Source: a virus (Duplodnaviria > Caudoviricetes). Taken from it: a DNA stretch of 64,000 nucleotides. Location of the stretch: IMG/VR virus record IMGVR_UViG_3300035208_002115, one strand, 5' to 3'. Both the position numbers and the translations under genes were made by a program. The notes under the pieces were generated by a model. That model was given only the letters and a program-made list of their open reading frames with translations. It had not been told where the DNA came from and did no database searches. Positions 1-64,000 of this stretch are shown in pieces; position 1 is the stretch's first letter; the number at the start of each line of letters is the position of its first letter.

Positions 1-333
1 GGTGAAAACATTCCACATAATATTTTAGTGAACCCAAATGAAACTAATGTGATGCACCCACACCAAGGTGAATTTAGACGGGCATTACTTAATTTAGATT
101 TATTAACATATAGTGTTAATAAAGACCCGTATATTCGTTTTTGTTTGAACAAAACTCTTGTAATAACATGTCTTGACCATATTGTAAATGATTATAGATT
201 TACTTATAAGAATGAAATAATAACATCCTCAAATGAAAATAGTTTCATTCAAAAAGTAAGCAAAATATTAGATATAAAGAATGTTTTAATTAGTAAATCA
301 GATGAATCGAAAAATATAATAAAATGGAACTAA
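1..333 (+). CDS. C-terminal part of an adenylosuccinate-synthetase (PurA)-like protein, truncated at window start
   Basis: Frame is open from base 1. NPNETNV..HQGEFR...LDLLTY resembles the substrate loop of phage PurA-like proteins. Confidence 0.55.
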   Translation, partial: GENIPHNILVNPNETNVMHPHQGEFRRALLNLDLLTYSVNKDPYIRFCLNKTLVITCLDHIVNDYRFTYKNEIITSSNENSFIQKVSKILDIKNVLISKSDESKNIIKWN

Positions 334-542
334 ATTGTATTTATAAAATTATCGCCTCAGAAGATGGTGATTGGCACATAGCCTCTAAATTAGTAGATGG
401 TAATATAACTGTATTACGTGAAGGACATGACCAAGAACGGTGTTATAAAGCTATATTAGATGATTTGGGTGTTGATGTTAAAACTTCATATGTAAATATG
501 GGAGATGGTGATTATGAGGTAACAAAAGCTGATTTTGAATAA
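324..542 (+). CDS. hypothetical protein
   Basis: 72-aa ORF in a tightly packed co-directional run. Confidence 0.6.
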   Translation: MELNCIYKIIASEDGDWHIASKLVDGNITVLREGHDQERCYKAILDDLGVDVKTSYVNMGDGDYEVTKADFE

Positions 543-581
543 TGGAAGACTATATTTATAATCAAAAAATAAAAATAAAAA

Positions 582-1061
582 ATGTATATAGGTGTTGATT
601 TTGATGGTACATGTGTAACCCACGAATACCCAAATGTGGGAAAAGATATTGGAGCAGTACCAATTTTAAAAAAATTAGTTGAAGCTGGACACAAATTAAT
701 ATTGTTTACTATGCGTAGTGATGTTGATAATGTTCCAATTGCTGATAATGAAATAAAATTAGTTGATAATTTTTTGACAGATACTGTGAATATGTTTAAT
801 GAAAGAAAATTAGTTGGTAATTTTTTGACAGATGCTGTGAATTGGTTTAAAGAAAATAATATTGAGTTGTGTGGTATTAATGAAAATCCAACACAAAAAT
901 ATTGGACAACAAGCCCAAAAGCATATGCACAATTGTATATTGATGATGCAGCACTTGGGTGTCCTCTCACATATGATGTCAATTTATCTGATAGATATTT
1001 TGTTGATTGGAAAGAAATTGAAAAAAATCTTAAAATACGTGGATTAATAAATATGATGTAA
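582..1061 (+). CDS. HAD-superfamily hydrolase (BT0820-like)
   Basis: Motif I VDFDGT, motif II LFTMR, C-terminal YIDD. Confidence 0.8.
   Translation: MYIGVDFDGTCVTHEYPNVGKDIGAVPILKKLVEAGHKLILFTMRSDVDNVPIADNEIKLVDNFLTDTVNMFNERKLVGNFLTDAVNWFKENNIELCGINENPTQKYWTTSPKAYAQLYIDDAALGCPLTYDVNLSDRYFVDWKEIEKNLKIRGLINMM
746..847 (+). repeat. in-frame 51-bp tandem duplication (2 copies) inside the HAD gene
   Basis: 746-796 vs 797-847; NEIKLVDNFLTDTVNMF / NERKLVGNFLTDAVNWF. Confidence 0.9.
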
Positions 1062-1073
1062 ATTGAACATAAT

Positions 1074-2808
1074 ATGTTTGAAAGATTTATAAAAAGAATG
1101 AGTAAAGATGTTTTTAAAATTGAAGAAATTATTTACTTCAATAGACCATATAAAATTAAAGGGTTTGACTCTATTAAAGAGGCTGATAACTGGCTAAGTG
1201 ATTATAATAAACCGATGAATCTGGTTCTAATGGGTAAAGTATCAGAAATAACTGAGGAAGAAGCTGAAGATTATATGGTATGTAGTGATGCTGGTTATAT
1301 TTACAGTTTACAAAGTCCTTATTATGGTAAAGCATCAAGGGCTTTGAAAGATGCTATTAGAAAAAAATATTGTGTTGTTTATATATGATAATATTATGGG
1401 ATACTTCATTACCGAGAGACGAAATGAATCTGGTGAGACTGTAAATGCAGATTGTTTTTTAACCGATTCTATGGACAAAGTTAAAGAATGGATAAGTAAT
1501 AATAAAGATTTTGATACTCGTGATATTTTTTGGTACTGGACTATATTAAAAATAACAACAGATGATGAACTTGGAGCAGAACTATTTACATATTTTGATT
1601 GGGATGGTAATGAACAGGATAAAAAACCAAGTAAATTAGATATTGGAAAAGATATTTTTAGTTGTTTTTCAGAAGAAAAATTCATCTTTAATGTCTGTAT
1701 GAGTTACCGTCACGATTTTGGATTACTATCATATGATGAACAAGAACTGCTTAAATTCGAATGTAAAGAATGGATGAGGGCTATAAAAAATAATTATAAA
1801 TTATGAATACAACAAATAAAACTAATAAAACCTCAAAGAGAGGTTCAATTATTGAAATATATTTGGAAATATTTATGAGAAACCAAATGTATACTATAAA
1901 TGATAATTTAAAAGAAGATATTCAATGTTTATTGGATAAAAAATTATCATTTAAAACAACCGTTTCTGAAATAAATAATGAAAACGGGTTTTTAAGTGGT
2001 GATGTAATATTTAAAAGTGAATACGGGGATAACAGAGCTATAAATTTTACTGTTAAATCTGGTGAAATTGAATATGCATGAAATTAGAAACTCTTGTAAC
2101 AAGATATAAAAACCTTGGTTATATCCCAAAAGGTTTAGAACGAGATTTAGAGATAGCATCTATTATTAAATGGATATATGAGACCCATGATATCTATATC
2201 GATGTTTTCTTTTGCGATATTAAATTTAAAGGGTACGAAAATAACTATAATAAATTCTGTGGATATAAAATCTGGAACACCAAAGAGGAATTTAGTAATA
2301 AACACACTGGTGATAAGTATTTTAAAAATCCATTTGATGCTAAATATGATGTAGTTAGAGAAATATATAGAGCTTTAAAATTTCAAAAATATTAATAATG
2401 GATAATTTAGAACTTGCACAAAAAATAATTGAGAGTAGAAGTCCTAAGTATTTCGTTTACAATATTATAAAAAAGTCTGATGTTATACCGTCTCCCAGAA
2501 GTAAGAGTAAGTTTAATTATTATATCTTTGATGATGAAATCATGCTTAAAATGGGACGGTTAAAAGATGAACATAACCCAGAATTATTTTGGGTTGAAAT
2601 TCAAAAAACATTATTTATTGATTTAGAGGTTAAATTTAAATTAACTATTGAACAAAGTAAAGATATAATACGTACTGTTGTTAGTGATTATTTTAATATA
2701 ACAAGGGATGAGATTCAATTTTCAGAACATACATTTATTGATAATATCTCGACAACATTAATGAAAAAATATGTCGCTGAAAAATATAAATCGATGAAAA
2801 ATGGCTAA
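1074..2808 (+). other. run of five small hypothetical CDS (1074-1388, ~1351-1806, 1803-2081, 2078-2395, 2398-2808)
   Basis: Abutting or overlapping co-directional ORFs with ATGA overlaps; no recognisable motifs. Confidence 0.7.
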
Positions 2809-3799
2809 AGTTTTTATAATTGGAAATAGCACATTTGGGTATAAAGAATTGTTCGACTTAAATAAATCATTAGACGAATCGGGTAAATATTATTTTGATT
2901 ATCTCATACCATTTATAAAAAAATATAAAAAAGAAAATGATTGCCTGATTCATCTTGGTAATGTGTTCAATAGAAATGAAAATATTAATGTAAAAACTAT
3001 TAATCAGGCCGTTTCAGTATTCGAGAGATTATCAGAATTATTACCAGTTTTCATATTACTATCTAAACATGATACATATGGCACATTAAATGTCCTCACT
3101 GTACTTAAAAATATAAAGAATGTTTATATCGTAGACAAATCAGCTACTTTATATGATAATAAAATACAATTATATGGTTATCATAAAGATATAATTGAAG
3201 AAATTAAAAATAAAAATATTTTTTTAAATCATTTTAATAAGATTTTAGAGCCTGTTGAGAACCTTGAACATTATTCTGAAAGTGAATTTTTATTTGTAAA
3301 TAATGAAATATATGGCCTTAATTTAAATATAGACTTTAAAATAATTTATTCTGGCGTTAAAGATGAAACTAAAGGCAATAATAAATGTATCGAATCCCCA
3401 TACCCATTAAATTTTAATTCCAAAAATAATGGTATTTGGGTGTTAGATGTGGAGTCTGGACAAGAAAAATTCATTCCAAATGGAATTAATTCTAAATTTG
3501 AGATAAAAAATATCACTTCTATTGGTGATTTGAAAATACTAACCGAAGAATATCTTAATAATAATTTTGTAGATTTAAATATAAATTTCGAACTTTCGGA
3601 AAATTTAGAATTTCAAATGAAATTATCACAGTTGAACGTGAAGTCGATTCATTATACTAAACAAGACATCATTGAAGAACAATTTGAAGAAGAAAAAACT
3701 TACGATATATTTGATTTAGATGCTATTATAACTGATAATATTAATTCAGACACAGTGAAAAATGAATTTGATAATGTCAAACGCATTTATAGTAAATAA
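2801..3799 (+). CDS. gp47/SbcD/Mre11-like metallophosphoesterase-fold protein with degenerate metal-binding motifs
   Basis: Motif order IIGNSTFG / IHLGNVF / LSKHD / YSG / SPY matches gp47, but the DxH, GD and GNHD residues are substituted. Confidence 0.65.
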   Translation: MAKVFIIGNSTFGYKELFDLNKSLDESGKYYFDYLIPFIKKYKKENDCLIHLGNVFNRNENINVKTINQAVSVFERLSELLPVFILLSKHDTYGTLNVLTVLKNIKNVYIVDKSATLYDNKIQLYGYHKDIIEEIKNKNIFLNHFNKILEPVENLEHYSESEFLFVNNEIYGLNLNIDFKIIYSGVKDETKGNNKCIESPYPLNFNSKNNGIWVLDVESGQEKFIPNGINSKFEIKNITSIGDLKILTEEYLNNNFVDLNINFELSENLEFQMKLSQLNVKSIHYTKQDIIEEQFEEEKTYDIFDLDAIITDNINSDTVKNEFDNVKRIYSK

Positions 3800-3810
3800 T
3801 GGACGGAATT

Positions 3811-4109
3811 GTTGGGTATATCTTTCAAATTGTGACTTGGTACACTGAGAAGATAGTTGAGAAGCTTGATTATTCCGTTGGGTATACCTTTCAAATTATG
3901 ACTTGGTACACTATTTATTCGCACTTGAATTATCCTGAGTTAGTTGGGTATACCTTTCAAATTATGACTTGGTACACTAAACCAACTCTTTGGCTTTTGG
4001 TCTTTCCTGTTGGGTATACCTTTCAAATTATGACTTGGTACACTAAATCTGGATTCGTTGTTTTTGTTTACCTGTTGGGTATACCTTTCAAATTATGACT
4101 TGGTACACT
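3811..4109 (-). CRISPR. CRISPR array: 5 x 36-nt repeats, 4 spacers (30, 30, 30, 29 nt)
   Basis: Repeat on + strand GTTGGGTATACCTTTCAAATTATGACTTGGTACACT at 3811, 3877, 3943, 4009, 4074. The 3811 copy has 2 mismatches (trailer end), so the leader is on the cas side and transcription is likely on the - strand. Confidence 0.97.
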
Positions 4110-4326
4110 ATACCATAATTTAAATCACTCAATTTAAGGTATTTAGTGAGTGTATTAGTGGAAAAAAAGTATGTAATTTTTAAAATTTTACTTTCAAAAA
4201 TCCAATTTTTGCTTTCCTGACCTCACTATCTGGTTTTAATCCCTGCGCTCACCATACATTTTAGTGAGTGTATATAGCAGTTCATTTACTGGACTTACGT
4301 CCAACCCAATAAACCTCAATATTATT
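4110..4326 (-). ncRNA. putative tracrRNA plus leader between cas12f and the array
   Basis: Non-coding 217 nt. The - strand has a TGGAC-GTAA-GTCCA GNRA hairpin, a CACTCAC..GTGAGCG hairpin, and TTGGGT complementary to the repeat 3' end ACCCAA. Confidence 0.55.
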
Positions 4327-5589
4327 TCAAAGAACTTCTTCTAAAACCTTTTCGGTTTTATTTAAGTAATATTTTCCTTTGCTTGCATCATCTAAATAAT
4401 CAACAGATGTAGCTATATTCATTGCAGCATTATAATCGCTATCAATTACTTTATTAAAATCATCACATTTCGAACTTAAACACTTAAATTCAGCACCATT
4501 TCTTTCACCAATAGAACCACAACAAGAGCATATCTGACTTGTATGATAAGGGTCAATATATTTGATAATAATACCACGTTTAATTGCTTTCTGTTCGATT
4601 AAATTCATCAAAGTCATAACACCCCAATATCTTCCAAGATAAGAATTTTGTTCTTTCATAGAATTCTTATCAAGACGTTCCATGTTTATCTGTTGAACTT
4701 TTAATTTTGCAGCAGATTCAATTACTTCTTTTGATAATTTATCCAGTACATTATCAGTAAATGATGTTTCAGAATCTTTTACTTTATTATAAACCTGCAT
4801 TTTTCTTGTTCTACCATGACCTGATTTAGCTAATACAGAAGATTCCTGTACCCTTTTATTTTTCATAGCAATACCATACTTCTGTTGAACTAATTTCTCA
4901 CTATGAATAGACTTCTGATAACTTGGTATGTCATTTATTCTTAAAGAAATAAATCTTCTCACACCCATATCAATACCCATCACTCTATTATCTATGCCAA
5001 CATAACCTTGGATGTCTTGTTCATAGGATAGAATTAACATCAGTTCTTTTCTATTGGTATATTTAATAAGAAAAGTTGAGTTAAGATTGTATTTTTTATT
5101 TTCTAAATCCAAAAATCTATTTAACATAGTTTTAAGATGTCCTGTTTTTTTGTCGAATATTATTTTAAATTTGATATTTGTTCTACTGTTAATAAGAATA
5201 AAAAAATCACCATTTTCTTTTATTAATTTTGGATTAGAATTTTTCAAAAATTGAAAACGTGTAGCACCATATTTCTTATACAGTCTTGGACTTCTTTTAC
5301 CTGATAATAAACCAGCTTTAACATCACTTTTATAATTGTTTTCTGCTTGATATACCCAATCTCTCAGATAAGTAGTAATAACTTTAGGAAATTCCTGAGT
5401 AGTTAAATTATATACTTGTGATTTGGGTGGTGTAACAGGTGACATTATTACTGGATATTGATGTAACATCCGTGATATATCATAAGCCCGATTCAGAATC
5501 TTATAAGATACATTAAAAATATCAAATATCCAGTTCTTGGATATTACATCCACTGGTATTATTTTTATTTTCATTGATGATGTTACCAT
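4327..5589 (-). CDS. cas12f: Cas12f1-like (type V-F/V-U3) miniature RNA-guided nuclease, 420 aa
   Basis: RuvC-I GIDMG, RuvC-II MERL, zinc finger HTSQICSCCG, RuvC-III DSDYNAAMNIA, and the SGHGR motif of AsCas12f1-type proteins; adjacent to the array; ATG at 5589. Confidence 0.88.
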   Translation of the reverse strand: MVTSSMKIKIIPVDVISKNWIFDIFNVSYKILNRAYDISRMLHQYPVIMSPVTPPKSQVYNLTTQEFPKVITTYLRDWVYQAENNYKSDVKAGLLSGKRSPRLYKKYGATRFQFLKNSNPKLIKENGDFFILINSRTNIKFKIIFDKKTGHLKTMLNRFLDLENKKYNLNSTFLIKYTNRKELMLILSYEQDIQGYVGIDNRVMGIDMGVRRFISLRINDIPSYQKSIHSEKLVQQKYGIAMKNKRVQESSVLAKSGHGRTRKMQVYNKVKDSETSFTDNVLDKLSKEVIESAAKLKVQQINMERLDKNSMKEQNSYLGRYWGVMTLMNLIEQKAIKRGIIIKYIDPYHTSQICSCCGSIGERNGAEFKCLSSKCDDFNKVIDSDYNAAMNIATSVDYLDDASKGKYYLNKTEKVLEEVL

Positions 5590-5780
5590 AATTAATTTTT
5601 TGTAAAGTAAAACATATTTTCTGAATAAAAAAATATTATTATAAAAAATACTAAGATTTAATAACAATATCCGTATACAATGTCTATATCGGAATAGAAG
5701 GAAATACCCCCTTTATAACATTAGTCACCTCATCAAAGAATTTATTATTTTAAAGATGTGTAATATTAGATAATTATGTA

Positions 5781-5788
5781 TATTTTTG
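5781..5788 (+). promoter_or_regulatory. Bacteroidota sigma70-type -7 element TAnnTTTG
   Basis: TATTTTTG upstream of the 5863 gene; same motif at 7967, 33552, 45960, 50814 (+) and 57533-57540 (-). Confidence 0.55.
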
Positions 5789-5862
5789 CAAATGATGAAA
5801 ATGACAGAAGTGTTTTACGAAAAAACTGAGACAAACTAAAATAAAAACCTTTTTGGAAAATA

Positions 5863-6225
5863 ATGGTAATACAAAAACTAAATAAGGTAATATTGGACTC
5901 TAAAACTGTCATTATTAGAGAAAATATGGCTATTTTTATAAAAAATGAAATAGATAATAAATATATTAAAATAGTTAACGGGTTTTTATATATGCTTTAT
6001 AAAGTAAATGGTAAGCATTTATTAAATCGGAAAATTTTTATTAGAATTTCAGATAATATATTTGAGACTTGTTTAGAAGCTGATTTTGTTAATAAATTTG
6101 ATATAACATTCGAAAATTTTCATATAATAAATAATTGCTTATATTTAGTTGAGAATACATCCGATAAATTAAAAATAAATAAATTAATTCGAAAAGAAAA
6201 AATAAAAGAAATATTGGAAGTATGA
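5863..6225 (+). CDS. hypothetical protein with C-terminal RxxK[IL]xx[IL] tag
   Basis: Ends IRKEKIKEILEV. Confidence 0.7.
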   Translation: MVIQKLNKVILDSKTVIIRENMAIFIKNEIDNKYIKIVNGFLYMLYKVNGKHLLNRKIFIRISDNIFETCLEADFVNKFDITFENFHIINNCLYLVENTSDKLKINKLIRKEKIKEILEV

Positions 6226-6581
6226 GTATAATTACACATAAAATACAAGCTAAACCACAGGAAAACGGATTGTATGGTATGCCACTTACAATATTATCAT
6301 ATAAAATTACATATCCTAACTGGGAACAGGAATTTTTAATATCGGCATCAATAATGACTTTAACAGAAATTCACCCAGATAATAAATATGGTATTGAAGT
6401 GTGGTCTAAAAACATTATTCTAATTTACAATTACTCTGAAAAAAAAAGAAGTTCAATACTTTTAGATTATGCATATTTTAATGAAGGTGTATTTTATTAT
6501 GCTAATAAACAAAATCAAAGCGAAGTAATAGAATTAACTCAAATAAAACGTATACATAAAATTGAATCTATTTTAGAATAG
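6222..6581 (+). CDS. hypothetical protein with C-terminal tag
   Basis: Ends KRIHKIESILE. Confidence 0.7.
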   Translation: MSIITHKIQAKPQENGLYGMPLTILSYKITYPNWEQEFLISASIMTLTEIHPDNKYGIEVWSKNIILIYNYSEKKRSSILLDYAYFNEGVFYYANKQNQSEVIELTQIKRIHKIESILE

Positions 6582-6593
6582 AATATTTTATTT

Positions 6594-6602
6594 TAATATA
6601 TA
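6594..6602 (+). promoter_or_regulatory. putative phage late promoter TAATATATA
   Basis: Recurs just upstream of virion-type genes: 10715, 38198 (+); 7934, 10686, 33525, 35613, 45879, 50766 (-). A gp55-like sigma gene is present. Confidence 0.65.
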
Positions 6603-6621
6603 GTAAAAAATAATATTTTGA

Positions 6622-7518
6622 ATGTTATTACAAGATTCAGTTCGACCATATTATGTAAATGATATTAAATACGATGAATTTTACACCTTAAAGAACGTCC
6701 TTAATGAAGATGTTATACAAGGTGTAAATGTTGATAAATTCATTCCAGATTTTCCTGTAAATACTCCAATTAAATTTGACCGTGATAAAATGATTAAGGC
6801 AATCGAATACGGTATGTTAATCAGAATCCTTTATTCGGGTGACCAAGACAAATGGAAAGGTGGGCGAGAAAGAATCATTGCACCGCTTGTAATGGGTATA
6901 AATAAAAACACTGGTAATTTACTTATCAGGGCTTTTCATATGGATGGTTATTCAATAAAAGAAAGAAAAAATACTAAAAAAGTTTGGCGTTTATTTAAGG
7001 CATCTAATATAAAAAGTATGACTTTCATAGGTGATTTCTTCCGTCTTCCACCCAAAGGTTACAAGATGAACGATAGGGTTATGACAGAAACAACCATAGC
7101 CAGAGCTGACTTTAATAAGATTAGGAAAAATCAATATAAATTAATACAGGCCGATAAGATTCAGAAGGCTGAAGAACAAGAAATAACAGGTAAATCAAAT
7201 GCTTTGGCAACGGCTATTGATGTTAAGAATACAGACACTATTCTGAATATGAAAAATATGTGGGAAAATACACTATTGGATAAGAAACAGGCCAAGAGTT
7301 TAAAGATTACATTTTTGAAAAGTGTGTTTGGAAATGAGTATATCGCTGTCGCTGGTGCTTTAGGTACACCCGGTAGAACAGTAAAGCTTTTCGAAGATAA
7401 AAAATTATTGGGTTCGTATAAAACTATATTCTCATCTTTTGCTTCCGAATTGACTTATAAAAAGAATATCAAAGGTCAGGTTGAGTTTCAACTTTATAAT
7501 TTCATTAGTAAAAAATAA
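6622..7518 (+). CDS. WYL-domain-containing protein
   Basis: AIE..IRILY...RERIIAPLVMG....LLIRAF...WRLFKASNI follows the WYL pattern. Confidence 0.6.
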   Translation: MLLQDSVRPYYVNDIKYDEFYTLKNVLNEDVIQGVNVDKFIPDFPVNTPIKFDRDKMIKAIEYGMLIRILYSGDQDKWKGGRERIIAPLVMGINKNTGNLLIRAFHMDGYSIKERKNTKKVWRLFKASNIKSMTFIGDFFRLPPKGYKMNDRVMTETTIARADFNKIRKNQYKLIQADKIQKAEEQEITGKSNALATAIDVKNTDTILNMKNMWENTLLDKKQAKSLKITFLKSVFGNEYIAVAGALGTPGRTVKLFEDKKLLGSYKTIFSSFASELTYKKNIKGQVEFQLYNFISKK

Positions 7519-7908
7519 TTACAATTTAATAAGTTTAAATAGTGATTTTATATCGTCTATTTTTCCTGAGATTGAAAAAGAACCAAATTTTTCTAATGTT
7601 TCTTCCCACGTTGTATTATCATCAACCTCATAACCGCCCCAATCGGGATGAAATTCTATTTCTTTTATTTTTTTAAGAGTCTTTAAATCTATAATACATA
7701 GAATGGGTTCTGGTTTAATACCTTTAGCCTCATCATTAGCAGCAGTTTCATAAGCATAATTTTTGGCTTCTATTTGTTCGTTAGACAAATAAAGTAAAGA
7801 AATATTATCATACGTTTGTTTCCACGATGGCATACTTGTACCATGATATAAAATATCATATTCTTTATTTTCTTTTAAAAAATCTTTAATTGTGATATGT
7901 ATAAACAT
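7519..7908 (-). CDS. putative ADP-ribosyltransferase-fold protein with internal-protein-like leader
   Basis: IKDFLKE leader; LYHGTS ... LYLS ... AKNYA. Confidence 0.5.
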   Translation of the reverse strand: MFIHITIKDFLKENKEYDILYHGTSMPSWKQTYDNISLLYLSNEQIEAKNYAYETAANDEAKGIKPEPILCIIDLKTLKKIKEIEFHPDWGGYEVDDNTTWEETLEKFGSFSISGKIDDIKSLFKLIKL

Positions 7909-7992
7909 TTTCAAGATTAGAAAATTTTATTTTTATATATTATTTTTATGTTTAATTTATTTCACTTATATTTGAAATATTTTTAAATAATT

Positions 7993-9576
7993 ATGCTAAA
8001 TTTATTATTTTCAGCTACAATATTAAGAGAGTTTCTTATTGGTTTATCATTCAAACCACTTGAAGAACGTATTAATATGATATTAGATTTAATAGGATAT
8101 TCAAATTTATATTCTTTTGAATTTATGGACATTTGTATTAATACAGGAGTAAATGATGATTTAATTGAACATATTTATTTGAAATCATATAAAGATGAAG
8201 AAATTTTAAAGAAAAATATTAGTTATATAAATACCGAACGGTACATCTTGCGAGAAGTTACTAATTCAACTAATTATCGTTTAGATGATGTTAAAAATGA
8301 TATTAATGATAACTTATGGGATTTGTATGATACCGCAGTGAAATGTGATAAACCGTTTTTAGTTGAATTAATCATATATGATAAACGTTTTAATATCGAT
8401 GATTGGTCATATCATATGCAACTTTTTGACTATTTAAAAGAACTTAAAAACCCAAGTGGTGTAATTAATGTGATGTTTTTAAATGAAAGGATATCTAAAT
8501 ACGCCAAATCACTTTATATTGAAGAACTTTTTAAAGAAAATAAATTCCCATTATTAAAATATATTATTGATGATAAACAATTGTTTAATAAAGAAAACGT
8601 AACCATCAATAAAAAAAACATCACTAAATACGCTATGAGAGCAGTGTTTTATGACAATGATGTTGCTTTATCTTATTTAATTGAAAATAAACAATTGTTT
8701 AAATTTATTAATATTGATAAGTTAGCTTTCTACACTGTTATCAATAATGATAGTTTTAAGTGTTTTAAATATTTGGTTGAAAACAACTACATTGATTTAC
8801 CGAATAAATATGAAGAAATTTCTACTTCGTGCGTGAAGGCGAAATCTTATGATTTATTGACAACACTAATATCATTTGATTGTATATCTGGTAAAAATAT
8901 ATTTAATCATTTAAAACCTATTATAAACAGAGAAAACATAAATGATATTATAGAAGTTTATGTTAATTCGGGTAAAGTTGATATTTATCAGGATGATTAT
9001 CATTTGTTTGAAAGATTAGCAGGTTCTATAAATAAAGAATCATTAAAATTGATTCTACAAAAAACTGTTTTAAAATTTGAGAGTGATGATGTAAGAAAAG
9101 TTATTAGAAAAACCATATTTCGTTCTGACCCAATTGATATGGAGTTAATTAGAGATTATATTACAAATACTGGTTTTGATGATGAAAATTATGTAGCTTC
9201 TGAGGCTATAATAGCTTTTTCCGAAAATTATTTCAATATTTTGTTAAAAAAATATCCAAAATATAAACTTCCAGATGATATTTATTATATGCAAATATTG
9301 ACTGATAGTAGTGGTGTATTAATAGAATATTGTTTAAATAAATCATTATTTAAAATTAAAAAATGGTCACACTATTTGATAAGTAAATTGTTAGATAAAA
9401 AAAGTCCTGATACAGCACTAATGGTTATAAACCATAAGAAAACAGTAATAAGAGATGAAACAATAACAGCTATTTATAAATTTTTTGATGCGAATAGTCG
9501 CATTTATCCCGAAGAATTTTTTAAGAAATTTAAAATGGCGATAAGAATGAAAAAGCTTGCTGATATAATATCTTAG
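7993..9576 (+). CDS. alpha-helical, ankyrin-like repeat protein with C-terminal tag
   Basis: Degenerate units (AVFYDNDVALSYLIEN, NNDSFKCFKYLVEN); ends IRMKKLADIIS. Confidence 0.5.
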   Translation: MLNLLFSATILREFLIGLSFKPLEERINMILDLIGYSNLYSFEFMDICINTGVNDDLIEHIYLKSYKDEEILKKNISYINTERYILREVTNSTNYRLDDVKNDINDNLWDLYDTAVKCDKPFLVELIIYDKRFNIDDWSYHMQLFDYLKELKNPSGVINVMFLNERISKYAKSLYIEELFKENKFPLLKYIIDDKQLFNKENVTINKKNITKYAMRAVFYDNDVALSYLIENKQLFKFINIDKLAFYTVINNDSFKCFKYLVENNYIDLPNKYEEISTSCVKAKSYDLLTTLISFDCISGKNIFNHLKPIINRENINDIIEVYVNSGKVDIYQDDYHLFERLAGSINKESLKLILQKTVLKFESDDVRKVIRKTIFRSDPIDMELIRDYITNTGFDDENYVASEAIIAFSENYFNILLKKYPKYKLPDDIYYMQILTDSSGVLIEYCLNKSLFKIKKWSHYLISKLLDKKSPDTALMVINHKKTVIRDETITAIYKFFDANSRIYPEEFFKKFKMAIRMKKLADIIS

Positions 9577-9902
9577 ATACTCTGGGTATCTATATCATCA
9601 GTTTCATCAGCTATTTCAAAACCTTTATTATCCATTTGGAAAAACGCTGGGTCACTACCCTGATTTTTAACTGCGAGGACTGCTTCTTCTCCCATTAATA
9701 CATCTTGTGATTTGGTTGTTATTTTCCCAAAGCATTCATCTTCGGTTATCATATATTCTATTTGAGACAACGATAAATTATCTTCATCAAATGGTTCTTC
9801 GGATAAAATAACCACTTCTATTACCGTTTTATAAACGGTTTTTTGTTTTTTATCAGTTGTTTCTTCATTTAAAAAAGAATTAAATTTCTTAATATCGCTC
9901 AT
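9573..9902 (-). CDS. putative internal head protein
   Basis: N-terminus IKKFNSFLNE. Confidence 0.55.
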   Translation of the reverse strand: MSDIKKFNSFLNEETTDKKQKTVYKTVIEVVILSEEPFDEDNLSLSQIEYMITEDECFGKITTKSQDVLMGEEAVLAVKNQGSDPAFFQMDNKGFEIADETDDIDTQSI

Positions 9903-9915
9903 ATTTTATATATAT

Positions 9916-10680
9916 TTAAATTGCATCTACTGGGTCAAACCAGTATTTGAAAAAATAAAAATTATTTTTTTCAATTGTATATTTTTCATCTTTGTACATT
10001 AAAACTAAATATGGATTACCATCGTTATCAATATCATATCCCAACAATCTAATTGTTGCACCCTCTTTTAATAATATATTTTCTCCCATATTACTTCTAA
10101 TATTAAGGTCGTTCTTTAAATTTTTATAGAAACCCTTATCTGGTATAAACCAGTTGTAAATTATTTTATAGATATAATTATTTAATTTTAGATAATATTC
10201 TCTATCGATATGCCTATACCTTATATCAGTGAATAAATCTGATGTTATTTTTGGTGGTTTATTCAAACCATTAAAATCTTTATATTTAGCGAAATATTCT
10301 TCACCTTGGAATTCGAAAGATAAATAGACATCTATAATATTTTTTTCATTCACAAAGATTCTAAGTATTTTAAAGTTAGTATATTCATCTATTTCTTCAA
10401 TAAACATATCGATGTTCATAGATTTAGCTATAATACCACCCATACTATTTAAAATTCTGGATATATCGTTAGCCATTTGAGAGGTTCGTGAATAATTATC
10501 TCGGTATGGTGATGAATCATCTGAATAAATTGAAATCTGTGGGTCGGATGCAAACCCATAACCCGGCCCCATTCCGTGAGGTTCAATACCAAATTGATAT
10601 TGATTGAATTCTGAATCCTCATTAAGGAAATCATAATTTTCTTTTAGATATGAATATGTGTTGTAACTTATTACTTTCAT
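9916..10680 (-). CDS. putative virion protein
   Basis: Late motif directly upstream; YLKE/FLNE near the N-terminus. Confidence 0.55.
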   Translation of the reverse strand: MKVISYNTYSYLKENYDFLNEDSEFNQYQFGIEPHGMGPGYGFASDPQISIYSDDSSPYRDNYSRTSQMANDISRILNSMGGIIAKSMNIDMFIEEIDEYTNFKILRIFVNEKNIIDVYLSFEFQGEEYFAKYKDFNGLNKPPKITSDLFTDIRYRHIDREYYLKLNNYIYKIIYNWFIPDKGFYKNLKNDLNIRSNMGENILLKEGATIRLLGYDIDNDGNPYLVLMYKDEKYTIEKNNFYFFKYWFDPVDAI

Positions 10681-10748
10681 GATATTATATATTAAAAATA
10701 TCACCCGTATTTTTTAATATATAAGAAAATAAATAATAACATTTTAAA

Positions 10749-11585
10749 ATGGCTAAAAAGATAGTTAAAGAGGAAGAAATAAAAGTCCCGTCAAAGAAAC
10801 TCGTAGTAAAGGAAGAAATGGTTGTTTCTCTGGATGAAAATAAAAATATTATTAAAAAACCTATTCAGGTTATAGTTGAAGAAAAAACTATTGATGAAGA
10901 AGTTGAACAAAAAATAGTTTCTAATTTATCTAAACCTGAAAAGACTGCAAGTATTGATTTTGATATTGATAATAGTATTAATGATTCTTTTATGGAAATT
11001 GAGGCTGAAGAAATGAAAGATGATGATGATATTTTTACAGAACCTGTTGTAAAAGAAAATAAAAATATTATTAATGAAGTAATAATCGATAAACCTAAAG
11101 TAGTAGAGGTAATAAAACCCACTGAGGTTGAAATAAAACCCACTGAGGTTGAAATAAAACCCACTGAGGTTGAAATAAAACCCATTGAGGTTGTAAATAA
11201 AATTAAAGAAGAAGTTAAAGTAGTTAATAATGAAAATAAAAATATAAAATCAGAAGAAAAAGAAAAAAAAGTATCAAGTGACACTAAAATAATTAAAGAT
11301 ACAGCTTCTGAACCACTTAAAAAAACAGAAGTTTTTCATTATAATGCACCTGATAAGGTCAGATTAATTCAAGATAAACCATCTGTACCACTTCAGGCCG
11401 AAGGATTATCTGGGAAAAAATTATATGAAAGTTATTTAGATAGAAAATTTGTTATGATTTACAATGGTGAGTTGCTTTATGATAGTGAAAAATCGAGTTA
11501 TTTACCAATATTTCATAATAACTATTTTGAATTATATTCAATAAAATATTCTTATCGAGGATTGAGAATAAAAATTAAAGAATAA
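10749..11585 (+). CDS. charged low-complexity hypothetical protein
   Basis: 278 aa, Lys/Glu-rich, late motif upstream. Confidence 0.7.
   Translation: MAKKIVKEEEIKVPSKKLVVKEEMVVSLDENKNIIKKPIQVIVEEKTIDEEVEQKIVSNLSKPEKTASIDFDIDNSINDSFMEIEAEEMKDDDDIFTEPVVKENKNIINEVIIDKPKVVEVIKPTEVEIKPTEVEIKPTEVEIKPIEVVNKIKEEVKVVNNENKNIKSEEKEKKVSSDTKIIKDTASEPLKKTEVFHYNAPDKVRLIQDKPSVPLQAEGLSGKKLYESYLDRKFVMIYNGELLYDSEKSSYLPIFHNNYFELYSIKYSYRGLRIKIKE
11111..11194 (+). repeat. 21-bp tandem repeat x4 (IKPTEVE)
   Basis: AATAAAACCCACTGAGGTTGA at 11111, 11132, 11153; variant copy at 11174. Confidence 0.92.
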
Positions 11586-11588
11586 ACA

Positions 11589-13676
11589 ATGAAATTAAAA
11601 AATTTAACAAGTTATAAAGATTTTTTACAAATAAAAGAAGCTAAAGAGTTTACCAATGATACAACTTGGAGTGAAAGTTTATTAGGAAAAGCAGTTGGTA
11701 GTTTACTAAAATTATTTAGTAATGGATTATCTAATGCAGTATTTTTACACTCAATAAGAAATATTAAAGGTGTTGTATTAGATGGTGTTGAAGAATATTT
11801 ATCTGGAAGTACAACTGGAACGATGAGTGGTACAACAGTGAACCCAATTGGTGCGACATCACCCGATGAAAATAACAGTGGAGAATTACAAACCCCTGAT
11901 GGTACACCATCTGGTATCACAAGTGATACAACTGAATCGAATTTACAATTTAAGTTTGGGGATGAAAATCTCGAATTGAAAAAAATGGAAGTTACTAATG
12001 ATGATGGTACAAAAAGTTATATAGATGTTGATAAAAGAGGTCAAGAAGTGCTGACACAACTGAAAGATTCTAAAGATATTAAAAGTATTGTAAATAATGA
12101 GTTTTTTAAAGATTCTATCAACAACTTGGCTATCAGTGAAATATCAAGAAAAATAAATGAATCAATAAAAACATATCAAAAAAATGCTGATGAATTTAAG
12201 AAAATAGAAGCTACAAATCCAAAAGAGAAGAAAGCACTGAATGATTTAGAATTGAAAAATAATAAACTTAAATCGTTGAAGTTGCAAATTACATATGATA
12301 AAGCTGATTTAATGATATTGAAATTTAAATTTGTAAAATTAAGGGAAGCAGTGAAAAAATTAGGTGGTTATATTTCACCCGTTGGAGAATTATTTATCAA
12401 TGGTCAACGTGTTGATTTTGAAACTTTACAACCAATAATAAAACCCGAACCAACAAAAGTAGTTGGGTCTGAAGATAAAAAGAGTGTTGGTGCTGAATTT
12501 AATGATGTGAAAAATGGTAAAATAATAAAGAAAAAAAATATAGTTCCCAAAAATAGTGGAAATACAGTTGAATCATTTTTTTATTTAGAAGATGATATGA
12601 TTAATGAAGCACTATTAGGTGGTTTTACCAGATATAACAAGAAAATTGAAGAACTCACATTACAACAAAAAAATAAAATTGATAAAGAAGCAGCTACGAA
12701 GAAAATAAATTTGAGTAAATTATATTCTTATCATTTATTATCTGAAAGGCAGTATATAAAAGGAGATGGTACTCGTGATGCTAAATTAGAGAATATTTGG
12801 AAACAAGATGTGTATAAAGCTTTATCAAGATTTAATGATTTAGTTAATGTAGAAAGGGTGAACCCATTCTCGCCATCTTTTGCTTTAAATAAAGAACAGA
12901 AAGATAATATTTCCACAGAATCAAAAGATAAAATTGATGCCACAAACACCGCACTTGGTACTGGTAATAGTGTTGCTGAAAGAGTTAAAAGAATTGGTTT
13001 ATCAGAAACACAAGTACCAGCCGAACATTTGAAAGGACGTGGTATAAATGACCTGTATATGTTAAATTTTAAATGGTCAACAAGAAGTAAAACAGTAGCT
13101 GAAAACGAAGCTATGGTTGCGGTCAAATATATGAATATTGGTGGGTTTGATGCCTTATTCTTAATTGATACATATAGTAAAGAATTTATGGATAAATATG
13201 ATATATCTAAAAATAAAATTAAAAATACGAAAGATATAAATTTAATTTCTTTTTTAGTAGGAACAACATTTAATATGGAATCTGGTGGTACACAGAGTAT
13301 AAAAGCTGCAAGTGATTATACACCATGTTTTATTTTTAAAAATAAATTAAAATTTCCAATCACTACGTTGTTTGTAACAAATGAGGTTCATGTTTTTAAT
13401 ATTTTAAAAGTGAATGATAAAGATGAGGTTTTTATACCAACTTTAACGACTAAACATCAAGAAGCTACAACATCAGATGCTATAAAAAAGGCTGTTATGA
13501 ATGATAATTTGTATAAAAAGAAATTAAATATAATAGCGGTTGATATATATCCAGTATTTGGTATACCAAAAGAATCAAGTGGTGAATATGTAACTAAAAA
13601 TAAAATTGACATTAATATTATTAATAATTATGCTAATGAAATAAAAGCATATTTTCAAAAATTAAATTTAGCATAA
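11589..13676 (+). CDS. putative virion/internal head protein
   Basis: 695 aa; SYKDFLQIKE leader and internal INE site. Confidence 0.55.
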   Translation: MKLKNLTSYKDFLQIKEAKEFTNDTTWSESLLGKAVGSLLKLFSNGLSNAVFLHSIRNIKGVVLDGVEEYLSGSTTGTMSGTTVNPIGATSPDENNSGELQTPDGTPSGITSDTTESNLQFKFGDENLELKKMEVTNDDGTKSYIDVDKRGQEVLTQLKDSKDIKSIVNNEFFKDSINNLAISEISRKINESIKTYQKNADEFKKIEATNPKEKKALNDLELKNNKLKSLKLQITYDKADLMILKFKFVKLREAVKKLGGYISPVGELFINGQRVDFETLQPIIKPEPTKVVGSEDKKSVGAEFNDVKNGKIIKKKNIVPKNSGNTVESFFYLEDDMINEALLGGFTRYNKKIEELTLQQKNKIDKEAATKKINLSKLYSYHLLSERQYIKGDGTRDAKLENIWKQDVYKALSRFNDLVNVERVNPFSPSFALNKEQKDNISTESKDKIDATNTALGTGNSVAERVKRIGLSETQVPAEHLKGRGINDLYMLNFKWSTRSKTVAENEAMVAVKYMNIGGFDALFLIDTYSKEFMDKYDISKNKIKNTKDINLISFLVGTTFNMESGGTQSIKAASDYTPCFIFKNKLKFPITTLFVTNEVHVFNILKVNDKDEVFIPTLTTKHQEATTSDAIKKAVMNDNLYKKKLNIIAVDIYPVFGIPKESSGEYVTKNKIDINIINNYANEIKAYFQKLNLA

Positions 13677-14002
13677 TGATAAAAAATTTTAAAAATTTTA
13701 TAAATGAAGATATAGCTGATAAGGTTAAGGATGATTTAGCGCAAGTCATTGACATTGATAAAGAAAAAAAAGATGTCGAAAACATACAGTTAAAAATAGA
13801 AGATGCTAAGAAACAGATTGAAACTAAAAAAACTGAGATGCAATCTGAGGTAGACAAAATGGAAAAACTGGAAATCGAGGATTATAGTGAAGAAAATCAA
13901 AAACTTATGAAAGATAAAATAGAAAAATTTAAAACAGACATTACGAGTCTCGAACAGACTATCAACTTATTTGATATTGAATTGAAAAAATTAAAAGCAT
14001 AA
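13676..14002 (+). CDS. coiled-coil putative internal head protein
   Basis: MIKNFKNFINE leader, heptad-rich. Confidence 0.6.
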   Translation: MIKNFKNFINEDIADKVKDDLAQVIDIDKEKKDVENIQLKIEDAKKQIETKKTEMQSEVDKMEKLEIEDYSEENQKLMKDKIEKFKTDITSLEQTINLFDIELKKLKA

Positions 14003-14010
14003 TTTACATT

Positions 14011-16491
14011 ATGTCTAAACTTGACGAAAAGTATATATTAAATTTACAAAATTTGAGTGATGCCTTAGAATCTTTAGTAGATATACTAAAAGAACAACAT
14101 AAAGCAGGTGGTCAAGCTGGTGGTACAGACACGGTTAATACTATGTTGGGTAATATGGACACTGAAAAGTTTAATAAAATAGTTGATGATTTAAACGATG
14201 TAAAGGCGACAAGCATTCGAATTGAAAATAATACTGATAAAATATTAAAAGAAGTAAAAGATGCCAGAAGTGCTAAAGAATCTGGTATGTTTGGTGAAAT
14301 AGAAGACCCAAAGAACAAATCTAAAATCGTTGATGGTATAAAAGTGGTTGCATTAATAGCTGGTGGTGTGTTGGCTATTGGTTTAGCATTTAAAATAATA
14401 GGTAATGTAGATTTTCTTTCTGTTATAGGTTTAAGTGTTGCAATGTTAATAATGGCTAAAACATATTCAGAAATGTCTAATATGAAAGGTATGAATTGGA
14501 AGAATGTTTTGATTATAAATCTAATGTTGGTTACTATGTCGATAGCCTTGTTAGCATCCAGTGTAATACTTAACCAAATGCCAGATTTATCACCCAAGCA
14601 ATTAATAACAGCTATTGCATTAGGAATAACTATGGGTATTGTGTCATGGGGGTTATTAAAAGGAATCGGTTCATTTGACCCTAAAAATATGTGGATGATT
14701 GCAATAATACCAGTATTAATACCAGCCGTTGCAGGTGGTATATTACTTGCTGCATTAATCTTTACTAAGTTACCTGCATTAAGTTTTAGCCAACTTCTTA
14801 CTGCTATTTTTGTTGGTGTTGCATTAATACCAATTTCATTTGCATTCTCACTGATGGCTAAAGGATTAAAAGGTGCTGATTGGAAATCGGTATTATTTAC
14901 ATCATTAGCAGTACCTGTAATGGCTTCTACAATAGTTGGTGCAAGTTATTTATTTCAAAAAATGCAAGATGTAACATTTAATCAAATGCTTTCTGGTGTA
15001 TTTGTTGGAATTGCTTTAATACCAATCGCATTTGCATTCGCACTTGTGGCTAAAGGATTAAAAGGTGCTGATTGGAAAACTATGTTATTTACATCACTGG
15101 CTATACCAGTGATAGCTGGGGCTTTAGTAGCAGCAAGTGTAATACTTCAAGGTTTACAACCCGTTGAAGACCCAGTGGGTATGATATTAACAAGTATAGC
15201 AATTGGTGTATCAGTACTGGCTTTAGTTCCAGCATTTTTCTTAATATCTAAAATGAAAATGGATATGAAATCCATGTTAATGGGTGCATTGACAATAATT
15301 GTTGTATCTGGTGTTATTATGATATCAAGTCAGATTTTAGCGTTAGGAAAATATGATAATTATCCTTCGGTTGATTGGGCTGCTGGTGTTGGATTGTCTA
15401 TGTTATCGTTTGTTCCAGCAGTTGTTATTCTTGGATTAATTGCAACATCGGGTGTTGGATTAGTTGCAATAGGACTTGGGTTATTATCTGTGATTGGTGT
15501 AGCTGCTGCTATGCTTGCTGTAAGTTATATTTTAGGAATGGGGAAATGGGACAACTTCCCATCGGTTGACTGGGCTAAAGGTGTTGGATTATCGATGTTA
15601 GCTTTTATAGTACCTATGATTGCGCTTGGTACGTTAATAATGGCGACATTTGGTATAGGTGGTTTATTGCTATTAGCAGGTGCTGGAGCTATAATGGGTA
15701 TTGTAAGTTTGATGGTAGATATATCAAATGTGTTCTCATCAAATTCATTTGACAGTTATCCATCAGTTGATTGGGTTAAAGGTGTGACTGGAGCATTAAA
15801 TTCGTTCGGGTCTTTTATAACTAATATGCCTGTTGGTATTTTTGATATGTTAAAAGTTTTATTGTTGGGTAGAGCTATTGTTAATATAGCAAAATTATTT
15901 AATAAAAATGCGAATTTGTTTAATGAACCAAATGTTGCTTGGGTTGATAACATTAAAAATATTTTGGATGTTTTCCAATTGTTACCAGATAAAGATAAAG
16001 CTGATGGATTAAATGCAATTACTAATAGTCTTAATAGAATGGCTATGTTAGGTGCTGCAAATATAATACCTATATTGTTATTGGCTGGGACTATAAGAAG
16101 ATTAAATAGTGCTTTAGATGAATTAAATGAAAAAAATGTTGATAAATTAACACAACTTTCAAAAGGAGTTATGATATTATCTATTATAGACGATTCCAAG
16201 TTGGCCGATGTAATCGAAACGTTAAATGATAAAAAAAGGGAACTATCTACTGTATTTGATGAAAAGGGGTCGTCTTTCATTCAAGATATATTAAATGCTA
16301 AAAATGCTGGTGTATCGACATCACCTATTGGTGGTAGTAACACTGTTAATGCTCAAAAATCCACCGAACCTGAAGAAGATAGAAGTGTTATAATACTACA
16401 AGAAATAAGTGATAAAATAGATACTCTTATAACTAAAATGGAAAAGGTAGAAAAAGCATCTAATGTTGGAACATCTTTAGGTATTGATTAA
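14011..16491 (+). CDS. probable tape-measure-like or ejected membrane protein
   Basis: 826 aa with long Ala/Gly/Ile/Leu-rich repeated hydrophobic segments (AKGLKGADWK x2 at 60-aa period; PSVDW x3). Confidence 0.6.
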   Translation: MSKLDEKYILNLQNLSDALESLVDILKEQHKAGGQAGGTDTVNTMLGNMDTEKFNKIVDDLNDVKATSIRIENNTDKILKEVKDARSAKESGMFGEIEDPKNKSKIVDGIKVVALIAGGVLAIGLAFKIIGNVDFLSVIGLSVAMLIMAKTYSEMSNMKGMNWKNVLIINLMLVTMSIALLASSVILNQMPDLSPKQLITAIALGITMGIVSWGLLKGIGSFDPKNMWMIAIIPVLIPAVAGGILLAALIFTKLPALSFSQLLTAIFVGVALIPISFAFSLMAKGLKGADWKSVLFTSLAVPVMASTIVGASYLFQKMQDVTFNQMLSGVFVGIALIPIAFAFALVAKGLKGADWKTMLFTSLAIPVIAGALVAASVILQGLQPVEDPVGMILTSIAIGVSVLALVPAFFLISKMKMDMKSMLMGALTIIVVSGVIMISSQILALGKYDNYPSVDWAAGVGLSMLSFVPAVVILGLIATSGVGLVAIGLGLLSVIGVAAAMLAVSYILGMGKWDNFPSVDWAKGVGLSMLAFIVPMIALGTLIMATFGIGGLLLLAGAGAIMGIVSLMVDISNVFSSNSFDSYPSVDWVKGVTGALNSFGSFITNMPVGIFDMLKVLLLGRAIVNIAKLFNKNANLFNEPNVAWVDNIKNILDVFQLLPDKDKADGLNAITNSLNRMAMLGAANIIPILLLAGTIRRLNSALDELNEKNVDKLTQLSKGVMILSIIDDSKLADVIETLNDKKRELSTVFDEKGSSFIQDILNAKNAGVSTSPIGGSNTVNAQKSTEPEEDRSVIILQEISDKIDTLITKMEKVEKASNVGTSLGID

Positions 16492-16546
16492 AAATTTTTA
16501 AACAATCTATCATTTTTTGTATATAAATATAAAAACATGTTTTGAT

Positions 16547-16993
16547 ATGAACAATTTAGTATATGCCAAAGTAAAGAAGGGTATTAAAGCATCTAAAAAA
16601 CGAGAATTATACCGTCAATACAAAAAAATTCTAAAATCTAATGGAGATGTTTTATTGAATAAACATAATATTAGGATTGATTGGATTCATAGAATGTGGA
16701 AGGTTTATAATGTACCAGTTGATGAACAAGGAAATATTTATCATTATGGTAGTAAATACTTAAACGAATTAGTTAAAAAAGACTTATCCAGTATTGATAA
16801 AACTTTCATGTCAATGGGGTTATTAGAATTATCAGCACTTATTGAAACGGTAGTTATTGATGATTATAATGTGAAAGTAGTTATTAGTTTCAAACATTTT
16901 GATTTATTAAAAAGAATAAAGAGAAGAATATTATTTTTTTCTATCCTTACATTCGTAGTAACTTTTTTTTCAATTTTATTTATGATTTTATAA
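16547..16993 (+). CDS. hypothetical protein with C-terminal membrane anchor
   Basis: KRRILFFSILTFVVTFFSILFMIL tail. Confidence 0.65.
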   Translation: MNNLVYAKVKKGIKASKKRELYRQYKKILKSNGDVLLNKHNIRIDWIHRMWKVYNVPVDEQGNIYHYGSKYLNELVKKDLSSIDKTFMSMGLLELSALIETVVIDDYNVKVVISFKHFDLLKRIKRRILFFSILTFVVTFFSILFMIL

Positions 16994-17036
16994 ACTTTTC
17001 AGTTTAATGCTTATATAATCATAAAAAACATTTTAT

Positions 17037-17450
17037 ATGGATACTGGAAAATTTAAAGAATTAGACAAAGAGATTATAGATTTCATCGAAGGCGTTGAAT
17101 CTAATCTCAATTTACCAATTGAAATTAAATATCAATACCTCAGTTGTTCTAAACAAAAAGAACTAATTAAAATTATTAAAATCGCTGACCAATTTTCTTT
17201 TTTATTAAAAGCTGAAATATTGGTAATTGTTAATATGGAATATTTTGATGCTTTAACAGACGATATTAAAATTATTCTAATTGAAAGAGAACTTGATAAG
17301 ATAACAGTTAATCATAATACTGGAGCTATTAAATTCTCTAAACCATCTATACAGGTTTCTACTGGACTTGTTAACAAACATGGTTATGAAAATGTGGAAA
17401 GAGCATTAGAGTCTCAACGTGCTTTACAAACAAATAAGGAAGAACAATAA
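17037..17450 (+). CDS. hypothetical protein (possible degenerate phage metallopeptidase-like fold)
   Basis: FDALTDDIKIILIERELDKI resembles the HEL-motif helix but lacks the His residues. Confidence 0.4.
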   Translation: MDTGKFKELDKEIIDFIEGVESNLNLPIEIKYQYLSCSKQKELIKIIKIADQFSFLLKAEILVIVNMEYFDALTDDIKIILIERELDKITVNHNTGAIKFSKPSIQVSTGLVNKHGYENVERALESQRALQTNKEEQ

Positions 17451-17533
17451 TTGTGTGTTCATAATAATGGTTATTTAAATAGTTAAAATAGTAAACAATT
17501 AAATTTGTTACACTTAAAAATAAAAATATAAAA

Positions 17534-18340
17534 ATGAGTGAATTTAAAGAAAAAATAGAACAATTAGAACAATTTAATTTTGCATCCGAGGAATCATTTG
17601 ATATCGATAAAAATTTTGATTTCATCAATGGCTTGGAGTTTGAAAGAACACAGTTGAAAAATTTAGAGGCTGAAACATTTGTTAAAGCCAACGGTGAAAT
17701 ATATCTTGATAAGGTGATTCTCGATAATTTCTTTGCTAAAAAAGAAAATCTTATTAGTTTAATCAGACGATATTCGGCTGATAAAGAAGTATTGAAAGCT
17801 TTAACTGATGAGGTTGGCGGTGGAAAAGATAAACTTTATAAAATAGCAAATTTCCTTTATAATTCTTTCTCACTTCATTTAAATGAGATGAAGTATAAAA
17901 TCACTTTCACTTATGATGAATATGATTTTATTTACAAAACGTTGAATCGTAAAATAAAATATACTTCAGATGAAGTATTTCAATATTTGAGATTATTTGA
18001 AGAAGGTCTTAGTCAATATGATGTTGTTTACAAAGCTACTAAAAAGGGTGAAGACATCGTAGCAGAACTTACAATTGCTAATATAATTCTGTTGTATCAT
18101 TTGATAAATAAATATCAAGTGGTGGGGGTTAATAATGAATTCCGAATTTTTTCAACGGTTTTAAACAAAATTGGAGAAGCTAATCAGGTTTATAATTCAA
18201 TTGTTATAATAAGAGATAGACTTAATGAACAGTTTCAAATGTGGACTACATCTATAACCCCAATAGAAACTAAAGGTGAGACAATTCCAGTTGAAAATAA
18301 GTCAACTCTTAAAATTGTTCCAGCGACTCCTGAAGATTAA
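17534..18340 (+). CDS. hypothetical protein
   Basis: 268-aa ORF. Confidence 0.75.
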   Translation: MSEFKEKIEQLEQFNFASEESFDIDKNFDFINGLEFERTQLKNLEAETFVKANGEIYLDKVILDNFFAKKENLISLIRRYSADKEVLKALTDEVGGGKDKLYKIANFLYNSFSLHLNEMKYKITFTYDEYDFIYKTLNRKIKYTSDEVFQYLRLFEEGLSQYDVVYKATKKGEDIVAELTIANIILLYHLINKYQVVGVNNEFRIFSTVLNKIGEANQVYNSIVIIRDRLNEQFQMWTTSITPIETKGETIPVENKSTLKIVPATPED

Positions 18341-18396
18341 AATTCACATGCACACAAATATGATGGGTAATTACGCACTTAATGACCATCTTTTTT

Positions 18397-18424
18397 CCTC
18401 ACTTTATTTAAAGTGAGGTTTTTT
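18397..18424 (+). terminator. intrinsic terminator
   Basis: CCTCACTTT-ATTT-AAAGTGAGG followed by a T run. Confidence 0.75.
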
Positions 18425-18473
18425 ATTTAAAACAAAACGGTACATTTGTAATATATAATATTATATTTTTAAT

Positions 18474-19007
18474 ATGATGTCTGATAAGTCAATAAATAAT
18501 AAAAGTAAATTTCTCGCATATATCCTAAGACATAAGCCAGAAAAAGCTAATTTGAAATTAGATAAAGATGGTTGGGTACTGGTTAGTGACCTTATAAATA
18601 ATACAGATTTATCAATGTCAGAATTAGAAGAAATAGTTAAAACGGATGATAAAAAAAGATATTCGTTTAATGATGATAAGACTAAAATAAAAGCTAATCA
18701 AGGACATAGTACTAATGTTGTTATTAAATTCACAAAAAAAGTACCACCAGTTGTATTATATCATGGTACTTCATCCAGATTCTGGAAATCTATTCAAAAA
18801 AAAGGATTGGATAAAATGAATCGTCAATATGTTCATCTTTCAAAAGATATTGAAACTGCGTATAAAGTTGGTATTCGTCACGGTGAACCAATAGTTTTAA
18901 AAATAGATTGTTTATCGATGGTTAAAGATGGATATAATTTTTTCATTTCTGATAATGGTGTATGGTTAACAGATAATGTTCCACCAAAATACATCACAAA
19001 AAAATAA
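18474..19007 (+). CDS. kptA: RNA 2'-phosphotransferase (KptA/Tpt1)
   Basis: SKFLAYILRHKP, DDKKRY, ANQGHS, LYHGT, RQYVHLS, NGVWL. Confidence 0.95.
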   Translation: MMSDKSINNKSKFLAYILRHKPEKANLKLDKDGWVLVSDLINNTDLSMSELEEIVKTDDKKRYSFNDDKTKIKANQGHSTNVVIKFTKKVPPVVLYHGTSSRFWKSIQKKGLDKMNRQYVHLSKDIETAYKVGIRHGEPIVLKIDCLSMVKDGYNFFISDNGVWLTDNVPPKYITKK

Positions 19008-19016
19008 AAATATAAA

Positions 19017-20120
19017 ATGGATACAAACTTATTATTAAATTACCTTAAAACTGATTCACCATCTACATATGAAGTAGAAGCACAAAAATTATGGGTGGCT
19101 GAAGCATCCAAATACGCTGATAATATTATAACAGATAATTATGGTAATGTAGCAGCTCTTATATGTGGTAAATGCACTGGTGACGATATTGGAAACCCTA
19201 TTCATAAGAAAGTAGTAATAGATGCTCATTGTGATGAAATAGGTTGGATTGTAAAATCTATAAATGATGATGGTTATATTAGTGTTGTTAGAAATGGCGG
19301 TACAGACAATGATATAACTATTGGTCAAAAAATAAAAATATTAACTAACCAAAGATATGATGATGGTGGTATAAAAAAAGTACAAGGATTCTTTGGTTGG
19401 ATTCCAATTCATTTGAAGAAAAAAGAAAATCCAGACAGACCAACTGAAGATAATATTTTTATTGATTTAGGTGTTATTTGCAAAAAAGACGTTGAGGAAT
19501 TGGGTGTTGAAGTTGGTAATTTTGTGGTAGTTGATAGAGAGCCAGAAATTTTGCATGACAAATATATAGTTGGCAAATCAATAGATGATAAAATTGGTGG
19601 ATTTATACTTTTGAGTATATTAAAAGAAATACGCACTCAAAATATAAAATTACCATATGATTTATATGTTGTTAATTCTGTTCAGGAAGAAATAGGACTT
19701 CGAGGTGCAGCTATGATAACAGAAACAATTAAACCAGATATAGCTATCTGTTTTGATGTCTCTTTTGACACTACAACACCACTTATTGATAAATCTAAAT
19801 ATGGTACATATAAAATCGGAGATGGTTTAATATTTAATCAGGGGTCAGATGTTCATCATGGTCTATTAGAACTTATGAAAAGTGTTGCTAAAAAGAATGA
19901 AATAAAACATCAAATTGAAATTCATAGAGCTGGTGGCACAAACACATATAGTTACTATTTATCGAACGGTGGTGTAGTTGCTGGTACAGTTGCTTTTCCA
20001 TTAAGATATATGCACACACCAAATGAACTTGTTGCTATGGATGATGTTGAATTGGCAATAAAGTATTATATTATATTATTACAAGAAATAAAGGAAAACC
20101 ATGATTTTAAATTATTCTAA
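19017..20120 (+). CDS. M42 family aminopeptidase
   Basis: AHCDEIG, DDKIG, VQEEIGLRGA, YMHTPNE. Confidence 0.93.
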   Translation: MDTNLLLNYLKTDSPSTYEVEAQKLWVAEASKYADNIITDNYGNVAALICGKCTGDDIGNPIHKKVVIDAHCDEIGWIVKSINDDGYISVVRNGGTDNDITIGQKIKILTNQRYDDGGIKKVQGFFGWIPIHLKKKENPDRPTEDNIFIDLGVICKKDVEELGVEVGNFVVVDREPEILHDKYIVGKSIDDKIGGFILLSILKEIRTQNIKLPYDLYVVNSVQEEIGLRGAAMITETIKPDIAICFDVSFDTTTPLIDKSKYGTYKIGDGLIFNQGSDVHHGLLELMKSVAKKNEIKHQIEIHRAGGTNTYSYYLSNGGVVAGTVAFPLRYMHTPNELVAMDDVELAIKYYIILLQEIKENHDFKLF

Positions 20121-21382
20121 TTTAAAAATTGGTGATAAATTTAAATGTGTAAAATCCGTAGATAATATTTTTGATTACCCACTATTTATAAAAGAAAATA
20201 TTTATGAGATTTTATATTTCGATGAACAAACAGATTCAATTGTATTAAATCACATTCTTTATGCTTGTGAATATGCTGAATTTAATAAAAAATTTATTGA
20301 AGATAATTTTGATATAATTTAATTTTTTTTTATTTTATGACATTGGAAAGATATATTAACGAGAAAATCAAATCATTAACCGACACTATTAGTAAAACAA
20401 CAGATGTGAAAAGTCTAAAAGAATTGACCAAAGCTCGTGATAATTTACTTAGATTGAAAAATTTTTAATTATAAATCATGAATGGTAGAAAATTATTCAG
20501 GAAATATGCACAAAGTACAGGTAAAATAGCCAAGGAATTTGTTGAAATTAAACCTGAAATGTATGATTATGATACATTAATCACAAAAGATGGTAATGGT
20601 AATATCGAATCGACTTTTATCAATTATAAAGATATGGTACATTGGATTATTAAAACATTACCATAAAAAACAAATAGTAATATGGAAGAAATATATGGTA
20701 CAGTGACAGTAGGTGCTGGCACAAGCCAACAAAAAGAAATAGGTATTGTTGATTTTGTCCAAGCATCTTTTAAAGATAATAGACTTATCACCGTCTCAAC
20801 ACTTGAAAATGATGAAGGATATTTATTAACTATCGAAAATCCTAATTCATCAGGGAGAAATCCCACTCAAAGTATGTGGTTATCTAAAGAAAGTTTTATG
20901 GGATTGGTGACAACATCATTTATATTCTGGAATTGTAAAAACGAAAACTTGGAATCATTATTACAAAATTCTGTCATAGATAAAGATGTTGATTATAGAA
21001 TATCTGGTAATTTACACAACTTTGATGAAAAAAAAATATAGAATAAATGGGCAAAAGAGTGGAACAATGGAAAAGTATAAATAAACTGGAATTCGAAATT
21101 AGGGGTTTAAAATGTGATTACTGTGATTATCGAGATGATAGTGTAAAATTCACAGAATATCTTAGTAGCATCGGAAAGAAATGTCCAAAATGTGGTAATA
21201 ATTTATTGACTAAAAAGGAATATGACGATTGTGTAAAAATTTATATTAAAATGGCACAACTCGAAAAGGTATTGGGTATATTTAAATGGTTCAACCCATT
21301 AAATTATTTCCGTTTTATTTTTGGTATTAAATGTAAAACATATACCTTCACTAAAGATTATCCAAATAGAAATATAGAATGA
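20101..21382 (+). other. small hypothetical CDS (20101-20322, 20478-20666, 20682-21041, and 21047-21382 with a CxxC..CxxC zinc ribbon)
   Basis: Co-directional ORFs; CDYC/CPKC in the last one. Confidence 0.6.
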
Positions 21383-21669
21383 TAAATTATAAATTAGAAC
21401 GTTTACAAAAAGGCGAAACAGTTATCACCAGTGAGAAGGGGAATTCTATGTTGCCTTTAATTAAATCAGGCCAAGACCATAAACTTGCTCCAGCGACATT
21501 AGATGATGTCGAAATTGGGGACATTGTTTATTGTAAAGTTCGGGGTAAATTTTATACACATTTAGTGAAAGCTAAAGACGATGTAAAAGGATGTTTAATC
21601 GGAAATAATCGTGGTCATATTAATGGATGGACTAAACAGATATACGGTAAAGTAATTGAAGTAATTTAA
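21379..21669 (+). CDS. peptidase S24/S26-like small protein
   Basis: GNSMLPLI..G, GDIV and HLVK motifs. Confidence 0.6.
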   Translation: MINYKLERLQKGETVITSEKGNSMLPLIKSGQDHKLAPATLDDVEIGDIVYCKVRGKFYTHLVKAKDDVKGCLIGNNRGHINGWTKQIYGKVIEVI

Positions 21670-21717
21670 ATATTCCATTAGTTATATACGGAAACAAAAA
21701 ATAATCCAATTGGGTTT

Positions 21718-21963
21718 ATGTTAGATTTAATAACCGAGTCTTATTTTGAAGACGAATTTCTAAAAGCAGATGGAATGGATGATGCTATAATAGGTGTCGA
21801 TGAAACTTCGATGCGACTTATCTATTCAGTAAAAAAATGTTTAAAATTATTAATGAAACAGGGAATGAAATATGAAGAAGCATTAGAATATTTTGATTTC
21901 AATGTTTCTGGAGCATATGTTGGTGAAAAAACACCGATATGGTGTCAAGATAATTTCATATAA
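21718..21963 (+). CDS. phage hypothetical protein
   Basis: ADGMDDAIIG...EEALEYFDFNV.GAYVGEKTP, a motif I recognise from other phage hypothetical proteins. Confidence 0.7.
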   Translation: MLDLITESYFEDEFLKADGMDDAIIGVDETSMRLIYSVKKCLKLLMKQGMKYEEALEYFDFNVSGAYVGEKTPIWCQDNFI

Positions 21964-22005
21964 TAAACAATTGTTTATTTTTTTACTATAATAATAAAAA
22001 AATTC

Positions 22006-22185
22006 ATGAAAAGATTAGTAAGAAAACCAATAAATGGTGGAGCTGGCGTTTGTACTGGACTGGCTGATTATTTTGATATGGATGTGACAATCGTTCGTTT
22101 GATTTTTGTGTGTGGTGTGTTATTCACATACGCTGGATTTGGTTTGTTATATTTAATATTATGGGCAGTTGTTCCAGTGGAATAA
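22006..22185 (+). CDS. pspC: PspC-domain membrane protein (59 aa, absent from the ORF track)
   Basis: Translated by hand: MKRLVRK...AGVCTGLADYFDMDVTIVRLIFV...LYLILWAVVP. Confidence 0.88.
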   Translation: MKRLVRKPINGGAGVCTGLADYFDMDVTIVRLIFVCGVLFTYAGFGLLYLILWAVVPVE

Positions 22186-22218
22186 TATTGAATATTATTA
22201 AAAAATAAAAATATTTAA

Positions 22219-23169
22219 ATGAGTGAATACTTTGATTATGATGATATCAATCTGATACCTAAGATGTGTATTGTTAATTCACGTTCAGAATGTAACACAA
22301 AGGTCAAATTGGGCGGTTTTACATTTAATATACCAGTTGTTCCAGCAAATATGGAATCGGTTATAAACGAAGATTTATGCATAAAATTGGCATCCAGTGG
22401 ATATTTCTATATTATGCATCGGTTTGGAGTGGATAATGTAGAATTTGTGAAGTATATGAAAAGCTTGGGGTTATACACTTCCATATCAATTGGAGTTAAT
22501 GGTGATTCATATCCAACATTAGAAAAGTTATTAAAGAATAATCTAATACCAGATTTCATAACTGTTGATATAGCACATGGACATGCCATTAAAATGAAAG
22601 AAATGTTGAAATTTTTAAAGAATAATTTCAAAAACACTTTTGTGATTGCTGGAAATGTATCGACTGCTGAAGGTGTCATGGACTTAGAAAAATGGGGTGC
22701 TGATGCTGTTAAAGTTGGAATTTCACCCGGGTCGGCCTGTACCACATCACCAACAACAGGTTTTGGTTCTCGTGGTTCGCAAGCCTATACTGTGAATTTA
22801 TGTTCTATGAATAGTACAGTACCTATAATTGCTGATGGTGGTATAAAAGTCCCAGCCGATATTGCAAAATCTGTTGTATTAGGTGCAACTATGTGTATGG
22901 TCGGTGGTATGTTATCTTCACATTCCGACAGTCCCGGTCGGACGGTTGAACAAAACGGAATTCGTTATAAAGAATTTTACGGGTCGGCCTCGGCTAAACA
23001 GAGTAATAAGAGAAATAGAATAGAGGGTACTGTTAAATTAAATTCGTTAAAGGATACCACTTTAATTGAATATTTAGAATATCTGGAAGAATGTTTACAA
23101 AGTTCTATTTCTTATGGTGGTGGTAATAGATTAGAAGATTTAAGATTAGTTGATTGGTATAAAAAATAA
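22219..23169 (+). CDS. guaC: GMP reductase
   Basis: [45 protein letters not shown]. Confidence 0.93.
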
Positions 23170-23180
23170 AATATAAATTT

Positions 23181-23626
23181 ATGAAAATTAAAGACGTAAA
23201 TAAATTCGGATTCGGGAAAAAAACAAATAATGAATATAAAATTGTTGAACGTAAATTTCAAGATAATAATACATTATTTTTTATTAAAGAAATAAAAGGA
23301 ATTGATTCTTCAAATTTGGAGTTACAGTTTGAAGAAATTCGTGAAGAATCATTTAACACACTGGAAGAAGCAAAACAATTTGTTGAAGAATTGAAAGAAG
23401 TTGATAAACAGGTAACAGTTTTGGAAGAAAAAATACATGATTGCTGATGGAATATATTGGAATTCATAAAATAAGTGGTTTGAAAATATACAAACACGAG
23501 GGTAAACATTATTTATTTGAAGAAAAATCCGATGCATATATACATATGCAAGAATTATCCGAAGAACAGAAAAATATGATTAGAGCTTTACATAGTGATA
23601 AAGCTACAATATTGTTTCAGAGGTAG
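23181..23626 (+). other. two small hypothetical CDS (23181-23447, ~23441-23626)
   Basis: ORF track. Confidence 0.55.
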
Positions 23627-23650
23627 AAAAATACTTATATATTTAGAAAG

Positions 23651-23676
23651 ACCAACTTTAGCGAGTTGGTTTTTTT
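23651..23676 (+). terminator. intrinsic terminator
   Basis: ACCAACT...AGTTGGT followed by a T run. Confidence 0.7.
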
Positions 23677-23708
23677 ATATATAACAGAATATAAAAAATT
23701 CTAATTAC

Positions 23709-26036
23709 ATGATAAATATTTTAATAGTGGATGATATTAATTCCAATCGAAAAGATTTAAAAGAACGTCTGAGGAATCTAAATTTTGAAGTTAATTTTTT
23801 TGAGTCGGTAAATGATAAATCAACATTTGATATTTTGAGTAGTAATATTATAGATATTATATTATTAGACATCGTTTTAAATAATGAATCTGGAATTGAC
23901 ATATGTAAGAAAATAAGAGGTGATAAAAGAACAGAAAATATTATAGTCATCATGATTACTGCTTACGGTGAAATCACAGATTTAAAAGAACAAGTATTAG
24001 AAGCTGGTGCAGATTCATATATCACAAGACCATTTGACACATTTGAATTAGTGTCCAGAATAAATATAGCGATTCGTTTAAAGAAGGCCGAAGATTCTTT
24101 ACGTACTGAAAAGAAAATGTTAGAATATGGTTTATCGTTGAGTGAGAAGAAATATAAAGATTTATTTTCAACAATGACCAGTGCATTTTCATTAAATGAA
24201 GTGATATATAATGAACAAGGAGAAATTTATGATTATAGGTTTATTGAAGTAAATAACGCCTTTGAAAAAGCTACTGGTTTAAAAGCTACTGATATAATTG
24301 GAAAGTTAGCATCTGAAATATATCCAGTATTTTATAAAAGTTGGTTAAACTTATATTTTGATGTCATTAAAGAAAAGAAGACCAAAAGTGTTGTTGAATA
24401 TATTCAGAATGCTAATAGATGGGTTGAAATTTTTATCTATGCACAATCTAAAAAATTCTTTATATCCGTTTTTAATGATGTCACCGAGATAGTAGAAAAT
24501 AATAAAAAAATAAATAAAATACATAAGGAATTAGACCAAATATTAAATGCATCTTCTCCACTTTGCGTTGTGAACAAAGAATGTAAATTAATTTTAGTTA
24601 ATGATTCTTTTTGTTCTATGTTCAAAGTCGATAGGGATGTAGTTTTGGGTAATTTTTGTCAAAATGTGTTAAACCCAAACACTTGTAAAATATGTCCAAT
24701 TAAGAGAATAATGGGAGGCACAAAAAAATCAATTTTTGAAATTAACACTAAAGTTGGTAAAAGTAAATTATTGCGTTGTTTAGTAACAGCTAAACCTTAT
24801 GAAAATGACCAAAATAAAATAATAGGAATGGTGTCAACCTTTACAGATATAACACGGTTAAAAAAAATTGAAAAAAAACTTATAAAAGCTAAAGACCAAG
24901 CTGAAGAATCTGACAGATTAAAATCTGCTTTTTTAGCTAATATGTCCCACGAAATAAGAACACCTATGAACTCAATCATTGGGTTCTCAGATTTATTAAA
25001 TGAAGATTATATTGAAAAAAGTATTAAAGAAAATTATTTAAATATAATTCAAAACGCTGGGAATGATTTATTAAAACTAATAGATGATATTATAGATATT
25101 GCTAAAATTGAAGCTGGTCAAATACAATTAAAAGCTGAAAATTTTTCATTGAAGAAAATGGTATCAGAATTATATATTTTATATAAAAGAAATCCTAATT
25201 TAATGGCAAACAATGTTACATTGAGTCTTATAGAATATGATTTTAATTGTGATAATATTTTTGCAGACGAATTACGATTGAAACAGATAATAATTAATCT
25301 ATTAAATAACGCTATTAAATTTACTCACGAGGGTGAGATAACTTTCGGTTATTATTTAGATGGTGCTTTTATTCAATTTTTTGTAAAAGATTCTGGTATA
25401 GGGTTAACAAAAGAGCAAATAAAGATTGTATGGGAAAGATTTCGTCAAGCCGATAACTCAACTACTAAAAAATATGGTGGTGCAGGTCTTGGGTTGTCCA
25501 TATCAGATGGTATAGTTAAGTTATTTGGTGGTAAAATATGGGCTGAATCAGAATTATGTAAAGGAACGACCTTTTATTTCACCATTCCATATATACAATC
25601 TAATAAAAACTTAATTAATTTGGAAGAACTTCCCACAAAAGTAACTTATAACTGGGAGAAAAAAACTATATTAATAGCAGAAGATGTCGATTTAAATTAT
25701 CAATTAATAGAAAAACTTCTTGATGATACTAATGTGGACATAATAAGAGCTAAAAATGGAATCGAAGCAATTAAATTATATAAACAACATAAAAATATTA
25801 TAGATGTTATATTAATGGATATACAAATGCCAGATATGAATGGGTATGATGCTACTAAAAAAATTAAAAAAATAAACAAAGATGTTCCAATAATTGCTCA
25901 AACAGCTTATGTTATGAACGATGAAATTAAAAAATGTTATGAAGTGGGATGTTCAGATATTATAAAAAAACCCATTATTAAAAGAAATATGGTTGAAACT
26001 ATTAATAAATTTATTAATATTAGAAAAAATAATTAG
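23709..26036 (+). CDS. hybrid sensor histidine kinase (REC-PAS-PAS-HisKA-HATPase-REC)
   Basis: ILIVDD/ILLD; FLANMSHEIRTPMN; NLLNNAIKFT, DSGIG, GAGLGL; LIAED/LMDIQMP. Confidence 0.95.
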   Translation: MINILIVDDINSNRKDLKERLRNLNFEVNFFESVNDKSTFDILSSNIIDIILLDIVLNNESGIDICKKIRGDKRTENIIVIMITAYGEITDLKEQVLEAGADSYITRPFDTFELVSRINIAIRLKKAEDSLRTEKKMLEYGLSLSEKKYKDLFSTMTSAFSLNEVIYNEQGEIYDYRFIEVNNAFEKATGLKATDIIGKLASEIYPVFYKSWLNLYFDVIKEKKTKSVVEYIQNANRWVEIFIYAQSKKFFISVFNDVTEIVENNKKINKIHKELDQILNASSPLCVVNKECKLILVNDSFCSMFKVDRDVVLGNFCQNVLNPNTCKICPIKRIMGGTKKSIFEINTKVGKSKLLRCLVTAKPYENDQNKIIGMVSTFTDITRLKKIEKKLIKAKDQAEESDRLKSAFLANMSHEIRTPMNSIIGFSDLLNEDYIEKSIKENYLNIIQNAGNDLLKLIDDIIDIAKIEAGQIQLKAENFSLKKMVSELYILYKRNPNLMANNVTLSLIEYDFNCDNIFADELRLKQIIINLLNNAIKFTHEGEITFGYYLDGAFIQFFVKDSGIGLTKEQIKIVWERFRQADNSTTKKYGGAGLGLSISDGIVKLFGGKIWAESELCKGTTFYFTIPYIQSNKNLINLEELPTKVTYNWEKKTILIAEDVDLNYQLIEKLLDDTNVDIIRAKNGIEAIKLYKQHKNIIDVILMDIQMPDMNGYDATKKIKKINKDVPIIAQTAYVMNDEIKKCYEVGCSDIIKKPIIKRNMVETINKFINIRKNN

Positions 26037-26092
26037 TCGATGAAAATTTCAATTGTGATAATTTATATATACTGTAAAATAAAAATATAAAT

Positions 26093-27250
26093 ATGGCACT
26101 ACTAAGAAGGTCAACTCTAAAACAATTCAGGAATTTCAGAAAAGAGGTAAAACGTCAGGGTGGTGATATTGGCGATAAAATAAGCAAAACTGAAAATAGT
26201 TTTCCAAATATGGTGTATAACAGAAACCCATTCGACAGTGATGTTAAAGTTGATACATACGAAGATGATTATTCTATCGGGAATAATACAAAATTAAATT
26301 CAAAAGAAATGAAACATGTAAGAACATTTGAATCTCATGATATATATTCAACTATCATAAAAATGTTGGATAATAAACAAATTTCAGAAACTGAAGCTCA
26401 TCAAATAGTTGACTCTCAGAAAATAACCGATGTTTTTAAAAAAGATATCAAAAAAGCTATAACTAAACATTGTCGAAAAACTAAAATAGAAAGTTTAGAT
26501 GAAAGCCTTAGTGAAACAAGAAAAAAAGCTGAACAAGCAGGTGCTAAAGAATATATTGAAAAAACTGGCGAAATTCTTCAATATAAAAACGGACAGTATT
26601 TAATAGAATTAGATGAATTTGTAAAATTACATGATGGTAAAATTCAATATAAACCGATTGAAAGTTATAAAGGACATCAGATTAAATTAGATAAAAATGG
26701 TTCTTATTTATATAGCATTTTTAAAGGTGCAACCAATCTGGAAGATAGAATAAGTTCTATTAAGAAATGTAAAGAAATAATTGATGGTTTTAAAGGTGTA
26801 AATGAAAAAGCTAATTACAATTTCCCTTATGGTATAGACCAAATACCACAATTTTATTTGAAACAGTGGTTAGAAAAATATTCTTTATGGTGTGAAGCAA
26901 ATAAACAAACCCCAAAATATTCAAATTTTGACGAAGTGGTTGGTGATGAGGATGCTATTTCTACAATATTTTATCATGCTGAATTATACGCCCAAGATAA
27001 TAGTGAAATGTTAGATGGTTCTGAATTTGTAGATACTTCTTATTTAAAAGAATCTTCTGATACATCAGCTAATTATAGCTATGATATACTTAGAATGGGT
27101 AAAGATATTACTGTTGGTGATATTCATGGTAAGATATGGAAAATTGAAGGTGCTGATGTTTACATTGAAACCAAAAATGAGGATGGTAAAATAATTGTTA
27201 AAATTCCTATATCCAAGGTAGCCAAAGCTTATAAAATAAAAAAAGATTAA
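26093..27250 (+). CDS. putative multi-segment head protein
   Basis: Late-type TATATA upstream; internal MKHVRTFES, LDES, VNE and LKES candidate gp21 sites. Confidence 0.5.
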   Translation: MALLRRSTLKQFRNFRKEVKRQGGDIGDKISKTENSFPNMVYNRNPFDSDVKVDTYEDDYSIGNNTKLNSKEMKHVRTFESHDIYSTIIKMLDNKQISETEAHQIVDSQKITDVFKKDIKKAITKHCRKTKIESLDESLSETRKKAEQAGAKEYIEKTGEILQYKNGQYLIELDEFVKLHDGKIQYKPIESYKGHQIKLDKNGSYLYSIFKGATNLEDRISSIKKCKEIIDGFKGVNEKANYNFPYGIDQIPQFYLKQWLEKYSLWCEANKQTPKYSNFDEVVGDEDAISTIFYHAELYAQDNSEMLDGSEFVDTSYLKESSDTSANYSYDILRMGKDITVGDIHGKIWKIEGADVYIETKNEDGKIIVKIPISKVAKAYKIKKD

Positions 27251-28786
27251 ATGTTATCTTTTAAATCTTTTGTTAGAAATAACCTTTTTGAATCTATTGA
27301 TGATAATCAGAACTGGGTATTAAATGTAATATCTGATAAATCTATTGTCAGAACTAAAACCACCAGAGAGAAACTGGAGGGATATTTAGGTAAATTATAC
27401 AATTTCACAGAAGATAATCAAATCATTGATAAAAAAGAATTAACAAAAATACAAAATGATTTAGATAAAATCTATTCATCATATTATTACTCGTTTTCAA
27501 ATAAAGAAACACAGCGTTCAAAATTAGAAGACTTCGCTAAGAAAAGAGGATATTCTTCTTTATATAAAGCAGCATATGAAGAATCAGGTGACCCAGTTTT
27601 AAAGGTTTTAGCGAATTTAAATACATATTCGTTGTCTAATGTGAAATATAATTTAAAAAGAATCGATACAATTAATGATAAATTAACAAAAGATGAAGAA
27701 AAATTTATTACTGATTATTATCCAAATTTATATAAATGGGCATCTTTATATGATAAAATAGAAGAAATACGCACAATATTAAACCCATCAAAAGAACAGA
27801 GGGAAGCTAAAAAGCTACAAGAAATTAAAGGTGTTGTTGACCCAAGAATTAAAAATTCTATTGATGAAATAGCTGAAAATTTCCGACAAGTTATCGAAGA
27901 ACAACAAAATGTTTATTATTTAAAATGTGTTAAAGATTTACAAAAATATTTTGTTGATGGACATTTTGAAAGAAATTTAGTTTCAAAAGACGACCAAATA
28001 TATGTTGCTGAATTAATTTATCGTTTATCATTTATGTTAAATAAATCTTCATCTCAATACACATTTATTGATGATTATGAAGAAAAAATATTAAAACAAT
28101 CATACGATGATAGTGTTGAAACAATTACAAAATTTCAAATTAAAATGTATGATAAACTTGGCGGTTTCATGCAAGAAATTGGTAAAAATTTCACAACCAG
28201 CGTTCAGGGTAAAACATATAAAAATAATGATATTTATTTTGATATAGAGGGTGGTGGTAATTTTGCAATAAGAAATCAGATTGTTTATAAAGTAAGTAAT
28301 CGTGGAACAAATTTTTATACATACCCCACAAATTTCATGTTTGCAAACTTACCAAATGGAGAAAGAGTTAAAGACCCAAGTGAATATACAGTTAAAAAAG
28401 CCTTTAATGATTATTATAATAAAACTAATGAAAGTGTTAAATACATAGATACAATAAATGAATTTATGACAATGTTGGATTTATTTCTTAAATCCAAGGA
28501 AAACAGGAAATGGCTTGTAACTGATGATGTCAAAATATATGTTCGTAAATCTAAAAGGTATCAAAATAAACAAATGTATGATTGTTTAGATTTGGCTTCT
28601 GTTGAAGTCGGTGACACTGGTAAAGGACTATTTACTGAACTTTTCGAAACTATATTAGATAAATACAAAAATAAAAATATTTTTGTTGAATCAATATTAG
28701 AAAAAAGATTTTACAATTTTATAAAAAAATATGGGTTTGAACCATATGGCAATTCTCCAGATAGTTTAATTAAGATTGTTGAATAA
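27251..28786 (+). CDS. putative internal head protein with C-terminal GNAT-like domain
   Basis: MLSFKSFV..LFE leader; LDLASVEV..TGKGLFT..F; FYNFIKKYGF. Confidence 0.5.
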   Translation: MLSFKSFVRNNLFESIDDNQNWVLNVISDKSIVRTKTTREKLEGYLGKLYNFTEDNQIIDKKELTKIQNDLDKIYSSYYYSFSNKETQRSKLEDFAKKRGYSSLYKAAYEESGDPVLKVLANLNTYSLSNVKYNLKRIDTINDKLTKDEEKFITDYYPNLYKWASLYDKIEEIRTILNPSKEQREAKKLQEIKGVVDPRIKNSIDEIAENFRQVIEEQQNVYYLKCVKDLQKYFVDGHFERNLVSKDDQIYVAELIYRLSFMLNKSSSQYTFIDDYEEKILKQSYDDSVETITKFQIKMYDKLGGFMQEIGKNFTTSVQGKTYKNNDIYFDIEGGGNFAIRNQIVYKVSNRGTNFYTYPTNFMFANLPNGERVKDPSEYTVKKAFNDYYNKTNESVKYIDTINEFMTMLDLFLKSKENRKWLVTDDVKIYVRKSKRYQNKQMYDCLDLASVEVGDTGKGLFTELFETILDKYKNKNIFVESILEKRFYNFIKKYGFEPYGNSPDSLIKIVE

Positions 28787-30047
28787 ATATATTATCTAAA
28801 CTTTTTAAAATGTTTTCATTATATTTTATCCTGATTAATTTAACATTATTATTTAAACAAAAATTATTTTTTATATTATCATGTCTTTTAATAATTTTTA
28901 AATTTTTTTCACCACCAAAGTATTCTATTGGTTTAAAGTGTTGTAAACCATCATATTCAATACACATATTATACTTTGGTAAATAAAAATCAAATCTCAA
29001 TTTATTTTCATTTTTACAATTATCGAAACAGTATTGTTGTGTGAATTTGATGTTATTTTTTTCAAGGTAAAGTCTTATTTTCTGTTCACCTTTTGATGAT
29101 TTACACGCAGGACAACCAACACCTCTAAGATGGGCGCAAGCTATTTGCTCGAAAAAACCATGTTTCGGACAAATTATTCTTATTTTTTTTCTACTATGTT
29201 CATAATTAACTAAACTGTAATCGTAAACTTTACCATGTTTATTTTCAGATATTTTAATAAATTTTTCTGTATCGTATGTTCTTAATTCGTGATAACATTT
29301 TTGACATCCCTTCCCATTAATATGTGAACCAGCATTTTGTTCGAATTCACCATGTATTGGACATATTATTTTTATTTTTTCTTTACAATTATTATATTGA
29401 GTTAATGAATAATCATATTTATTATTATGAATTTCTTTCACTTTTATAATATATTCTTCATTAGTGTAATTATATTTACCAGAACATTTTGAACAACCAA
29501 TACCAAGTAAATGAGATGTTGGTTCTTGTTCGAATTCACCATGTACAGGACATATAATAATAATTTTTTTATGTGCTGTAATATAATTAACTTTTGAATA
29601 ATCATATTTATTATTATGTATTATTTTTGCTTTCTCTATAAAATCTTTAATTGTATACAAAATATTATTTGCACATTTTGGACATCCAGTTTTATTATTT
29701 AAATGATTATCTGGTCTCGCTTCAAATTCCCCATGTTCAGGACAAATTATTTTTACTTTAGTTTTATTATTTACGTATTGAGTTAATGAATAATCATATT
29801 TATTGTTATGAACCATATTTGCTTTTGTAATAAATTCATCTTTAGTAGAATTTTTAACACCAGCACACTTTGGACACCCCTGTCCTCTTAAATGATTTGC
29901 AGGTTCTTGTTCAAATTCACCGTGTTTATCACAAATAATAACAACTTTTGTTCTGGAATTGATATAATTAATTAAAGAATAATCATACCTCATATTATGT
30001 TTACTGTTCGCCTTTTCAATAAAACGTATTTTTTTAATATCTATCAT
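28770..30047 (-). CDS. homing-endonuclease-like protein: repeated CPxHG zinc modules plus a C-terminal PD-(D/E)xK (Vsr/DUF559-like) nuclease
   Basis: Five YDYS...IC(P/D)xHG(E/F)FE...GCxxC units; SKGE, FDFYL, IEYDGLQH. Confidence 0.85.
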   Translation of the reverse strand: MIDIKKIRFIEKANSKHNMRYDYSLINYINSRTKVVIICDKHGEFEQEPANHLRGQGCPKCAGVKNSTKDEFITKANMVHNNKYDYSLTQYVNNKTKVKIICPEHGEFEARPDNHLNNKTGCPKCANNILYTIKDFIEKAKIIHNNKYDYSKVNYITAHKKIIIICPVHGEFEQEPTSHLLGIGCSKCSGKYNYTNEEYIIKVKEIHNNKYDYSLTQYNNCKEKIKIICPIHGEFEQNAGSHINGKGCQKCYHELRTYDTEKFIKISENKHGKVYDYSLVNYEHSRKKIRIICPKHGFFEQIACAHLRGVGCPACKSSKGEQKIRLYLEKNNIKFTQQYCFDNCKNENKLRFDFYLPKYNMCIEYDGLQHFKPIEYFGGEKNLKIIKRHDNIKNNFCLNNNVKLIRIKYNENILKSLDNIFIQQS

Positions 30048-30140
30048 AAACTTTTTCTTTTTATATGTATATATAAAATAAAGTGGGTCAAAAAAGTTAA
30101 AAGATTGTGACTATAACACTGAAAAACTAATAATTTAAAC

Positions 30141-31622
30141 ATGCTTGTAGATTTCGAATATCGTTCTAATTCTCTAATAATATCATTTATTAACGATAAG
30201 GGTAATATTAAATTAAAATACATCCCTTGGAAAGACCCTAAGAAATTCGTTACCTGTTCCCACCAAGATAAAAATAAACATGAACAGTATATCACTTGGG
30301 ATGGCCGTAGTGTTAAAGAAATAGACACTAATTATCCAAATCGTTATTCTATCTATGAATATTTAGATAGCTTACCAGAAGATGAAAAGAAAACTATATT
30401 TGAATACCAAGAACCGAATATTTTCTTTGTTGATATTGAGAATGAAATTTTAGAAAAACGTCCAGCACCACATTTAGCTGAAGGTGCAATACAAACAATA
30501 TCTATTGTATTTAATAATCAAGTTCTGGTTATGGGTCTTCAGGATTTATCACAAACAGACCAAGACGGTATTAAAACCGATATCGAAAATTATTTTTCTA
30601 AATATAATCTTAAAATAGAATTCAAATATAAAAGATATACTTCTGAAAAACACATGATTTTCGATTTCTTTAAAATGACACAACAGATGTCGGTGATAAC
30701 TGGGTGGAATTTTGTTAATTATGACTGGGTATATTTAGTTAAAAGGGCGAGAAAATTATACATAAAACCCGAAATATCATCTTTTACTGGAAATTTAAGG
30801 TCTTCATATGAAGATGATAATTATGCAGAATTACCAGCTCATAGAATTATTGTAGATTACATGGAATTGTATGAAAAATGGGATACTGCTGTTAAAGTTA
30901 AAGAATCAAGTGCATTAGATTTTGTGGCCGAGAAGTTACTTAAAATGAAAAAAGTTAATTATGAAGGTAACTTAAAAATACTTTATCGTGATGACTTTAA
31001 AAAATTCGTTTTCTATAATGCGGTTGACTCCTTGTTGGTTCAAAAGATTCATGAAAAGATGAAATATATTGATGTGTTATATGGTATTTCAACGTTATCA
31101 AAAATTAAAGCGTTGGATGCCTTTTCAACATTAGCTGTTACCGAAGGTATTTTACGTTCAAAATTACGAGATAAAAAAAATATTATCTTATGTAAATTAA
31201 ATGACCCAGATGGATATATAGACCCAAATATAATTGAAACCACTTCTAAGATGGTGAAAGGTGGATGGGTAAAAAGCCCATTTAGAGGCATGAAAACGTG
31301 GACTTGTTGTTATGACTTCGCTTCACTTTACCCAACAACTATGCGCCAATTTAACATATCGGCTGATTCATATAAAGGCCAAATTGACAAAAGTGGTCAA
31401 TATTCATTATTTAATGGTCTTAAAATACCAATAGAAGATAATGATATTATAACTTTAAATGGTGCTGTATTCAAAAATGAAATTGGTGTTGTTAATGAAG
31501 TTATGGGTGATATTTATACTGAAAGAAAGAAACATAAAAAGCTTATGATGAAAGCTAATGAAGAAATGAATAAATTAAAACATGAATTAGAACAGCTTGA
31601 ACATGAAGTAAGTAATTTATAA
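30141..31622 (+). CDS. family B DNA polymerase, N-terminal half (exonuclease plus motif A) of a split gp43
   Basis: ExoI DIE, ExoII GWNFVNYD, ExoIII YNAVD, motif A DFASLYP; ends in the first fingers helix without motifs B and C. Confidence 0.9.
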   Translation: MLVDFEYRSNSLIISFINDKGNIKLKYIPWKDPKKFVTCSHQDKNKHEQYITWDGRSVKEIDTNYPNRYSIYEYLDSLPEDEKKTIFEYQEPNIFFVDIENEILEKRPAPHLAEGAIQTISIVFNNQVLVMGLQDLSQTDQDGIKTDIENYFSKYNLKIEFKYKRYTSEKHMIFDFFKMTQQMSVITGWNFVNYDWVYLVKRARKLYIKPEISSFTGNLRSSYEDDNYAELPAHRIIVDYMELYEKWDTAVKVKESSALDFVAEKLLKMKKVNYEGNLKILYRDDFKKFVFYNAVDSLLVQKIHEKMKYIDVLYGISTLSKIKALDAFSTLAVTEGILRSKLRDKKNIILCKLNDPDGYIDPNIIETTSKMVKGGWVKSPFRGMKTWTCCYDFASLYPTTMRQFNISADSYKGQIDKSGQYSLFNGLKIPIEDNDIITLNGAVFKNEIGVVNEVMGDIYTERKKHKKLMMKANEEMNKLKHELEQLEHEVSNL

Positions 31623-31628
31623 TTAATT

Positions 31629-31907
31629 ATGTTTTTTAAAAATAAAAGAATAAAAAAGAATAAAATTCTTTCGACACCATTGATAAGTGTTATATCAAAT
31701 CTAAGTGTTATGAATCAGTCATTGAATAGTGGGAATACAAACACACCAATACGAACATCACAATCATATACACCCTCTTATATATCTGGTTCAACTATGA
31801 CTATTGAAGGTAATTGGGAAATGGAACGTGAAAGGAAAAGAATTGAAAGAAAAGGTAAGATAGAAGAATTATTCCCAGAATTAATATCTTTGTTAGATAA
31901 TGACTAA
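31629..31907 (+). CDS. small tagged protein
   Basis: ERKGKIEELF near the C-terminus. Confidence 0.7.
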   Translation: MFFKNKRIKKNKILSTPLISVISNLSVMNQSLNSGNTNTPIRTSQSYTPSYISGSTMTIEGNWEMERERKRIERKGKIEELFPELISLLDND

Positions 31908-32148
31908 AAAAATAAAGAACTTGAAATTAACATCCAAGGTGGTTTCAGTTAAAACAAGATGTATTAATGCTACAATAACACCTGAAATTATAACTGATTT
32001 ACAATCATTGGTTTTTAAATCGGAATGGATTCATGAAGATTTATTACATATTTTACGAGAAGAAGAACGCCAAAGAAAAAGGAAAGAACGTCAAGAAAAA
32101 TTAAAAAATATATTTGATGATGAAAACGATGGTATTTGGGACGTTTGA
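31900..32148 (+). CDS. small tagged protein with gp23-like fragment
   Basis: LTSKVVSVKTRCINATITPEIITDL plus ERQEKLKNIF. Confidence 0.7.
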   Translation: MTKKIKNLKLTSKVVSVKTRCINATITPEIITDLQSLVFKSEWIHEDLLHILREEERQRKRKERQEKLKNIFDDENDGIWDV

Positions 32149-32302
32149 TTTAGTGTCATCACCATCACATAGTAATAGTAGAATATATCCGAAAGATGTG
32201 TTTTTGAAGCATATAGAAGAATTAAATAGGCGCATTAATAGAGAGCAACGTAAAGAAAAAATTATTCAAATATTTGGCGATGAATTATTCGAAGGATGTT
32301 AA
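32114..32302 (+). CDS. small tagged protein with prohead-protease-like fragments
   Basis: TFDLVSSPS and NSRIYPKDVFLKHIEEL plus QRKEKIIQIF. Confidence 0.72.
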   Translation: MMMKTMVFGTFDLVSSPSHSNSRIYPKDVFLKHIEELNRRINREQRKEKIIQIFGDELFEGC

Positions 32303-32450
32303 AGATGAAGATATAATTTTAAGTGGTGATTATGTAACTTATCAAGACCATAAATTTGTTGTAGACAATGTTAATTATACACCCCGTCAGAGAAAAATTT
32401 TGATAAGAAAAATGAAGTTGAATAAAATTTTTGGTTATGAATTTAAATGA
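32280..32450 (+). CDS. small tagged protein (56 aa, not in ORF track)
   Basis: MNYSKDV...IRKMKLNKIFGYEFK. Confidence 0.65.
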   Translation: MNYSKDVKDEDIILSGDYVTYQDHKFVVDNVNYTPRQRKILIRKMKLNKIFGYEFK

Positions 32451-32601
32451 AAGTAAAATCGAGTTGTTAATGGACTTGCAGCGATACTGTGGTTTCGAGG
32501 TGAATTTTATATTAAATCAACTTGGGTTAGTTTCACCAGAAGAAAAACGCTTTGAACGTAAAGAAAAACTTAAAGAAATATTTGGAAATGATTTTCAATA
32601 A
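32437..32601 (+). CDS. small tagged protein (54 aa, not in ORF track)
   Basis: MNLNESKIELLMDLQRYCGF...ERKEKLKEIFGNDFQ. Confidence 0.68.
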   Translation: MNLNESKIELLMDLQRYCGFEVNFILNQLGLVSPEEKRFERKEKLKEIFGNDFQ

Positions 32602-32788
32602 AAAGGAATATGTTACAAGAGAGGAATACGAAAATTTATATGAACGACTTGAACAATGTATATCATATTCTGAACATCTTGCAAAAGCAATTAATGTGTT
32701 ATATAAATCATTTGAAAGTATATTACCGCCAGAAAGACTTAAAATATTAAGAAAATCAAAAATAGAAGAAATATTTGATGCCGAATAG
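32588..32788 (+). CDS. small tagged protein with scaffold-repeat-like fragment
   Basis: LEQCISYSEHLAKAI plus LRKSKIEEIF. Confidence 0.7.
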   Translation: MIFNKKEYVTREEYENLYERLEQCISYSEHLAKAINVLYKSFESILPPERLKILRKSKIEEIFDAE

Positions 32789-33032
32789 TGGAATAACAAT
32801 ATGGGGCAATAACACACTCACTCAAATAAGTGATTTATCGGATTATGGTTGTAATATGGAAACATATTTGACTGATATATTGACTGAAGAATTATCAAAA
32901 GAAATTGATAAACAAATTATTGAAACCCTGATGAACGACCCCATATGGAAAGAAGAACGAGCAAGGATAATATTACGAGAAGAAAGAAATAAAAAAATTC
33001 AAGAAATCTTTGGTGATGATTTTACTGTGTAA
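32778..33032 (+). CDS. small tagged protein with sheath-like and gp23-like fragments
   Basis: GITIWGNNTL; LTDILTEELSKEIDKQII; ERNKKIQEIF. Confidence 0.72.
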   Translation: MPNSGITIWGNNTLTQISDLSDYGCNMETYLTDILTEELSKEIDKQIIETLMNDPIWKEERARIILREERNKKIQEIFGDDFTV

Positions 33033-33036
33033 TTTT

Positions 33037-33504
33037 TTATTTAAATTTGTTAAATAATTTCTTAATAAGTGGTAAGTCATACCATTTTTCAACACCGTTT
33101 GGTGCTTCAGCATCATAATGTTTTCCGTTATAATATATCCACACATGATTTATCTCATCATTAACTTTATTAATATTAACTGGTGGATAACCCCAGTAAT
33201 CGAGCATGTTTTTACCCCAAATCCCATATTCGGTTTCAATAATATTATCCCAATTTTCTTTAGCGAATTCGGGGTCTCTATAATTAAAAAACATATCACC
33301 ACTTAATTCGAAAAGTGTTTTTGTATAACCACCCATTTTATTGATAATTTCACCTGCGAAATCATCACACATTCCATTATTTATATCCCAATTTGTACAA
33401 CTATTTTCTTCTCGGTATTCTTTAGATGTTTGTTTTATAAGTTTGGTTATATCAGGTGAAACATTTTCATTTAAAAAATCATTGAAATTGGTTTTAATAA
33501 ACAT
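33037..33504 (-). CDS. putative internal head protein with Cys-His-Asp (transglutaminase/papain-like) triad
   Basis: NFNDFLNE leader; NGMCDDFA, HVWI, YDAE. Confidence 0.55.
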   Translation of the reverse strand: MFIKTNFNDFLNENVSPDITKLIKQTSKEYREENSCTNWDINNGMCDDFAGEIINKMGGYTKTLFELSGDMFFNYRDPEFAKENWDNIIETEYGIWGKNMLDYWGYPPVNINKVNDEINHVWIYYNGKHYDAEAPNGVEKWYDLPLIKKLFNKFK

Positions 33505-33563
33505 ATCTCTTAAATATTTTTTATTATATATTAAAATTTTGAAATTATAATTAACTTTGTAAT

Positions 33564-33758
33564 ATGAATATATTAGAGCAACAATCTTTAGGTCGTGTAA
33601 TAAGAACCCAGAAAAAAATAATAATTAATAGTGTATATGGTGGTTCATCTATGAAATACCCAGTATCTATTACAATGGTGTTTCCACGCAAAAGCTATAC
33701 GAGAAAACTAAAATTAGAAAAAATATTTCCAGAGTTTAAAAATGAAAAACACAAATAG
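33564..33758 (+). CDS. small tagged protein with helicase motif VI-like and PolB motif B-like fragments
   Basis: QSLGRVIR; KIIINSVYG; TRKLKLEKIF. Confidence 0.72.
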   Translation: MNILEQQSLGRVIRTQKKIIINSVYGGSSMKYPVSITMVFPRKSYTRKLKLEKIFPEFKNEKHK

Positions 33759-33891
33759 CAATAAAATAGTTGAATTATATTTAGAATTTAAACAAAAACA
33801 TCCAGAATATTTTAATTATTTAATGGGATTAATTAAACGGAATGAACGTAGTGATAAGTTAAAAGAAATATTTGATGATAAATTAAAATAA
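33742..33891 (+). CDS. small tagged protein (49 aa, not in ORF track)
   Basis: MKNTNS...ERSDKLKEIFDDKLK. Confidence 0.62.
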   Translation: MKNTNSNKIVELYLEFKQKHPEYFNYLMGLIKRNERSDKLKEIFDDKLK

Positions 33892-33919
33892 AAAAAGGAG
33901 AACAAATGTTCTCCTTTTT
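33892..33919. terminator. bidirectional terminator between convergent units
   Basis: AAAAAGGAGAACA-AA-TGTTCTCCTTTTT. Confidence 0.85.
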
Positions 33920-33939
33920 CTTATTTTGAATATTAAAGA

Positions 33940-35577
33940 TTAGATTAATACACCATTAGTGTCAGTTACGTGGATAGCCATGAATTGTTTTTCTGGGAAG
34001 AAACCAATATCAGCGATAGCATAACGGCTACGAATCATCATTCTTGGAGCCCAGGTTGCTTCAGAGATTAAGCTGATGCTTTGAGCCATCAAGTAAGGAA
34101 GGAAGATAAGACCGGGTTGGTCTACTGAGTTCTTACGTCCTAAGAAGACACGGTTGTCATTCCATGTTTGATAAGGGTCAACATAGATAGCTATTTGTCC
34201 AAGGTTACCCATTGGATAAAGCTGACCATTAGTGTTCAATTTTGACATTGCAGGTGGGTTAAGGGTGTAAGTTGATACATCCTGTAAAACAGAAGCAATA
34301 TTACCATTAGTAACAAGGTACTGAGCTGGGCCAACCCTACCATCAGTAGCGATGAAGCTAGATGCATTGTTGATTTTAGCAACAAGTTTTCTCTGAACTG
34401 AGTGAGTAGTTTCACCACCAGGAGCAACACCACCAAGATAAGCAGTAACATCGAAGTCAAACTTAGCTGTTGGTACAGTAACTCTGGTTCTTGCCAATTC
34501 AGCAAGTTCAGTAATTTTAGCAACAATCTGTTTAGAAATAGTCTGAGTTAACTCATTGATTAAAACAGATTCTAATTTCTGAACGATGTCCATACCAGTA
34601 GATGCTTTTATATCTTCAATCTGAGTACGTTTTAAAGCACTTGTGATTTCGATATCACCAACCTGTACGGTTTTGGTGCTTACATCTGGGCCAATTACAC
34701 CGGGATATGTATGTTCGTCTGTGTCACGGTTCATACCTGTGTTTAAATTCCAACCAGCAACGAAACCCGGAATGTGGTCTTCCATTAATGATACTAAGTC
34801 AACATTAGCTTCAGTCAATCCTGTTAATGCTGATAATGCATCAGCAACAACAACATCCCAACCAAATGTATTTTTAGTAGCATCGAAAATAGGTTCAACA
34901 CCACCTAATTGAGGAACTGCAACCTGACGGAATGTACGAAACATTGGAAGTCCGTCAACTTTTGAAAATCCAAGAAATTCAAGGATGCCAGTTTTTGTAG
35001 CAGGTTCAACATCATATGTAGCTGTGTTAGCAGCATAGTTGTAGAACATACGAGCAGTCATACCACCAATTCTTTCGATGATAGCACCTGCTGGACGAGC
35101 AGCCATTTGACCTCTAAGAGCAGCAGCTAAAATAGCAGTTTCAGTAGAATCATTTCCAGCAACTTTGAAAACCAAAGGTTTATCAAGTGATTCGTCATTA
35201 TTATTATCGTATTTGAAATCTACGAACAATAAATCAATTTTAGGTGAAGCAGTAGGTTTAACAGCTATTAAATCAAGACCAATAGTCTGAGCTGCGATTT
35301 TCATAGAAACAGGAAGTAAATTCTGTCCAATATCACCAGAACCATCAGTTCCACCACCCCATACCTGACCGGGTACGTTAGATGGCTGTGGACTTACAAT
35401 AGCACCCATACCATTTAAGTTACCAAGTGTTGAGTAACCAACGTTTTCATTCATCTGATGCATTTCTGCATATTCAGAAAGCCATGCTCTTTTGTCAGGG
35501 TCTTTAATACCAAGTTCTTCTAAAACTGGTAACCATTTTTTTTCAGCTTTCGCTATATCAACATTATAATTTAACAT
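33940..35577 (-). CDS. major capsid protein (T4 gp23-like)
   Basis: KKWLPVLE N-terminus, AQTIGLDLIAVKP, IYVDPY, FLPY, PRMMIRSRYA; ATG at 35577 lies downstream of the late motif. Confidence 0.93.
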   Translation of the reverse strand: MLNYNVDIAKAEKKWLPVLEELGIKDPDKRAWLSEYAEMHQMNENVGYSTLGNLNGMGAIVSPQPSNVPGQVWGGGTDGSGDIGQNLLPVSMKIAAQTIGLDLIAVKPTASPKIDLLFVDFKYDNNNDESLDKPLVFKVAGNDSTETAILAAALRGQMAARPAGAIIERIGGMTARMFYNYAANTATYDVEPATKTGILEFLGFSKVDGLPMFRTFRQVAVPQLGGVEPIFDATKNTFGWDVVVADALSALTGLTEANVDLVSLMEDHIPGFVAGWNLNTGMNRDTDEHTYPGVIGPDVSTKTVQVGDIEITSALKRTQIEDIKASTGMDIVQKLESVLINELTQTISKQIVAKITELAELARTRVTVPTAKFDFDVTAYLGGVAPGGETTHSVQRKLVAKINNASSFIATDGRVGPAQYLVTNGNIASVLQDVSTYTLNPPAMSKLNTNGQLYPMGNLGQIAIYVDPYQTWNDNRVFLGRKNSVDQPGLIFLPYLMAQSISLISEATWAPRMMIRSRYAIADIGFFPEKQFMAIHVTDTNGVLI

Positions 35578-35653
35578 AATATTTTTAATTTTTTTTTTGT
35601 CTTTTGTAGTCTTATATATTATCGCTAAAAAGCGACTTTTTTCCATATTTAGA

Positions 35654-38059
35654 CTATTTCAAGTTTTTAAACACTGAGATGTATCGGTTGACAGCATCTT
35701 CAGTCAATTTCTCGTTATCCACGAACTTTACGTTTTCGTTCATGACTTTTTTTTCATTTACACTAACTAACCTTTCTATTCCTCTACTATTCCAGAAACT
35801 TTCGAATTTTGCATCTGAGTTCAGATTGTAAAGTTTAGACTGTGCGATAATGCTATTTTGTGTTTTAGCATCCAATTGTTCCCAAACAGGTTTTAAATCG
35901 CTTGGTATTTTTTCAACTAATACTTCTGCAAAAGATTTTTTGCTTTCAGTAAGTGCATCACGAATAATTCTTAAAACATCAGCTTCAGAAGTGTATTTGC
36001 TTTCGTTCATAGCAACTTTTATTTTTTCCTTATCTTCTGATGAAAGAGCTATCCAATCAGCTTTTCTTGCTTCACTCAAAAACAATAAAAAGTGAGGCTG
36101 TTCTTCTTCTGAAGCTTTACGTTTTTTACTTTCAGAAATTAGACTTTTAATATTATTTAATAAATCCTCTTGGTCTTTAATTACTTTATCACCAATGAAT
36201 TTTACTCTTGATTCTTGTACTTCTTGTACTTCTTCAACGTCATCCATTTTTACAACTACGATACCGTTTTGGACATTTGTGGCAATAACTTCACCAGTTT
36301 TGTCGTCATCGACTTTAACTATCATACCCGGTAATATCATACCTGCTACGTTTTCACCATCTTGAACCTGTGTTTGTGCTTGTGGGTCTTGAACCTGTGT
36401 TTGTGCTTGTGGTTCTTGAACCTGTGGTTCTTCCTGAGTCTGTACATCAGTTTCAGTGTCAGTTGTAATGTTAAGTTGTCCAGCATCACCAGTAGCATCA
36501 GCAGCAGCATCACCAGCAACCAAAGGCTGTTCTGTAATACCATCTTCTACTTGTACGGGTTCTTCGCTTGTTTCATCTTCATAATAAGAATCAACGTTGT
36601 CAACTTTCATATTACCCATTCTCTGTTCAGGTGAATCAACATTTTCGTTTATTTTTCCACCTTTAATTTGTTCAGAAATATATTTTTGATATTCAATATT
36701 TTTATCTAAAGATTCAGCAATATAATTTGTGTATGCCTGAGTATCAGTTAAATTTTCAGCAATATATTCAGCATATGCAATTGAATTATCAAGATGTTCA
36801 GCTACGTATTCGCTATAACGAATAGAGTTATCAACGTTTTCAGCAAGATATTCTGAGTATGCGATTGAGTTATCAACGTTTTCAGCAAGATATTCTGAGT
36901 ATGCGATTGAGTTATCAACGTTTTCAGCAAGATATTCTGAATATTCAATATTTTTATCAAGATTTTCAGCAAGATATTCTGAATATACAATAGCATTGTC
37001 AAGGTTTTCACCTAAATAATCAGCAAATTGAATGGTTTTATCAACATGTTCAGCAATATATTCTGAGAAATCAATACTATTACTCAATGTTTCAGCTATA
37101 TACTGGCTATAATTAATACTATCATCTAACTTTTCAGCTAAGTATTTAGAATAATCAATAGATTTGTTAAGATTTTCAGCTAAATAATCATTATGTTTAA
37201 CAAGATTATCAGTTGTAGTTTTTAACGTTTTGTTTTCGTTTACAAGAATTTGAATATTTTCAGCTAAATAATCTAAATAACTTGCCACTTTTGTGAAAGA
37301 TGAATTTAGATTAGCATAATACTCAGATAATTCTTCAACTTTTTCGGGAGATTCCTTACCTTCTTTGATGGTTTTTTCAAGTTCTTCTTTTATTTTACTC
37401 ATTTCCCCAGTTAAATAGGTAGAGTATTCTTCCATCTGTGTTTTTGTTACAGCATCATTATTGTTCATAGTAAATAATTCATTTATTTTTGTTTCATCGT
37501 CAACGGGAAAAATTCTAAAATTTGCATTTTCATTTGTATACCCTAACGATTCATTTAAAGACATTTTTGCAGAAGCAAATCCCGGGTCAGCAACGGCATC
37601 ATAAGTAAAAAGTTTTTTAATTGTAACTTCACCATTAGATTCGGTCACACCTGCTGCACGAGATGATACAAAAAGAGGGCATTCATCCTCGACTAAAGCT
37701 CTGGCTTCTTTACCCCATTGTGTGGTCAATAATCTTATTGAACCTTCTATAATATTTTTTTCTTGATTAAATGTAGCACTCTCAACTGTGTGTGAGACTC
37801 TGCGTAAAGACGTATCGAAAACATCAGGATGGTCGAATTCACCATATATAACTCCTAATTGTTTTTTTCTTGCCAATAATTCATTAAGATGTGGTAGAAA
37901 TTTGTCTGCGGTATAGATTCTTTCATTACGATTTTTTATATTAAATTCAGTAAATGTTCCAGATAATATAAATTTTTTAGTTGAAAGCGAAGCTTGTTCG
38001 TTAATCATTAATCCACTATTACAATGTTCCACAATCAAAATAGGTTTGAGTTTTTCCAT
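35654..38059 (-). CDS. prohead protease (gp21-like) fused to a scaffold/core domain
   Basis: NRNERIY, GEFDHP, VSSRAAG, YDAVADPG, then 14-aa coiled repeats and an acidic linker. Confidence 0.9.
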   Translation of the reverse strand: MEKLKPILIVEHCNSGLMINEQASLSTKKFILSGTFTEFNIKNRNERIYTADKFLPHLNELLARKKQLGVIYGEFDHPDVFDTSLRRVSHTVESATFNQEKNIIEGSIRLLTTQWGKEARALVEDECPLFVSSRAAGVTESNGEVTIKKLFTYDAVADPGFASAKMSLNESLGYTNENANFRIFPVDDETKINELFTMNNNDAVTKTQMEEYSTYLTGEMSKIKEELEKTIKEGKESPEKVEELSEYYANLNSSFTKVASYLDYLAENIQILVNENKTLKTTTDNLVKHNDYLAENLNKSIDYSKYLAEKLDDSINYSQYIAETLSNSIDFSEYIAEHVDKTIQFADYLGENLDNAIVYSEYLAENLDKNIEYSEYLAENVDNSIAYSEYLAENVDNSIAYSEYLAENVDNSIRYSEYVAEHLDNSIAYAEYIAENLTDTQAYTNYIAESLDKNIEYQKYISEQIKGGKINENVDSPEQRMGNMKVDNVDSYYEDETSEEPVQVEDGITEQPLVAGDAAADATGDAGQLNITTDTETDVQTQEEPQVQEPQAQTQVQDPQAQTQVQDGENVAGMILPGMIVKVDDDKTGEVIATNVQNGIVVVKMDDVEEVQEVQESRVKFIGDKVIKDQEDLLNNIKSLISESKKRKASEEEQPHFLLFLSEARKADWIALSSEDKEKIKVAMNESKYTSEADVLRIIRDALTESKKSFAEVLVEKIPSDLKPVWEQLDAKTQNSIIAQSKLYNLNSDAKFESFWNSRGIERLVSVNEKKVMNENVKFVDNEKLTEDAVNRYISVFKNLK
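36700..37280 (-). repeat. 42-bp (14-aa) tandem repeats YSEYLAENVDNSIA in the scaffold region; boundaries approximate
   Basis: More than 10 degenerate copies; near-identical at DNA level around 36826-36940. Confidence 0.88.
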
Positions 38060-38224
38060 AGAATGATATACTTATTTTTTTTGTAGTTTTGTAAGTATAT
38101 ATTTTATTCGAAAAGCGTTATTTTTCTATTTTGATAATAATGTAATATTGACTTTAAATAAACCAGTTTGATTTAAATGATATTTTTTAAATTTTTTTAA
38201 TATATATTAAAAAAAATAAAAGGT

Positions 38225-38482
38225 ATGATGCATATTAAATTATTCGAAGAATATCATAATGGCGTTAATTTGCTTGTGAAATTTCATGATTATGATATTT
38301 ACATCAAAGCAGTTGAATATTTCAAAACAAAAAGTGATTTTATGCCTGATGATTATAATTCTGAATTTAGAAGTATTTCATTCTTTTGCACAGACCAAGA
38401 AGATGCTGATACGACAGAAATTGTTATAAGTGAAGCATTAGACAATGAAGGTATCAATGGATATTATTTTGAATCTGAATAA
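38225..38482 (+). CDS. putative internal head protein
   Basis: HIKLFEEY leader; late motif at 38198. Confidence 0.55.
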   Translation: MMHIKLFEEYHNGVNLLVKFHDYDIYIKAVEYFKTKSDFMPDDYNSEFRSISFFCTDQEDADTTEIVISEALDNEGINGYYFESE

Positions 38483-38669
38483 AAATTTATAAATTCATTA
38501 GAAAGAGGAATTTTTTTTTCATTAACATATAAAAACCCCTCTTTATATTTTATTTCCTCGTAACTGAAATATTTTGTATCACGAAGTCCATTTATTCCTA
38601 AACTTTTAACCAACTCAATATTATCTTTATTGATAATATATACTAACCTAATTTCCATCATATGTATTG

Positions 38670-40457
38670 TTAGAATTGAGCTTCACCACCGCCTTGGGCT
38701 GCTCCACCACCTTGGGCTGCTCCACCACCAGTTTCACCACCACCTTGGGCTGCTCCACCACCAGTTTCACCACCACCTAATTCAGTCTGTGCGCCAGCAG
38801 CTTGTGAACCAAATTCACCACCACCGCCAGCTCCACCACCTAAATCAGCTCCACTTGTAACACCCATATCACTTCCACCACCTGCTCCACCTGCTCCACC
38901 TTCACCAGCAGGGGCAGATTTACCAGCTATAATAGGCATATATTTATACTTATTATTTTCTTGTATATCTTTTTCACTCAACATCATAATATTTCTGGCT
39001 AACCATTCTGGGTGAAAATATGAATTACCTTCTATATCTGTAAAATTTGATGTTAATGTTGAAACTATTTCAGCACGTTTAGCTAAATTGTTTAACCGTT
39101 TCCATTCTTCAAATAATTCGTCTTTATTAAAATTTAATTTCAAAGAAGAATTAAATACATTATCATTTTCCAATTCTGGAAAATCTAATATCATTTGAAT
39201 TTTAATCGGTTTAATTAATAATTCTTTAAAAACGGTTCTCGAACGATTAACATAATTTTTAAATTTAATTTCTTCTCTTGTTATATCAGATGCATCGGCA
39301 GAATAAATACTTCCACCACCAGATTCTGAATCAAATCTTGATAATGGTAATCTTGATGACCTTTTAAGGTTATTAGAAAACCATTGTAAAACAACATCTT
39401 CATTCAAGTTAACACCATCTGGTGATGTGACCTCAACTGTTGGTGATGTTCCCTCAGATGAAGGAAACCAGAAATCTTTTGAGTGAGGAATATTAGCACT
39501 ACCATTAATTTTAACTGTACCAAGTCTATCATCCCACTGAACATCTTCATGGTATTCACTCATCAACTGAAATATTTGTTGTTCAGCTTGCGCTCTGGTT
39601 AAACCATCAGTAGGTATAATAAATTTTTTATAAATAGCTGCTTGGTTAATATTATATAAAAGTTTTGTTTGTTCTAATAATTTTAGTTGATTATAAGGTC
39701 TAATTAAACTTTCAACATAAGAAGTTTCATTATAATCATTATTATTAGAATATGATATATAAATAATATTTGTATCTAATATAATTCTTCTTAATTGCGG
39801 ATTGTCTGGATTTTGTACCCAAACAATTGTCCCAGTAGTAGGTTCGGTTGCAACTACTATTGTGATAGGGTCAATTTTATTTAAAGAAATAATGTTTTTT
39901 TGTTTATTATCATAAACAACTTCAAACACTATATATCCATCAATAAGTAAATCCCTAAAATAGTTCCATGCCAATGCACCATCAGCGAATCCGAATAAAT
40001 GATAAAGTCTTTTAAAATTTTCATGTAATTTATCACGTATTTGAGATGAAAAATCATCTGGAAGGTCATTCATATATGCAAAAAAGTTGTCCGAATTGTA
40101 AATGATGGCTTCATCTGCCATTTGATTTAAAAAATCACGGATTTCTTCTTTAATAGAATATTGTCTTAATATTTTTCTTTTATCGAAATATGAACGGTCA
40201 AGATATGCTATTGATTTTTTTTCAAGCATTTTTGATATAATTCGCTTGGTGAATATATCATACATACCCGGCCCTTCAGTTACATTTCCTACATTTGAGG
40301 GGTCGCTTGGGTTTTCAGCAAAACCAATTAATTGAGTATTTCTAATAACTTGGTCTTGCCAGTTTTGTCCAAAACTGGATAATCGTCTTAATGTTCGATT
40401 AAAAAACCCACCTGAATAAATTCCATTATTTGCACCTGTATTATCGTAACCTGCCAC
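38670..40457 (-). CDS. portal protein (T4 gp20-like) with Gly-rich C-terminal tail
   Basis: FRDLLIDG, SYVESLIRPYNQLKLLE, DFWFP, LPLSRF, ITREEIKF; GTG start. Confidence 0.92.
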   Translation of the reverse strand: MAGYDNTGANNGIYSGGFFNRTLRRLSSFGQNWQDQVIRNTQLIGFAENPSDPSNVGNVTEGPGMYDIFTKRIISKMLEKKSIAYLDRSYFDKRKILRQYSIKEEIRDFLNQMADEAIIYNSDNFFAYMNDLPDDFSSQIRDKLHENFKRLYHLFGFADGALAWNYFRDLLIDGYIVFEVVYDNKQKNIISLNKIDPITIVVATEPTTGTIVWVQNPDNPQLRRIILDTNIIYISYSNNNDYNETSYVESLIRPYNQLKLLEQTKLLYNINQAAIYKKFIIPTDGLTRAQAEQQIFQLMSEYHEDVQWDDRLGTVKINGSANIPHSKDFWFPSSEGTSPTVEVTSPDGVNLNEDVVLQWFSNNLKRSSRLPLSRFDSESGGGSIYSADASDITREEIKFKNYVNRSRTVFKELLIKPIKIQMILDFPELENDNVFNSSLKLNFNKDELFEEWKRLNNLAKRAEIVSTLTSNFTDIEGNSYFHPEWLARNIMMLSEKDIQENNKYKYMPIIAGKSAPAGEGGAGGAGGGSDMGVTSGADLGGGAGGGGEFGSQAAGAQTELGGGETGGGAAQGGGETGGGAAQGGGAAQGGGEAQF

Positions 40458-40462
40458 GTTTA

Positions 40463-40798
40463 TTATTGACTATTTTTTAAAGAATTAATTGGAAACCAAT
40501 ATTCTTTTTTAAAAGGTATTTTTATATTACCGTTTATTATCAATTCTTTAGAAGTATTTTTAATATCATTCACATTGATTACTTCATATGTAAATGGTAA
40601 ATTTGCATCACCATTTATTTTAACTTCACCAAGACTATCATCCCATTGAACATCTTCATGATATTTTCTCATCAACTCATGAACTTGTTCTTTAGCTTCT
40701 TCTCTGGTTATACCATCAACTGGTATAATGAATTTTTTATGATTAAATTCAGTATGTTTTTTTTTAAATCTTTTATCAATAAAACTAAATAATCCCAT
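40463..40798 (-). CDS. mini paralogue of the portal clip segment
   Basis: KKFIIPVDGITREEAKEQVHELMRKYHEDVQWDDSLGEVKING vs portal KKFIIPTDGLTRAQAEQQIFQLMSEYHEDVQWDDRLGTVKING. Confidence 0.85.
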   Translation of the reverse strand: MGLFSFIDKRFKKKHTEFNHKKFIIPVDGITREEAKEQVHELMRKYHEDVQWDDSLGEVKINGDANLPFTYEVINVNDIKNTSKELIINGNIKIPFKKEYWFPINSLKNSQ

Positions 40799-40916
40799 TT
40801 TTATGATATTTTATTTTATCTATATATAAAAATATTAAGTCTTTGTTTATTTTTTAGTTCCAATACTTATAAATTAAGAATATAAGGCTTGGGTCTTATA
40901 ATATTAGATTATTAGA

Positions 40917-41636
40917 TTATTTACTTATATTTTCAGATAATTTGTAATTTTTCTCAAATGCTTTTAATTTTTTATAAAATGCTTTTGTATCTTCATCATA
41001 TTCTAATTTTATATTATCATATTCAGTTATTATATCTTTTAATTTCGTTTTAAATCCTTCAGAATCGGTCTTTTCGACAAGTTCTTTCATTAATGCTGAA
41101 TTAACGTAACGAGTATTCAGAAATATAAATCTATCCATGATATTCGTGGATATTATATTTACTTCTTCTATTTTTAGAACATCAAATGCAGTCACGGAGA
41201 ATTCAAACCCACCATTCTTTTTTAAAGCTTTGTAAATATTTTCGAATGTTATACCTTTTAGAGGCATCTCACTTGATACATCAGATATATCAATATTTTT
41301 ATCAATAATAGATTGATATAAATAAAATAATTGACCAAAGAATTCTATTTTATACTCATATGGTAAATAATCCAGATTTATACAATAAAGAATGTTTTTA
41401 TTTTTCCACACTTTATATTCTAATGGTAATATCGGACAAAATATTTTATTACCATTAAAATTATATAATATAAGATAGAAATGACCTATGGATAGATTTT
41501 TTAAAGAAATAGTTTTAAATTCATTATTTTGATGTTTTCTTAAATAAAAAATTCGTTCAGTAGATTCAAGTGTAATAGCAGTTAAATTATATGAATACTG
41601 ATTAAAAATATTATAACCTTGTTCTTTTAGATTCAT
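40917..41636 (-). CDS. gp2-like DNA end protector (tentative)
   Basis: GHFYLILY ... CINLDYLP resembles the GxNLHYLP motif; adjacent to gp4. Confidence 0.5.
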   Translation of the reverse strand: MNLKEQGYNIFNQYSYNLTAITLESTERIFYLRKHQNNEFKTISLKNLSIGHFYLILYNFNGNKIFCPILPLEYKVWKNKNILYCINLDYLPYEYKIEFFGQLFYLYQSIIDKNIDISDVSSEMPLKGITFENIYKALKKNGGFEFSVTAFDVLKIEEVNIISTNIMDRFIFLNTRYVNSALMKELVEKTDSEGFKTKLKDIITEYDNIKLEYDEDTKAFYKKLKAFEKNYKLSENISK

Positions 41637-42130
41637 TTCAATATTTTAGCTTTTTCAAGATGTTTTTCAGTTATAATCACAAATTGTAAACCTCTTTTAG
41701 CACACCATTCTACTGCTTGACTCCATTTCAATTTATTTTTTATATAGGTCTTTAATGAGTACTCAAAATTTTGTAGAGATTTTATAGATTCTTTCATTGG
41801 TTTTTGTGGCGGTTGAGTTTCTTTATATGGTTTTAGTTCAACTACCACTTTATCTATCTTTTCAGGGTCTGATTTGTTTACACATTCATAATAAAAATCT
41901 GGATAATAACGATGAAAATTACCAAGTGTATCTTGATATGTTATTGTAATTCCTTCTGAGTTCCACTTAGTAACATTTTCGTTTAAATCCAGAAATGAAC
42001 AGAATTTCATTTCCCACGAAGAACGAAATGCAATTCTTGTTGGGTCACCCATATACTTTTCTGGATTAATTAATTTGTAATATCCTTGGTGATATTTTTG
42101 AGACTGATTTGGTTTAGAAATATTACCCAC
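41633..42130 (-). CDS. head completion nuclease (T4 gp4-like)
   Basis: QGYYKLINPEKYMGD, RSSWE, HRYYPDF, ELKP, KW, ITE. Confidence 0.9.
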   Translation of the reverse strand: MGNISKPNQSQKYHQGYYKLINPEKYMGDPTRIAFRSSWEMKFCSFLDLNENVTKWNSEGITITYQDTLGNFHRYYPDFYYECVNKSDPEKIDKVVVELKPYKETQPPQKPMKESIKSLQNFEYSLKTYIKNKLKWSQAVEWCAKRGLQFVIITEKHLEKAKILK

Positions 42131-42139
42131 ATATAAATT

Positions 42140-43030
42140 TTATTTTTTAATCATATGTTGACAAACAATGTTTATCCATTTATTTTTAACACATGTATTA
42201 TAAGCACTGACACATCCGTGTTCAAAACTATGCTTACTATTATATTTTAGTGCTTCTTCTTTGCATTTTTCAAATGTCCAATAACCTCTCGGTTTTTTAA
42301 TGCTTTGCAAGTCTTTGGTTAGTTCTTTATACCACCCATGTCTCGTTGACGAACGGTATGCACCACTATATTTTTTTCTAAATTCATTTTTAGTTTTACA
42401 ATTTATTATAACTTTTTTACAGTTATCATATGTCCACATTAAATTTGAACCACCAAGACCACCTGTTTTAGTTTTATTTAATATATTAAACCCATGTAAT
42501 TTAAAAATATTTAACCAAAATTCTTCTAATTTTTGCGATTCTTTGTATGATATATATCCAGTTAATTTTATAAAAGATGGTATTAACCCACTTTTAACAA
42601 TATATTTATTAACCAAACTTTTTTCAGTTTCTAAATGTTGTTTTTTTCTTTTAATAAAATTATATGTCAATCCAATGTACACACTACCATCAGAAAAATA
42701 TACCATATATATTAAACGATTAAATCTATCTCCTGACACTTCCATGTGTTTACATACATCATCAATCCAATTATTTTCTAAGCATTTCATATAAGCTGAA
42801 GTTGACTTTTTAGAAAATTCTCCTTTAGTATTATATTTTAATGCTTCTTTTTTACAATTTTCATATGTCCATATAACAATATGACCATTTGAACGGGACA
42901 TATGTTTACAAATATCATCTAACCATTTATTTTTACGGGAAGTTTCATAGACTTTATTATGATTTTTTCTAAAATCACTTCTTCTATTATATTTAGATGC
43001 AACTTTCTCACAATAATAGTAATCTAACAT
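42140..43030 (-). CDS. GIY-YIG homing endonuclease with repeated WTxExC modules
   Basis: LIY....VYIGLT...R..QH; WTYENCKKEALKY-like unit x3. Confidence 0.8.
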   Translation of the reverse strand: MLDYYYCEKVASKYNRRSDFRKNHNKVYETSRKNKWLDDICKHMSRSNGHIVIWTYENCKKEALKYNTKGEFSKKSTSAYMKCLENNWIDDVCKHMEVSGDRFNRLIYMVYFSDGSVYIGLTYNFIKRKKQHLETEKSLVNKYIVKSGLIPSFIKLTGYISYKESQKLEEFWLNIFKLHGFNILNKTKTGGLGGSNLMWTYDNCKKVIINCKTKNEFRKKYSGAYRSSTRHGWYKELTKDLQSIKKPRGYWTFEKCKEEALKYNSKHSFEHGCVSAYNTCVKNKWINIVCQHMIKK

Positions 43031-43091
43031 TATAATAATTGTTATTTTTATAATATTATATATTTATAAAATGATTACTAAAAATATTTAC

Positions 43092-43316
43092 TTAAACAGG
43101 ATTTAATATTTTTTCGTATTTATTATTAAAAAATCTAATAATACGTTTTTTTCCCATAACAATATTACTAACTACTTCGTTCTTAAATTCAACATACACT
43201 ACCAATTTGTCTTGGATATAACACGATTGAATTTTAGAAAGGTTCTTATCACTCTGGATACACTCGATTAGATGATTTTGATTACGTTCTTTTAATAAAT
43301 CAATTACAGTTGTCAT
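43092..43316 (-). CDS. hypothetical protein
   Basis: 74-aa ORF with upstream TATATA. Confidence 0.55.
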   Translation of the reverse strand: MTTVIDLLKERNQNHLIECIQSDKNLSKIQSCYIQDKLVVYVEFKNEVVSNIVMGKKRIIRFFNNKYEKILNPV

Positions 43317-43411
43317 AAAGATAAAAATATTTTTTTAGAGTTCGGTTAGGTATCTATATATTTTTATCTTAAAAAAACTTTTTGTTTTTACTGGATTACA
43401 AAAATTATTTT

Positions 43412-43789
43412 TTAAATATTATGTAAACCTTTTCCATCATTCGAAGAATCCAAACTGATAAATACTAAATTATCTTCACTATAACTTTTTTTATTGGATA
43501 TAGTATTCCAACCATCTGCTATTCCACGTTTAAAAATCTCTGTCATATATGGTAAGGCCAGTGAAAATTTCTTTTCATTGAATCCTTTCCAATTTTCAAA
43601 CATCCGAAGAAGTCCCTGTTGCATACAATCTTCTTTATCTTCTTTATTCTTATAAGAAGCTTCTTTTTTTCGGATAGTTTCTTTAGCGATTAATATGAAC
43701 ATTTTTTCTGCCGTTCTGGTAAGTTTACCACGACCTTTAGATAATACTATTTCATAATACAAATCATTATCATTTAAATATTGTGCCAT
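43412..43789 (-). CDS. gp55-like late-transcription sigma factor
   Basis: YLNDNDLY, EDCMQQGL...FNEKK..ALPYMTEIFKRG parallels gp55 YVNNKEL / FD..K..NPFAYFTQI. Confidence 0.7.
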   Translation of the reverse strand: MAQYLNDNDLYYEIVLSKGRGKLTRTAEKMFILIAKETIRKKEASYKNKEDKEDCMQQGLLRMFENWKGFNEKKFSLALPYMTEIFKRGIADGWNTISNKKSYSEDNLVFISLDSSNDGKGLHNI

Positions 43790-44008
43790 AAGCAAAATAA
43801 AATTATTTTTTTGGGCAATAATAAAATAAAAAATATTTTATGCTAAATATGCTTATGTCTATTTTTGTCTGCTTATAATGCTTTCGAATTAAATTATTGT
43901 ATTTATATAGTTAAATACGTAAAAAAATAAAAATAATTACTTTTTAAATAAAAAAAATGTTTACCAATTTAATGATAAACATTTTATTATAGTCAATTTT
44001 CAACTAAT

Positions 44009-44440
44009 TTAATTTCCGATTTCAATTTCACAGACTTTCTTATCGTAATAAATGGTTAAATCTTTTGGAAAATACGATACCTCTTTTTCAGAATCAATAT
44101 CAACTGTACAATCTATTTTTTCATATTTAAAATCAATAGTTTCTTCTACTGGTTCACCTACAATGTTACCGAGTTCATCAGTAGTAGTTATCTCAATTAT
44201 CCCAGTGATTTTTTTAACATACGCTTCAATTCTTGACAACCCTATATTTGATTCATCATTAAAAACTAACCCCCAATAAACAACAATGTTTTTACATTCA
44301 TATTCCACATCGTCATTTTTTGGTGTATTAGCTAAATAACATTCATTCGAATCCAATGTGGTAACATATTCTTTATCAAGTTTAATATAATTAACATCTA
44401 TTTCCGAAATACCTTCAAAAAACTTATTAAATGTTTTCAT
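44009..44440 (-). CDS. putative internal head protein
   Basis: MKTFNKFFE leader. Confidence 0.55.
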   Translation of the reverse strand: MKTFNKFFEGISEIDVNYIKLDKEYVTTLDSNECYLANTPKNDDVEYECKNIVVYWGLVFNDESNIGLSRIEAYVKKITGIIEITTTDELGNIVGEPVEETIDFKYEKIDCTVDIDSEKEVSYFPKDLTIYYDKKVCEIEIGN

Positions 44441-44524
44441 TTTTAATATGTTATCATAATTTTTGCACGATAACATAACTAATGATATTAAGCAAAAGTT
44501 ATGTTATCATGCTATAATTTAGAA

Positions 44525-45811
44525 TTATACTGATTGCTGCCTTCTTGCAGTTTTCTTATCATTCTTAATTTTCTGAGATTCTTTAATCAAATTGTGTTTT
44601 ACTATCAATAGATTATCGAAAGCTGTTTTTAAATTTTTATCATTCTTCAACAGTTCACCTTCTGATTTAAGCATATCGATAGCTTCGTTAGTTTCCTTAA
44701 TTTTATTTTCTATTTTCTGTTCTCTATCTTCAAGAGCTTTCAAATGTTTCAGTTCTTTAGATAACTTATTTTCAAAAAATGTGGTTACATCATAATCAAG
44801 TTCTTTACGAATATCATTAATCATAGTATTAACTGATTCATATTGATAAAATCTTGAACCAGTCCTTTTATCTATTGAATATAGATACATACTATCTTTA
44901 TAATTAATAGCAACTGCTTCCATAAATGGTTTAGCTAAGTTAGAAACTTTAATAGCAACATCTAAATCAACAAACTTATCAAGGTTTTCATTAACAGTTT
45001 TTAATATCAGGTAATAGTCTTTTTTTAAATAAGGAATAATAGGTGAATTGAATACGTTTTCAAGATTCGATTCAACATCAGCTTTTTCTTCATTTAAAAA
45101 TAAAGAACCATCTTTAGTAGACAGAGAGATTCGAAGATTTTCGTCAATTCTGAATGTTATAAGCTTGTCAGTTATTTCAGCTCTTTTTATAGCTTCTTCT
45201 AATAAACGAATTCTTCTTATTTCTTTTTCTTCTTTAATATAATCATCAGGAATAACTTGTTTAACCTCAGATTCTTTGAATAAAAACCAACGGTCAACAA
45301 CATAAGCTAAAATACCATCGTTTATTTTTTCAACCAATGTAAATACCTTTTCACCTTTACCAGAATTTCTATAATTCTGAATTTCGATTGGATTTTTCTT
45401 AATCTCCAACATGAACATTTTTATTTCTGGAATCCAATCATAAATAACCAATTCGTTAACAATTGATTCCATCTTTTCTTCGTCTGAATTCTTAGAAATA
45501 ATATTTAAAATAGTATTTAAAGGTTGACGATATAAATGTGCATGATTCTTACGTTCAACTTTACGATAAAGGTCTTTTAAATCGGCAGTTAAAGTATTCT
45601 GGTCAATTTCTGATTTTAAACCTTCCAATAAACTTTTCACGTCATCATCGTATGAAAATTTTCCAAGTTTTTCATTCAAAGAAGAATAAACTTCTTTTTC
45701 AGAATATCTGTCACATGCAACAATGTGATGTTCAACTATTGCAGATAATTCAGTCTGGTCAATAGTTAATTTTTTATTAAAATTAAAGAGTTCTAATTTA
45801 AAGTTTTTCAT
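44525..45811 (-). CDS. late hypothetical protein (possible head/core component)
   Basis: 428 aa, C-terminal coiled coil, shares the extended promoter with the capsid genes. Confidence 0.6.
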   Translation of the reverse strand: MKNFKLELFNFNKKLTIDQTELSAIVEHHIVACDRYSEKEVYSSLNEKLGKFSYDDDVKSLLEGLKSEIDQNTLTADLKDLYRKVERKNHAHLYRQPLNTILNIISKNSDEEKMESIVNELVIYDWIPEIKMFMLEIKKNPIEIQNYRNSGKGEKVFTLVEKINDGILAYVVDRWFLFKESEVKQVIPDDYIKEEKEIRRIRLLEEAIKRAEITDKLITFRIDENLRISLSTKDGSLFLNEEKADVESNLENVFNSPIIPYLKKDYYLILKTVNENLDKFVDLDVAIKVSNLAKPFMEAVAINYKDSMYLYSIDKRTGSRFYQYESVNTMINDIRKELDYDVTTFFENKLSKELKHLKALEDREQKIENKIKETNEAIDMLKSEGELLKNDKNLKTAFDNLLIVKHNLIKESQKIKNDKKTARRQQSV

Positions 45812-45991
45812 TTTATTTTCATTATTTTTTCTTTTAAGTTGTACCTTTTCTTTTTTTATATTGTACTTAAAGTATAGTTATATATTAAATAAAAATGTCT
45901 ATTTTTTCCATATTTGGTGGAATTTCTTTCTATAATTTTTTTATTAATTTTAAAAAGATTATTTTTGAGAATTAATTAAATATATAGTAAT

Positions 45992-48238
45992 ATGATACCA
46001 GTTATAAAAGAACCAAAGGAACTCTTTCTTGAATTTCACATTCATGAACACTGTTTTTTCTGTCAAAAACCAACTGATACTTGGCACAACGGAACAAACC
46101 AGCCTGTTTGTAAAAAATGTGCAAAGGTTCATAAGGTATCTGAATTACCGAAGGCTCATCCTAAATATAAACCTGTGCCTAAACAAAAAATAATTGCATA
46201 ATATGGATATTTTTAAAAAAGATAAAGGGGATTGGATTGATAAGCATTTTAAACAAGTAGAGGCTGATAAAATGAAAGCGTGTAAACACGAGCGTAGGAA
46301 AGATTTGACCAACGGTTTAGGTGTTGAAAGAAATTTTTATTGTCCAGATTGTAAGACACATTGGTACAAAGGAAAAATATGGCCTGAAAAAGAATGGAAC
46401 GCTTATGTAAATGATTTTTCTGATACTGATATTGATTCTAAATAAATTATTATGAGTTACATGAACGATAACATTTATATAAAAACTAACAAAGATGGAA
46501 CGAAAACTATTATTTCATCTGGTGTCATAAATAGTGATTTGGGTCATTTCACGGGAACAGCTCAAACACACATATATTCACACAAACTTGAAAAGGTTGT
46601 CTGTGGTTCAAAAAGCTTTCATGGTTGTGGCTTAAATCATGATTTAGATATAGAATTATCAAAAGAAATAGGACACGCCCAAGGAATAAGCTGTAAAAGA
46701 TGTAGAAACTGGTTTAAAAAGAATTATTTATAATTAAATATATCAATATGGAAAAAATTATATTGGAATATGGAATGAAACTTTTGTTTCCCTGTCGTCC
46801 TTATCATGTTGTTGTTCCTGAAATTGGTTTCGGGTTGACATCATCATCGGATGAATCAGAACAGATATTGATGGAAGTTTGTAAATTTTGGGAAACAGAC
46901 ACAGACCCAAATAAATATAAAGTTAAATTAGTTCCCATGATGGAAGATGATAAAACACGTTTTCCTTGTGAAAAACTATATTCCAGTGACTTGATTAAAC
47001 TCATAGACGAGGGAACGGCTCTCGTAATTAGGGTAGTTGATGATAAAACTTTTGATGAATTGAAACAAGAGGCCATCTCAGAAGAAATGAATGACTGGGA
47101 TACTGAACAAGAAAAAACGAACGTTTAAAAGAAGACAATGAAAATTGGCTTCTGAGTAAATTTGGGTTTGGTAAAAAAAACTAATGATATGGCAGCCATA
47201 ACATTCAAATTATCCAGCAAAAAAGATTTCATAGAAATCATAGAGAAAAATACCCTCGTAGAAATATGGAAACATATTCGTTTTTACATCAATGAACCAA
47301 GAAATTGGATTATTGAAGAATGTGAGGATGGTGAAATGGTTGACTGTATGTGTGCTTATACGTTTTTAAGTATGTATAAAGACGAAACTGATTTACCACT
47401 ATTAATATCTGATATCTTACCTTAAAAATTTTACTATATGATTCGTTTCAAATTATTAGACGAAAATGATAACTATAAAGAATATGTTATCGAACTTGAT
47501 TTTGAAAATTCAGATGATTTTTTTGACTTCATTGATACTGATGAAGATTATGATGACTTCATGCATGAAATGGAATGTGGTCATAACCCTTGGTGCGGTG
47601 TTCATGACGGCACAGGTGGTATTGATAAAGATGGTACTGAGTGGGATGGATTTCACTCTTATGAAATAAAAGATTTTGATGCAGCCATCGAAAGGTGGTC
47701 AAATTTTTTCAAGAATAAGAAACGTTTATTAAACCTAAATCAATAATATGTATTGTTACGAATGTGCAAAAAACGGTAAAATTCATTTTGTACCATCTGG
47801 TTATAGCGAATGTGCATATGGTCATAATATACATGTGAGTTTAGATAAAAAACTTACAGTACCTAAAATGCTTGATGATATCAAATCGAATTGTGTTTAA
47901 AAAAAATAAAAATGAAAACAATAAAACAAGGATTAGATGAAGCTTACAAAAATGCTGGTATAAATGCATATTTTGGTAGTGGATTCGATGCAGGTATTGA
48001 ATTTGCAGAAAGTGTAATTAAAATTGAAGATGAATATCCTTCAATGAAAAACGGTTTTATTGATGAACTTGTTTTAGTATGTGTCCGTAATAAAAATAAA
48101 GAGGATGGTATTATACTTTGGGATTTATGTTCATTTGATGGAGAAACATGGTCAAAAAGAAATAATACTTGGGAAATAATAATAGGTTGGAGACCAATTT
48201 TACGTTCCAAATCGGAAACCCCATTAGTCGGTTTATAA
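45992..48238 (+). other. run of small hypothetical CDS (45992, 46194, 46452, 46748, ~47162, 47438, ~47912), several with CxxC motifs
   Basis: Co-directional ORFs after a TAnnTTTG motif at 45960. Confidence 0.65.
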
Positions 48239-48287
48239 ACAGATAACACAACAATTTATATATTAATAAATATTAAATCACAATAAT

Positions 48288-48620
48288 ATGAACAATCATT
48301 ATCAAAGAGTAAAGCAAATAATGGATATCCCATCCAGTGATTTACAACATCACATGAAACGTGTAAAGAACATTGTTGATGTGAAAGCTGTTGGTGATAT
48401 TGACAAGCAGAAAAAATTAGCTGTTACGATGGCTAACCGTATTACAGATATAGATAAGTGTTTCGGTCGTCATCTTGTTTCACAAGAATTAAATCAGACC
48501 CATCTGGCTAAAATTTTCCTTAATCGATTTAAAGAATTGACTTATTCCACGAAGGATTATCGTAGGGAAAAGTTATTAGAAATATTTGGAGATTGGGATG
48601 ATGAACCTGAAAAAAAATAA
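48288..48620 (+). CDS. hypothetical protein with C-terminal tag
   Basis: YRREKLLEIFGD. Confidence 0.7.
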   Translation: MNNHYQRVKQIMDIPSSDLQHHMKRVKNIVDVKAVGDIDKQKKLAVTMANRITDIDKCFGRHLVSQELNQTHLAKIFLNRFKELTYSTKDYRREKLLEIFGDWDDEPEKK

Positions 48621-48623
48621 TCA

Positions 48624-48971
48624 ATGGAAAAAAATATAATATATTTTGGACAACCAGCTAAGATTTGTTGTGATGAAAAATGCAACAAAGCTTGGGGTAT
48701 TGCATTAAGACCTAAAGAACAATTATCGGATGCTGTTGATGATGTCGTTTTTCTTTCAGATGATGAACTTGGAGATGCACCAGAAAACCCCCAAACTTGG
48801 GAAGGTGATGATGGTAAACCAACATGTGATTCTGAGAAAATGAATAAATGGTGCGCCCGTCAATGTGAAAGGTGTGTTATGACAGAATATTGTAAACCAG
48901 ATGAACCATTAAAATTAAAAGATTGGAGTCACAGAAGATATAATATTCCAAGTAAACATACAACAGAGTGA
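48624..48971 (+). CDS. Cys-rich hypothetical protein
   Basis: CDEKCNKAWG...NKWCARQCERC. Confidence 0.65.
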   Translation: MEKNIIYFGQPAKICCDEKCNKAWGIALRPKEQLSDAVDDVVFLSDDELGDAPENPQTWEGDDGKPTCDSEKMNKWCARQCERCVMTEYCKPDEPLKLKDWSHRRYNIPSKHTTE

Positions 48972-48997
48972 AAGGTCTAAGAAATTAGACCTTTTTT
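48971..48997. terminator. terminator hairpin at a convergent gene junction
   Basis: AAAGGTCTAA-GAAA-TTAGACCTTTTTT. Confidence 0.75.
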
Positions 48998-49486
48998 AAA
49001 ATGTTTTACACTCAATATTTCTAAATTATTATTAGCATTAAGATTTATTTCTTTTTCATGGGGGTAATTTATATTATGTAAAATAGTGTCTTCAAAGTTT
49101 ATGTTTTCAACTGGTGTTTTTATTGTGACAATATATAAGTTTTCAGGTTTAGCATTACCCAAACCTATCTCAAATAAAAAATCCTTATTAAATAAATTTT
49201 TATTGTAAACAAAATTAGTTCCAAGGAATTCTTTTTTTAAATCATCAACATTGGGTAAATCCAATATTCTATAAAGAATTATTTCATTCTTTCCTTTTAA
49301 ATATTCTTGGGCTGCTGCTATTGTTTCCACAGCAGTTTCTTTATAGTAATCATCATATTCAGCCGTATCTTCGTCACTATCTATAATAGATAAAATATCA
49401 TCTTCACCCAATTCTAAAAATATTTTTAAATTCATAGTAGATAGATTTTCTGGGTTGAATTCTTCAAATAATTTTAGATATTTCAT
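48977..49486 (-). CDS. putative ART-like (R...ExE) internal head protein
   Basis: MKYLKLFEEF leader; LYR, LGTNF, HEKEI. Confidence 0.5.
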   Translation of the reverse strand: MKYLKLFEEFNPENLSTMNLKIFLELGEDDILSIIDSDEDTAEYDDYYKETAVETIAAAQEYLKGKNEIILYRILDLPNVDDLKKEFLGTNFVYNKNLFNKDFLFEIGLGNAKPENLYIVTIKTPVENINFEDTILHNINYPHEKEINLNANNNLEILSVKHFKKGLIS

Positions 49487-49500
49487 TTTTATTACTTTTT

Positions 49501-49905
49501 TTAAGAAACATAACTTACTATTTCATACCTACCATTTTCCATCATATGCCAAGATAACCACAAACCAGCATTTTCATAAGGTGTGTAAAATGTTATATCA
49601 TCTCGTGTTTCTGAACTCATTTTATCGGCAAGATTAAAAATAGTATTACTATCTTCACCTAATAAAAAACCACTCCAGTAAGTATTATCTTCCATTACTG
49701 GAACAATACCATATTTATCTAAAACTGCAAATAATTCATCAAGTGGGATTTCATCGAAATAAGTAGGTTTAGTTACTTCCCTAATATCTTTATTTATTTT
49801 TTTCTTTATAGGCGCATTGAGATGTTGAATCTCTCTTTTATACATATCTTTTATTTTATCTTGTCTTAAATTTTCATTCAAGAAATTTTCAAATTTTGTT
49901 TTCAT
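49501..49905 (-). CDS. putative internal head protein
   Basis: MKTKFENFLNE leader. Confidence 0.55.
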   Translation of the reverse strand: MKTKFENFLNENLRQDKIKDMYKREIQHLNAPIKKKINKDIREVTKPTYFDEIPLDELFAVLDKYGIVPVMEDNTYWSGFLLGEDSNTIFNLADKMSSETRDDITFYTPYENAGLWLSWHMMENGRYEIVSYVS

Positions 49906-49920
49906 TTTAATTATTATTTT

Positions 49921-50745
49921 TTAAAAGTTTTCTTTTGGTGTGTTTGTTCTACTTTTTAATTCAACCTCGTTGGGTTCTCTACTATTCTTTTCCCATATAT
50001 AAGAATTCCAGTATACTCTTTTCCCAGACGGTACATCGCCAATTTGACTTGGTGGTAACTGACCCATACTTTCCCAATTTATTTCGGAATCATTGTCACA
50101 GGTTTCGAAATCATCAGTATCGATAAAGAAATCAGGATAATAAGTATCAACACCAAGAGAAAATTTAACAGATTTTATTTTATCAGTGTCCAATCCATGC
50201 TCTCTCGGAATTGTAATGTCTTTATCATCAGGTAATGTTAGTATAGCTTCTATTTTTATACCGAAATAATCTATGTTAAAAAACATATAATTAAATAATA
50301 CTTTTAATATTTTTTCAGATACTCTCAGAACATCTATTGTATTGGCTACTCGCACTTCTATTTCAAAATTTAATGTAATAGGGATGGCTTTTATTTTTGA
50401 AAATATCTTACGATATTCATCATTTATTTTCAATTCTTTAGATAAAAATTGATTGGGGTTTGCGAACTCATCTGCTTTAGATGATATTGAATTTAATGTT
50501 ATAATACCTCTGGGTATTTGGTCTGTATTTAATTCTACTCTTTTATCTGGTATATCATCTACAAAAGCATCGAATAAAAAACGTTCATCCCCAGCCATAG
50601 AAAGATAAAAAGGTACAATAACTCGCATTTTTTTATCTTCAAATCTATTTATCCATCTTATACCTTTAGATAATGTTTTAGCTAAAGCCACACATACCAT
50701 TCTAAAGAATTGGTCATCAAAATTATACGTATTATCGATTATCAT
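49921..50745 (-). CDS. gp15-like tail terminator/sheath stabiliser
   Basis: VPFYLS...ERFL, IPRG, IPITLNFEI; late motif upstream. Confidence 0.65.
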   Translation of the reverse strand: MIIDNTYNFDDQFFRMVCVALAKTLSKGIRWINRFEDKKMRVIVPFYLSMAGDERFLFDAFVDDIPDKRVELNTDQIPRGIITLNSISSKADEFANPNQFLSKELKINDEYRKIFSKIKAIPITLNFEIEVRVANTIDVLRVSEKILKVLFNYMFFNIDYFGIKIEAILTLPDDKDITIPREHGLDTDKIKSVKFSLGVDTYYPDFFIDTDDFETCDNDSEINWESMGQLPPSQIGDVPSGKRVYWNSYIWEKNSREPNEVELKSRTNTPKENF

Positions 50746-50836
50746 TATTTAAATTAATTTAATCTTATATATTAAAAGGTAGTCTGTCATTTTTTTTATT
50801 TGAATAAAATATATATTTTTGTTATGATTAAATTAA

Positions 50837-51127
50837 ATGATGATGAGAATAGGTGAAAAGTTAACATACTGGTATAGAAGTGACACAGTTAGTGTGGGTC
50901 AGTGTGTTGATTTGATAATAAATGACAATGTAGTTGAGACTATTACAATCGCTTATATACATTATAATCGAGATAGTGCTGATAAAGTTTGGTTTGGAAA
51001 AGAAAACCCATATACAGGAGAATATATAGGAAAATCAAAATTTACAAGAACATATAGTAAAATATGTGTAACTACAAACAAAGGAATCCTGAGAAGAAAA
51101 ATGATAGAAGCTCTTGAATTAATATAA
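50837..51127 (+). CDS. hypothetical protein with variant C-terminal tag
   Basis: LRRKMIEALELI. Confidence 0.6.
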   Translation: MMMRIGEKLTYWYRSDTVSVGQCVDLIINDNVVETITIAYIHYNRDSADKVWFGKENPYTGEYIGKSKFTRTYSKICVTTNKGILRRKMIEALELI

Positions 51128-51140
51128 ACCAAAATATAAT

Positions 51141-51467
51141 ATGGCAGAAAATGATATTTTTAAAAATAGGGTGGCCTCTAATTTAGACCAAGTAGCCCCA
51201 AGAAAAATTCCTCTGGGTGCTTATATTATAAAAACAGTTGACGAATCGGGGTTTCTTCATAGTAAAAAAGATAAACCAGCTATTGAAATGGCTACTGGTA
51301 CTAAATTCTACTACAATCACGGATGGTTACATAGATTGAACGGTGCAGCTATTATTCACGAGGATGGTAGAGAAGAATATTTTATTGAAGGAAAATTTAT
51401 CCCTTCTAAAGAGGAACACACACGTTATTCCCGTTTACTTAAAATTCAATCACTTGACCTTTTTTAA
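51141..51467 (+). CDS. LHRxDGPA-type repeat protein with C-terminal tag
   Basis: LHSKKDKPAI, LHRLNGAAI; SRLLKIQSL. Confidence 0.7.
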   Translation: MAENDIFKNRVASNLDQVAPRKIPLGAYIIKTVDESGFLHSKKDKPAIEMATGTKFYYNHGWLHRLNGAAIIHEDGREEYFIEGKFIPSKEEHTRYSRLLKIQSLDLF

Positions 51468-51474
51468 TAATATT

Positions 51475-52188
51475 ATGGTAAAAGAAAATATAGTTTCGGA
51501 CGTTAACTACAAAGAAATTCCTGAATTTCCATCTTATTATGTGGGTGAGAATGGTAGTGTTATGAGATATCGTAACAATAAATTTAATCCTTTGAAAATT
51601 TCCCACGACATAAAGAATAAGGTCACATATATGTTGATTCAAAACAAAAAAGGTAAATGGCGTTCTATCAGACCGTATATGTTCATTGCTAAAATATTTG
51701 TTAAAAACCCATCCCCGAACATATTCAATTCAGTTGGATATTATGATGGGGATGAAACGAATATATCAGCCAATAATTTATATTGGAAAGCTCGTGCTAA
51801 TCGCAAATTATCTCCAAAAGCAGTTAAATACATAAAATATAGTATCGAGAATAATACCCACACTAATGTCGAATTAGCTTCTATGTTTGGTGTTTCCGAT
51901 ATGCAAATAAGTCGAATAAAGAGTGGGGAAAATTGGGGAAAGGGAAAATTCATTCGAAAGAATAAATTACCATTTGATGTTAATGACGGTAAAATTAGGA
52001 GATTTTTAACTACATTTGATATTCAAAAAAGAGAAAATTATAAAATGAAATTTAAAGTAAAAAAGACCGACACCAAATTACGAATAGTGGGAATCGTAAA
52101 TGGATATCTTTTTTCTTTGAAACATTCTAATATAACCAGAGCAACAAAATTAACCAATAAACTTAATACATATTTTTATGGCAAATAA
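51475..52188 (+). CDS. NUMOD4 / degenerate HNH / HTH protein (homing-endonuclease-derived)
   Basis: YKEIPEFPSYYVGENGSV; DGDETNISANNLYW; ELASMFGVS..QISRIKSG. Confidence 0.7.
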   Translation: MVKENIVSDVNYKEIPEFPSYYVGENGSVMRYRNNKFNPLKISHDIKNKVTYMLIQNKKGKWRSIRPYMFIAKIFVKNPSPNIFNSVGYYDGDETNISANNLYWKARANRKLSPKAVKYIKYSIENNTHTNVELASMFGVSDMQISRIKSGENWGKGKFIRKNKLPFDVNDGKIRRFLTTFDIQKRENYKMKFKVKKTDTKLRIVGIVNGYLFSLKHSNITRATKLTNKLNTYFYGK

Positions 52189-54245
52189 AGTTATACGACC
52201 ACTGGCCTTTGTAAAGATAGATATCAATTCTATGCCAAAGACTATCTATGATGATTACTATAAAGAAACTTTAGGTGAATCTCTCTATATCTTTTTGGGT
52301 GAAGTTCCAAATTGTAAAGGTCATTGTATACTGGCTGACCTTAGTACTGGTAAATTTATTGGTATGTATCATACTGATAATTTTAGAGAAGCAACCGAAG
52401 ATGAAGTATAATGTCTGGGATTAATAAAAAATTATTGATGGCCTTAGTAGAACTCGTTGAATGGGTAAAAATGGGTGATTATGACCCATCGTTTATAGAA
52501 GAAGCTGAAAAAGCAATAAAAGAAGCGAGGGAACAAGATAAATATGAAAATAAGGAAAAACAACGACCTAAAGATAATGGATAATATCGATAATATGAAA
52601 CCCGATTTGTTTTCTGAAGGATTAAAAAAGTTCTTCACAAAGGGTTCTATTGTTGAACCAGTTCGTTTAAATAAGAGAATGAAGGAAATAATACTTTTAT
52701 TAATTGAAGAAGATTTAGAAAATTCTATCATATTATACCCAGAAGAAGATTATAGATATAATCGTTTCATGAAAAGTATGGATTGGCTTAAACAACGAGT
52801 AACTGGTATTAAAAATAACAAACAAACTTTCAACATAAAAATAGGAGCAACGCTTTATTATTGGATGTGTAATAAAGATTTTCATTATTTATCTGATGAT
52901 AAAGATTTTGACAAAGCTATGCAATGGATTTTGAATCATATTAATAAAAAGTGGAGTGTTAGTGAATTAGCAAATAAATAAAATATGGAAAAGAAAGAAC
53001 AAAAAATAATAAGAATAAAGGATGATACTACTTTTTTAACAAATTGGCCTGAATCTATTAAAAAAAGGATATTTAAAAAATATTCTATGCAAGGTATGGT
53101 TTATTTAACCAAATTCGGGGAAGGATATACACCGACACATGTTTCGGATATTGTTAAATGGTTGGATAATCTATGTATAACAACCATCTCTGAAAAAAAG
53201 TCCGATAAGATAGCATTTGATTATTTAAATGATAAATATCCTGAATATAAAGGTTTCATTCAATTATTTTAATTATGAAATTAACAGATAAACAAAAAGA
53301 AGCATTATTACTATTAAAGGAAGAAAAATCTTTTTCTTTAGATAGTAGTAAAGTCCATAAGAATACAATGAATGCACTTTACTTTAAAAGTTTAGTGAAA
53401 ACTTCAAGATATGCTAATGGCGAATTCTGGGAAATTACCGATAAGGGGTTGGATGAAGTTGATATCATCAATAATATCATACCACATCATGAAGTGGTAC
53501 TGGATGTGTTCGGTGGTACTAAGATGCAAAAATTCCAAAATGATTTCATGCATTGTGGCGATGTGTTTGAAAAGGGAAAACACCTTGCTGAACATTATCA
53601 GATTGTAGTAACTGGTAATCCTAATTTAGAAAAATTATGCGAAAATTACAAAAACGCATATGAAAAGGCCAGTGGGGGTTATATTTTATTTGTTGCCATC
53701 AAAAGTATAGATGGTAAACGAACTAAAGAACCCAAAGCTTATATTAAAGAGGGTATTCAATCTATTTCTATGGTACAGAATGGTGAATTAGGTTGGTCTT
53801 TATTTAAAGACTTATTAACTCATCTCGGATATGAAGTCAAAACCAACCAATATATGATGGTTGAATCGGTATCTTAAATATTTTAATTATGAAAACATTT
53901 TATATTTTTATATTTTTATTTTTCATATCATGTGTATCATATACCCGTAAAGAAGGTGTACACCAATATACTCCGATAGTTGATAAAAAGTTTATTCCTT
54001 CACATTCCGAAATGGGTATGCATTATGGTTATTCTATAATGAAAGGAAAAACATGCTGGCATTATGGAGAACACACAGTTTCGGACGAATTTTTCATCTA
54101 TTACATGGTTTATAGTGATACAATAGGTTGGGAAGTAAACAAAGATAGATATGATACAACAGAAATTGGTGATTTGTTGACTAAGTATTATACATATCTT
54201 TATCAAGATAGTGTACTGGTAGATTCTTCATTAACAATAGAATAA
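52178..54245 (+). other. hypothetical CDS run (52178, ~52544, 52985, 53275, and 53889 with a lipoprotein-like signal)
   Basis: ORF track; the 53889 protein begins MKTFYIFIFLFFISC. Confidence 0.6.
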
Positions 54246-54250
54246 ATATA

Positions 54251-54280
54251 AAAACCCCAGTTAATCACTGGGGGTTTTTT
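54251..54280. terminator. bidirectional terminator
   Basis: AAAACCCCAG...CTGGGGGTTTTTT. Confidence 0.8.
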
Positions 54281-54317
54281 CATCAACTTACTAAAACGTA
54301 ACTTACCAAAAAGTAAT

Positions 54318-54761
54318 CTACTTAATGACTACCTTCGTTGGTTTCTTAACTTTTTCCTCTAATTTCTGAATATCCAACTTCAAGATACCATCTTTAAATT
54401 CAGCTTCTATTTTATCCATATTAGTATCCTTTGGAATCTGGTAAGATTTTTTGAAAGATGATTTCTTGAATTGTCTCATACAATAAACATCTTCTTTTTC
54501 TTCTTTTTCTTCTTTAATGTCGGCTGATATCGAAAGAATATCATTATTAATATCAATCTTGATATCATCCTTATTAAAACCAGCCAAAGTTAGTTCTAAA
54601 ATGTATTTATCTTCCATCTCCTGAATGTTCGTCTTAACAGAAGGTGTGTAATCAAATACCGATTTAAGTGTCGAAAAATCACCCTTTAAATCGAAAAATT
54701 CATTAACTAAATCTAAAAAGGGTGAATCTGTTCTTGGCCTGTAAACTAAATTTTTTAACAT
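54318..54761 (-). CDS. small heat-shock protein Hsp20
   Basis: NIQE..Y.LE..LAGFNKDDIKI, SFKKSYQIP, AEFKDGILKL. Confidence 0.93.
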   Translation of the reverse strand: MLKNLVYRPRTDSPFLDLVNEFFDLKGDFSTLKSVFDYTPSVKTNIQEMEDKYILELTLAGFNKDDIKIDINNDILSISADIKEEKEEKEDVYCMRQFKKSSFKKSYQIPKDTNMDKIEAEFKDGILKLDIQKLEEKVKKPTKVVIK

Positions 54762-54810
54762 ATCTTTATATTTTTATTTTTTACACATTATTGTGTTTGG
54801 TAATAATATT

Positions 54811-54883
54811 TACAAATTAAATACCAATAATATTTAAATGAAAAAATGTCATGTATTTAAGTAAATATCATGACATTTTTTCA
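54811..54883 (-). promoter_or_regulatory. sigma54-like promoter plus perfect 15-bp inverted repeat upstream of hsp20
   Basis: - strand TGGTAT-N5-TTGT; inverted repeat TGAAAAAATGTCATG (54839-54853) / CATGACATTTTTTCA (54869-54883). Confidence 0.6.
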
Positions 54884-54900
54884 GTGATTTAACTTATATG

Positions 54901-57512
54901 TTAATTATAATCCACGCTGTCTTTATCGGCATACAATGTTAAACAATAATTAATAAATTCATCACCATTTATATCTGGTTTAGTATTAATAAATTTTATT
55001 AAAGCTTTCTGGACATTATATAAAATCGAAAGTTCTAAATTATTCCACCATATACCATAAGAAGAATCGTCAATTGAATGTATTTGAGATTTCATATTAT
55101 ATAACTTCCCATATTCTTTACTCTTATCTCCACCCACTGGACACATAATAATTAAACTAATTGGGTTATATTTCCTATTGTAAAGATGAAGCATAGAATC
55201 TTTATCCACTTGTTTAACCGTCCATAATTCACTTCTATGTATGATTTTACCAGATTTATCTGTGTGGTGAGTTCCCTTAAACCAAGTGTTAAGATATTTA
55301 CCGATATTTTCTTTTGATAAGTCATAAACAAAATATTTATTTGTATCTTCCTCAATACCTTTACAATCTTTTTTATCGTGGGTTTCTCCGTATGTGGGAA
55401 ATTTCCTTGTTTTTGATAAATTAGATAATTGTTCAATAAAGTTATTCATTTTTATAATTTGTTTACATATTTGTTAAAGCTTTTATCCCATATGAAGCCA
55501 CGTTCTTCCATAAACTTTATATATTCCTCAGTTGGTAATTCAAACATAATTTGTAGTTTACTGAACTTTGAGGGTTCGTATGCCGTTGGATTAAGGCCAC
55601 AATTTAAAAATATAGTATCAGGCACTTTAAATGCTTTATTCAATAATTTCTTTTTCTTTCTCCAATAAAGAATAGGTGTGATTACTATAACATCCTCATC
55701 ACTTTTCAATTCAGAAAATATAAAATTATTTGGAGTGATGGGAGCAAATAAGTCGTCCTTTTTAAATTTGAAATCACACACAGGACAATAATAATTTTTA
55801 TCCAAATCACCGCCACAGAATATACACTTAGGGGCATCTGGTATCAGAATATTATCAGAATCATTAATAGAATCTTTCTGGAATTGTTGAGGCATATTAA
55901 TATCCTCATCACCTTTTAGATTTTTATTTTCTTTATCCTTTTCAGCATCATCGGTTTCCCAAGTATATTTCATATTGGCTATTTCATCTTCATCGAAAAA
56001 ATCATTTATTATCTTCTTTGATTTTTCCTCACCAAAATAAGATGTTTCTTTATTTTTTTCCATATAATTTGTTTTTTAATCTTTCATTTAGTACAAGTTC
56101 TTCGGTTCTTATATTTCTACAAACCAAAAATATTTCTTCTTTATATTCGCCATTATACTCATCGATAGGTTTGAAAGTTTCGATAACTTCTTCTTTAGTT
56201 TTATCTCCAGAAACATCTATGACATAAACTTCATTAGAATATTTCAGTGATATTTTAAAAAACGGTTTCCCCTCATTTTTATCGAATCTGCTCGGTTTTC
56301 TATCGTATTCTTTAAGACACCAAACAAACCCCTCATAAGTTAATTCTTTCAATGGATTTTTAATTTTACTTAAATCTTCATTCAAAGAAGATAATCTAAA
56401 TGACGGACATACTTCAAGTTTATTTTCGTTGCATATGTTATTATAATGGTCTTCATATTTAGTGCTGTTTCTACAAGATAGAAATAAGTCAGGTAAATTA
56501 TATTTTATTTTTTTATTTTTAGGTTCTTTAAAAATTTTATAAGTTGGTAAAAATTCTGGTATCGGTAAATTTTTAATATAACCTAAAACGTTTTTATACA
56601 CCCAATTGTAAATATAATACTCAATATCAGACAAACGATAGTATTGACAATCATTAATACCAGCCGAGTATTCTCTACCACAGTCGTCATCATTTAAAAA
56701 GAAATATTCTTTGTAATAATTATTTTCGAATGTATCAAATACACCTTTCTCAAATCCAAATAATTCTTGAAGTTTTTTTGACCTTAAAAATTTATTATGT
56801 TGTATCTCACTATTTTCGCATTTTTCCTTCGGTTTATAAGGTTGTAATGAATATTGTAAATACCATTTATCACGACCTTGCATTTTAGTGTGAATTCCTC
56901 TATGACCTAAAAATCTTTTTTTATCTTTATTCCAATTACCACCAGTATAAACAATTAACTGACCAGACATATCATCATATACACTACATTCATAATAAGG
57001 TATTGATATAGTTGTTAAGGTGTGATTTCTGTCAGATAGAGATAATCTGAAATCATTTCCTTTTATATAATAAAGAGTTATTTCTTTAGTTGCATCATTA
57101 AAGGAAAATTCAAATTCCATATCTGGTATATTGAAATTTCGTATTCGTAATTCATATAATAGTTCACGATAAACACGGGTTCTCATGCATTTATATATAG
57201 TGGGATTATTATCATACTTAAATTTAGCCCTTCTGCCATTTAAGTCGATTAACACACGTTGATTATTTATCGACAAATTATCCAACATAGTATTTAATTA
57301 TTTGCATCGGCAATTGCTAATTTCTTAGCAGCACTAATAGATGTTATACCAATTTCAACTTCAATTTTTTCCATTCGGACTCTTTTATATAATGTCCAAC
57401 CTTTTGGTTCTTTGTTTATTTGGTATAAAGAATATTCATCATATTTATCCAAAACTCTAAATTCATGATATATAGAGGTTTGTGTGGCTTTAATATCTAT
57501 AATTTCTTTCAT
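54901..57512 (-). other. hypothetical CDS 54901-55449, 55452-56063 (zinc ribbon), 56050-57288, 57294-57512
   Basis: Co-directional operon after TAnnTTTG at 57533-57540. Confidence 0.7.
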
Positions 57513-57976
57513 AAGATAATTTTATTAATAAGCAAAAATACGCAAAAATATGTTAAAAAAAAATCCCACGCTTTTTATTTCGTGGGATTAAAAATAATCA
57601 TATGACAATATAACTCTGAAGCATTTATTTATATATCTTTTTATTCAAATTGTTTTGAAAATTCATCAAAACATTTTCTCGAACAAAAATTATTTACCAT
57701 TATAGTCGATACACCTAACAATTCTTTAATATTAGTGTCTTTCGCTGGTGTGTATAATGAATCACAATTAATACATCTTATATTTTTATCGATATAATAT
57801 GACACAAACCGAGTTGGGTCGATTATATTTTGGTTATTTGAGTTCATTTTTCTCAATATTTTTTAATTCAACATCACATAGAATATCAAGGGCTTTTAAT
57901 AATTCTTTATCATTTTCATTTTCATGTCTTAAACTCATTTGTAAATGAAATATTGCTTTTCTTAAATGTGAGAGTG

Positions 57977-58441
57977 TCATTCTAATATTTCTTTTATTTT
58001 TTCTTTTCTTAAAAATATTTTATAATCTTCATAATCTAATATAAAAGTGAATTCTCTCATCTCATAGCTGTATTCTTCTATTTCATAAAATGTTAAAACA
58101 AAATCATCATTACTTTTTTGAAAAGATTTCAAAAAACGATAAAGACCATTAGAAACAATATTATTATTATCTAAATAAAGTTGTAATATATGATACGTTT
58201 GTACATAATCATTTGATTTATTTTCCAAATCCAATCTCTGTATCAAATATACAACAAATAAACAACCGACTTTATAATAATTAGCTTTTATAAAAGAACT
58301 TAAATTTTCTTTCTGCTTAGAATCTATAATATCAAATATTTCACCCTTATCATTAGTGAATTCTTCTCCAAAAGTCATTTTAAGCTTATGTATAACATCA
58401 CAATTAAGTGTTTCCAATATTTTTAAATCATCTTTTATCAT
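57977..58441 (-). CDS. hypothetical protein with C-terminal tag
   Basis: LRKEKIKEILE. Confidence 0.7.
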   Translation of the reverse strand: MIKDDLKILETLNCDVIHKLKMTFGEEFTNDKGEIFDIIDSKQKENLSSFIKANYYKVGCLFVVYLIQRLDLENKSNDYVQTYHILQLYLDNNNIVSNGLYRFLKSFQKSNDDFVLTFYEIEEYSYEMREFTFILDYEDYKIFLRKEKIKEILE

Positions 58442-58453
58442 ATGGTATGGTAT

Positions 58454-58482
58454 AAAAAACTCGCCCCATAAAGAGGCGAGTT
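58454..58482 (-). terminator. intrinsic terminator
   Basis: AACTCGCC...GGCGAGTT with an A run on the + strand. Confidence 0.75.
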
Positions 58483-58508
58483 CTAAAGAATAAACAAAAA
58501 TATTACAA

Positions 58509-61157
58509 TTACCTACGCCTCATCCTAACCCCTCTTGCTTTCAACACATCCTTAACAACATGAATCTGAAAATCAGTATATTTTTCTGATTTTAGCATGT
58601 TCTTTAGTTTTTCTGTTGATTCTTTTTTCATACGGTTCACAACTCTTTCTGAACGAATTGGTGAACTTAATCGTCTTTCCAGAATTTCATTAATAATGAC
58701 TTTCTGATTATCATTATAATGATTCGATACTGTCATTCGCATTAAATCCTCTGTTGAGTCTTTTTTAAATCTGCGTATCCATCTTTCTGTTATGATACTT
58801 CGTCTTTTAGTAAACATTTTTTTTACTTTTTTGTGAATAATTTTGGTAGTTATCTTTTTTTCTTCAATATGTATAGCTTTTATATTCTGTGAACTTGAAA
58901 AAGTTGTATTTTTTGTGGTATTTTTTTCTTTTTTTCTTTTTACCACTGGTTCACTTTCAAATAAACTACTAACTACATTATTCTCAGTTATATTCTCAAT
59001 AACAACCTCAAACATATCACCAATTTGCTCAACAGTATCTGGAAAAATATCTACAATATTATCTACAACCTCATTTATAACAGGTTTAGTTTCAGATTTT
59101 GTCTCTGGTGTTTTTTCTATTTTTGGTGTATATGTTTTTCCAAAAATTATTTCTTGCCAATGTTCTACGAGCATTATCATCGCAAAAGTGTCGAGTTCAC
59201 AATATTTAAGAAGTGATTGAATAACACTATTTCGTTCAATTTCACTCATTTGAGAGAATTGTATTTTAGCATAAGCTGTCATAGCTGCGCCACCATCCGA
59301 AATTTTTTCAGCACTTACAAAAGTTTCCACAATAGACTGGTCAATATCGACAAAGGTCTCAGGGAGCGTTTTATAAGGGTCATTTACTTCGCCATCTTTA
59401 TAAGTCAACCAAGTATGATTCTTAAAATTTAAAGATTTAATTTCACCAGTGCCATAAATTGGTAAAGTATATTTGGTTTTTAAAAAACTACTCGATTTTA
59501 GTATAGCTGGTAATACATATTTTATTGAATTCGAACCTTCTGTAATTGGATTATAATAATATAATTTTAAAACTTCCCATAAATCTACCATATTTCTTTC
59601 ACCAACCCAATTCTCAATATCCAATCTACCATATTCTACTGATGAAGACTTATAAGTAATATTTTTAATAAAATCAATTATTTCCTCTTTATCTGGTTCT
59701 GAACTTTCAAATAAATTAATCAAAATGTGATTTAAGAAAGTATTCTCATGTGGCGAATAACGGAAAATAGTTCCATTATCAACTTCCAGTTGTTTTTTCA
59801 ATTCTCTGATGAATTCAAAGTTTGGATTGAATCCTATCTTACGATTGATATACTCACCTGCATGTTCAACCCGACCATCTTCATACATAATATGATGAGA
59901 AAATTGAAAAGCTATACCTTCATATGGTCGTAGACCAGCATGAAATGGTATGGCTACCGTAGTGGTTTCAAAATCTATCATATGATATGGGTACTTCCAT
60001 GTCAGCATTTCACCTTTTAACTTTTCATCAAGAACGAATATGTTATTGTCATTAGTTAATGTTTTCACTATCTGGATTAACTGTCTATCTTTTTGTTCGA
60101 TTTTTTCAGTAATTTTATCCATATAATATTGACCATCTTGTATAGTTTCAACGTTTTTGTTGAACTCTGATAGGTCAATTTTTTCCATCAGAATATTACC
60201 TGCATTGATTTGTTTATCTTTGCCACGATAATTCCATATATCCAACACTGTCGGTTTACCATAATTGGTTTGACCAACCAAGGGATTATTTAAAAAACAT
60301 TCTCTTTTACCATTATACCATCCACGTTTTTCCTCGTCTTCTGTGCAACTAAATTGACAATCACCACATTTTTTACCAAGATGTGTAACTAATTTTTCAT
60401 TTTTTTCGAATGACTCCATTAATAATGTTAACCATTCGTCAAAGTTTCTACCTTCGGTATATTCATAATTATCAATTAAATCGACAACCGAATCAACACA
60501 TATCGGAATTAAAATCTGTTCACCAAGAGCTTCTTCACTTACATCACCATTGATTATAACTTTTGTATTACCATTATCATCCTTGGAAAGAATAAATTTT
60601 TGATTGAGATTATCAACAGTTGTGATTTTTGTTTTATCAGCCATCATTAAATAGGACTCGATGGCATAACGTGGGAACAATTTTGATAATATCCAACGTT
60701 GATATGCGACATCGTACATCTGGTCAATCCACTCGGCCTTGATTATACTTGCACCTCTTTTGTTTAGAAATTGGTCAAGCCCCAAATCATTAATATATGA
60801 TTTAGATTTAACTTCTATCAATTTTAGAACATTACCAGTTCTAATAAGGATATCGAATCTGGAAATAAATTTTCCAAATATTAAATTACCTTCAAATAAA
60901 GTTACATTTGTTTTCTTCAAATGTTTCTGAACTTCTTTGAAGTTATCTTCTTCGTTCAATGCCGAATCAAGTTCAATACCTGATGGATAATAGCATTTTG
61001 CTAATTCTCCAACTTGAAAACCACCCTCGGCAATAGCTTTTAGAAAAGGGTCTTCGTTACGATTATCTTTGTAAAGATGATTGTTGGATGCATAGTACAA
61101 CTTGGTACGGCAATCCAATGCATTTTTAAATAGGGATTTACTTAAATATTTTTTCAT
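58509..61157 (-). CDS. DUF2779-type protein (N-terminal PD-(D/E)xK-like plus RNase H/exonuclease-like domain) with C-terminal extension
   Basis: LSKS, FDIL..LIEVKS, YDVAYQ; IDFET, FQFSHH, SNSIKYVLP, LLKYCELDT. Confidence 0.8.
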   Translation of the reverse strand: MKKYLSKSLFKNALDCRTKLYYASNNHLYKDNRNEDPFLKAIAEGGFQVGELAKCYYPSGIELDSALNEEDNFKEVQKHLKKTNVTLFEGNLIFGKFISRFDILIRTGNVLKLIEVKSKSYINDLGLDQFLNKRGASIIKAEWIDQMYDVAYQRWILSKLFPRYAIESYLMMADKTKITTVDNLNQKFILSKDDNGNTKVIINGDVSEEALGEQILIPICVDSVVDLIDNYEYTEGRNFDEWLTLLMESFEKNEKLVTHLGKKCGDCQFSCTEDEEKRGWYNGKRECFLNNPLVGQTNYGKPTVLDIWNYRGKDKQINAGNILMEKIDLSEFNKNVETIQDGQYYMDKITEKIEQKDRQLIQIVKTLTNDNNIFVLDEKLKGEMLTWKYPYHMIDFETTTVAIPFHAGLRPYEGIAFQFSHHIMYEDGRVEHAGEYINRKIGFNPNFEFIRELKKQLEVDNGTIFRYSPHENTFLNHILINLFESSEPDKEEIIDFIKNITYKSSSVEYGRLDIENWVGERNMVDLWEVLKLYYYNPITEGSNSIKYVLPAILKSSSFLKTKYTLPIYGTGEIKSLNFKNHTWLTYKDGEVNDPYKTLPETFVDIDQSIVETFVSAEKISDGGAAMTAYAKIQFSQMSEIERNSVIQSLLKYCELDTFAMIMLVEHWQEIIFGKTYTPKIEKTPETKSETKPVINEVVDNIVDIFPDTVEQIGDMFEVVIENITENNVVSSLFESEPVVKRKKEKNTTKNTTFSSSQNIKAIHIEEKKITTKIIHKKVKKMFTKRRSIITERWIRRFKKDSTEDLMRMTVSNHYNDNQKVIINEILERRLSSPIRSERVVNRMKKESTEKLKNMLKSEKYTDFQIHVVKDVLKARGVRMRRR

Positions 61158-61180
61158 GATTAAATAATTAAATGTGATGG

Positions 61181-62778
61181 TTAATCCATCATTGCTTTAA
61201 TTATTTTTATCATTCTTTCTTCGTTTTGTTTGAAATTTAAGTAATTTTTTTTGATAATATAGAATTCTGGGTTTTCTCTTTTAATTATTTGAATATATGA
61301 TTCAATTTTAGATATGTAACTTAATATAAATTCTGGTTTGGTATCCATAAATATAGTAAGTTCTATTTTATCAGTTCCTCTAATCAAATTTGGTGAAATT
61401 TTATAATTGGGGTCTTTATTTATTTCTTTATTAAAATCAATTCTGTTACTATCACACCATTCTTCTTTATATGAAAATGGGGTATATATATCAACAAATT
61501 CTCTATCAAGTTTTTTTAATTGCTCTAATATATATTCTGGTGTAACAGGATTAGTCATATCAATTTATTTAATCCAAATTTAATTCTTTTAATTTAAAAT
61601 ATCTCAGAATTACATTACCATCTAAAATAACTTTTTTATCTTTAGCATTAATAAATCTTAACTGCGCTATATCTTGTTCTATTAGTTTATACCACCGTTT
61701 ATCTATTGGGCGCATGAATATGTGAAAATAAAAATCAAATTGTGCCACATCATCAATACAATATTTTGTTTCTTGAATCGGGTCATCATCATTCCAATAA
61801 TACATATCCATTTCATACAATAAGATATATTCTAAATCATATATTGGAAACCCCTTTTTGACATAGATAAATGTTTCTTTTGGGTCGAGCATTAAAAAAT
61901 CTTCGGTTAATTCTTTTATCATTTAATAATCATTTTTCCATATGGTATTTTTTCCAAGTTTTTTTGCAACGGCTTGTGCAACACTATTTATTGAACAACC
62001 TAAAAAATCTTTCCATTGGGTTTTAGGATTCATAATACAAGAATTTCCTCCAGAGGTTAAATATATCACATCACCAGAATAATCCACTTGGAAATAATCC
62101 AGAAAATCTTTACACCTTATCAATTCAATATCAGTCATACTTCCAATATAGTTTTTAATTTTATAAGTCGAGAAATCTTTTTAGCATCATATACAGTTAA
62201 ATAAACATTAGCACCTATTAAATTATCAATTTTTCTCACTTCCAGTGTTTTATATTCACCCATAGGATGTAAAGATAATAATAAAATATTATTATTTGAT
62301 ACCATATTTTTATCAAAATATTCAGGTACAAATTGAAAATTATTCATCAAATACTCTACATATGGGTAAATTAAATCACCATTTGGTATATTAATCAAAA
62401 CATCAGCGATGTCTAATCTCCCCATTGTGAATTCTTTAGGACACTCCATCATTTAAGTATATTTGATATTTTAAGCATTCTGGTAATTTGAATATCATCT
62501 AAAACAGTAAAAGTACCCAAAATGTTAGCTATTTCAACTCTTTTTTTAATCTCTATGACTTTTTTCTCTGAAAGAGGATTGAAGCGTAATATCAAAATAT
62601 TACCATCTGAAATTATATAATTAGTTAAACTATCCCTAAATGTAGAAGCTAAATACATAAAATCATATCTTTCCACAAAAATGTCTATATATGGTTTTAT
62701 TTCATTACCATCCTGTAATGATATAACCGTAGTTGTATTCATTAAATAATTTTCTGTGAATTGCTCTGGATAATACAT
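61181..62778 (-). other. five small CDS (61181, 61569, 61923, 62135, 62449); four carry the C-terminal tag or a variant
   Basis: ERMIKII, LRYFKLKEL, SRLIKLKTIL, TRMLKISNIL. Confidence 0.7.
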
Positions 62779-62799
62779 AATAAATTTAAAAATATTATA

Positions 62800-63288
62800 T
62801 TATTTTTTCATATACCAATTCGGGTCTGGTAAATATTTTTTCTTTTCATAATTTTTAAACAATCTATATAATTGTTTCCAATCACGTTCAGGTTTGAAAC
62901 CAGCCTTATCTTCAAACATCACATTAAAATAAAATTTCTTCTCATAGTATCCGAAGAACCCCTTAGTTGAATCTATCTCAGGATTTTCGTTGATATAATC
63001 AAAAAGTATATTATTAGAAATAAAAATATTATTATAGAATTCTATTTCTTTAGGATATGAAGATGTAGTCATAATTAATTTTACATCATCCCGTGCAGAT
63101 AATATCTGTAATGTCTCCTTGGCATGTGGGTAGAAAATAGCTTCTAAATAATCTTTTCGATGATTTGGTAATAATATAGTACCATGTACATCTATGGCAA
63201 AGTATGTCTCGTACCATTCTTTTTTGAAAGAATGTTCGAACATTTTTTCAACCCACTGTACTATATCTGATTTTCTGTACCAAAACAT
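62800..63288 (-). CDS. HAD-like hydrolase
   Basis: AIDVHGT, MTTSS, INENPE, FEDKAGF. Confidence 0.65.
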   Translation of the reverse strand: MFWYRKSDIVQWVEKMFEHSFKKEWYETYFAIDVHGTILLPNHRKDYLEAIFYPHAKETLQILSARDDVKLIMTTSSYPKEIEFYNNIFISNNILFDYINENPEIDSTKGFFGYYEKKFYFNVMFEDKAGFKPERDWKQLYRLFKNYEKKKYLPDPNWYMKK

Positions 63289-64000
63289 TTTCTTAAATCT
63301 AATGGGTAACACATATCGATATCCAATAATATAAATCTTGTTCCATCTATTTCTGAGAAATTATACTGATGAAAATGTCCATAGAACCAGTATTTTATAT
63401 CATTGTTTACTTTTAATTTGTCGTATATTTGTGTTAATTTATTTCTATTTATAATGGTATCATTTTTAACATCTGGGTCGCTTTTAATCCATTTTTCTAC
63501 ACCTGAGTAATTTTCTGGATAACAAAAATCAGGTGAATCATGTGTTACAACAATATCAATGTTCCTTAAAAAATTTAATTTATCTTCATTCACATCTACA
63601 ACTTCATCAACCCAATAATCTTTACCTTCTTTTCTTCCTTTCCAAGATTTTCTTGTAACCAAATCACGCATTTCTGGATTCGGAAGCCTATCCACACTGA
63701 TAGCACCACCAATACCTAAAATGTTTATACCATTAACTTCAATTACGGTATAATCTGGTAAACATTCAATATTACTTACTTTAAAATTTTTCTTATAAAA
63801 GTCGGGATTATCATGGTTACCTCGGATAGAAATCAATTTATTATTTTTACTTTTAAATGTCGTATTATAATAATTAAATTTCTTACGTTCTTCTCTCTCA
63901 GTACCAAAACCAACACCAAAATCACCACATAAATAAAATAATGAATTTTCTATTTCATATTCTTTTATATACCTTAATAGGGGTTTAAAATTTTCATGAA
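63261..64000 (-). CDS. metallophosphoesterase, truncated at window end
   Basis: CGDFG, RGNHD, THDSP, YGHFH; frame is open to the window edge. Confidence 0.85.
   Translation of the reverse strand, partial: HENFKPLLRYIKEYEIENSLFYLCGDFGVGFGTEREERKKFNYYNTTFKSKNNKLISIRGNHDNPDFYKKNFKVSNIECLPDYTVIEVNGINILGIGGAISVDRLPNPEMRDLVTRKSWKGRKEGKDYWVDEVVDVNEDKLNFLRNIDIVVTHDSPDFCYPENYSGVEKWIKSDPDVKNDTIINRNKLTQIYDKLKVNNDIKYWFYGHFHQYNFSEIDGTRFILLDIDMCYPLDLRKCFGTENQI

Follow-up and report, generated by a model that had tools for sequence, protein, structure and literature searches.

The question raised by this locus is whether a small nuclease gene lying beside a short repeat array in a phage genome amounts to a CRISPR system that can interfere with foreign DNA. 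The window, i.e., the whole stretch of 64,000 nt that was analysed, corresponds to bases 509,370-573,369 of an IMG/VR virus record of 675,678 bp, which is estimated to be 98% complete. A reading made from the sequence only had proposed here a phage-encoded Cas12f1-like system with an intact RuvC triad, and the evidence from sequence, fold, comparative RNA analysis and whole-genome search agrees with this proposal. On this evidence we consider it very probable that the phage encodes here a working type V-F-like (Cas12f) module for CRISPR interference, with no adaptation module of its own.

The phage genome has a GC content of 27.4% and carries 40 tRNA genes. The DNA polymerase encoded in the window shares 57.5% identity with its counterpart in LR756501 (‘Mahaphage’), an uncultured phage of 735 kb, 43-44% with those of 634-642-kb phages from the same study (Al-Shayeb et al., PMC7162821) and 28% with the Chryseobacterium and Prevotella Lak phage polymerases, and these matches place the genome among the largest known phages. 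The named cultured relatives found in the polymerase search infect Bacteroidota. A search for Cas1, Cas2 and Cas4 gave no match anywhere in the 675,678-bp genome, so that the lack of cas1, cas2 and cas4 that had been remarked on near the locus extends to the entire record.

The minus strand carries, in this order, the cas12f-like gene, the scaffold, the anti-repeat and the array, so that the functional sense of the locus lies on one strand. The effector gene (5589..4327, minus) is a 420-aa ORF that starts from an ATG and ends with a TGA stop at 4327-4329; according to the ORF call, an upstream TTG start would lengthen the protein to 446 aa. It is preceded by an intergenic region of 273 nt with 21% GC (5590..5862, minus), which is the presumed promoter region of the gene. 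Scans of the sequence for sigma-70 consensus promoters and for terminators both returned sites no commoner than in shuffled sequence, with none standing out. Between the stop codon and the array there is a gap of 216-217 nt on the same strand, comprising the tracrRNA-like scaffold (4143..4326, minus), which is supported by motif conservation and a covarying P2 stem, and a 33-nt anti-repeat (4110..4142, minus), assigned by its position and by comparison with relatives, which abuts the first repeat. The array (3811..4109, minus, read from 4109 to 3811) consists of five repeats of 36 nt each (4109..4074, 4044..4009, 3978..3943, 3912..3877 and 3846..3811) and four spacers of 29, 30, 30 and 30 nt (4073..4045, 4008..3979, 3942..3913 and 3876..3847). 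These coordinates confirm the four-spacer array and the structured gap that had been reported on the strand of the effector. Counted from 3811 along the plus strand, the repeat spacing is 66/66/66/65; four of the five copies are identical, and two mismatches are found in the one at 3811. The GC content of the spacers is 34.5%, against 27.4% for the genome, and that of the effector gene (27.9%) is close to the genome value. The module is the sole minus-strand unit amid a block of plus-strand ORFan genes. A Pfam scan of seven neighbouring ORFs (five flanking the locus within about 1.5 kb on either side, plus 1351-1806 and 7993-9576) gave no match, and no tnpA was found among them.

The effector displays the RuvC triad D207 (GIDMG), E304 (INMER) and D385 (DSDYN) and a CxxC...CxxxxC zinc ribbon formed by C354, C357, C370 and C375. 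All seven of these residues are invariant in an alignment of 11 sequences (A1); in a larger one of 91 sequences (A3) six are invariant, and D207 is kept in at least 90% of the sequences. The catalytic residues and zinc finger first noticed in the 420-aa protein are thus both present and conserved. The protein matches the Pfam family PF07282 (Cas12f1-like_TNB) at 5.8e-15. With the NCBIfam model CRISPR_Cas12f2 (NF049972) it scores 92.2 bits, far under the curated cut-off of 450, which places it by sequence outside this narrow subfamily. In a phmmer search against all PDB chains the best match was CnCas12f1 (8HR5, E 2.7e-34), followed by 9NZO/9NZR (E 2.1e-28), AsCas12f (E about 1e-19) and Un1Cas12f1 (E about 1e-14); the Cas12f entries spanned 2.7e-34 to 3e-13, whereas ISDra2 TnpB reached merely 4.5e-3. 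The AlphaFold model of the effector, built on 91 relatives, has a pLDDT of 93.2 and a pTM of 0.86, and in Foldseek it was closest to AsCas12f (TM 0.74), with SpCas12f1, CnCas12f1 and OsCas12f in the range 0.69-0.74, dCas12f at 0.59-0.62 and TnpB at 0.51-0.57. Both sequence matching and the predicted fold therefore identify the effector as a Cas12f. The prediction of a complex of two effector copies scored 0.00, which speaks neither for nor against a dimer.

Near relatives of the effector are few. Its nearest homologue in a collection of 5.8 billion proteins is 39% identical, the GenBank phage records searched gave no close relative (best identity 32% or less) and an exhaustive search retrieved 1,673 relatives at 25-35% identity. 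An array lies beside the gene in all of the three nearest homologues (39, 29 and 26% identity), namely P0002, with 10 or 7 repeats of 36 nt, P0003 and P0004. A scan of IMG/VR yielded 418 viral relatives, and arrays, defined as at least three copies within the 3-kb flanks, were found at 44 of the 80 loci fetched from them. CRISPR association is a trait of the family to which the effector belongs. In a quick maximum-likelihood tree, which was built without named references and is not a full Cas12f/TnpB phylogeny, the effector groups with the related locus L006 with a support of 100; the pair sits on a long branch amid relatives that have arrays, and an array-less TnpB from the phage's own genome is placed elsewhere. 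Together with the PDB matches, this tree argues against the grouping with transposon TnpB that had been named as a refuting outcome.

The gap between gene and array contains several elements of a guide-RNA scaffold. On the cas strand it has a GNRA-capped hairpin (4303..4292) and a 10-nt motif (4152..4143) that ends the scaffold, with an extra copy at 4270..4261, and this motif is absent from the rest of the 675-kb genome. It is preceded by the sequence GUGAGG (4226..), and the two occur together by the gene or the arrays in about 30 related loci, on the cas strand every time. The P2 stem, whose 5′ strand (4226..4220) pairs with a 3′ strand at 4153..4146, closes an AU-rich insertion of 66 nt, and the minimum-energy fold of the window gap recovers this helix. 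In an alignment of 32 sequences P2 is 97% paired, with five invariant pairs and three covarying ones (GC, AU, UA, CG, UG); the covariation was reached by none of 500 shuffles, and sliding the partner columns abolished the pairing. The loop of P2 ranges from 8 to 70 nt among the related loci, the long AU-rich insertion being found in the window locus and L006. An Rfam search of the window returned no known RNA family, and a literature search for the scaffold motif returned primers only. The structured gap that had been suspected between effector and array is hence borne out by a conserved motif and a covarying stem across about 30 related loci, and we conclude that it holds a predicted tracrRNA-like scaffold.

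Downstream of the 10-nt motif, the bases complement the 3′ half of the cas-strand repeat and change along with the repeat across loci. In the window, the anti-repeat core AUACCUU/AAAUU pairs with AAUUUGAAAGGUAU of the repeat, and the entire 33-nt anti-repeat can pair with repeat positions 3-30. The duplex has a predicted energy of -15.9 kcal/mol, no better than with shuffled repeats, and the region can alternatively fold on itself; since everything here is AU-rich, the case for the anti-repeat rests on position and comparison, not on energy. Matching changes of anti-repeat and repeat were observed in L006, in L010, where the duplex reaches -30.4 kcal/mol (p about 0.005), in L031, which has three successive cassettes, each with its own matched anti-repeat and repeat, and in the Sphingobacterium locus L103, in which AUACCUUUUC lies opposite GAAAGGUAU. 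The repeat end ACCCAA could also face UUGGGU at about 4309..4304, but this second anti-repeat candidate was not counted, because the UUGGG stretch is also found in related scaffolds with different repeat ends.

The complementarity of the post-motif bases to the repeat of each locus indicates that the crRNA sense is the cas (minus) strand. The repeats are near-palindromic, the plus strand of the window repeat resembling the cas strand of L006, so that comparing them with one another left the strand ambiguous, and the position of the anti-repeat was used instead. It follows that the ‘GTTG’ form of the repeat is the plus-strand, antisense reading. The 36-nt length given for the repeat in the sequence-only reading stands, and its direction has to be reversed, the crRNA being the complement of the GTTG strand. 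In the crRNA sense every repeat ends in ...GAAAGGUAUACCCAAC (CCCAAC) immediately before its spacer, and in other type V systems the repeat likewise sits directly 5′ of the spacer. With this orientation the degenerate copy at 3811 is the terminal, scaffold-distal one, which fits. As the anti-repeat abuts the first repeat with a turn of 3 nt, the transcript can fold into a natural single guide carrying the first spacer, and the remaining three spacers need the scaffold in trans. The layout with the scaffold abutting the first repeat recurs among the relatives.

The phage carries two further arrays, one linked to IscB (130,444-130,873) and one orphan (486,792-487,018), both with 36-nt repeats and 29-30-nt spacers. 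In the same orientation, the repeat of the Cas12f array is identical at 22/36 positions to that of the IscB array and at 19/36 to that of the orphan array, scores that none of 2,000 shuffles reached. All three arrays have a degenerate repeat copy at the GTTG-side end; their leaders show no significant similarity. We ran a pattern derived from the shared 5′ part of the repeat on 185,579 species-representative genomes, and it identified one true array, in Sphingobacterium gobiense, whose repeat is 27/36 identical to the window repeat and is the best match in the comparison with host-type arrays that had been suggested as a check. On the opposite strand this locus contains three scaffold copies with an identical 15-nt motif, and its neighbours are a gene of the sigma-70 family and a 363-aa, C-terminally truncated Cas12f-like protein. 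Hoffmann et al. (PMC13472631) described a Sphingobacterium rpoE-dcas12f locus in which gRNAs are accompanied by interspersed arrays, and the S. gobiense locus corresponds to it. Given that the closest repeat match is a Cas12f-lineage array of Sphingobacterium, the repeat format is largely inherited with the Bacteroidota Cas12f lineage. Cas1 was not found in this Sphingobacterium genome, which has the most similar array and thus offers no direct link between repeat and adaptation.

A resemblance to type II repeats was also detected. In three of the Bacteroidota genomes sampled, a type II Cas1 gene lies next to 46-47-nt repeats whose first 21 nt align with those of the window repeat (scores 13, 11 and 10; p 0.002, 0.019 and 0.042); one of these loci was confirmed as cas9-cas1-cas2. 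Arrays of other types in the sampled Bacteroidota genomes did not resemble the repeat. The earlier comparison of the array with II-C/VI-B arrays is backed by the resemblance of these 21 nt to II-C repeats and is qualified by the nearest repeat, which belongs to a Cas12f-lineage array and not to a Cas9 or Cas13b one. Hoikkala et al. (PMC8092290) showed for Flavobacterium columnare that a II-C module supplies spacers in trans to a VI-B array lacking adaptation genes, and that what the VI-B and II-C repeats have in common is mainly the leader-distal GTTGT end. Because of this precedent the earlier suggestion that spacers are acquired in trans by a host Cas1-Cas2 is reasonable, and we regard such loading as plausible by analogy. 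A bolder version, which we consider unlikely, is that one repeat family may be read from opposite strands by Cas12f and IscB, Cas12f using the ‘...CAAC-spacer’ strand and IscB the ‘spacer-GTTG...’ strand, and that, while the phage infects its host, one type II-C-like Cas1-Cas2 of that host may add spacers to all three arrays. If so, the phage would use host adaptation machinery to arm two weapons together. With three arrays from a single repeat family, two different nucleases next to them and no adaptation genes in its genome, this phage is a concrete test case for loading in trans.

The spacers were searched, as had been advised, against IMG/VR and Bacteroidota genomes, and no protospacer was found for any of them. 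No spacer has a second copy in the phage's own genome; the whole array used as a query found no match in INPHARED (50,697 GenBank phage records); none of the four spacers has an exact match in IMG/VR, a weak negative given that exact matching is strict; and 401 sampled Bacteroidota genomes gave merely short, low-complexity chance matches in unrelated genes. These searches accordingly provided no protospacer from which a PAM could be read.

Three other explanations of the locus have to be weighed against an active Cas12f module. A transposon-type TnpB that uses an omegaRNA and has an array nearby by coincidence would agree with the score of the effector above the cut-off of the NCBIfam guided_TnpB model, with the label ‘transposase’ that PHROGs gives to its family and with the occurrence of a true array-less TnpB at 26 kb in the same genome; guided_TnpB, however, is a broad superfamily model that covers Cas12f too. 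The sequence and the fold of the effector are nearer to Cas12f than to TnpB, its relatives carry arrays and the same scaffold, the scaffold bears an anti-repeat to the window array, the scanned neighbours include neither tnpA nor any other Pfam domain, and the tree sets the effector apart from the genome's own TnpB, all of which makes this explanation extremely improbable. Alternatively, the array could chiefly supply guides to a different effector (the phage IscB, or a host Cas9 or Cas13b), since its repeat belongs to the Bacteroidota GTTG family, with the 22/36 identity to the IscB-array repeat and the II-C resemblance of the first 21 nt described above. The adjacent anti-repeat nevertheless fits the window repeat on the cas12f strand, the relatives show the same order of gene, scaffold and array, and the repeat finds its nearest match in a Cas12f-lineage array, so we judge a role of this kind very unlikely.

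Finally, gene and array might persist as an inactive relic without interference, and the presence of merely four spacers, the failure to find a protospacer, the missing adaptation genes and the degenerate terminal repeat would all suit such a scenario. Decay, on the other hand, is hard to see in a 420-codon frame that is intact and keeps all catalytic and zinc residues, in four identical repeats or in a scaffold whose stem and anti-repeat are intact, and short arrays are normal in phages, with a median of six repeats (PMC7162821). We therefore hold a relic to be distinctly improbable, and an active interference module to be the preferred reading.

For this module we propose the following working model. 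The minus strand would be transcribed through cas12f, scaffold and array, and each repeat would be bound in its 3′ half by the anti-repeat at the 3′ end of the scaffold. For the first repeat, which the anti-repeat abuts, this pairing would occur in cis and yield a single guide directly; the other repeats would be paired in trans. Trimming of the duplexes would then leave guides built as scaffold : ...GAAAGGUAUACCCAAC-spacer, and the 420-aa nuclease would bind them, probably as a dimer as in other Cas12f enzymes. Double-stranded DNA that matches a spacer and is flanked by a PAM would be cut at the RuvC site formed by D207, E304 and D385. While the phage infects a presumptive Bacteroidota host, the likely targets of the module would be host DNA or mobile elements that compete with the phage, and new spacers, if they are still added, would have to come via a host Cas1-Cas2.

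Among known systems, CnCas12f1 (8HR5) and the V-F1 group with AsCas12f, OsCas12f, RhCas12f and Al3Cas12f are likewise miniature, with a RuvC triad and a TNB zinc ribbon, and have an array next to the gene; their tracrRNA-type helper RNA pairs with the repeat in its 3′ half, as is predicted for the phage locus. The phage effector is about 22-28% identical to this group, its N-terminal part is about 80 residues shorter than that of CnCas12f1, and its locus differs in that the scaffold abuts the first repeat and in that cas1, cas2 and cas4, all present in canonical type V-F1 loci, are missing; such reduced loci are usual in phages (PMC7162821). The statement that phage-borne miniature type V systems are known is correct: huge phages with type V-F (Cas14) systems that have conserved catalytic residues, compact arrays and no Cas1, Cas2 or Cas4 were documented in 2020 (Al-Shayeb et al., PMC7162821). 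The window locus shares with them the type of carrier, the compact array, the missing Cas1, Cas2 and Cas4 and the catalytic residues, and its effector is divergent (32% or less to the GenBank phage records searched).

The IS200/IS605 TnpB proteins (ISDra2, 8EXA/8H1J) have the RuvC/TNB core and ancestry in common with the phage effector, and the phage scaffold resembles their omegaRNA in that the guide lies at its 3′ end. The phage locus differs by having no tnpA among the scanned neighbours and no transposon ends in a non-exhaustive search, and by taking its guides from an array; moreover, the omegaRNA overlaps the 3′ end of the tnpB gene, whereas the phage scaffold follows the stop codon and runs on into the array. 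The VI-B arrays of Flavobacterium columnare (PMC8092290) also have 36-nt repeats and 30-nt spacers, with GTTG leader-distal, are transcribed from the leader into the array and lack adaptation genes of their own; they serve another effector class, and the carrier here is a phage. The Bacteroidota rpoE-dcas12f loci are linked to the phage locus by the 27/36 repeat and the identical 15-nt scaffold motif, including the first bases of the anti-repeat, found in Sphingobacterium, where scaffold and array also follow each other in the same order on one strand. The Sphingobacterium dcas12f protein (E 0.001 to the phage effector) is C-terminally truncated and nuclease-dead and has a sigma factor as partner, whereas the phage effector retains a full RuvC site and the zinc ribbon and has no sigma-factor partner. 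Through repeat and scaffold motif the phage nuclease is thus connected with the Bacteroidota lineage that gave rise to the transcription-activating dCas12f-sigmaE systems, which suggests a nuclease-active relative and a host among the Bacteroidota.

Judged by its sequence, the phage locus is divergent (39% or less to anything found) and is ordinary in its architecture: it is another adaptation-less V-F system of huge phages, a kind known since 2020. As a candidate editor, the role put forward for it earlier, this phage Cas12f is one of many. To the phage-borne V-F systems it adds a very compact (420 aa), apparently intact Cas12f with a predicted guide-RNA scaffold, carried by a phage genome among the largest on record.

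The guide-RNA scaffold of the window was found repeated in tandem in several relatives of the Cas12f-like locus. The IMG/VR contig L031 has a single Cas12f-like gene of 543 aa and, after it, three cassettes in a row (L031:3710-4500), each made of a complete scaffold and its own mini-array of one to three spacers, and the anti-repeat/repeat pairs differ among all three cassettes while being mutually matched within each. A similar arrangement was observed in six other IMG/VR relatives (L028, L029, L032, L034, L051 and L052). The repeat family of the window also comprises an eight-repeat array on the 282-kb metagenome contig Ga0206116_1000034 (L115:4660-7085), the repeat of which is identical to the window's repeat at 25 of 36 positions; the 606-aa ORF located immediately upstream of this array had no Pfam match and no likeness to the Cas12f-like protein.

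The locus of the nearest homologue was recovered from two samples, with 10 repeats in one (L006:6415-7044) and 7 in the other (L007:6415-6846). The three additional units of the longer array sit at the end distal to the gene and the scaffold, so that this difference looks like a loss of old spacers and not an acquisition of new ones.

Outside the window, the phage genome carries two other CRISPR arrays, at G000:C1:130444-130873 and G000:C1:486792-487018, both with 36-nt repeats and 29-30-nt spacers and both with a degenerate copy at the GTTG-side end. Their repeats are identical to the Cas12f repeat at 22/36 and 19/36 positions, respectively, and no cas gene was found near the array at 486792-487018. 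Within the window, a 99-codon ORF on the plus strand (3799-4098) was rejected as a gene, given that its frame is a mere read-through of the CRISPR array, and its annotation is unwarranted. A second match to Cas12f1-like_TNB in the genome (83 bits; G000:C1:26125-26316) lies in a 370-codon frame devoid of an array; the tree placed this protein far from that of the window, and it is an ordinary TnpB.

As for the phage itself, window 30141-31622 encodes a DNA polymerase that shares 57.5% identity with its counterpart in the 735-kb uncultured phage LR756501 and 43-44% with the polymerases of the 634-642-kb phages. The genome is a member of the clade that contains the largest phages known. ARAGORN identified 40 tRNA genes, among which a suppressor tRNA with anticodon UUA, reading TAA (G000:C1:37754-37827). 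When TAG or TGA was read as sense, long open frames became only slightly longer than under code 11, and this crude test of open-frame length therefore did not point to a recoding of either TAG or TGA in the phage genome.

The same scaffold as in the phage was also found in a Sphingobacterium gobiense locus (L103:8079-12350, corresponding to G001:C3:188078-192349). Its two genes, one of the sigma-70 family and one for a truncated Cas12f-like protein of 363 aa, precede a non-coding stretch of about 3 kb. This non-coding DNA contains three copies of the scaffold along with several decaying arrays, whose repeat is identical to the phage repeat at 27 of 36 positions. The S. gobiense locus appears to be of the rpoE-dcas12f type described in PMC13472631.

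Follow-up and report, generated by a model that had tools for sequence, protein, structure and literature searches.

A recurrent C-terminal R-x-x-K-[IL]-x-x-[IL] tag on small, unrelated proteins of a huge phage

Introduction

Why should proteins that have little else in common end in the same short sequence? The question is raised by a 64,000-nucleotide stretch (here called the window; record IMGVR_UViG_3300035208_002115) from the 675,678-bp genome of an uncultured phage with 1156 called genes. A sequence-only reading had noticed R-x-x-K-[IL]-x-x-[IL] near the C-terminus of about 20 window ORFs. It proposed an amphipathic docking helix for one hub, which might be analogous to the box motif on interchangeable substrate receptors. 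We found no paper on such a tag in the literature.

Results

The strict motif was confirmed in all 18 ORFs listed as clear cases; each translation was as claimed, with the motif at most 10 residues from the stop codon and 1-10 residues beyond the ninth tag position. When all frames were searched, no further window ORF of at least 40 aa had it in its last 25 residues. Two reported variants were recovered, RRKMIEAL in a 96-aa ORF (50837..51127, + strand; degenerate tag ILRRKMIEALELI) and RMIKIIKAM in a 125-aa ORF (61181..61558, - strand; degenerate tag ERMIKIIKAMMD), as was the internal copy RSKKLQELF (56758..56784, - strand), which forms residues 169-177 of the 412-aa protein at 56050-57288. 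As had also been stated, no Pfam-recognisable core enzyme or structural protein of the window has the tag.

Nine of the 18 form an array on the + strand at 31629-33891. Member 1 (31629..31907, 92 aa, RKGKIEELF at 31848-31874) weakly resembles, in its N-terminal half, residues about 534-584 of the 695-aa protein at 11589-13676 (profile E = 0.009). It is followed by member 2 (31900..32148, 82 aa, RQEKLKNIF at 32089-32115) and member 3 (32114..32302, 62 aa, RKEKIIQIF at 32249-32275), whose body resembles the N-terminal end of the gp21-like prohead protease encoded at 35654-38059 (profile E = 5.5e-4 to 7e-4). Member 4 (32274..32450, 58 aa, RKMKLNKIF at 32406-32432) gave a weak BLAST match to the same protease N-terminus. 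Next come member 5 (32431..32601, 56 aa, RKEKLKEIF at 32557-32583) and member 6 (32552..32788, 78 aa, RKSKIEEIF at 32750-32776), the latter with a weak profile match to protease positions 242-275 (E = 0.028). The body of member 7 (32775..33032, 85 aa, RNKKIQEIF at 32985-33011) weakly resembles capsid protein residues about 335-375 (E = 0.011), a region that its G001 orthologue matches too. Two + frame ORFs, 33118 and 33341, were rejected as members; they are antisense to a real gene. Member 8 (33564..33758, 64 aa, RKLKLEKIF at 33702-33728) belongs to a unit with a TAnnTTTG leader; by eye, its KIIINSVYGG resembles motif B of family-B polymerases. Member 9 (33742..33891, 49 aa, RSDKLKEIF at 33847-33873) is the final gene of its unit; beyond it lie an inverted repeat, on visual reading a putative terminator, and then the convergent capsid gene. 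Four array members lie in a unit with a phage-type motif leader, downstream of the polymerase gene. The description of the tagged bodies as protein fragments holds for some array members, but the tag is not commoner among core-protein fragments (5 of 33) than on average.

The other nine tagged genes are spread along the window. On the + strand, the 120-aa ORFan at 5863..6225 (RKEKIKEIL at 6190-6216, 2 residues before the stop) has no match in Pfam or PHROG searches and its unit has a TAnnTTTG leader; the 119-aa ORFan at 6222..6581 ends with RIHKIESIL (6549-6575), which its G001 orthologue (61% identical) retains as RKHKIENIL. The 527-aa protein at 7993..9576 is an all-alpha solenoid with the tag (RMKKLADII at 9544-9570) inside its last helix (residues 507-526), and orthologues 55% identical to it retain AIRxKK[LI]ADI[IL]S. 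It had been called ankyrin-like, a label that holds no further than a generic alpha-solenoid: no Ank repeat was detected with Pfam, and Foldseek gives weak ARM/PPR/DARPin-type matches. Further along are a 110-aa ORFan (48288..48620, RREKLLEIF at 48561-48587, 10 residues from the stop; G001 orthologue 89% identical, tag kept) and a 108-aa protein with one WLHRLNGAA (MORN-variant-like) unit and no Pfam match (51141..51467, RLLKIQSLD at 51432-51458, ending QSLDLF). On the - strand are a 154-aa ORFan (57977..58441, RKEKIKEIL at 57983-58009) whose unit has a TAnnTTTG leader and three members of a small local paralogue family: 117 aa (61569..61922, RYFKLKELN at 61578-61604), 105 aa (62135..62452, RLIKLKTIL at 62144-62170; poor AF2 model) and 109 aa (62449..62778, RMLKISNIL at 62455-62481).

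Across the genome, 163 of the 1156 genes are tagged (about one in seven, ~14% of proteins). Shuffling the last 25 residues of each protein gave 4.65 +/- 2.2 (maximum 11 in 500 shuffles), so that the C-terminal count lies far above a composition-matched null. Per 1000 positions, the motif density is 5.6 at C-termini, 0.16 internally (a 35-fold excess) and 0.39 in uncalled ORFs. The consensus is R-K-x-K-I/L-x-x-I-F/L, with E at tag position 6 in 42% of tags. It never sits at the free carboxyl end: 1-15 residues, often charged, follow it. At position 0, R occurs 120 times and K 7 times, though K is much commoner than R in the genome; position 3 is K 120 times and never R; position 4 is exclusively I or L; and altered spacing abolishes the signal. 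Comparison with a 640-kb sister phage gave 98 orthologue pairs, in which identity is 56% over the bodies, 96% at R0, 97% at K3 and 75-82% at the hydrophobic positions; the strict tag is kept in 87 of the 98. The tag codons follow background usage (Arg AGA, CGA, AGG, CGT; Leu TTA, TTG, CTT), which points to selection on the protein. We conclude that the tag is genuine, that it is under selection as protein sequence, and that its residues are stereospecific.

These rules bear on two readings that dispense with a protein partner. If the tag were the by-product of a DNA- or RNA-level gene-end signal (promoter, coupling sequence or recombination site), the A-rich coding sequence would fit, as would the overlap with the next start codon seen in 48% of tagged and 20% of untagged genes; but synonymous codons vary like background and 16% of the tagged genes are the last of their unit, and both observations tell against a signal in the nucleotides. 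An amphipathic helix that targets the membrane, as in MinD and FtsA, is suggested by the superficial likeness of K-h-x-x-h-F-G to the MinD tail. Here R and K are not interchangeable, I/L is not replaceable by V, M or F, and just three hydrophobic residues stand among many acidic ones, all of which speaks against lipid binding. Together we give these two readings hardly any credence.

The tagged bodies were said to be unrelated, and indeed the 163 proteins fall into 156 BLAST components. The no-reader alternative derives the tagged proteins from a single family of paralogues that has expanded hugely; the helix would be its conserved remnant, serving folding, self-association or the shielding of small proteins from host C-terminal proteolysis. 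Many tagged genes do lie in tandem arrays with local paralogues (67 adjacent tagged pairs versus 22.8 +/- 4 expected), and ~20 residues of charged helix before the tag are common to the nine array members. However, the bodies, 49 to 527 aa long, belong to demonstrably different families, including an Acb3-type CBASS inhibitor (anti-defence), the alpha-solenoid, and fragments of capsid and protease; the tag is gained and lost between orthologues; and R0, K3, [IL]4, [IL]7 and [FL]8 share one helix face, a conservation which, with the R/K identity, goes beyond the needs of folding or capping. We regard a remnant of this kind as very improbable.

The tag is confined to one gene class. Tagged proteins are mostly small and fast-evolving: about 7 of 150 have a Pfam match, orthologue identity is 58.6% against 78% for untagged ones, and BLAST matches in a sister lineage were found for 1 of 163 tagged and 157 of 993 untagged proteins (p = 3e-10). 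The suggestion that tagged units follow host-type promoters was borne out, with a preference for TAnnTTTG-type leaders (odds ratio 8.7, p = 4e-15); the tagged share of genes is 28.5% in TAnnTTTG-only units and 4.4% where the leader is the phage motif ATATATA, which also lies upstream of the capsid and portal genes. TAnnTTTG is of Bacteroidota type, and a T9SS CHU_C domain is a Bacteroidota signature bearing on the host. Judging by this promoter-like motif, transcription of the tagged genes probably falls early and relies on the host polymerase.

Relatives whose capsid protein is 60-64% identical use different genome-wide tags, at similar G+C (25-27%). One sister lineage has K[LM]GL[LM]-COOH on 53-57 of 519 genes and the R..K tag on 3 of 519; another has DPYGEE.W on 14-17 of 304. 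In these sister lineages other tags take the place of R-x-x-K throughout the genome. Among four genomes compared, one of them half complete, a ClpA/ClpC-type unfoldase occurs only in the contig with the ssrA-like non-polar tail, and the genome with the R-x-x-K tag has neither a Clp ATPase nor ClpP. R-[KDE]-x-K-[IL]-x-x-[IL]-L recurs in dozens of huge-phage contigs (22-39% G+C) and in LR756502.

Two alternatives meet this evidence. The first is that the tag mimics a host motif read by a conserved host hub (chaperone, protease, RNA polymerase or ribosome), lineage-specific tags then reflecting different hosts or hubs. Tagged genes that appear early from their promoter motif, evolve fast and are of takeover type would suit it; no reader was found among the phage proteins, and a universal host target would explain the RK/RD tag in many phages from many samples. 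On the other hand, close sister phages of similar G+C have wholly different tags and one carries its own Clp unfoldase to match its ssrA-like tail, and we consider a host hub unlikely.

The second is a capsid-targeting signal, the helix binding the procapsid interior (shell, scaffold or core) so that cargo is packed and injected with the DNA. There are precedents in T4 internal proteins with a CTS, in encapsulin cargo peptides and in the P22 scaffolding protein, whose C-terminal helix docks through R293/K296 (R-x-x-K) on an acidic patch of the HK97-fold shell (PMC9965877). The design also matches, a short common tag on hypervariable accessory proteins with at least one anti-defence protein (Acb3) among them; the nine-gene array adjoins the capsid and prohead-protease genes, and [IL]-x-E within the tag resembles a T4-type protease site. 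Nevertheless, tagged genes are rarer in units with the head-promoter motif and commoner behind host-type leaders, no conserved cleavage site flanks the tag, and 163 cargo species would be without precedent. Lineages with basic-helical, non-polar and acidic tags have almost the same capsid N-terminus and prohead protease, so that these conserved head proteins do not change along with the tag. We hold packaging to be improbable.

We therefore favour, with moderate confidence, the reading of the tag as a one-faced amphipathic C-terminal docking or address helix for a shared reader. The strict residues and their fit to a single helical face agree with the docking helix first proposed. On the reader, the conserved face would fit a hydrophobic groove rimmed by acidic residues, and the phage would place this handle on its small, tandemly arrayed, fastest-evolving genes, among them the Acb3-type inhibitor, the alpha-solenoid binder and mini-proteins apparently cut from its own head and polymerase genes. 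That a single reader exists is likely, and, given one, it is more probably encoded by the phage than by the host. Docking would then determine what becomes of the tagged protein or its bound partner. We tentatively suggest, as a possibility short of an even chance, a route through an AAA+ unfolding/proteolysis machine, for the timed clearance of early proteins or for adaptor-type delivery of captured host factors. A MoxR and vWA-metallopeptidase pair is the only AAA+/peptidase pair found in the genome. It is a doubtful candidate for the reader: the pair is also present in the sister lineage that lacks the tag (3 of 519 genes tagged) and at loci without tags nearby, and its insertion and length variants do not track tag richness. 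The sliding clamp, capsid shell, membrane and MoxR gained no support as targets from the comparisons made. Counting against the main reading are the four array members in a unit with a phage-type leader, and AF2 yielded no confident model of a small tagged protein.

Discussion

Several known systems resemble the tag in part. PIP-box and T4/RB69 clamp-binding tails are likewise C-terminal, of the form h-x-x-h-[FL] and often followed by acidic residues, but have no equivalent of the invariant R0 and K3; the DNA polymerase of this phage ends in a T4-like ...GFFSSIFDF without R or K, and Pfam models found no clamp gene in the genome. The P22 scaffold and encapsulin cargo-loading peptides share with the tag a helix at the C-terminus whose basic residues follow R-x-x-K spacing, whereas here shell and protease sequences stay constant between lineages with different tags and the tagged genes lie outside head-type transcription units. 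The T-even CTS is also a short peptide common to hypervariable, small, unrelated accessory and anti-defence proteins of a T4-related phage. However, the CTS is N-terminal and found on only a few packaged proteins, from which the prohead protease removes it at [LI]-x-E; the tag described here is C-terminal, has no conserved cut site beside it, marks ~14% of the proteome and occurs in units with early-looking rather than head-type leaders.

AAA+ degrons and adaptor tails (ssrA, MuA, the ClpX-binding tail of SspB) and the MIM helices for the Vps4 MIT domain are terminal peptides or helices read by an unfoldase, and the sister lineage with the K[LM]GL[LM]-COOH tail has its own ClpA-type ATPase. 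Unlike them, the tag lies away from the free carboxyl end, in a genome without Clp ATPase or ClpP. Cellular F-box receptors and the F-box-like PRANC of poxvirus ankyrin proteins differ in sequence (Pfam found none in 150 tagged proteins) and in module length, about 40 residues versus 9-12 here; we know of no Skp1-like hub in bacteria, and none was found in the phage genome. What they share with the tagged proteins is a design of variable target-binding bodies joined to a constant C-terminal module, which here would dock on a common hub; among the phage bodies are an immune-protein binder (Acb3) and a protein of helical repeats.

Genome Context and Probable Host

The window corresponds to positions 509,370-573,369 of a single virus record of 675,678 bp (G000), which CheckV rates as 98% complete and to which the standard genetic code fits; the G+C content of the window is 27%. 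The genome is that of a T4-related megaphage, and its only DNA matches among GenBank phages are the 735-kb records LR756501 and LR756503. The window encodes a Gp23-type major capsid protein (33940-35646, -), a T4-type portal (38670-40457, -) and an 801-aa protein with a gp21-like prohead protease at its N-terminus (35654-38059, -; GEFDHP). The family-B DNA polymerase is split into two pieces 120 kb apart on opposite strands: the N-terminal part, with the exonuclease domain and the first third of the polymerase domain, lies at window 30141-31622 (+), and the rest is a separate 485-aa ORF at genome 659109-660566 (-). A 974-aa protein (genome 20528-23452, +; locus L003:879-3800) combines PKD repeats with a C-terminal CHU_C type IX secretion domain. 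CHU_C is a Bacteroidota-specific export signal, and its presence on a phage protein points to a Bacteroidota host.

The window also carries a 775-aa hybrid two-component protein (23709-26036, +) with receiver, PAS, HisKA, HATPase_c and second receiver domains, and a TnpB/Cas12f-like protein (OrfB_IS605 and TNB domains; 4327-5667, -) that adjoins the tagged pair at 5863-6581. Three auxiliary genes (19017-20120, 22219-23169 and 54318-54761) code for an M42 aminopeptidase, an IMPDH/GMP-reductase-like enzyme and a small heat-shock protein of the Hsp20 type.

Occurrence and Specificity of the Tag

The eighteen ORFs listed as tagged by the sequence-only reading all translate as claimed and all carry R-x-x-K-[IL]-x-x-[IL], in which the ninth tag position is followed by 1-10 residues before the stop codon; the two variant tags and the internal copy that it reported are present as well. 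Across all frames, the window contains no further ORF of 40 aa or more whose 25 C-terminal residues include the strict motif. To the whole genome, for which crude calls gave 1156 genes at 94% coding, a composition null was applied: 163 genes are tagged within the last 25 residues, against 4.65 ± 2.2 (maximum 11) in 500 tail shuffles. Motif density per 1000 positions is 5.6 at C-termini versus 0.16 internally. The fuller consensus reads [KIL]-x-x-[IEL]-R-K-[LEK]-K-[IL]-[KE]-E-[IL]-[FL]-[DGE]-[DE] and comes in two forms. The F form, ...I-F-G/D-D/E and usually a few more residues, is found in 72 genes, including 48288 and all nine genes of the array described below, and the L form, ...I-L-E-(V)-stop, in 48 genes, including 5863, 6222, 57977, 62135 and 62449.

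The nine array tags differ in their codons, with Arg written as AGA or CGT, Lys as AAA or AAG and the hydrophobic positions as ATA, ATT, TTA, TTG or CTT, and genome-wide the codon usage at each tag position equals the background for that amino acid. The conserved object is therefore the peptide and not a nucleotide element, and a DNA-level repeat or an overlapping promoter was rejected on this basis.

The strictness of each position, numbered from R as 0 to 8, was determined by varying one position at a time with the remaining motif fixed. Position 0 is R in 120 cases and K in 7, though Lys is far commoner than Arg in the proteome; position 3 is K in 120 and R in none; position 4 accepts only I or L, with no case of V, M or F; and position 7 is I in 105, L in 15 and V or M in 3. 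Shifting either spacing by one residue abolished the signal. By our own geometric reasoning R0, K3 and the hydrophobic residues at 4, 7 and 8 fall within one helix arc of about 140 degrees. Such strict residues on one arc mark a stereospecific protein-binding face, as opposed to a membrane helix or a generic amphipathic one; the R:K ratio at position 0, the K:R ratio at position 3 and the exclusion of V, M and F at position 4 speak against a membrane-targeting helix of the MinD/FtsA type, which was rejected. An ESM Atlas search with a tag region gave no match above chance, and full-text searches of the literature found no description of the tag. The tag is real, strongly selected and undescribed in the literature searched.

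Proteins That Carry the Tag

The bodies of the 163 tagged proteins fall into 156 components by BLAST. Among the 150 longest, only about seven match Pfam: an Acb3 CBASS inhibitor (E = 2.6e-25), an ankyrin-repeat protein, a DUF4987 protein, short Gp23 and DNA_pol_B pieces and a SprT zinc ribbon. Direct binding of CD-NTases has been reported for Acb3 (bioRxiv 10.1101/2025.07.23.666291). None of 150 tagged proteins matched the F-box or PRANC adaptor families, no Skp1-like hub was found, and the ten larger tagged window proteins gave no match to Pfam or PHROGs. An AlphaFold2 model of the 527-aa protein at 7993 (pLDDT 77) predicts an all-alpha solenoid whose last helix (residues 507-526) contains the tag, and Foldseek returned for it only generic ARM/PPR/DARPin-type repeats with low TM-scores. 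The earlier description of tagged bodies as ankyrin-like would accordingly apply loosely, in the sense of a predicted helical-repeat binder, and in no stricter sense. The model of the 105-aa protein at 62135 was too poor for use.

Tagged genes cluster, with 67 adjacent tagged pairs against 22.8 ± 4 expected, and they follow a particular class of leader. A TTAATATATA-like motif, about 21-24 nt before the start codon, heads many units, those of the capsid, portal and polymerase genes among them, as at window 38060-38150 (upstream of 38059) and 40799-40890; it is enriched 10- to 13-fold in intergenic leaders across the genome and appears to be the promoter type of the phage itself. The other dominant leader motif is TAnnTTTG, the Bacteroidota -7 element, and heads the window units 5863-6581, 7993, 33564-33891 and 57641-58441. 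In units with TAnnTTTG only, 57 of 200 genes are tagged (28.5%), versus 15 of 342 (4.4%) in units with the phage motif only (odds ratio 8.7, p = 4e-15), which bears out the association of the tag with host-type promoters that had been noticed in the window. Tagged proteins also diverge faster: orthologue identity is 58.6%, against 78% for untagged proteins (75% for untagged proteins of 200 aa or less), and a BLAST hit in the relative G002 is found for 1 of 163 tagged versus 157 of 993 untagged proteins (p = 3e-10).

The Nine-Gene Array and Core-Protein Fragments

Nine tagged genes (31629, 31900, 32114, 32274, 32431, 32552, 32775, 33564 and 33742, all +) lie between the N-terminal part of the polymerase and the convergent capsid gene, the first four of them downstream of the polymerase gene in a phage-motif unit. 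Their starts are overlapped by their neighbours, and a charged helix of about 20 residues, common to the members, precedes the tag. Several bodies resemble parts of large genes nearby: that of 32114 the N-terminal 70 residues of the prohead protease (profile E = 5.5e-4 to 7e-4), that of 32552 protease positions 242-275 (E = 0.028), that of 32775 capsid residues about 335-375 (E = 0.011; the orthologue in the sister phage matches the same place) and that of 31629 part of a 695-aa protein at 11589-13676 (E = 0.009). These weak E-values are suggestive of array bodies made of pieces of neighbouring large genes. The conserved protease segment ERKK(Q/T)LGV(I/V)YGEFDHP aligns with the 32114 tag and is F-form-like except at K3; it may be the origin of that tag, or the resemblance may be due to chance. 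The 801-aa protease protein has a conserved internal segment, ERKKQLGVIYGE, that resembles the F form, and the helix at its C-terminus shows conservation in every relative, irrespective of the tag used there.

The idea that the tagged proteins are decoy fragments of core proteins was examined by profile searches with 182 families. Of the 33 small ORFs that these identified as fragments or paralogues, 5 are tagged, which equals the genome average; the decoy idea therefore covers a few members and not the tag, and was rejected as a general explanation. Untagged fragments include a 111-aa ORF just upstream of the portal gene (window 40463-40798, -), which matches portal profile positions 275-334 twice (E = 2e-25), marking it as a mini-gene of portal origin. 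Six further mini-genes in the genome derive from the capsid gene, and two of the six carry the tag.

Conservation in a Sister Phage and Other Tags in Relatives

The genome of the 640-kb sister phage G001 carries direct terminal repeats and has a completeness rating of 100%; its capsid protein is 94% identical to that of G000. Strict tags are found in 104 of its 988 genes. Reciprocal best hits were obtained for 98 of the 163 tagged G000 genes, and 87 of the 98 keep the strict tag, most of the remaining orthologues having near-variants such as RKYKIEKMF. Over these 98 pairs, identity is 56% in the bodies, 96% at R0, 97% at K3 and 75-82% at positions 4, 7 and 8, and the x positions are body-like. 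The 527-aa protein shows the same pattern in its orthologues at 55% identity.

Two further relatives were picked via the capsid protein. In G002 (IMGVR_UViG_3300022868_000009, loci L105-L122; 344 kb, 48% complete, capsid 64% identical), R-K-x-K tags are present in 3 of 519 genes, and 53-57 of the 519 end exactly in h-x-E-[GA]-x-K-[LM]-G-L-[LM]-COOH. In G003 (IMGVR_UViG_3300025858_000010, loci L092-L104; 243 kb, rated complete, capsid 60% identical), a basic helix followed by [VI]-D-P-Y-G-E-E-x-W ends 14-17 of 304 genes, and 28 internal copies of the latter string occur; the same DPYGEE-x-W ending is found in LR756501 (L236:1106-1468), and the string was not found in the literature in this context. 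R-[KDE]-x-K-[IL]-x-x-[IL]-L tags, including an ...ELG[IL] subtype, are common within the 20-kb surroundings of MoxR homologues on 80 IMG/VR huge-phage contigs (22-39% G+C). They are also present in the published huge-phage genome LR756502, where we found no description of them. With the tag on many huge-phage contigs and other tags in relatives, it is old, widespread and exchangeable genome-wide. Orthologues of tagged proteins, as needed for a tag-swap comparison, were not detectable in the lineages with other tags.

Candidate Readers in the Genome

Iyer et al. 2021 (PMC7824862) describe a MoxR and vWA-metallopeptidase pair of jumbo phages that probably acts as a chaperone in assembly, and G000 encodes such a pair in a TAnnTTTG unit (genome 184817-189010). 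The pair is present in the tagged genomes G000 and G001 and also in G002, with its three tags, and absent in G003; 11 of the 80 MoxR loci have no tag nearby, and neither the families of adjacent genes nor the variants of MoxR in insertion and length track tag richness. As presence, neighbours and insertion variants are all unlinked to the tag, the pair was rejected as the partner protein that recognises it (the reader), and the chance that it serves as such appears slim at best.

A BCS1-like membrane-anchored AAA+ ATPase (genome 632267-633565, -; locus L034:9437-10732) was ruled out because the tag-bearing sister phage has only a 56-aa remnant of it. There are 149 conserved, untagged G000 proteins absent from G002 and G003, too large a set to single out a candidate; the early-class members scanned (GmrSD_N, NAD synthase, RtcB, OmpA-like and others) are ordinary enzymes and suggest no reader.

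Proposed Role of the Tag

On these sequence comparisons, the most fitting interpretation of the tag is a docking helix with one conserved face, recognised by a single reader and borne by a probably early, fast-evolving accessory proteome. The sequence-only reading, which had proposed a docking helix for one hub, by analogy with a box motif on interchangeable substrate receptors, is supported in outline; its specifics, the nature of the hub and the receptor logic, are not supported.

A wider reading, which we offer tentatively and consider rather unlikely as a whole, is that this clade of giant phages runs a modular protein-addressing system with lineage-swappable C-terminal tags. In each lineage the early arms-race proteins, 5-15% of the proteome, would bear a label of that lineage's own, an RKxK[IL]xx[IL][FL] helix, K[LM]GL[LM]-COOH or DPYGEE.W, and a lineage-specific machine, in one case a ClpA-type unfoldase, would read each tag. 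The outcome could be a built-in timer that clears early proteins, or a PROTAC-like set of exchangeable receptors that capture host defence proteins and hand them over to be destroyed.

If one reader serves the approximately 160 proteins, its discovery would give a function class to the largest "dark" gene block in megaphages, flag early accessory and anti-defence ORFans and provide biotechnology with a portable 9-residue handle. Sister phages in which the tag has been replaced genome-wide offer a natural experiment in motif-reader co-evolution.

Comparison with Known Systems

The T4-type capsid targeting sequence is, like the tag, one short peptide on hypervariable, unrelated small proteins. 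It is N-terminal, and cleavage by the prohead protease at an adjacent conserved [LI]-x-E site takes it off, whereas the tag of G000 is C-terminal, has no conserved residue pattern flanking it and has E at position 6 in only 42% of cases. The idea that the tag directs proteins to the capsid interior is reasonable because the P22 scaffold docks through a C-terminal helix that uses R293 and K296 (PMC9965877). Against it, tagged genes avoid head-type units (4.4% tagged under the promoter motif of the head genes, versus 28.5% behind TAnnTTTG). The N-terminal 140 residues of the capsid protein and the N-terminal 100 of the protease are, moreover, nearly identical across the RK, GLL and DPYGEE.W lineages, and for this lack of co-variation with basic, non-polar and acidic tags the capsid shell and the prohead protease were rejected as the reader.

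A clamp-binding motif was also considered. The clamp models PF00712, PF09116 and PF02916 match nothing in G000, and since an RFC-like clamp loader is present, a divergent sliding clamp is likely. The PIP-box, the bacterial QL[SD]LF and the T4 SLDFLF, however, have no counterpart of the invariant R0 and K3; among the tagged proteins only 51141 has a QSLDLF terminus. The tail of the G000 polymerase, GFFSSIFDF, is of the conventional T4/RB69-like type and unlike the tag. With this tail and no clamp match in Pfam, a clamp-binding function is not supported.

A Clp degron was rejected for G000, as the phage genome itself has no Clp genes (no match to AAA_2, the Clp ATPase family, or to CLP_protease, the ClpP family). 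Degrons of the ssrA type (substrates of Clp, FtsH or Tsp) have a non-polar free carboxyl end, whereas the G000 tag is followed by 1-15 residues and its ends are often charged (ILE, ILEV, IFGDDFTV). ClpP was found in none of the four genomes (G000-G003). That non-polar free end is met in G002, which alone among the four encodes a ClpA/ClpC-type double-ring AAA+ unfoldase (718 aa; L112:11411-13564), and this unfoldase together with the ssrA-like tail is the one positive hint, within four genomes, that AAA+ machines may read these tags.

Follow-up and report, generated by a model that had tools for sequence, protein, structure and literature searches.

Several described systems share parts of their design with the locus reported here. 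In Gol/e14 Lit/EF-Tu exclusion, a short conserved stretch of gp23 signals on its own (PMC3014915). This stretch, Gol, is a trigger of 29 residues that sits inside the capsid protein and triggers defence (PMC3014915). A functional model for a decoy is DSAD1, a small phage protein that binds the structural-protein sensor DSR2 and prevents its activation (PMC10981675). In the T4 capsid-targeting sequence, one short terminal peptide is found across many unrelated small proteins; it is N-terminal and acidic-aromatic and belongs to late genes. The T4-like sliding-clamp-binding motif (LDFLF; PMC6212786) is C-terminal with a hydrophobic-x-x-hydrophobic-hydrophobic core.

The locus lies in a window of 64,000 nucleotides (the whole stretch of DNA analysed), which comes from the 676-kb Mahaphage-like genome of an uncultured bacterial virus with 1,111 genes and 27% GC. 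ORF calls on the window place nine plus-strand ORFs at 31629–33891. The initial annotation had described nine ORFs of 49–92 aa that share the C-terminal motif R-x-x-K-[IL]-x-x-[IL]-F (the tag). All nine are real, and the motif sits 3–10 residues before the stop in 9/9 of them. The capsid region that corresponds to Gol is found in tagged and untagged mini-genes of this genome (genome 223918, 223568 and 200182). Unlike Gol, the piece is here a free gene with a tag, and ORF2 and ORF7 come from a different region of gp23 (for ORF7, about T4 gp23 residues 276–308). DSAD1 differs from the array as a single dedicated inhibitor, allosteric on tube binding; it has no shared tag, and its abstract does not present it as a piece of the trigger sequence (PMC10981675). 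The tag resembles the capsid-targeting sequence in its distribution over small proteins, but it is C-terminal and basic-hydrophobic and goes with putative host-type promoters. It shares the core of the clamp-binding motif and differs from it by an invariable Arg and Lys ahead of this core and by charged residues between. The genome encodes a PCNA-like clamp, which was missed by the Pfam gp45 models. The tag is absent from the C-termini of both polymerase halves, the clamp loader, the helicases and UvsX, and the polymerase itself ends in a different, aromatic motif. One tagged gene of the genome belongs to the Acb3 family (PF25187), while none of the nine ORFs does; the nine gave zero matches to known anti-defence families in Pfam and PHROG.

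Array layout and conservation

The array starts 6 nt past the stop of a split DNA polymerase B gene (Table 1), with which it is probably co-transcribed. This polymerase half holds the same position in G001, G002, G003, L098 and L101. The row of nine ORFs is split by the minus-strand gene at 33037–33504, which is missing from the G001 array and is an insert of a different gene class. The untagged mini-gene at 40463–40798 matches residues 212–260 of the phage's own portal (67% over 49 aa; Pfam Portal_T4 E 4.3e-4) and has an ortholog in G001.

Table 1. Features of the array and its surroundings (window positions unless marked as genome positions)
Feature	Position	Strand	Description	Tag
Split DNA polymerase B	30141–31622	+	exonuclease plus motif A half
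ORF1	31629–31907	+	92 aa, Ser/Thr-rich body	31848–31874
ORF2	31900–32148	+	82 aa; gp23 strand-plus-helix piece, charged helix	32089–32115
ORF3	32117–32302	+	61 aa; pair of gp21 prohead-protease signature motifs, order reversed	32249–32275
ORF4	32280–32450	+	56 aa, conserved body	32406–32432
ORF5	32437–32601	+	54 aa	32557–32583
ORF6	32588–32788	+	66 aa; single copy of 14-residue scaffold repeat	32750–32776
ORF7	32778–33032	+	84 aa; gp23/gp24 long-helix piece, second helix	32985–33011
Untagged gene	33037–33504	-	155 aa; capsid-targeting-like N-terminus; TATATA late-type motif upstream
TAnnTTTG box	33552–33559	+	just upstream of ORF8, from sequence
ORF8	33564–33758	+	64 aa; SF2/UvsW motif VI-like segment and PolB motif B	33702–33728
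ORF9	33742–33891	+	49 aa	33847–33873
Terminator-like hairpin	33890–33921		bidirectional; separates array from capsid gene
gp23-type major capsid gene	33940–35646	-	phage's own
Prohead protease-scaffold fusion	35654–38059	-	phage's own; source family of ORF3 and ORF6
Untagged mini-gene	40463–40798	-	111 aa; conserved portal piece
PCNA-like clamp	genome 30953–31804		pLDDT 87, Foldseek E 2e-9
Acb3 homologue	genome 636116–636829	-	tagged; PF25187, E 2e-25, over curated cut-off; outside array

Syntenic arrays, which the initial annotation had suggested looking for, are found in at least seven relatives, with members gained, lost and reordered. Orthologs of ORF1 are present in four further lineages and those of ORF4 in three. 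The pooled dN/dS is about 0.43 for the bodies and 0.18 for the tag, which indicates purifying selection. For the pooled bodies pS is 0.46 and pN 0.25 (p 2e-10). Individual bodies range from 0.2 to 0.8, with ORF1, ORF4 and ORF9 near 1 in some pairs; the core genes lie at 0.05–0.11. Synonymous sites are saturated, and the invariant residues of the bodies concentrate in the borrowed motifs. About 25 distant mini-protein clusters (50% identity) share the ORF7-type gp23 helix, most of them with the tag, and a gp23-helix mini-protein is present in LR745206 as well. The initial annotation knew of no description of such a system; our literature search, weighted towards open access with few subscription papers covered, likewise turned up none of tagged mini-gene arrays of this kind.

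Core-protein motifs in the bodies

The bodies were compared as ortholog profiles, with the tag masked, against 2,327 proteins and against column shuffles. Ortholog profiles were needed because single-sequence HMM scores of the fragments are modest (9–11 bits, against a shuffle 99th percentile of 8.6). Five bodies score above chance against the sources predicted for them, the PolB motif B of ORF8 being the weakest, and their homology to pieces of core proteins is supported by these profiles. ORF2 matches gp23 with 12.1 bits (0/150 shuffles as high), as had been proposed from the sequence, and Pfam Gp23 at positions 135–171 (E 0.0074; 16.2 bits, cut-off 24.4). ORF7 reaches 19.9 bits to gp23 (0/150 shuffles) and 23.7 bits to Pfam Gp23 (E 3.9e-5; same cut-off), and its family profile matches T4 gp24 in the PDB (E 1.2e-4). 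The capsid likeness claimed for ORF7 holds; the sheath-like start claimed with it is weak at best, gp18 not being among the best matches. ORF2 and ORF7 are homologous to PF07068, both below the curated cut-off. They represent adjacent segments, each of 35–40 of the 376 profile positions, which cannot form the HK97 fold of this family; the predicted structure of ORF7 consists only of two plain helices (26–52 and 55–78). The mini-peptides are unable to fold like the parent protein.

ORF3 was read by the initial annotation as two protease motifs in reversed order. Its match to the gp21 protease (18.6 bits, 0/150 shuffles) confirms this in part: the signature motifs are present and invariant in four orthologs. 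The reversed second motif is weak: PHROG207 is matched in two stretches (E 0.0095) and, in orthologs, at profile positions 158–181 (E 0.065). The body has 36 residues and holds no complete protease domain (about 150–200 aa). Searching the PDB with the ORF3 profile returned chance matches only; in the ESM Atlas, ORF3 found only leads below 0.9 and ORF4 no usable match. The likeness of ORF6 to the scaffold repeat is borne out (18.0 bits, 0/150 shuffles), its G001 ortholog scores 20.6 bits to the scaffold, and the ORF6 DNA is 76% identical to the own scaffold gene over 50 nt (E 6e-4). ORF8 matches gp43 motif B with 10.7 bits (2/150 shuffles; 0/150 against hallmark proteins only). All 30 listed tblastn matches of an ORF8 ortholog among 50,697 phage records are of cyanophage type, nearly all annotated as DNA polymerase. 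The helicase motif VI also claimed for ORF8 is weak: the second match is UvsW at 7.4 bits, and Q-x-x-G-R-x-x-R is invariant in four orthologs.

Matches to hallmark proteins are enriched in small tagged genes of the genome (6/65 vs 5/326, p 0.004) and recur in those of G001 (5/38 vs 3/272). Apart from the capsid, the whole genome has four Gp23 matches, and three of these are tagged mini-ORFs. Some bodies are duplicated from the phage's own genes and some are stitched from two motifs. The inventory of fragments is skewed toward conserved motifs, since homology searches recognise only conserved pieces. The bodies of ORF1, ORF4, ORF5 and ORF9 are unmatched in the profile search against the 2,327 proteins, with 5–27 of 40 shuffles equally high. 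For ORF5, a portal C-terminal motif is no more than a lead: ORF5 and the portal are both similar to distant tagged genes next to the gp23 mini-gene, but the profiles lie within the shuffles (15/100 and 11/100). P0012 and P0017 were discarded as repetitive false matches.

The C-terminal tag and its promoters

The tag is no array-specific label, contrary to the original proposal. It ends about 175 of the 1,111 genes (about 16%, or one in six). Genome-wide, 180 occurrences of the motif fall within 16 aa of the C-terminus, against 1–7 per 5-aa bin further inward, which greatly exceeds chance. It forms a 9-residue amphipathic helix appended to unrelated proteins, which include an ABC ATPase and an ankyrin protein, and it may resemble the last helix of sigma-70 factors. 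Several tagged ORFs hold little more than a charged helix and the tag, and some tagged proteins show by eye predicted membrane-like hydrophobic stretches. All six Arg codons occur at the tag Arg, so that both codon boxes are represented. Lys is found at position +3 in 129 of 139 C-terminal cases with a pattern not requiring it. The tag is retained in 96 of 106 orthologs in G001, and its dN/dS is below that of the bodies. The tag is selected at the protein level.

Among 173 tagged bodies scanned for known families most are without a match, and Acb3 is the sole known anti-defence protein. The tag follows the Acb3 domain in G000, G001 and G002 and is missing from the G003 copy, which argues that it is a modular appendage. 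A tagged 245-aa gene of L330, similar to Acb3 by eye, gave no Pfam match and was rejected as a further Acb3.

TAnnTTTG, which we take to be the Bacteroidota housekeeping -7 element, precedes 23 of 53 tagged operon leaders and 86 of 409 others (p 8e-4). The late motif stands before 14 of the 53. For genes of the capsid-targeting type, TAnnTTTG is found in 1/46 and the late motif in 39/46. A sigma-70 promoter scan stayed at chance level. Judged from these motifs, promoters of the Bacteroidota host type appear to be preferred to the late motif in tagged operons.

Candidate role of the array

By the best reading, the array belongs to a class of non-late accessory genes found in Mahaphage-like megaphages. 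As a candidate role, the ORFs may counter host defence as non-late decoys for host factors that read motifs, which we propose tentatively, as possible rather than probable. The mini-genes look like immune decoys because five of them copy highly conserved core snippets and all nine carry a tag that is also on the immune blocker Acb3. Host-type promoters would supply the mini-proteins ahead of the real head proteins, and the mini-proteins would act as decoys or competitors for host factors reading short conserved core-protein motifs. Candidate targets would be Lit/Gol-like or CapRel-like recognition, or defence-guarded chaperones and proteases, which would be occupied without activation being completed. 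Through the tag, the mini-proteins may dock, as tagged Acb3 would, on a single shared partner, which would localise the docked proteins or remove the bound complex. The copied parts include known triggers: the tagged ORF at genome 223918 is 63% identical over 27 aa to the own capsid, in a region that aligns to T4 Gol in our own alignment, and CBASS takes the prohead protease as a cue (PMC13728456). A free Gol-like peptide, however, would be expected to trip Lit, not to block it (PMC3014915), which speaks against decoys. Four of the nine bodies are without a source and the bodies evolve far faster than core genes, which also stands against decoys. PolB motif B and helicase motif VI form part of active sites and are not known as linear epitopes, which counts in the same direction.

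The initial annotation had named Avs sensors as possible targets, which is unlikely. Avs sensors envelop whole folds, with Avs7 burying 3,700 Å2 of the capsid protein, mainly the A-domain (bioRxiv 10.64898/2026.01.04.697583). Since sensing is fold-based, while the bodies have only 25–60 aa, no portal or terminase piece is proven among the nine and ORF7 is modelled as two helices, Avs is a poor candidate. The original proposal of an epitope-plus-tag library agrees with the modular build, selection, synteny and tagged Acb3, but not as a single closed system. Only the smaller part of the tagged genes carries fragments, most tagged bodies lack core pieces, and untagged pieces occur (the portal piece at 40463–40798 and the Gol-region piece at genome 200182); thus tag and bait are two overlapping features. 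Its stronger form, an evolvable decoy library made of conserved core-proteome signatures, with some members stitched from two proteins, and coupled through a shared docking helix that Acb3 also uses to an adaptor that would sequester or destroy sensors, seems doubtful.

The tag alone could instead be the functional unit, as a docking, stability or degradation signal of early proteins, with bodies that are raw material of gene birth and have no decoy role. Duplicated pieces of abundant core genes would have gained the tag and persisted as carriers or weak modulators. The wide spread of the tag over unrelated bodies, the ORFs that barely exceed helix plus tag and its lower dN/dS fit this, as does one scaffold copy that is 87.5% identical to its parent in DNA and by this measure a recent duplication. 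However, borrowed residues stay invariant despite saturated synonymous sites, the gp23 helix recurs in the distant clusters with or without the tag, and the two-motif joins of ORF3 and ORF8 are poorly explained by random duplication. We regard this explanation as somewhat unlikely. Dominant-negative interference, in which the peptides would bind partners of gp23, gp21, scaffold or polymerase and poison co-infecting T4-like phages or delay the phage's own head assembly, is in our estimate unlikely. In its favour, oligomerising proteins contribute the pieces as interaction or core segments, the promoter class is non-late, and other T4-like proteins outscore the own clade for ORF2 (12.1 vs 8.7 bits) and ORF7 (19.9 vs 15.8), as cyanophage-type gp43 does for the ORF8 profile, although these gaps are small and a tree cannot be built from pieces this short. 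Moreover, other copies clearly come from own genes and would harm the phage itself, and single helices of 25–35 residues would be weak poisons of cooperative assemblies.

A short terminal peptide on many small unrelated proteins would also fit a virion-loading address in the style of the T4 capsid-targeting sequence or an encapsulin cargo peptide, with mini-proteins packaged and injected. This is improbable, as a separate N-terminal capsid-targeting-like class carries the late motif far more often than the tagged leaders do, and the membrane-like stretches in some tagged proteins also speak against it. Decaying gene debris, or a DNA or RNA repeat mimicking a peptide tag, is already largely refuted and highly improbable. 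At 27% GC, Lys/Ile/Phe-rich frames arise easily, and some bodies have dN/dS near 1, but across lineages the frames stay open and gene order and motif residues persist while synonymous sites are saturated; the Arg codons from both boxes and the shuffle tests likewise argue against debris or a repeat.

If the mini-genes are decoys, each names a motif that is read by host immunity and was found by the phage itself. The 9-residue tag, present in one gene out of six, would then serve as a marker for mining counter-defence genes, with Acb3 already marked. Should the evolvable library be true, it would map the motifs that Bacteroidota immunity reads. The mini-genes are directly testable as short synthetic genes. 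For annotation, stitched mini-genes mislead by short 'capsid' or 'polymerase' matches. Even without a decoy role, a selected genome-wide C-terminal label together with stitched core-motif peptides is an undescribed layer of megaphage biology.

Setting and fragment content of the mini-gene row

The virus record comprises 675,678 bp with 27% GC, and the window covers its positions 509370-573369. On the identity of its capsid protein to those of the 735-kb phage LR756501 (62%) and three 634-642-kb phages (50-52%), the virus is placed in the megaphage group called Mahaphage. Its TAnnTTTG box and scarce Shine-Dalgarno motifs suggest Bacteroidota as host candidate. The row of nine mini-genes (ORF1-ORF9) is closed before the convergent capsid gene by a two-way terminator-like hairpin. 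In all close relatives, homing-endonuclease-like genes, judged by eye, lie beside the interval between PolB and capsid gene or are inserted into it. PolB itself is split between two distant genes, both directly followed by tagged genes.

The initial annotation described nine micro-proteins that join pieces of conserved phage proteins to a common C-terminal tag, R-x-x-K-[IL]-x-x-[IL]-F. This is partly confirmed: the tag is present in all nine, and a fragment is recognised in five. Orthologs were gathered, tags were masked and the resulting profiles were searched against 2,327 phage proteins, with significance taken from 150 column shuffles. For five ORFs the top match is the protein that the initial annotation had proposed. 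It is gp23 for ORF2 and ORF7, gp21 for ORF3 and the scaffold for ORF6, and none of the 150 shuffles reaches these scores. In ORF3 the N- and C-terminal motifs of the prohead protease are joined in reversed order. The proposed sheath-like start of ORF7 is not confirmed. ORF8 matches gp43 best (2/150 shuffles reach the score); in it, PolB motif B is fused to a UvsW motif VI-like stretch, the latter weakly supported. The bodies of ORF1, ORF4, ORF5 and ORF9 are at chance level in this search.

Single-sequence Pfam Gp23 matches are found for ORF7 (E 3.9e-5) and ORF2 (E 0.0074). Among the 50,697 phage records, masked ORF7 leads to gp23 genes, and the matches listed for a masked ORF8 ortholog fall on gp43 genes. 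The ORF7 family aligns to T4 gp24 (E 1.2e-4) and to gp23 residues 276-308, and its predicted fold consists of two helices only. The array belongs to none of the families tested. Downstream of the gp23-helix mini-gene, distant phages have a tagged gene of 53-60 aa with a portal-C-terminus-like motif. It scores on the ORF5 profile; its link to the portal did not beat shuffles.

Features of the locus and of the wider genome (G001, related phage; L-numbers, sequence stretches)
Feature	Position	Strand	Remark
ORF1-ORF9	window starts 31629, 31900, 32117, 32280, 32437, 32588, 32778, 33564, 33742	+	
PolB, exonuclease plus motif A	window 30141-31622	+	borders row
Capsid gene	window 33940-35646	-	borders row
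Capsid-targeting-like N-terminus gene	window 33037-33504	-	TATATA late-motif class
Homing-endonuclease-like genes	window 28770-30047	-	by eye
Homing-endonuclease-like genes	L001:11657-15412, L002:5410-9182, L003:11773-13373		by eye
Portal-piece mini-gene, 111 aa	window 40463-40798	-	untagged; beside portal gene; ortholog in G001
PolB, motif B onward	genome 659109-660566	-	
Sigma-70-like factor	genome 660703-661554	-	PHROG351, E 4e-57; adjoins second PolB half
PCNA-like clamp	genome 30953-31804 (L280:11953-12804)	+	directly downstream of large terminase gene
ABC ATPase	genome 145257-145985	+	tag or variant; G001 homologue without tag
Ankyrin protein	genome 110900-111592	-	tag or variant
Receiver-like domain	genome 579607-579918	-	tag or variant
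Second row, five tagged mini-ORFs	genome 223218-224383 (L290:14218-15383)	+	
Tagged scaffold-repeat copy	genome 415016-415249	+	87.5% DNA identity to own scaffold gene over 64 nt
G001 counterpart	G001:118331-118600	-	tagged; three repeats
Degenerate pieces (two gp23, one prohead protease)	genome 200182-200529; 368050-368700; G001:202675-203052	+; -; +	untagged
Acb3 homologue	genome 636116-636829 (L317)	-	above Pfam cut-off
Distant tagged 53-60-aa genes	L333:2652-2813; L336-L339		

The tag and related fragments across the genome

The tag is not confined to the array. It ends 180 ATG-started frames genome-wide, corresponding to about 175 plausible genes out of 1,111. In the complete relative G001 it closes 124 frames, and 96 of 106 homologues of tagged genes there keep it. 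It is a protein-level signal, since its Arg is encoded by all six Arg codons, Lys occupies +3 in 129 of the 139 C-terminal cases where the pattern leaves this position free, and its pooled dN/dS is 0.18. In distant phages the +3 position can instead be Ser or Ala. The tag is also present in LR745206; it was not found in PTm1 or a 50-kb sample of LR756501. Its hydrophobic core resembles that of clamp-binding motifs in T4-like phages (PMC6212786), but none of the replication proteins checked carries it. Neither Pfam gp45 models nor PHROGs detected the PCNA-like clamp, which was recognised by its fold.

Tagged ORFs at genome positions 223918 and 223568 copy overlapping parts of the Gol region, the gp23 stretch corresponding to the T4 Gol peptide. 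Another, at 586527, copies PolB motif A. Together with the scaffold-repeat copy, they indicate that at least some pieces derive from the phage's own genes; ORF2, ORF7 and ORF8 have marginally higher scores against other T4-like proteins, which is not decisive for origin. In the second row, one ORF has a weak similarity to tail tube gp19 (9.2 bits). Clear Pfam matches among 173 masked tagged bodies are limited to Gp23 (two), PolB, Acb3, the ABC ATPase, the ankyrin protein and one DUF. Hallmark pieces are enriched in small tagged genes (6/65 vs 5/326; in G001, 5/38 vs 3/272). Such pieces are nevertheless a minority of tagged genes, and untagged ones exist, including a Gol-region piece at 200182 with an ortholog in G001. 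Tag and fragment are overlapping features.

Conservation, expression and possible roles

Syntenic rows, which the initial annotation proposed to look for, are found in G001 (six genes), G002 (two), L098-L100 (eight), L101-L102 (five, reordered), L103 and a Logan contig; at the syntenic site of G003 there is a single gene with a doubled gp23 helix. Pooled bodies compared with the closest ortholog give pS 0.46, pN 0.25 and dN/dS about 0.43 (p 2e-10), values that are rough because synonymous sites are near saturation, and core genes give 0.05-0.11. Purifying selection is found, with ORF1, ORF4 and ORF9 near or above 1 in some pairs. Invariant residues concentrate in the borrowed motifs. Among 1.84 billion proteins, the tag-free ORF7 profile returned no full-length capsid protein and, beyond its own cluster, 25 short proteins (46-178 aa) that share this helix and mostly end in the tag; two further matches were repeat artefacts. 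Metagenome contigs have this helix in short genes, often near other tagged genes. Synteny, selection, invariant motifs and the recurrence of short helix proteins in distant relatives make decaying debris unlikely, indeed the least probable explanation of all.

That the mini-proteins are virion cargo is also improbable. TAnnTTTG lies upstream of 23/53 tagged operon leaders, 86/409 other leaders and 1/46 capsid-targeting-type genes, while the TATATA late motif precedes 39 of these 46; G001 has the same pattern. These counts point to non-late expression of the tagged genes and away from cargo. By a loose pattern count, the separate class with capsid-targeting-like N-termini under the late motif numbers about 88 genome-wide. 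Interference with assembly or replication is a rather unlikely role, and one would give somewhat more credence, still well short of favouring it, to by-products that merely carry the tag.

An Acb3 homologue (anti-CBASS family, PF25187; inhibitor of CBASS CD-NTases) is encoded here and in G001, G002 and G003, and the tag sits behind its domain in all of these genomes except G003. Known immune cues include the capsid protein, the prohead protease, polymerase and helicase. Avs is an unlikely target of the suggested baiting of host sensors, because it envelops whole folds (bioRxiv 10.64898/2026.01.04.697583). A decoy role is plausible only for motif-reading systems such as Lit and CapRel, which recognise short motifs; a free Gol-like peptide could equally act as a trigger (PMC3014915). 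The initial interpretation is partly supported. No description of this design, core-motif fragments with a shared C-terminal tag, was found in the literature searched. Tentatively, the most likely reading is counter-defence: the fragment mini-proteins, made non-late, would act as decoys for motif-reading host defence, and the shared tag may serve as their docking helix.

Follow-up and report, generated by a model that had tools for sequence, protein, structure and literature searches.

In phage T4, the clip of the portal protein gp20 (residues 279-358) is the docking site of the packaging ATPase gp17 and, at a later stage, of the neck protein gp13, and the terminase-contacting tip comprises N291, M292, R295 and K296 (Sun et al. 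2015, PMC4493910). According to work cited in that paper, a 24-residue gp20 peptide (288-311) binds gp17 and inhibits packaging; it is the nearest experimental precedent for a free piece of clip. Portals are also sensed directly by Avs4 and Avs11 (bioRxiv 10.64898/2026.01.04.697583). Separate small genes derived from larger proteins are represented by eukaryotic microProteins, which are dominant-negative small paralogues, and by Bodo saltans virus, in which ankyrin-repeat ORFs carry fragments of essential genes and a decoy role for these has been proposed (PMC5871332). Our literature search for portal fragments or paralogues returned no publication on free-standing portal clip genes, and neither Pfam nor PHROGs holds a family for them.

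The gene described here lies in a 64,000-nt stretch (the window) of a 675,678-bp IMG/VR virus record from an uncultured phage, whose closest named relatives are the huge phages LR756500-504 and LR745206 (462-735 kb), including the 735-kb genome of Al-Shayeb et al. 2020 (PMC7162821). It is a small minus-strand ORF, hereafter the mini-gene, and its surroundings are those of a head module, with the portal gene and capsid-related genes nearby (Table 1). Each of the seven huge phages checked has the gp4-like gene and the gene of about 240 aa ahead of its portal; the latter family has no Pfam or PHROG match. We considered the TnsA-like gene upstream as a candidate homing endonuclease and rejected it on its PHROG match to the T4 gp4-like head-completion gene. 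Two relatives used throughout, the 640-kb phage L005 and contig L011, share the GTG start of the portal gene. The portal tail (window 38670-38925) is Gly/Ala-rich and of low complexity, with repeated units of 30-33 nt, and differs in length between the window and L005. Elsewhere in the window, a 493-aa DNA polymerase B fragment is directly followed by a row of small ORFs (31629-33758) that share a basic tail and then an I-F-G-D/E-type motif.

Table 1. Features of the mini-gene locus and copies of the promoter-like motif, in window coordinates; identities are at the nucleotide level
Feature	Coordinates	Strand	Own portal	L005	L011	Remarks
GIY-YIG gene	42140-43030					Head module
T4 gp4-like head-completion gene, TnsA-like fold	41633-42130					phrog_218, E 1e-44
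Conserved 239-aa gene	40917-41636					Head module
Promoter-like motif TTTTWATATATAR, 13 nt	40820-40832	-				22 nt upstream of mini-gene ATG
Other copies of the motif	6591-6603, 10685-10697, 10712-10724, 23672-23684, 33524-33536, 50765-50777
Clip mini-gene	40463-40798	-				Open ORF, 111 codons + stop, ATG start
Codons 1-19, mini-specific basic N-terminal leader	40742-40798	-	33%	93%	93%
Codons 20-32, first clip strand and tip loop, near own portal	40703-40741	-	85%	69%	90%	One portal-derived site shared
Codons 33-40, start of clip helix with acidic pair E33, E34	40679-40702	-	62%	75%	62%
Codons 41-68, portal-converted tract: helix end, hairpin, first ING..IP unit	40595-40678	-				See next two rows
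 codons 41-50			87%	67%	57%
 codons 51-68			80%			Absent in L005 and L011 orthologues
25 in-frame codons missing from L005 and L011 orthologues	40574-40648	-				Placement by alignment
Codons 69-111, ancestral tail: second ING..IP unit and EYWFP	40466-40594	-	68%	71%	74%
T4-type portal gene, 595 aa	38670-40457	-				GTG start; Pfam Portal_T4, E 7.5e-68
Portal codons 276-324, paralogous donor segment (outer clip)	39486-39632	-				Protein and DNA match
Protease-scaffold gene, then major capsid gene						Same head module, after small ORF and portal

We found that residues 20-68 of the ORF match portal residues 276-324 at 33 of 49 positions (67%; E 2e-23 by BLASTP), and that the corresponding DNA (40596-40745 versus 39487-39636) is 80% identical over 150 nt without a gap. 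The sequence-only reading had described an intact frame of 111 aa that copies about 50 aa of the portal at high similarity in both protein and DNA, repeats the ING..IP unit and ends in EYWFP where the portal has DFWFP, and all of this was borne out: the second ING..IP unit and the EYWFP terminus are both present. The 60-nt core of similarity that it gave (40621-40680 versus 39511-39570) does lie inside the 150-nt match, although its register is off by one base. The counterpart of the ORF within the portal is limited to portal residues 276-334. Against the Pfam Portal_T4 profile (PF07230) the ORF scores 19.6 bits, under the gathering cut-off of 22.9, and aligns to profile positions 209-255 of 433 only. 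PHROGs has no family for the ORF, nor for its 173-aa and 189-aa relatives, beyond weak portal matches.

Portal residues 243-501 align to T4 gp20 249-501 (HMMER), and the copied piece therefore corresponds to gp20 residues ~282-340; this falls within the clip (279-358; PMC4493910), in agreement with the earlier assignment of the segment to the terminase-contacting clip of gp20. The mini-gene is thus homologous to the T4 clip (PF07230; PDB 3JA7, 6UZC) over the first strand, the tip, helix alpha-6 and the hairpin. Unlike the T4 clip and peptide, it stands alone as a naturally occurring gene, 111 codons long and provided with a leader, and it has no wing, stem, crown, channel loop or tunnel loop, so that the full portal architecture (wing, stem, clip and crown; ~500-600 aa) is not present. 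Residues A289 and Q290 of the window's portal align with R295 and K296 of T4, and E33 and E34 of the ORF align at the same two positions, in a mapping that leans on T4, whose portal is only distantly related. The contact tip therefore reads E-E in the mini-gene, A-Q in its own portal and R-K in T4.

The TATATA noted earlier upstream of the ORF proved to be part of the 13-nt motif TTTTWATATATAR, whose core is invariant in the orthologues. The window contains seven copies of this motif against 0.3 expected, and none of 100 shuffles reached seven. An ATG follows at least six of them at a distance of 25-31 nt, and none of the genes that the copies precede is of known function. Only the 13-nt form is enriched; a 10-nt version of the TATATA element is not (30 copies versus 22 expected), and a sigma-70 type scan is uninformative in the AT-rich DNA of the window. 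In L005 and L011, about 60 nt before the ATG are conserved, with an invariant ATATATAGA, despite an endonuclease gene inserted further upstream. The motif probably represents a promoter class of this phage. No copy belongs to the portal gene itself, whose GTG follows the ORF stop after only 5 nt. The shared upstream motif and this short gap suggest co-expression with the portal, and the two genes likely form one transcription unit with coupled translation. Such an arrangement could also mean that the ORF merely sets portal translation by termination-reinitiation and that its peptide is irrelevant, as might be supposed from a stop codon 5 nt before the portal GTG and a portal without a separate promoter-like motif. 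We consider this very improbable, because the ORF is conserved at the protein level and homologous to a defined domain, because the portal is expressed in more distant relatives that lack an ORF of this kind, and because other members of the family described below are far from any portal.

A length-restricted search recovered two intact relatives with 52-53% identity, P0002 (82 aa) and P0003 (87 aa), of which P0003 is encoded on L011; L005 carries an orthologue of 84 aa. In both L005 and L011 the orthologue stands directly before the portal gene, at the same place as in the window. All length differences among the orthologues are in frame, and the final residues of the L005 orthologue are altered by a frame shift at its very end. 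In both relatives the interval from the 239-aa gene to the mini-gene holds a GIY-YIG homing endonuclease gene (L005 5213-5950; L011 432-1301), which is absent there in the window, and this junction is a hot spot for homing endonuclease genes. As judged from the orthologues, the mini-gene already existed before these phages diverged and is no isolated, recent duplication. The sequence-only reading had held that absence or frameshifts in relatives, together with a lack of expression, would mean a recent neutral partial duplication, and had proposed to look at conservation and dN/dS; the intact orthologues in L005, L011 (P0003) and P0002 contradict that scenario.

By the Nei-Gojobori method with bootstrap confidence intervals, dN/dS for the mini-gene is 0.40 between the window and L005 (CI 0.18-0.82), 0.62 between the window and L011 (CI 0.32-1.29, an interval that spans 1) and 0.40 between L005 and L011 (CI 0.19-0.84). 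The portal gene gives 0.02-0.07 and the 239-aa gene 0.07-0.12, and the non-synonymous evolution of the mini-gene is 3-14 times faster than that of its neighbours. Constraint is uneven along the gene. Codons 1-27 have a dN/dS of about 0.1 in two of the three pairs, with dS at 0.69-0.95, which indicates constraint on the protein and not merely on the DNA; the remaining codons give 0.6-0.7. Thus, the mini-gene is a real small gene, kept by selection and changing far more rapidly than the genes around it.

The window copy is a mosaic (Table 1). A 147-nt segment contains 14 sites that distinguish the window's portal from that of L005, and at 13 of these the ORF agrees with its own portal. When the sites were polarised with the portals of L011 and LR756501, six of the shared states proved to be derived in the window's portal and one derived state was unshared; codons 41-68 share five substitutions that are derived in the window's portal. 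The 13 of 14 matching sites and the derived shared states point to ectopic gene conversion from the resident portal. On this evidence, codons 41-68 were overwritten by conversion from the phage's own portal, 1.1 kb away, after the split from the L005 lineage, and codons 20-32 were probably overwritten as well. The same comparison indicates that the conversion added the 25 in-frame codons, creating a second, partial clip unit. The acidic pair survived, as it sits in the sole block (codons 33-40) whose similarity to the portal does not exceed that to the orthologues. The conversion may have begun with a double-strand break, cut by the endonuclease found at this junction in the relatives. The earlier description of the ORF as self-derived therefore holds for the middle of the window copy, which was overwritten from the resident portal, and fails for the gene as a whole, which is older and belongs to a wide clip-only family.

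The fresh conversion scar and the 25-codon insertion, the endonuclease genes at the junction in relatives, and a dN/dS of 0.6-0.7 over most of the gene together raise the question of whether the mini-gene is a functionless by-product, left over from recombination or from homing-endonuclease-triggered repair and open by chance or through DNA constraint as a leader of the portal operon. We judge this improbable. Four lineages keep the frame open in an AT-rich genome, and every indel is in frame; the low dN/dS of codons 1-27 in the presence of appreciable dS speaks for protein constraint; and 101 clip-only clusters have common sharp boundaries and conserved core residues, as described next.

A profile built from the four orthologues was searched against 1.84 billion representative proteins and gave 158 matches. 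Among the best 150 of these, full-length portals account for only 22, and the other 128 are proteins of less than 450 aa. We scored the short matches with a portal model built from 29 portals: 101 of them cover only model columns ~256-345 and constitute clip-only clusters, and a minority are true portal fragments. These clip-only mini-proteins (minis) are complete short ORFs that hold the outer clip alone. All but one of the 101 start with M, their median length is 106 aa and their median flanks are 24 aa (N-terminal) and 7 aa (C-terminal). The module has sharp boundaries at portal-model columns ~268-331, and the orthologue P0004 covers columns 270-331. Ten clip-only proteins compared with Pfam matched Portal_T4 at profile positions ~205-270 only. 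Seven minis (P0045, P0057, P0067, P0028, P0112, P0125 and P0096) contain two tandem clip units, and internal duplication of the clip unit thus recurs in the family, as in the window copy. In a tree of low resolution based on 73 columns, minis and portals are interspersed and the window subfamily forms a clade (SH-aLRT 90). Judged by these alignments, the mini-gene belongs to a large, previously undescribed family of clip-only proteins in huge and other T4-type phages.

A match in addition to that of the portal was obtained in each of the seven huge-phage genomes tested. In LR756502 it is strong (E 3e-22); the extra match of LR756504 and a second match in the window's genome are weak (E ~1e-3). 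A complete 243-kb genome and a 114-kb fragment also have a match outside the portal, and a complete 130-kb genome has none. The second clip-like match in the window's own genome (E 0.0025; G000:C1:577179-577292, L016:1575-1925) is 3.8 kb beyond the end of the window, in an ORF of 116 aa that has retained the first strand and the helix alone.

The other minis share with the window ORF the module boundaries, the core and the acidic pair, and often a basic N-terminal leader; however, most are far from the portal, whereas the window subfamily is directly upstream of it. In LR756501 (L001:3806-4327) and in the two smaller records with a match, the 243-kb genome and the 114-kb fragment (L099:1489-1908 and L105:1507-1707), the mini follows an RNase H-like gene directly and overlaps its stop codon; the window's genome has no mini after its RNase H-like gene. 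Many other minis carry a DPYGEE-W type tag or extra portal pieces: that of LR756501, for instance, is a mosaic of three portal pieces (~66-89, 279-334 and 253-285) plus the DPYGEE-W motif. The window subfamily lacks such a tag, and the window copy is distinguished by its second, partial clip unit. In LR756502 (L014:272-769, 1348-1809) and LR745206 (L017:908-1381, 1378-1632) the mini adjoins an ORF of 157-165 aa that resembles the N-terminus of the major capsid protein, so that adjacent genes encode parts of two structural proteins. In LR745206 the 84-aa ORF has the look of a circular permutation, with the W-F-P end first and the first clip strand last. We searched 80 IMG/VR loci and found 79 portals, none of which has a further clip ORF within 3 kb. 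The portal-adjacent position is therefore special to the lineage of the window, and it is confined to this one small lineage.

The varied genome positions of the minis, some of them beside replication genes, and the capsid-like ORFs adjoining those of LR756502 and LR745206 would suit a role in evading immunity. A free clip would bind portal-recognising host sensors (STAND NTPases of the Avs4 or Avs11 type) and prevent their assembly on the real portal, as one case of a wider habit in these phages of making small copies of pieces of core proteins. Direct sensing of the portal by Avs4 and Avs11 (bioRxiv 10.64898/2026.01.04.697583) fits this proposal, as do the 3- to 14-fold faster non-synonymous change of the mini-gene relative to its neighbours, the tagged array of core-protein fragments at 31.6-33.9 kb in the window's genome, and the same role proposed for the fragment fusions of Bodo saltans virus (PMC5871332). 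In Bodo saltans virus, as here, parts of a large virus's essential proteins are retained in ORFs of their own; there, however, these are ankyrin-repeat fusions in a giant virus of a eukaryote, and here there is only a 19-residue leader. We nevertheless regard the decoy role as unlikely. A fragment that mimics the trigger could equally activate the sensor; a mini-gene coupled to the portal would not be made before the trigger is; and Avs proteins are described as recognising folds through extended interfaces, which a piece of ~60 residues may not provide.

The residues common to minis and portals are F, I and P in the first strand, A, L and Y in the helix, G and N in the hairpin, and P, K, W and P at the end; in the window ORF, F23, I25, P26, A35, L42, Y46, W101 and P103 are invariant or nearly so. 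The tip residues are different. At the column equivalent to T4 R295, an acidic residue is found in 3 of 86 portals (which mostly have Q) and 56 of 99 minis, and at the column equivalent to K296 in 3 of 86 portals (again mostly Q) and 59 of 100 minis (P ~1e-16 and P ~1e-17, respectively, by Fisher's exact test, which ignores the shared ancestry among minis). Both columns are acidic in one of 86 portals and in 40 of 102 minis. The window ORF has E33-E34 in place of A289-Q290 of its own portal.

Between a fifth and a third of the minis, including the window ORF, start with a short basic, hydrophobic leader. The pattern, which we defined after seeing the data, is present in 21 of 106 minis and in 29 of 1103 ORFs of the window's genome. 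The sequence-only reading had stated that the ORF has no tag. It does lack the C-terminal tag of the 31.6-33.9 kb array, ending shortly after W-F-P; it does have a basic N-terminal leader of the kind enriched among clip minis. We rejected the leader as a genome-wide tag, since it is only slightly enriched (11 versus 4 ORFs at a threshold of at least 6 bits). An origin of the leader from the N-terminal segment of the portal is clear for the 173-aa ORF of LR756501 (E 9e-8) and unsupported for the window subfamily, where a tiny search gave E 0.03.

AlphaFold2 models built on 54-62 family sequences have a mean pLDDT of 65-66, and only the clip helix (residues 32-46) is modelled confidently (pLDDT 84-91). 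Of the models, only that of the window ORF shows a hairpin after the helix, and its inserted unit is predicted to be disordered. The best rows of a Foldseek search against the PDB are T4 gp20 (3JA7, 6UZC), at 3.5 A rmsd over 49 columns and with E above 1, which is not significant; the ESM Atlas gave nothing usable. The poor monomer model would fit a piece that folds only in a complex, and adds no independent support.

The sequence-only reading had suggested a packaging regulator or a decoy for portal-sensing immunity, and both are plausible candidates. Of the readings considered, we tentatively favour, at slightly less than an even chance, a soluble mimic of the clip that would bind one of the clip's partners. 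The putative mimic would fold on binding and occupy the site of that partner, candidates being the large terminase, a neck or head-completion protein, and neighbouring portal subunits, and docking at the portal vertex would thereby be tuned or blocked. Its only functional precedent is the T4 gp20 peptide 288-311. Among the observations that count against a mimic are these: its tip residues are unlike those of the resident portal, so that it need not have the same partner or the same binding mode; dN/dS outside the first 27 codons is 0.6-0.7, with the interval of one pair including 1; and 79 related portal loci do without a clip ORF within 3 kb.

The difference in tip between the mini and its resident portal may also be seen as that of a weapon against co-infecting relatives: a dominant-negative piece would enter or cap foreign portal rings, or titrate the terminase of a competitor, and the phage's own machinery would tolerate it. 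Conservation in the minis extends to the clip strands through which portal subunits pair with one another, the homing endonuclease genes at the same junction in L005 and L011 imply that related phages meet and recombine here, and the logic resembles that of eukaryotic microProteins, since the mini likewise keeps only the interaction part of a large multimeric protein; this likeness, here in a phage, concerns descent and the kept interaction domain, not dominant-negative action. The minis, however, do not cluster away from the lineage of the resident portal in the tree, and conversion towards its own portal in the window copy argues against selection to differ from self. We therefore think this account distinctly less probable than a sensor decoy.

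A broader proposal, put forward as speculation, is one that we consider, on balance, rather unlikely. Huge phages would make free, re-charged motor-docking tips as trans-acting agents, acting as packaging blockers in competitors or as sensor decoys, within a strategy of 'fragment mimicry' that also copies pieces of capsid, protease and polymerase; in the lineage of the window, conversion would hold the mimic in step with the resident portal, while selection would preserve its altered tip.

What is new at this locus is a mini-gene coupled to the portal gene, together with a record of conversion in which the mini-specific tip residues were kept. Docking of the portal and the terminase is a central and poorly resolved step in the assembly of tailed phages, and the portal is also a trigger of bacterial innate immunity. 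Widespread free clip domains with a systematically altered contact tip would offer a handle on both docking and immunity: the family predicts a binding partner, and its members may be natural packaging inhibitors or immune decoys.
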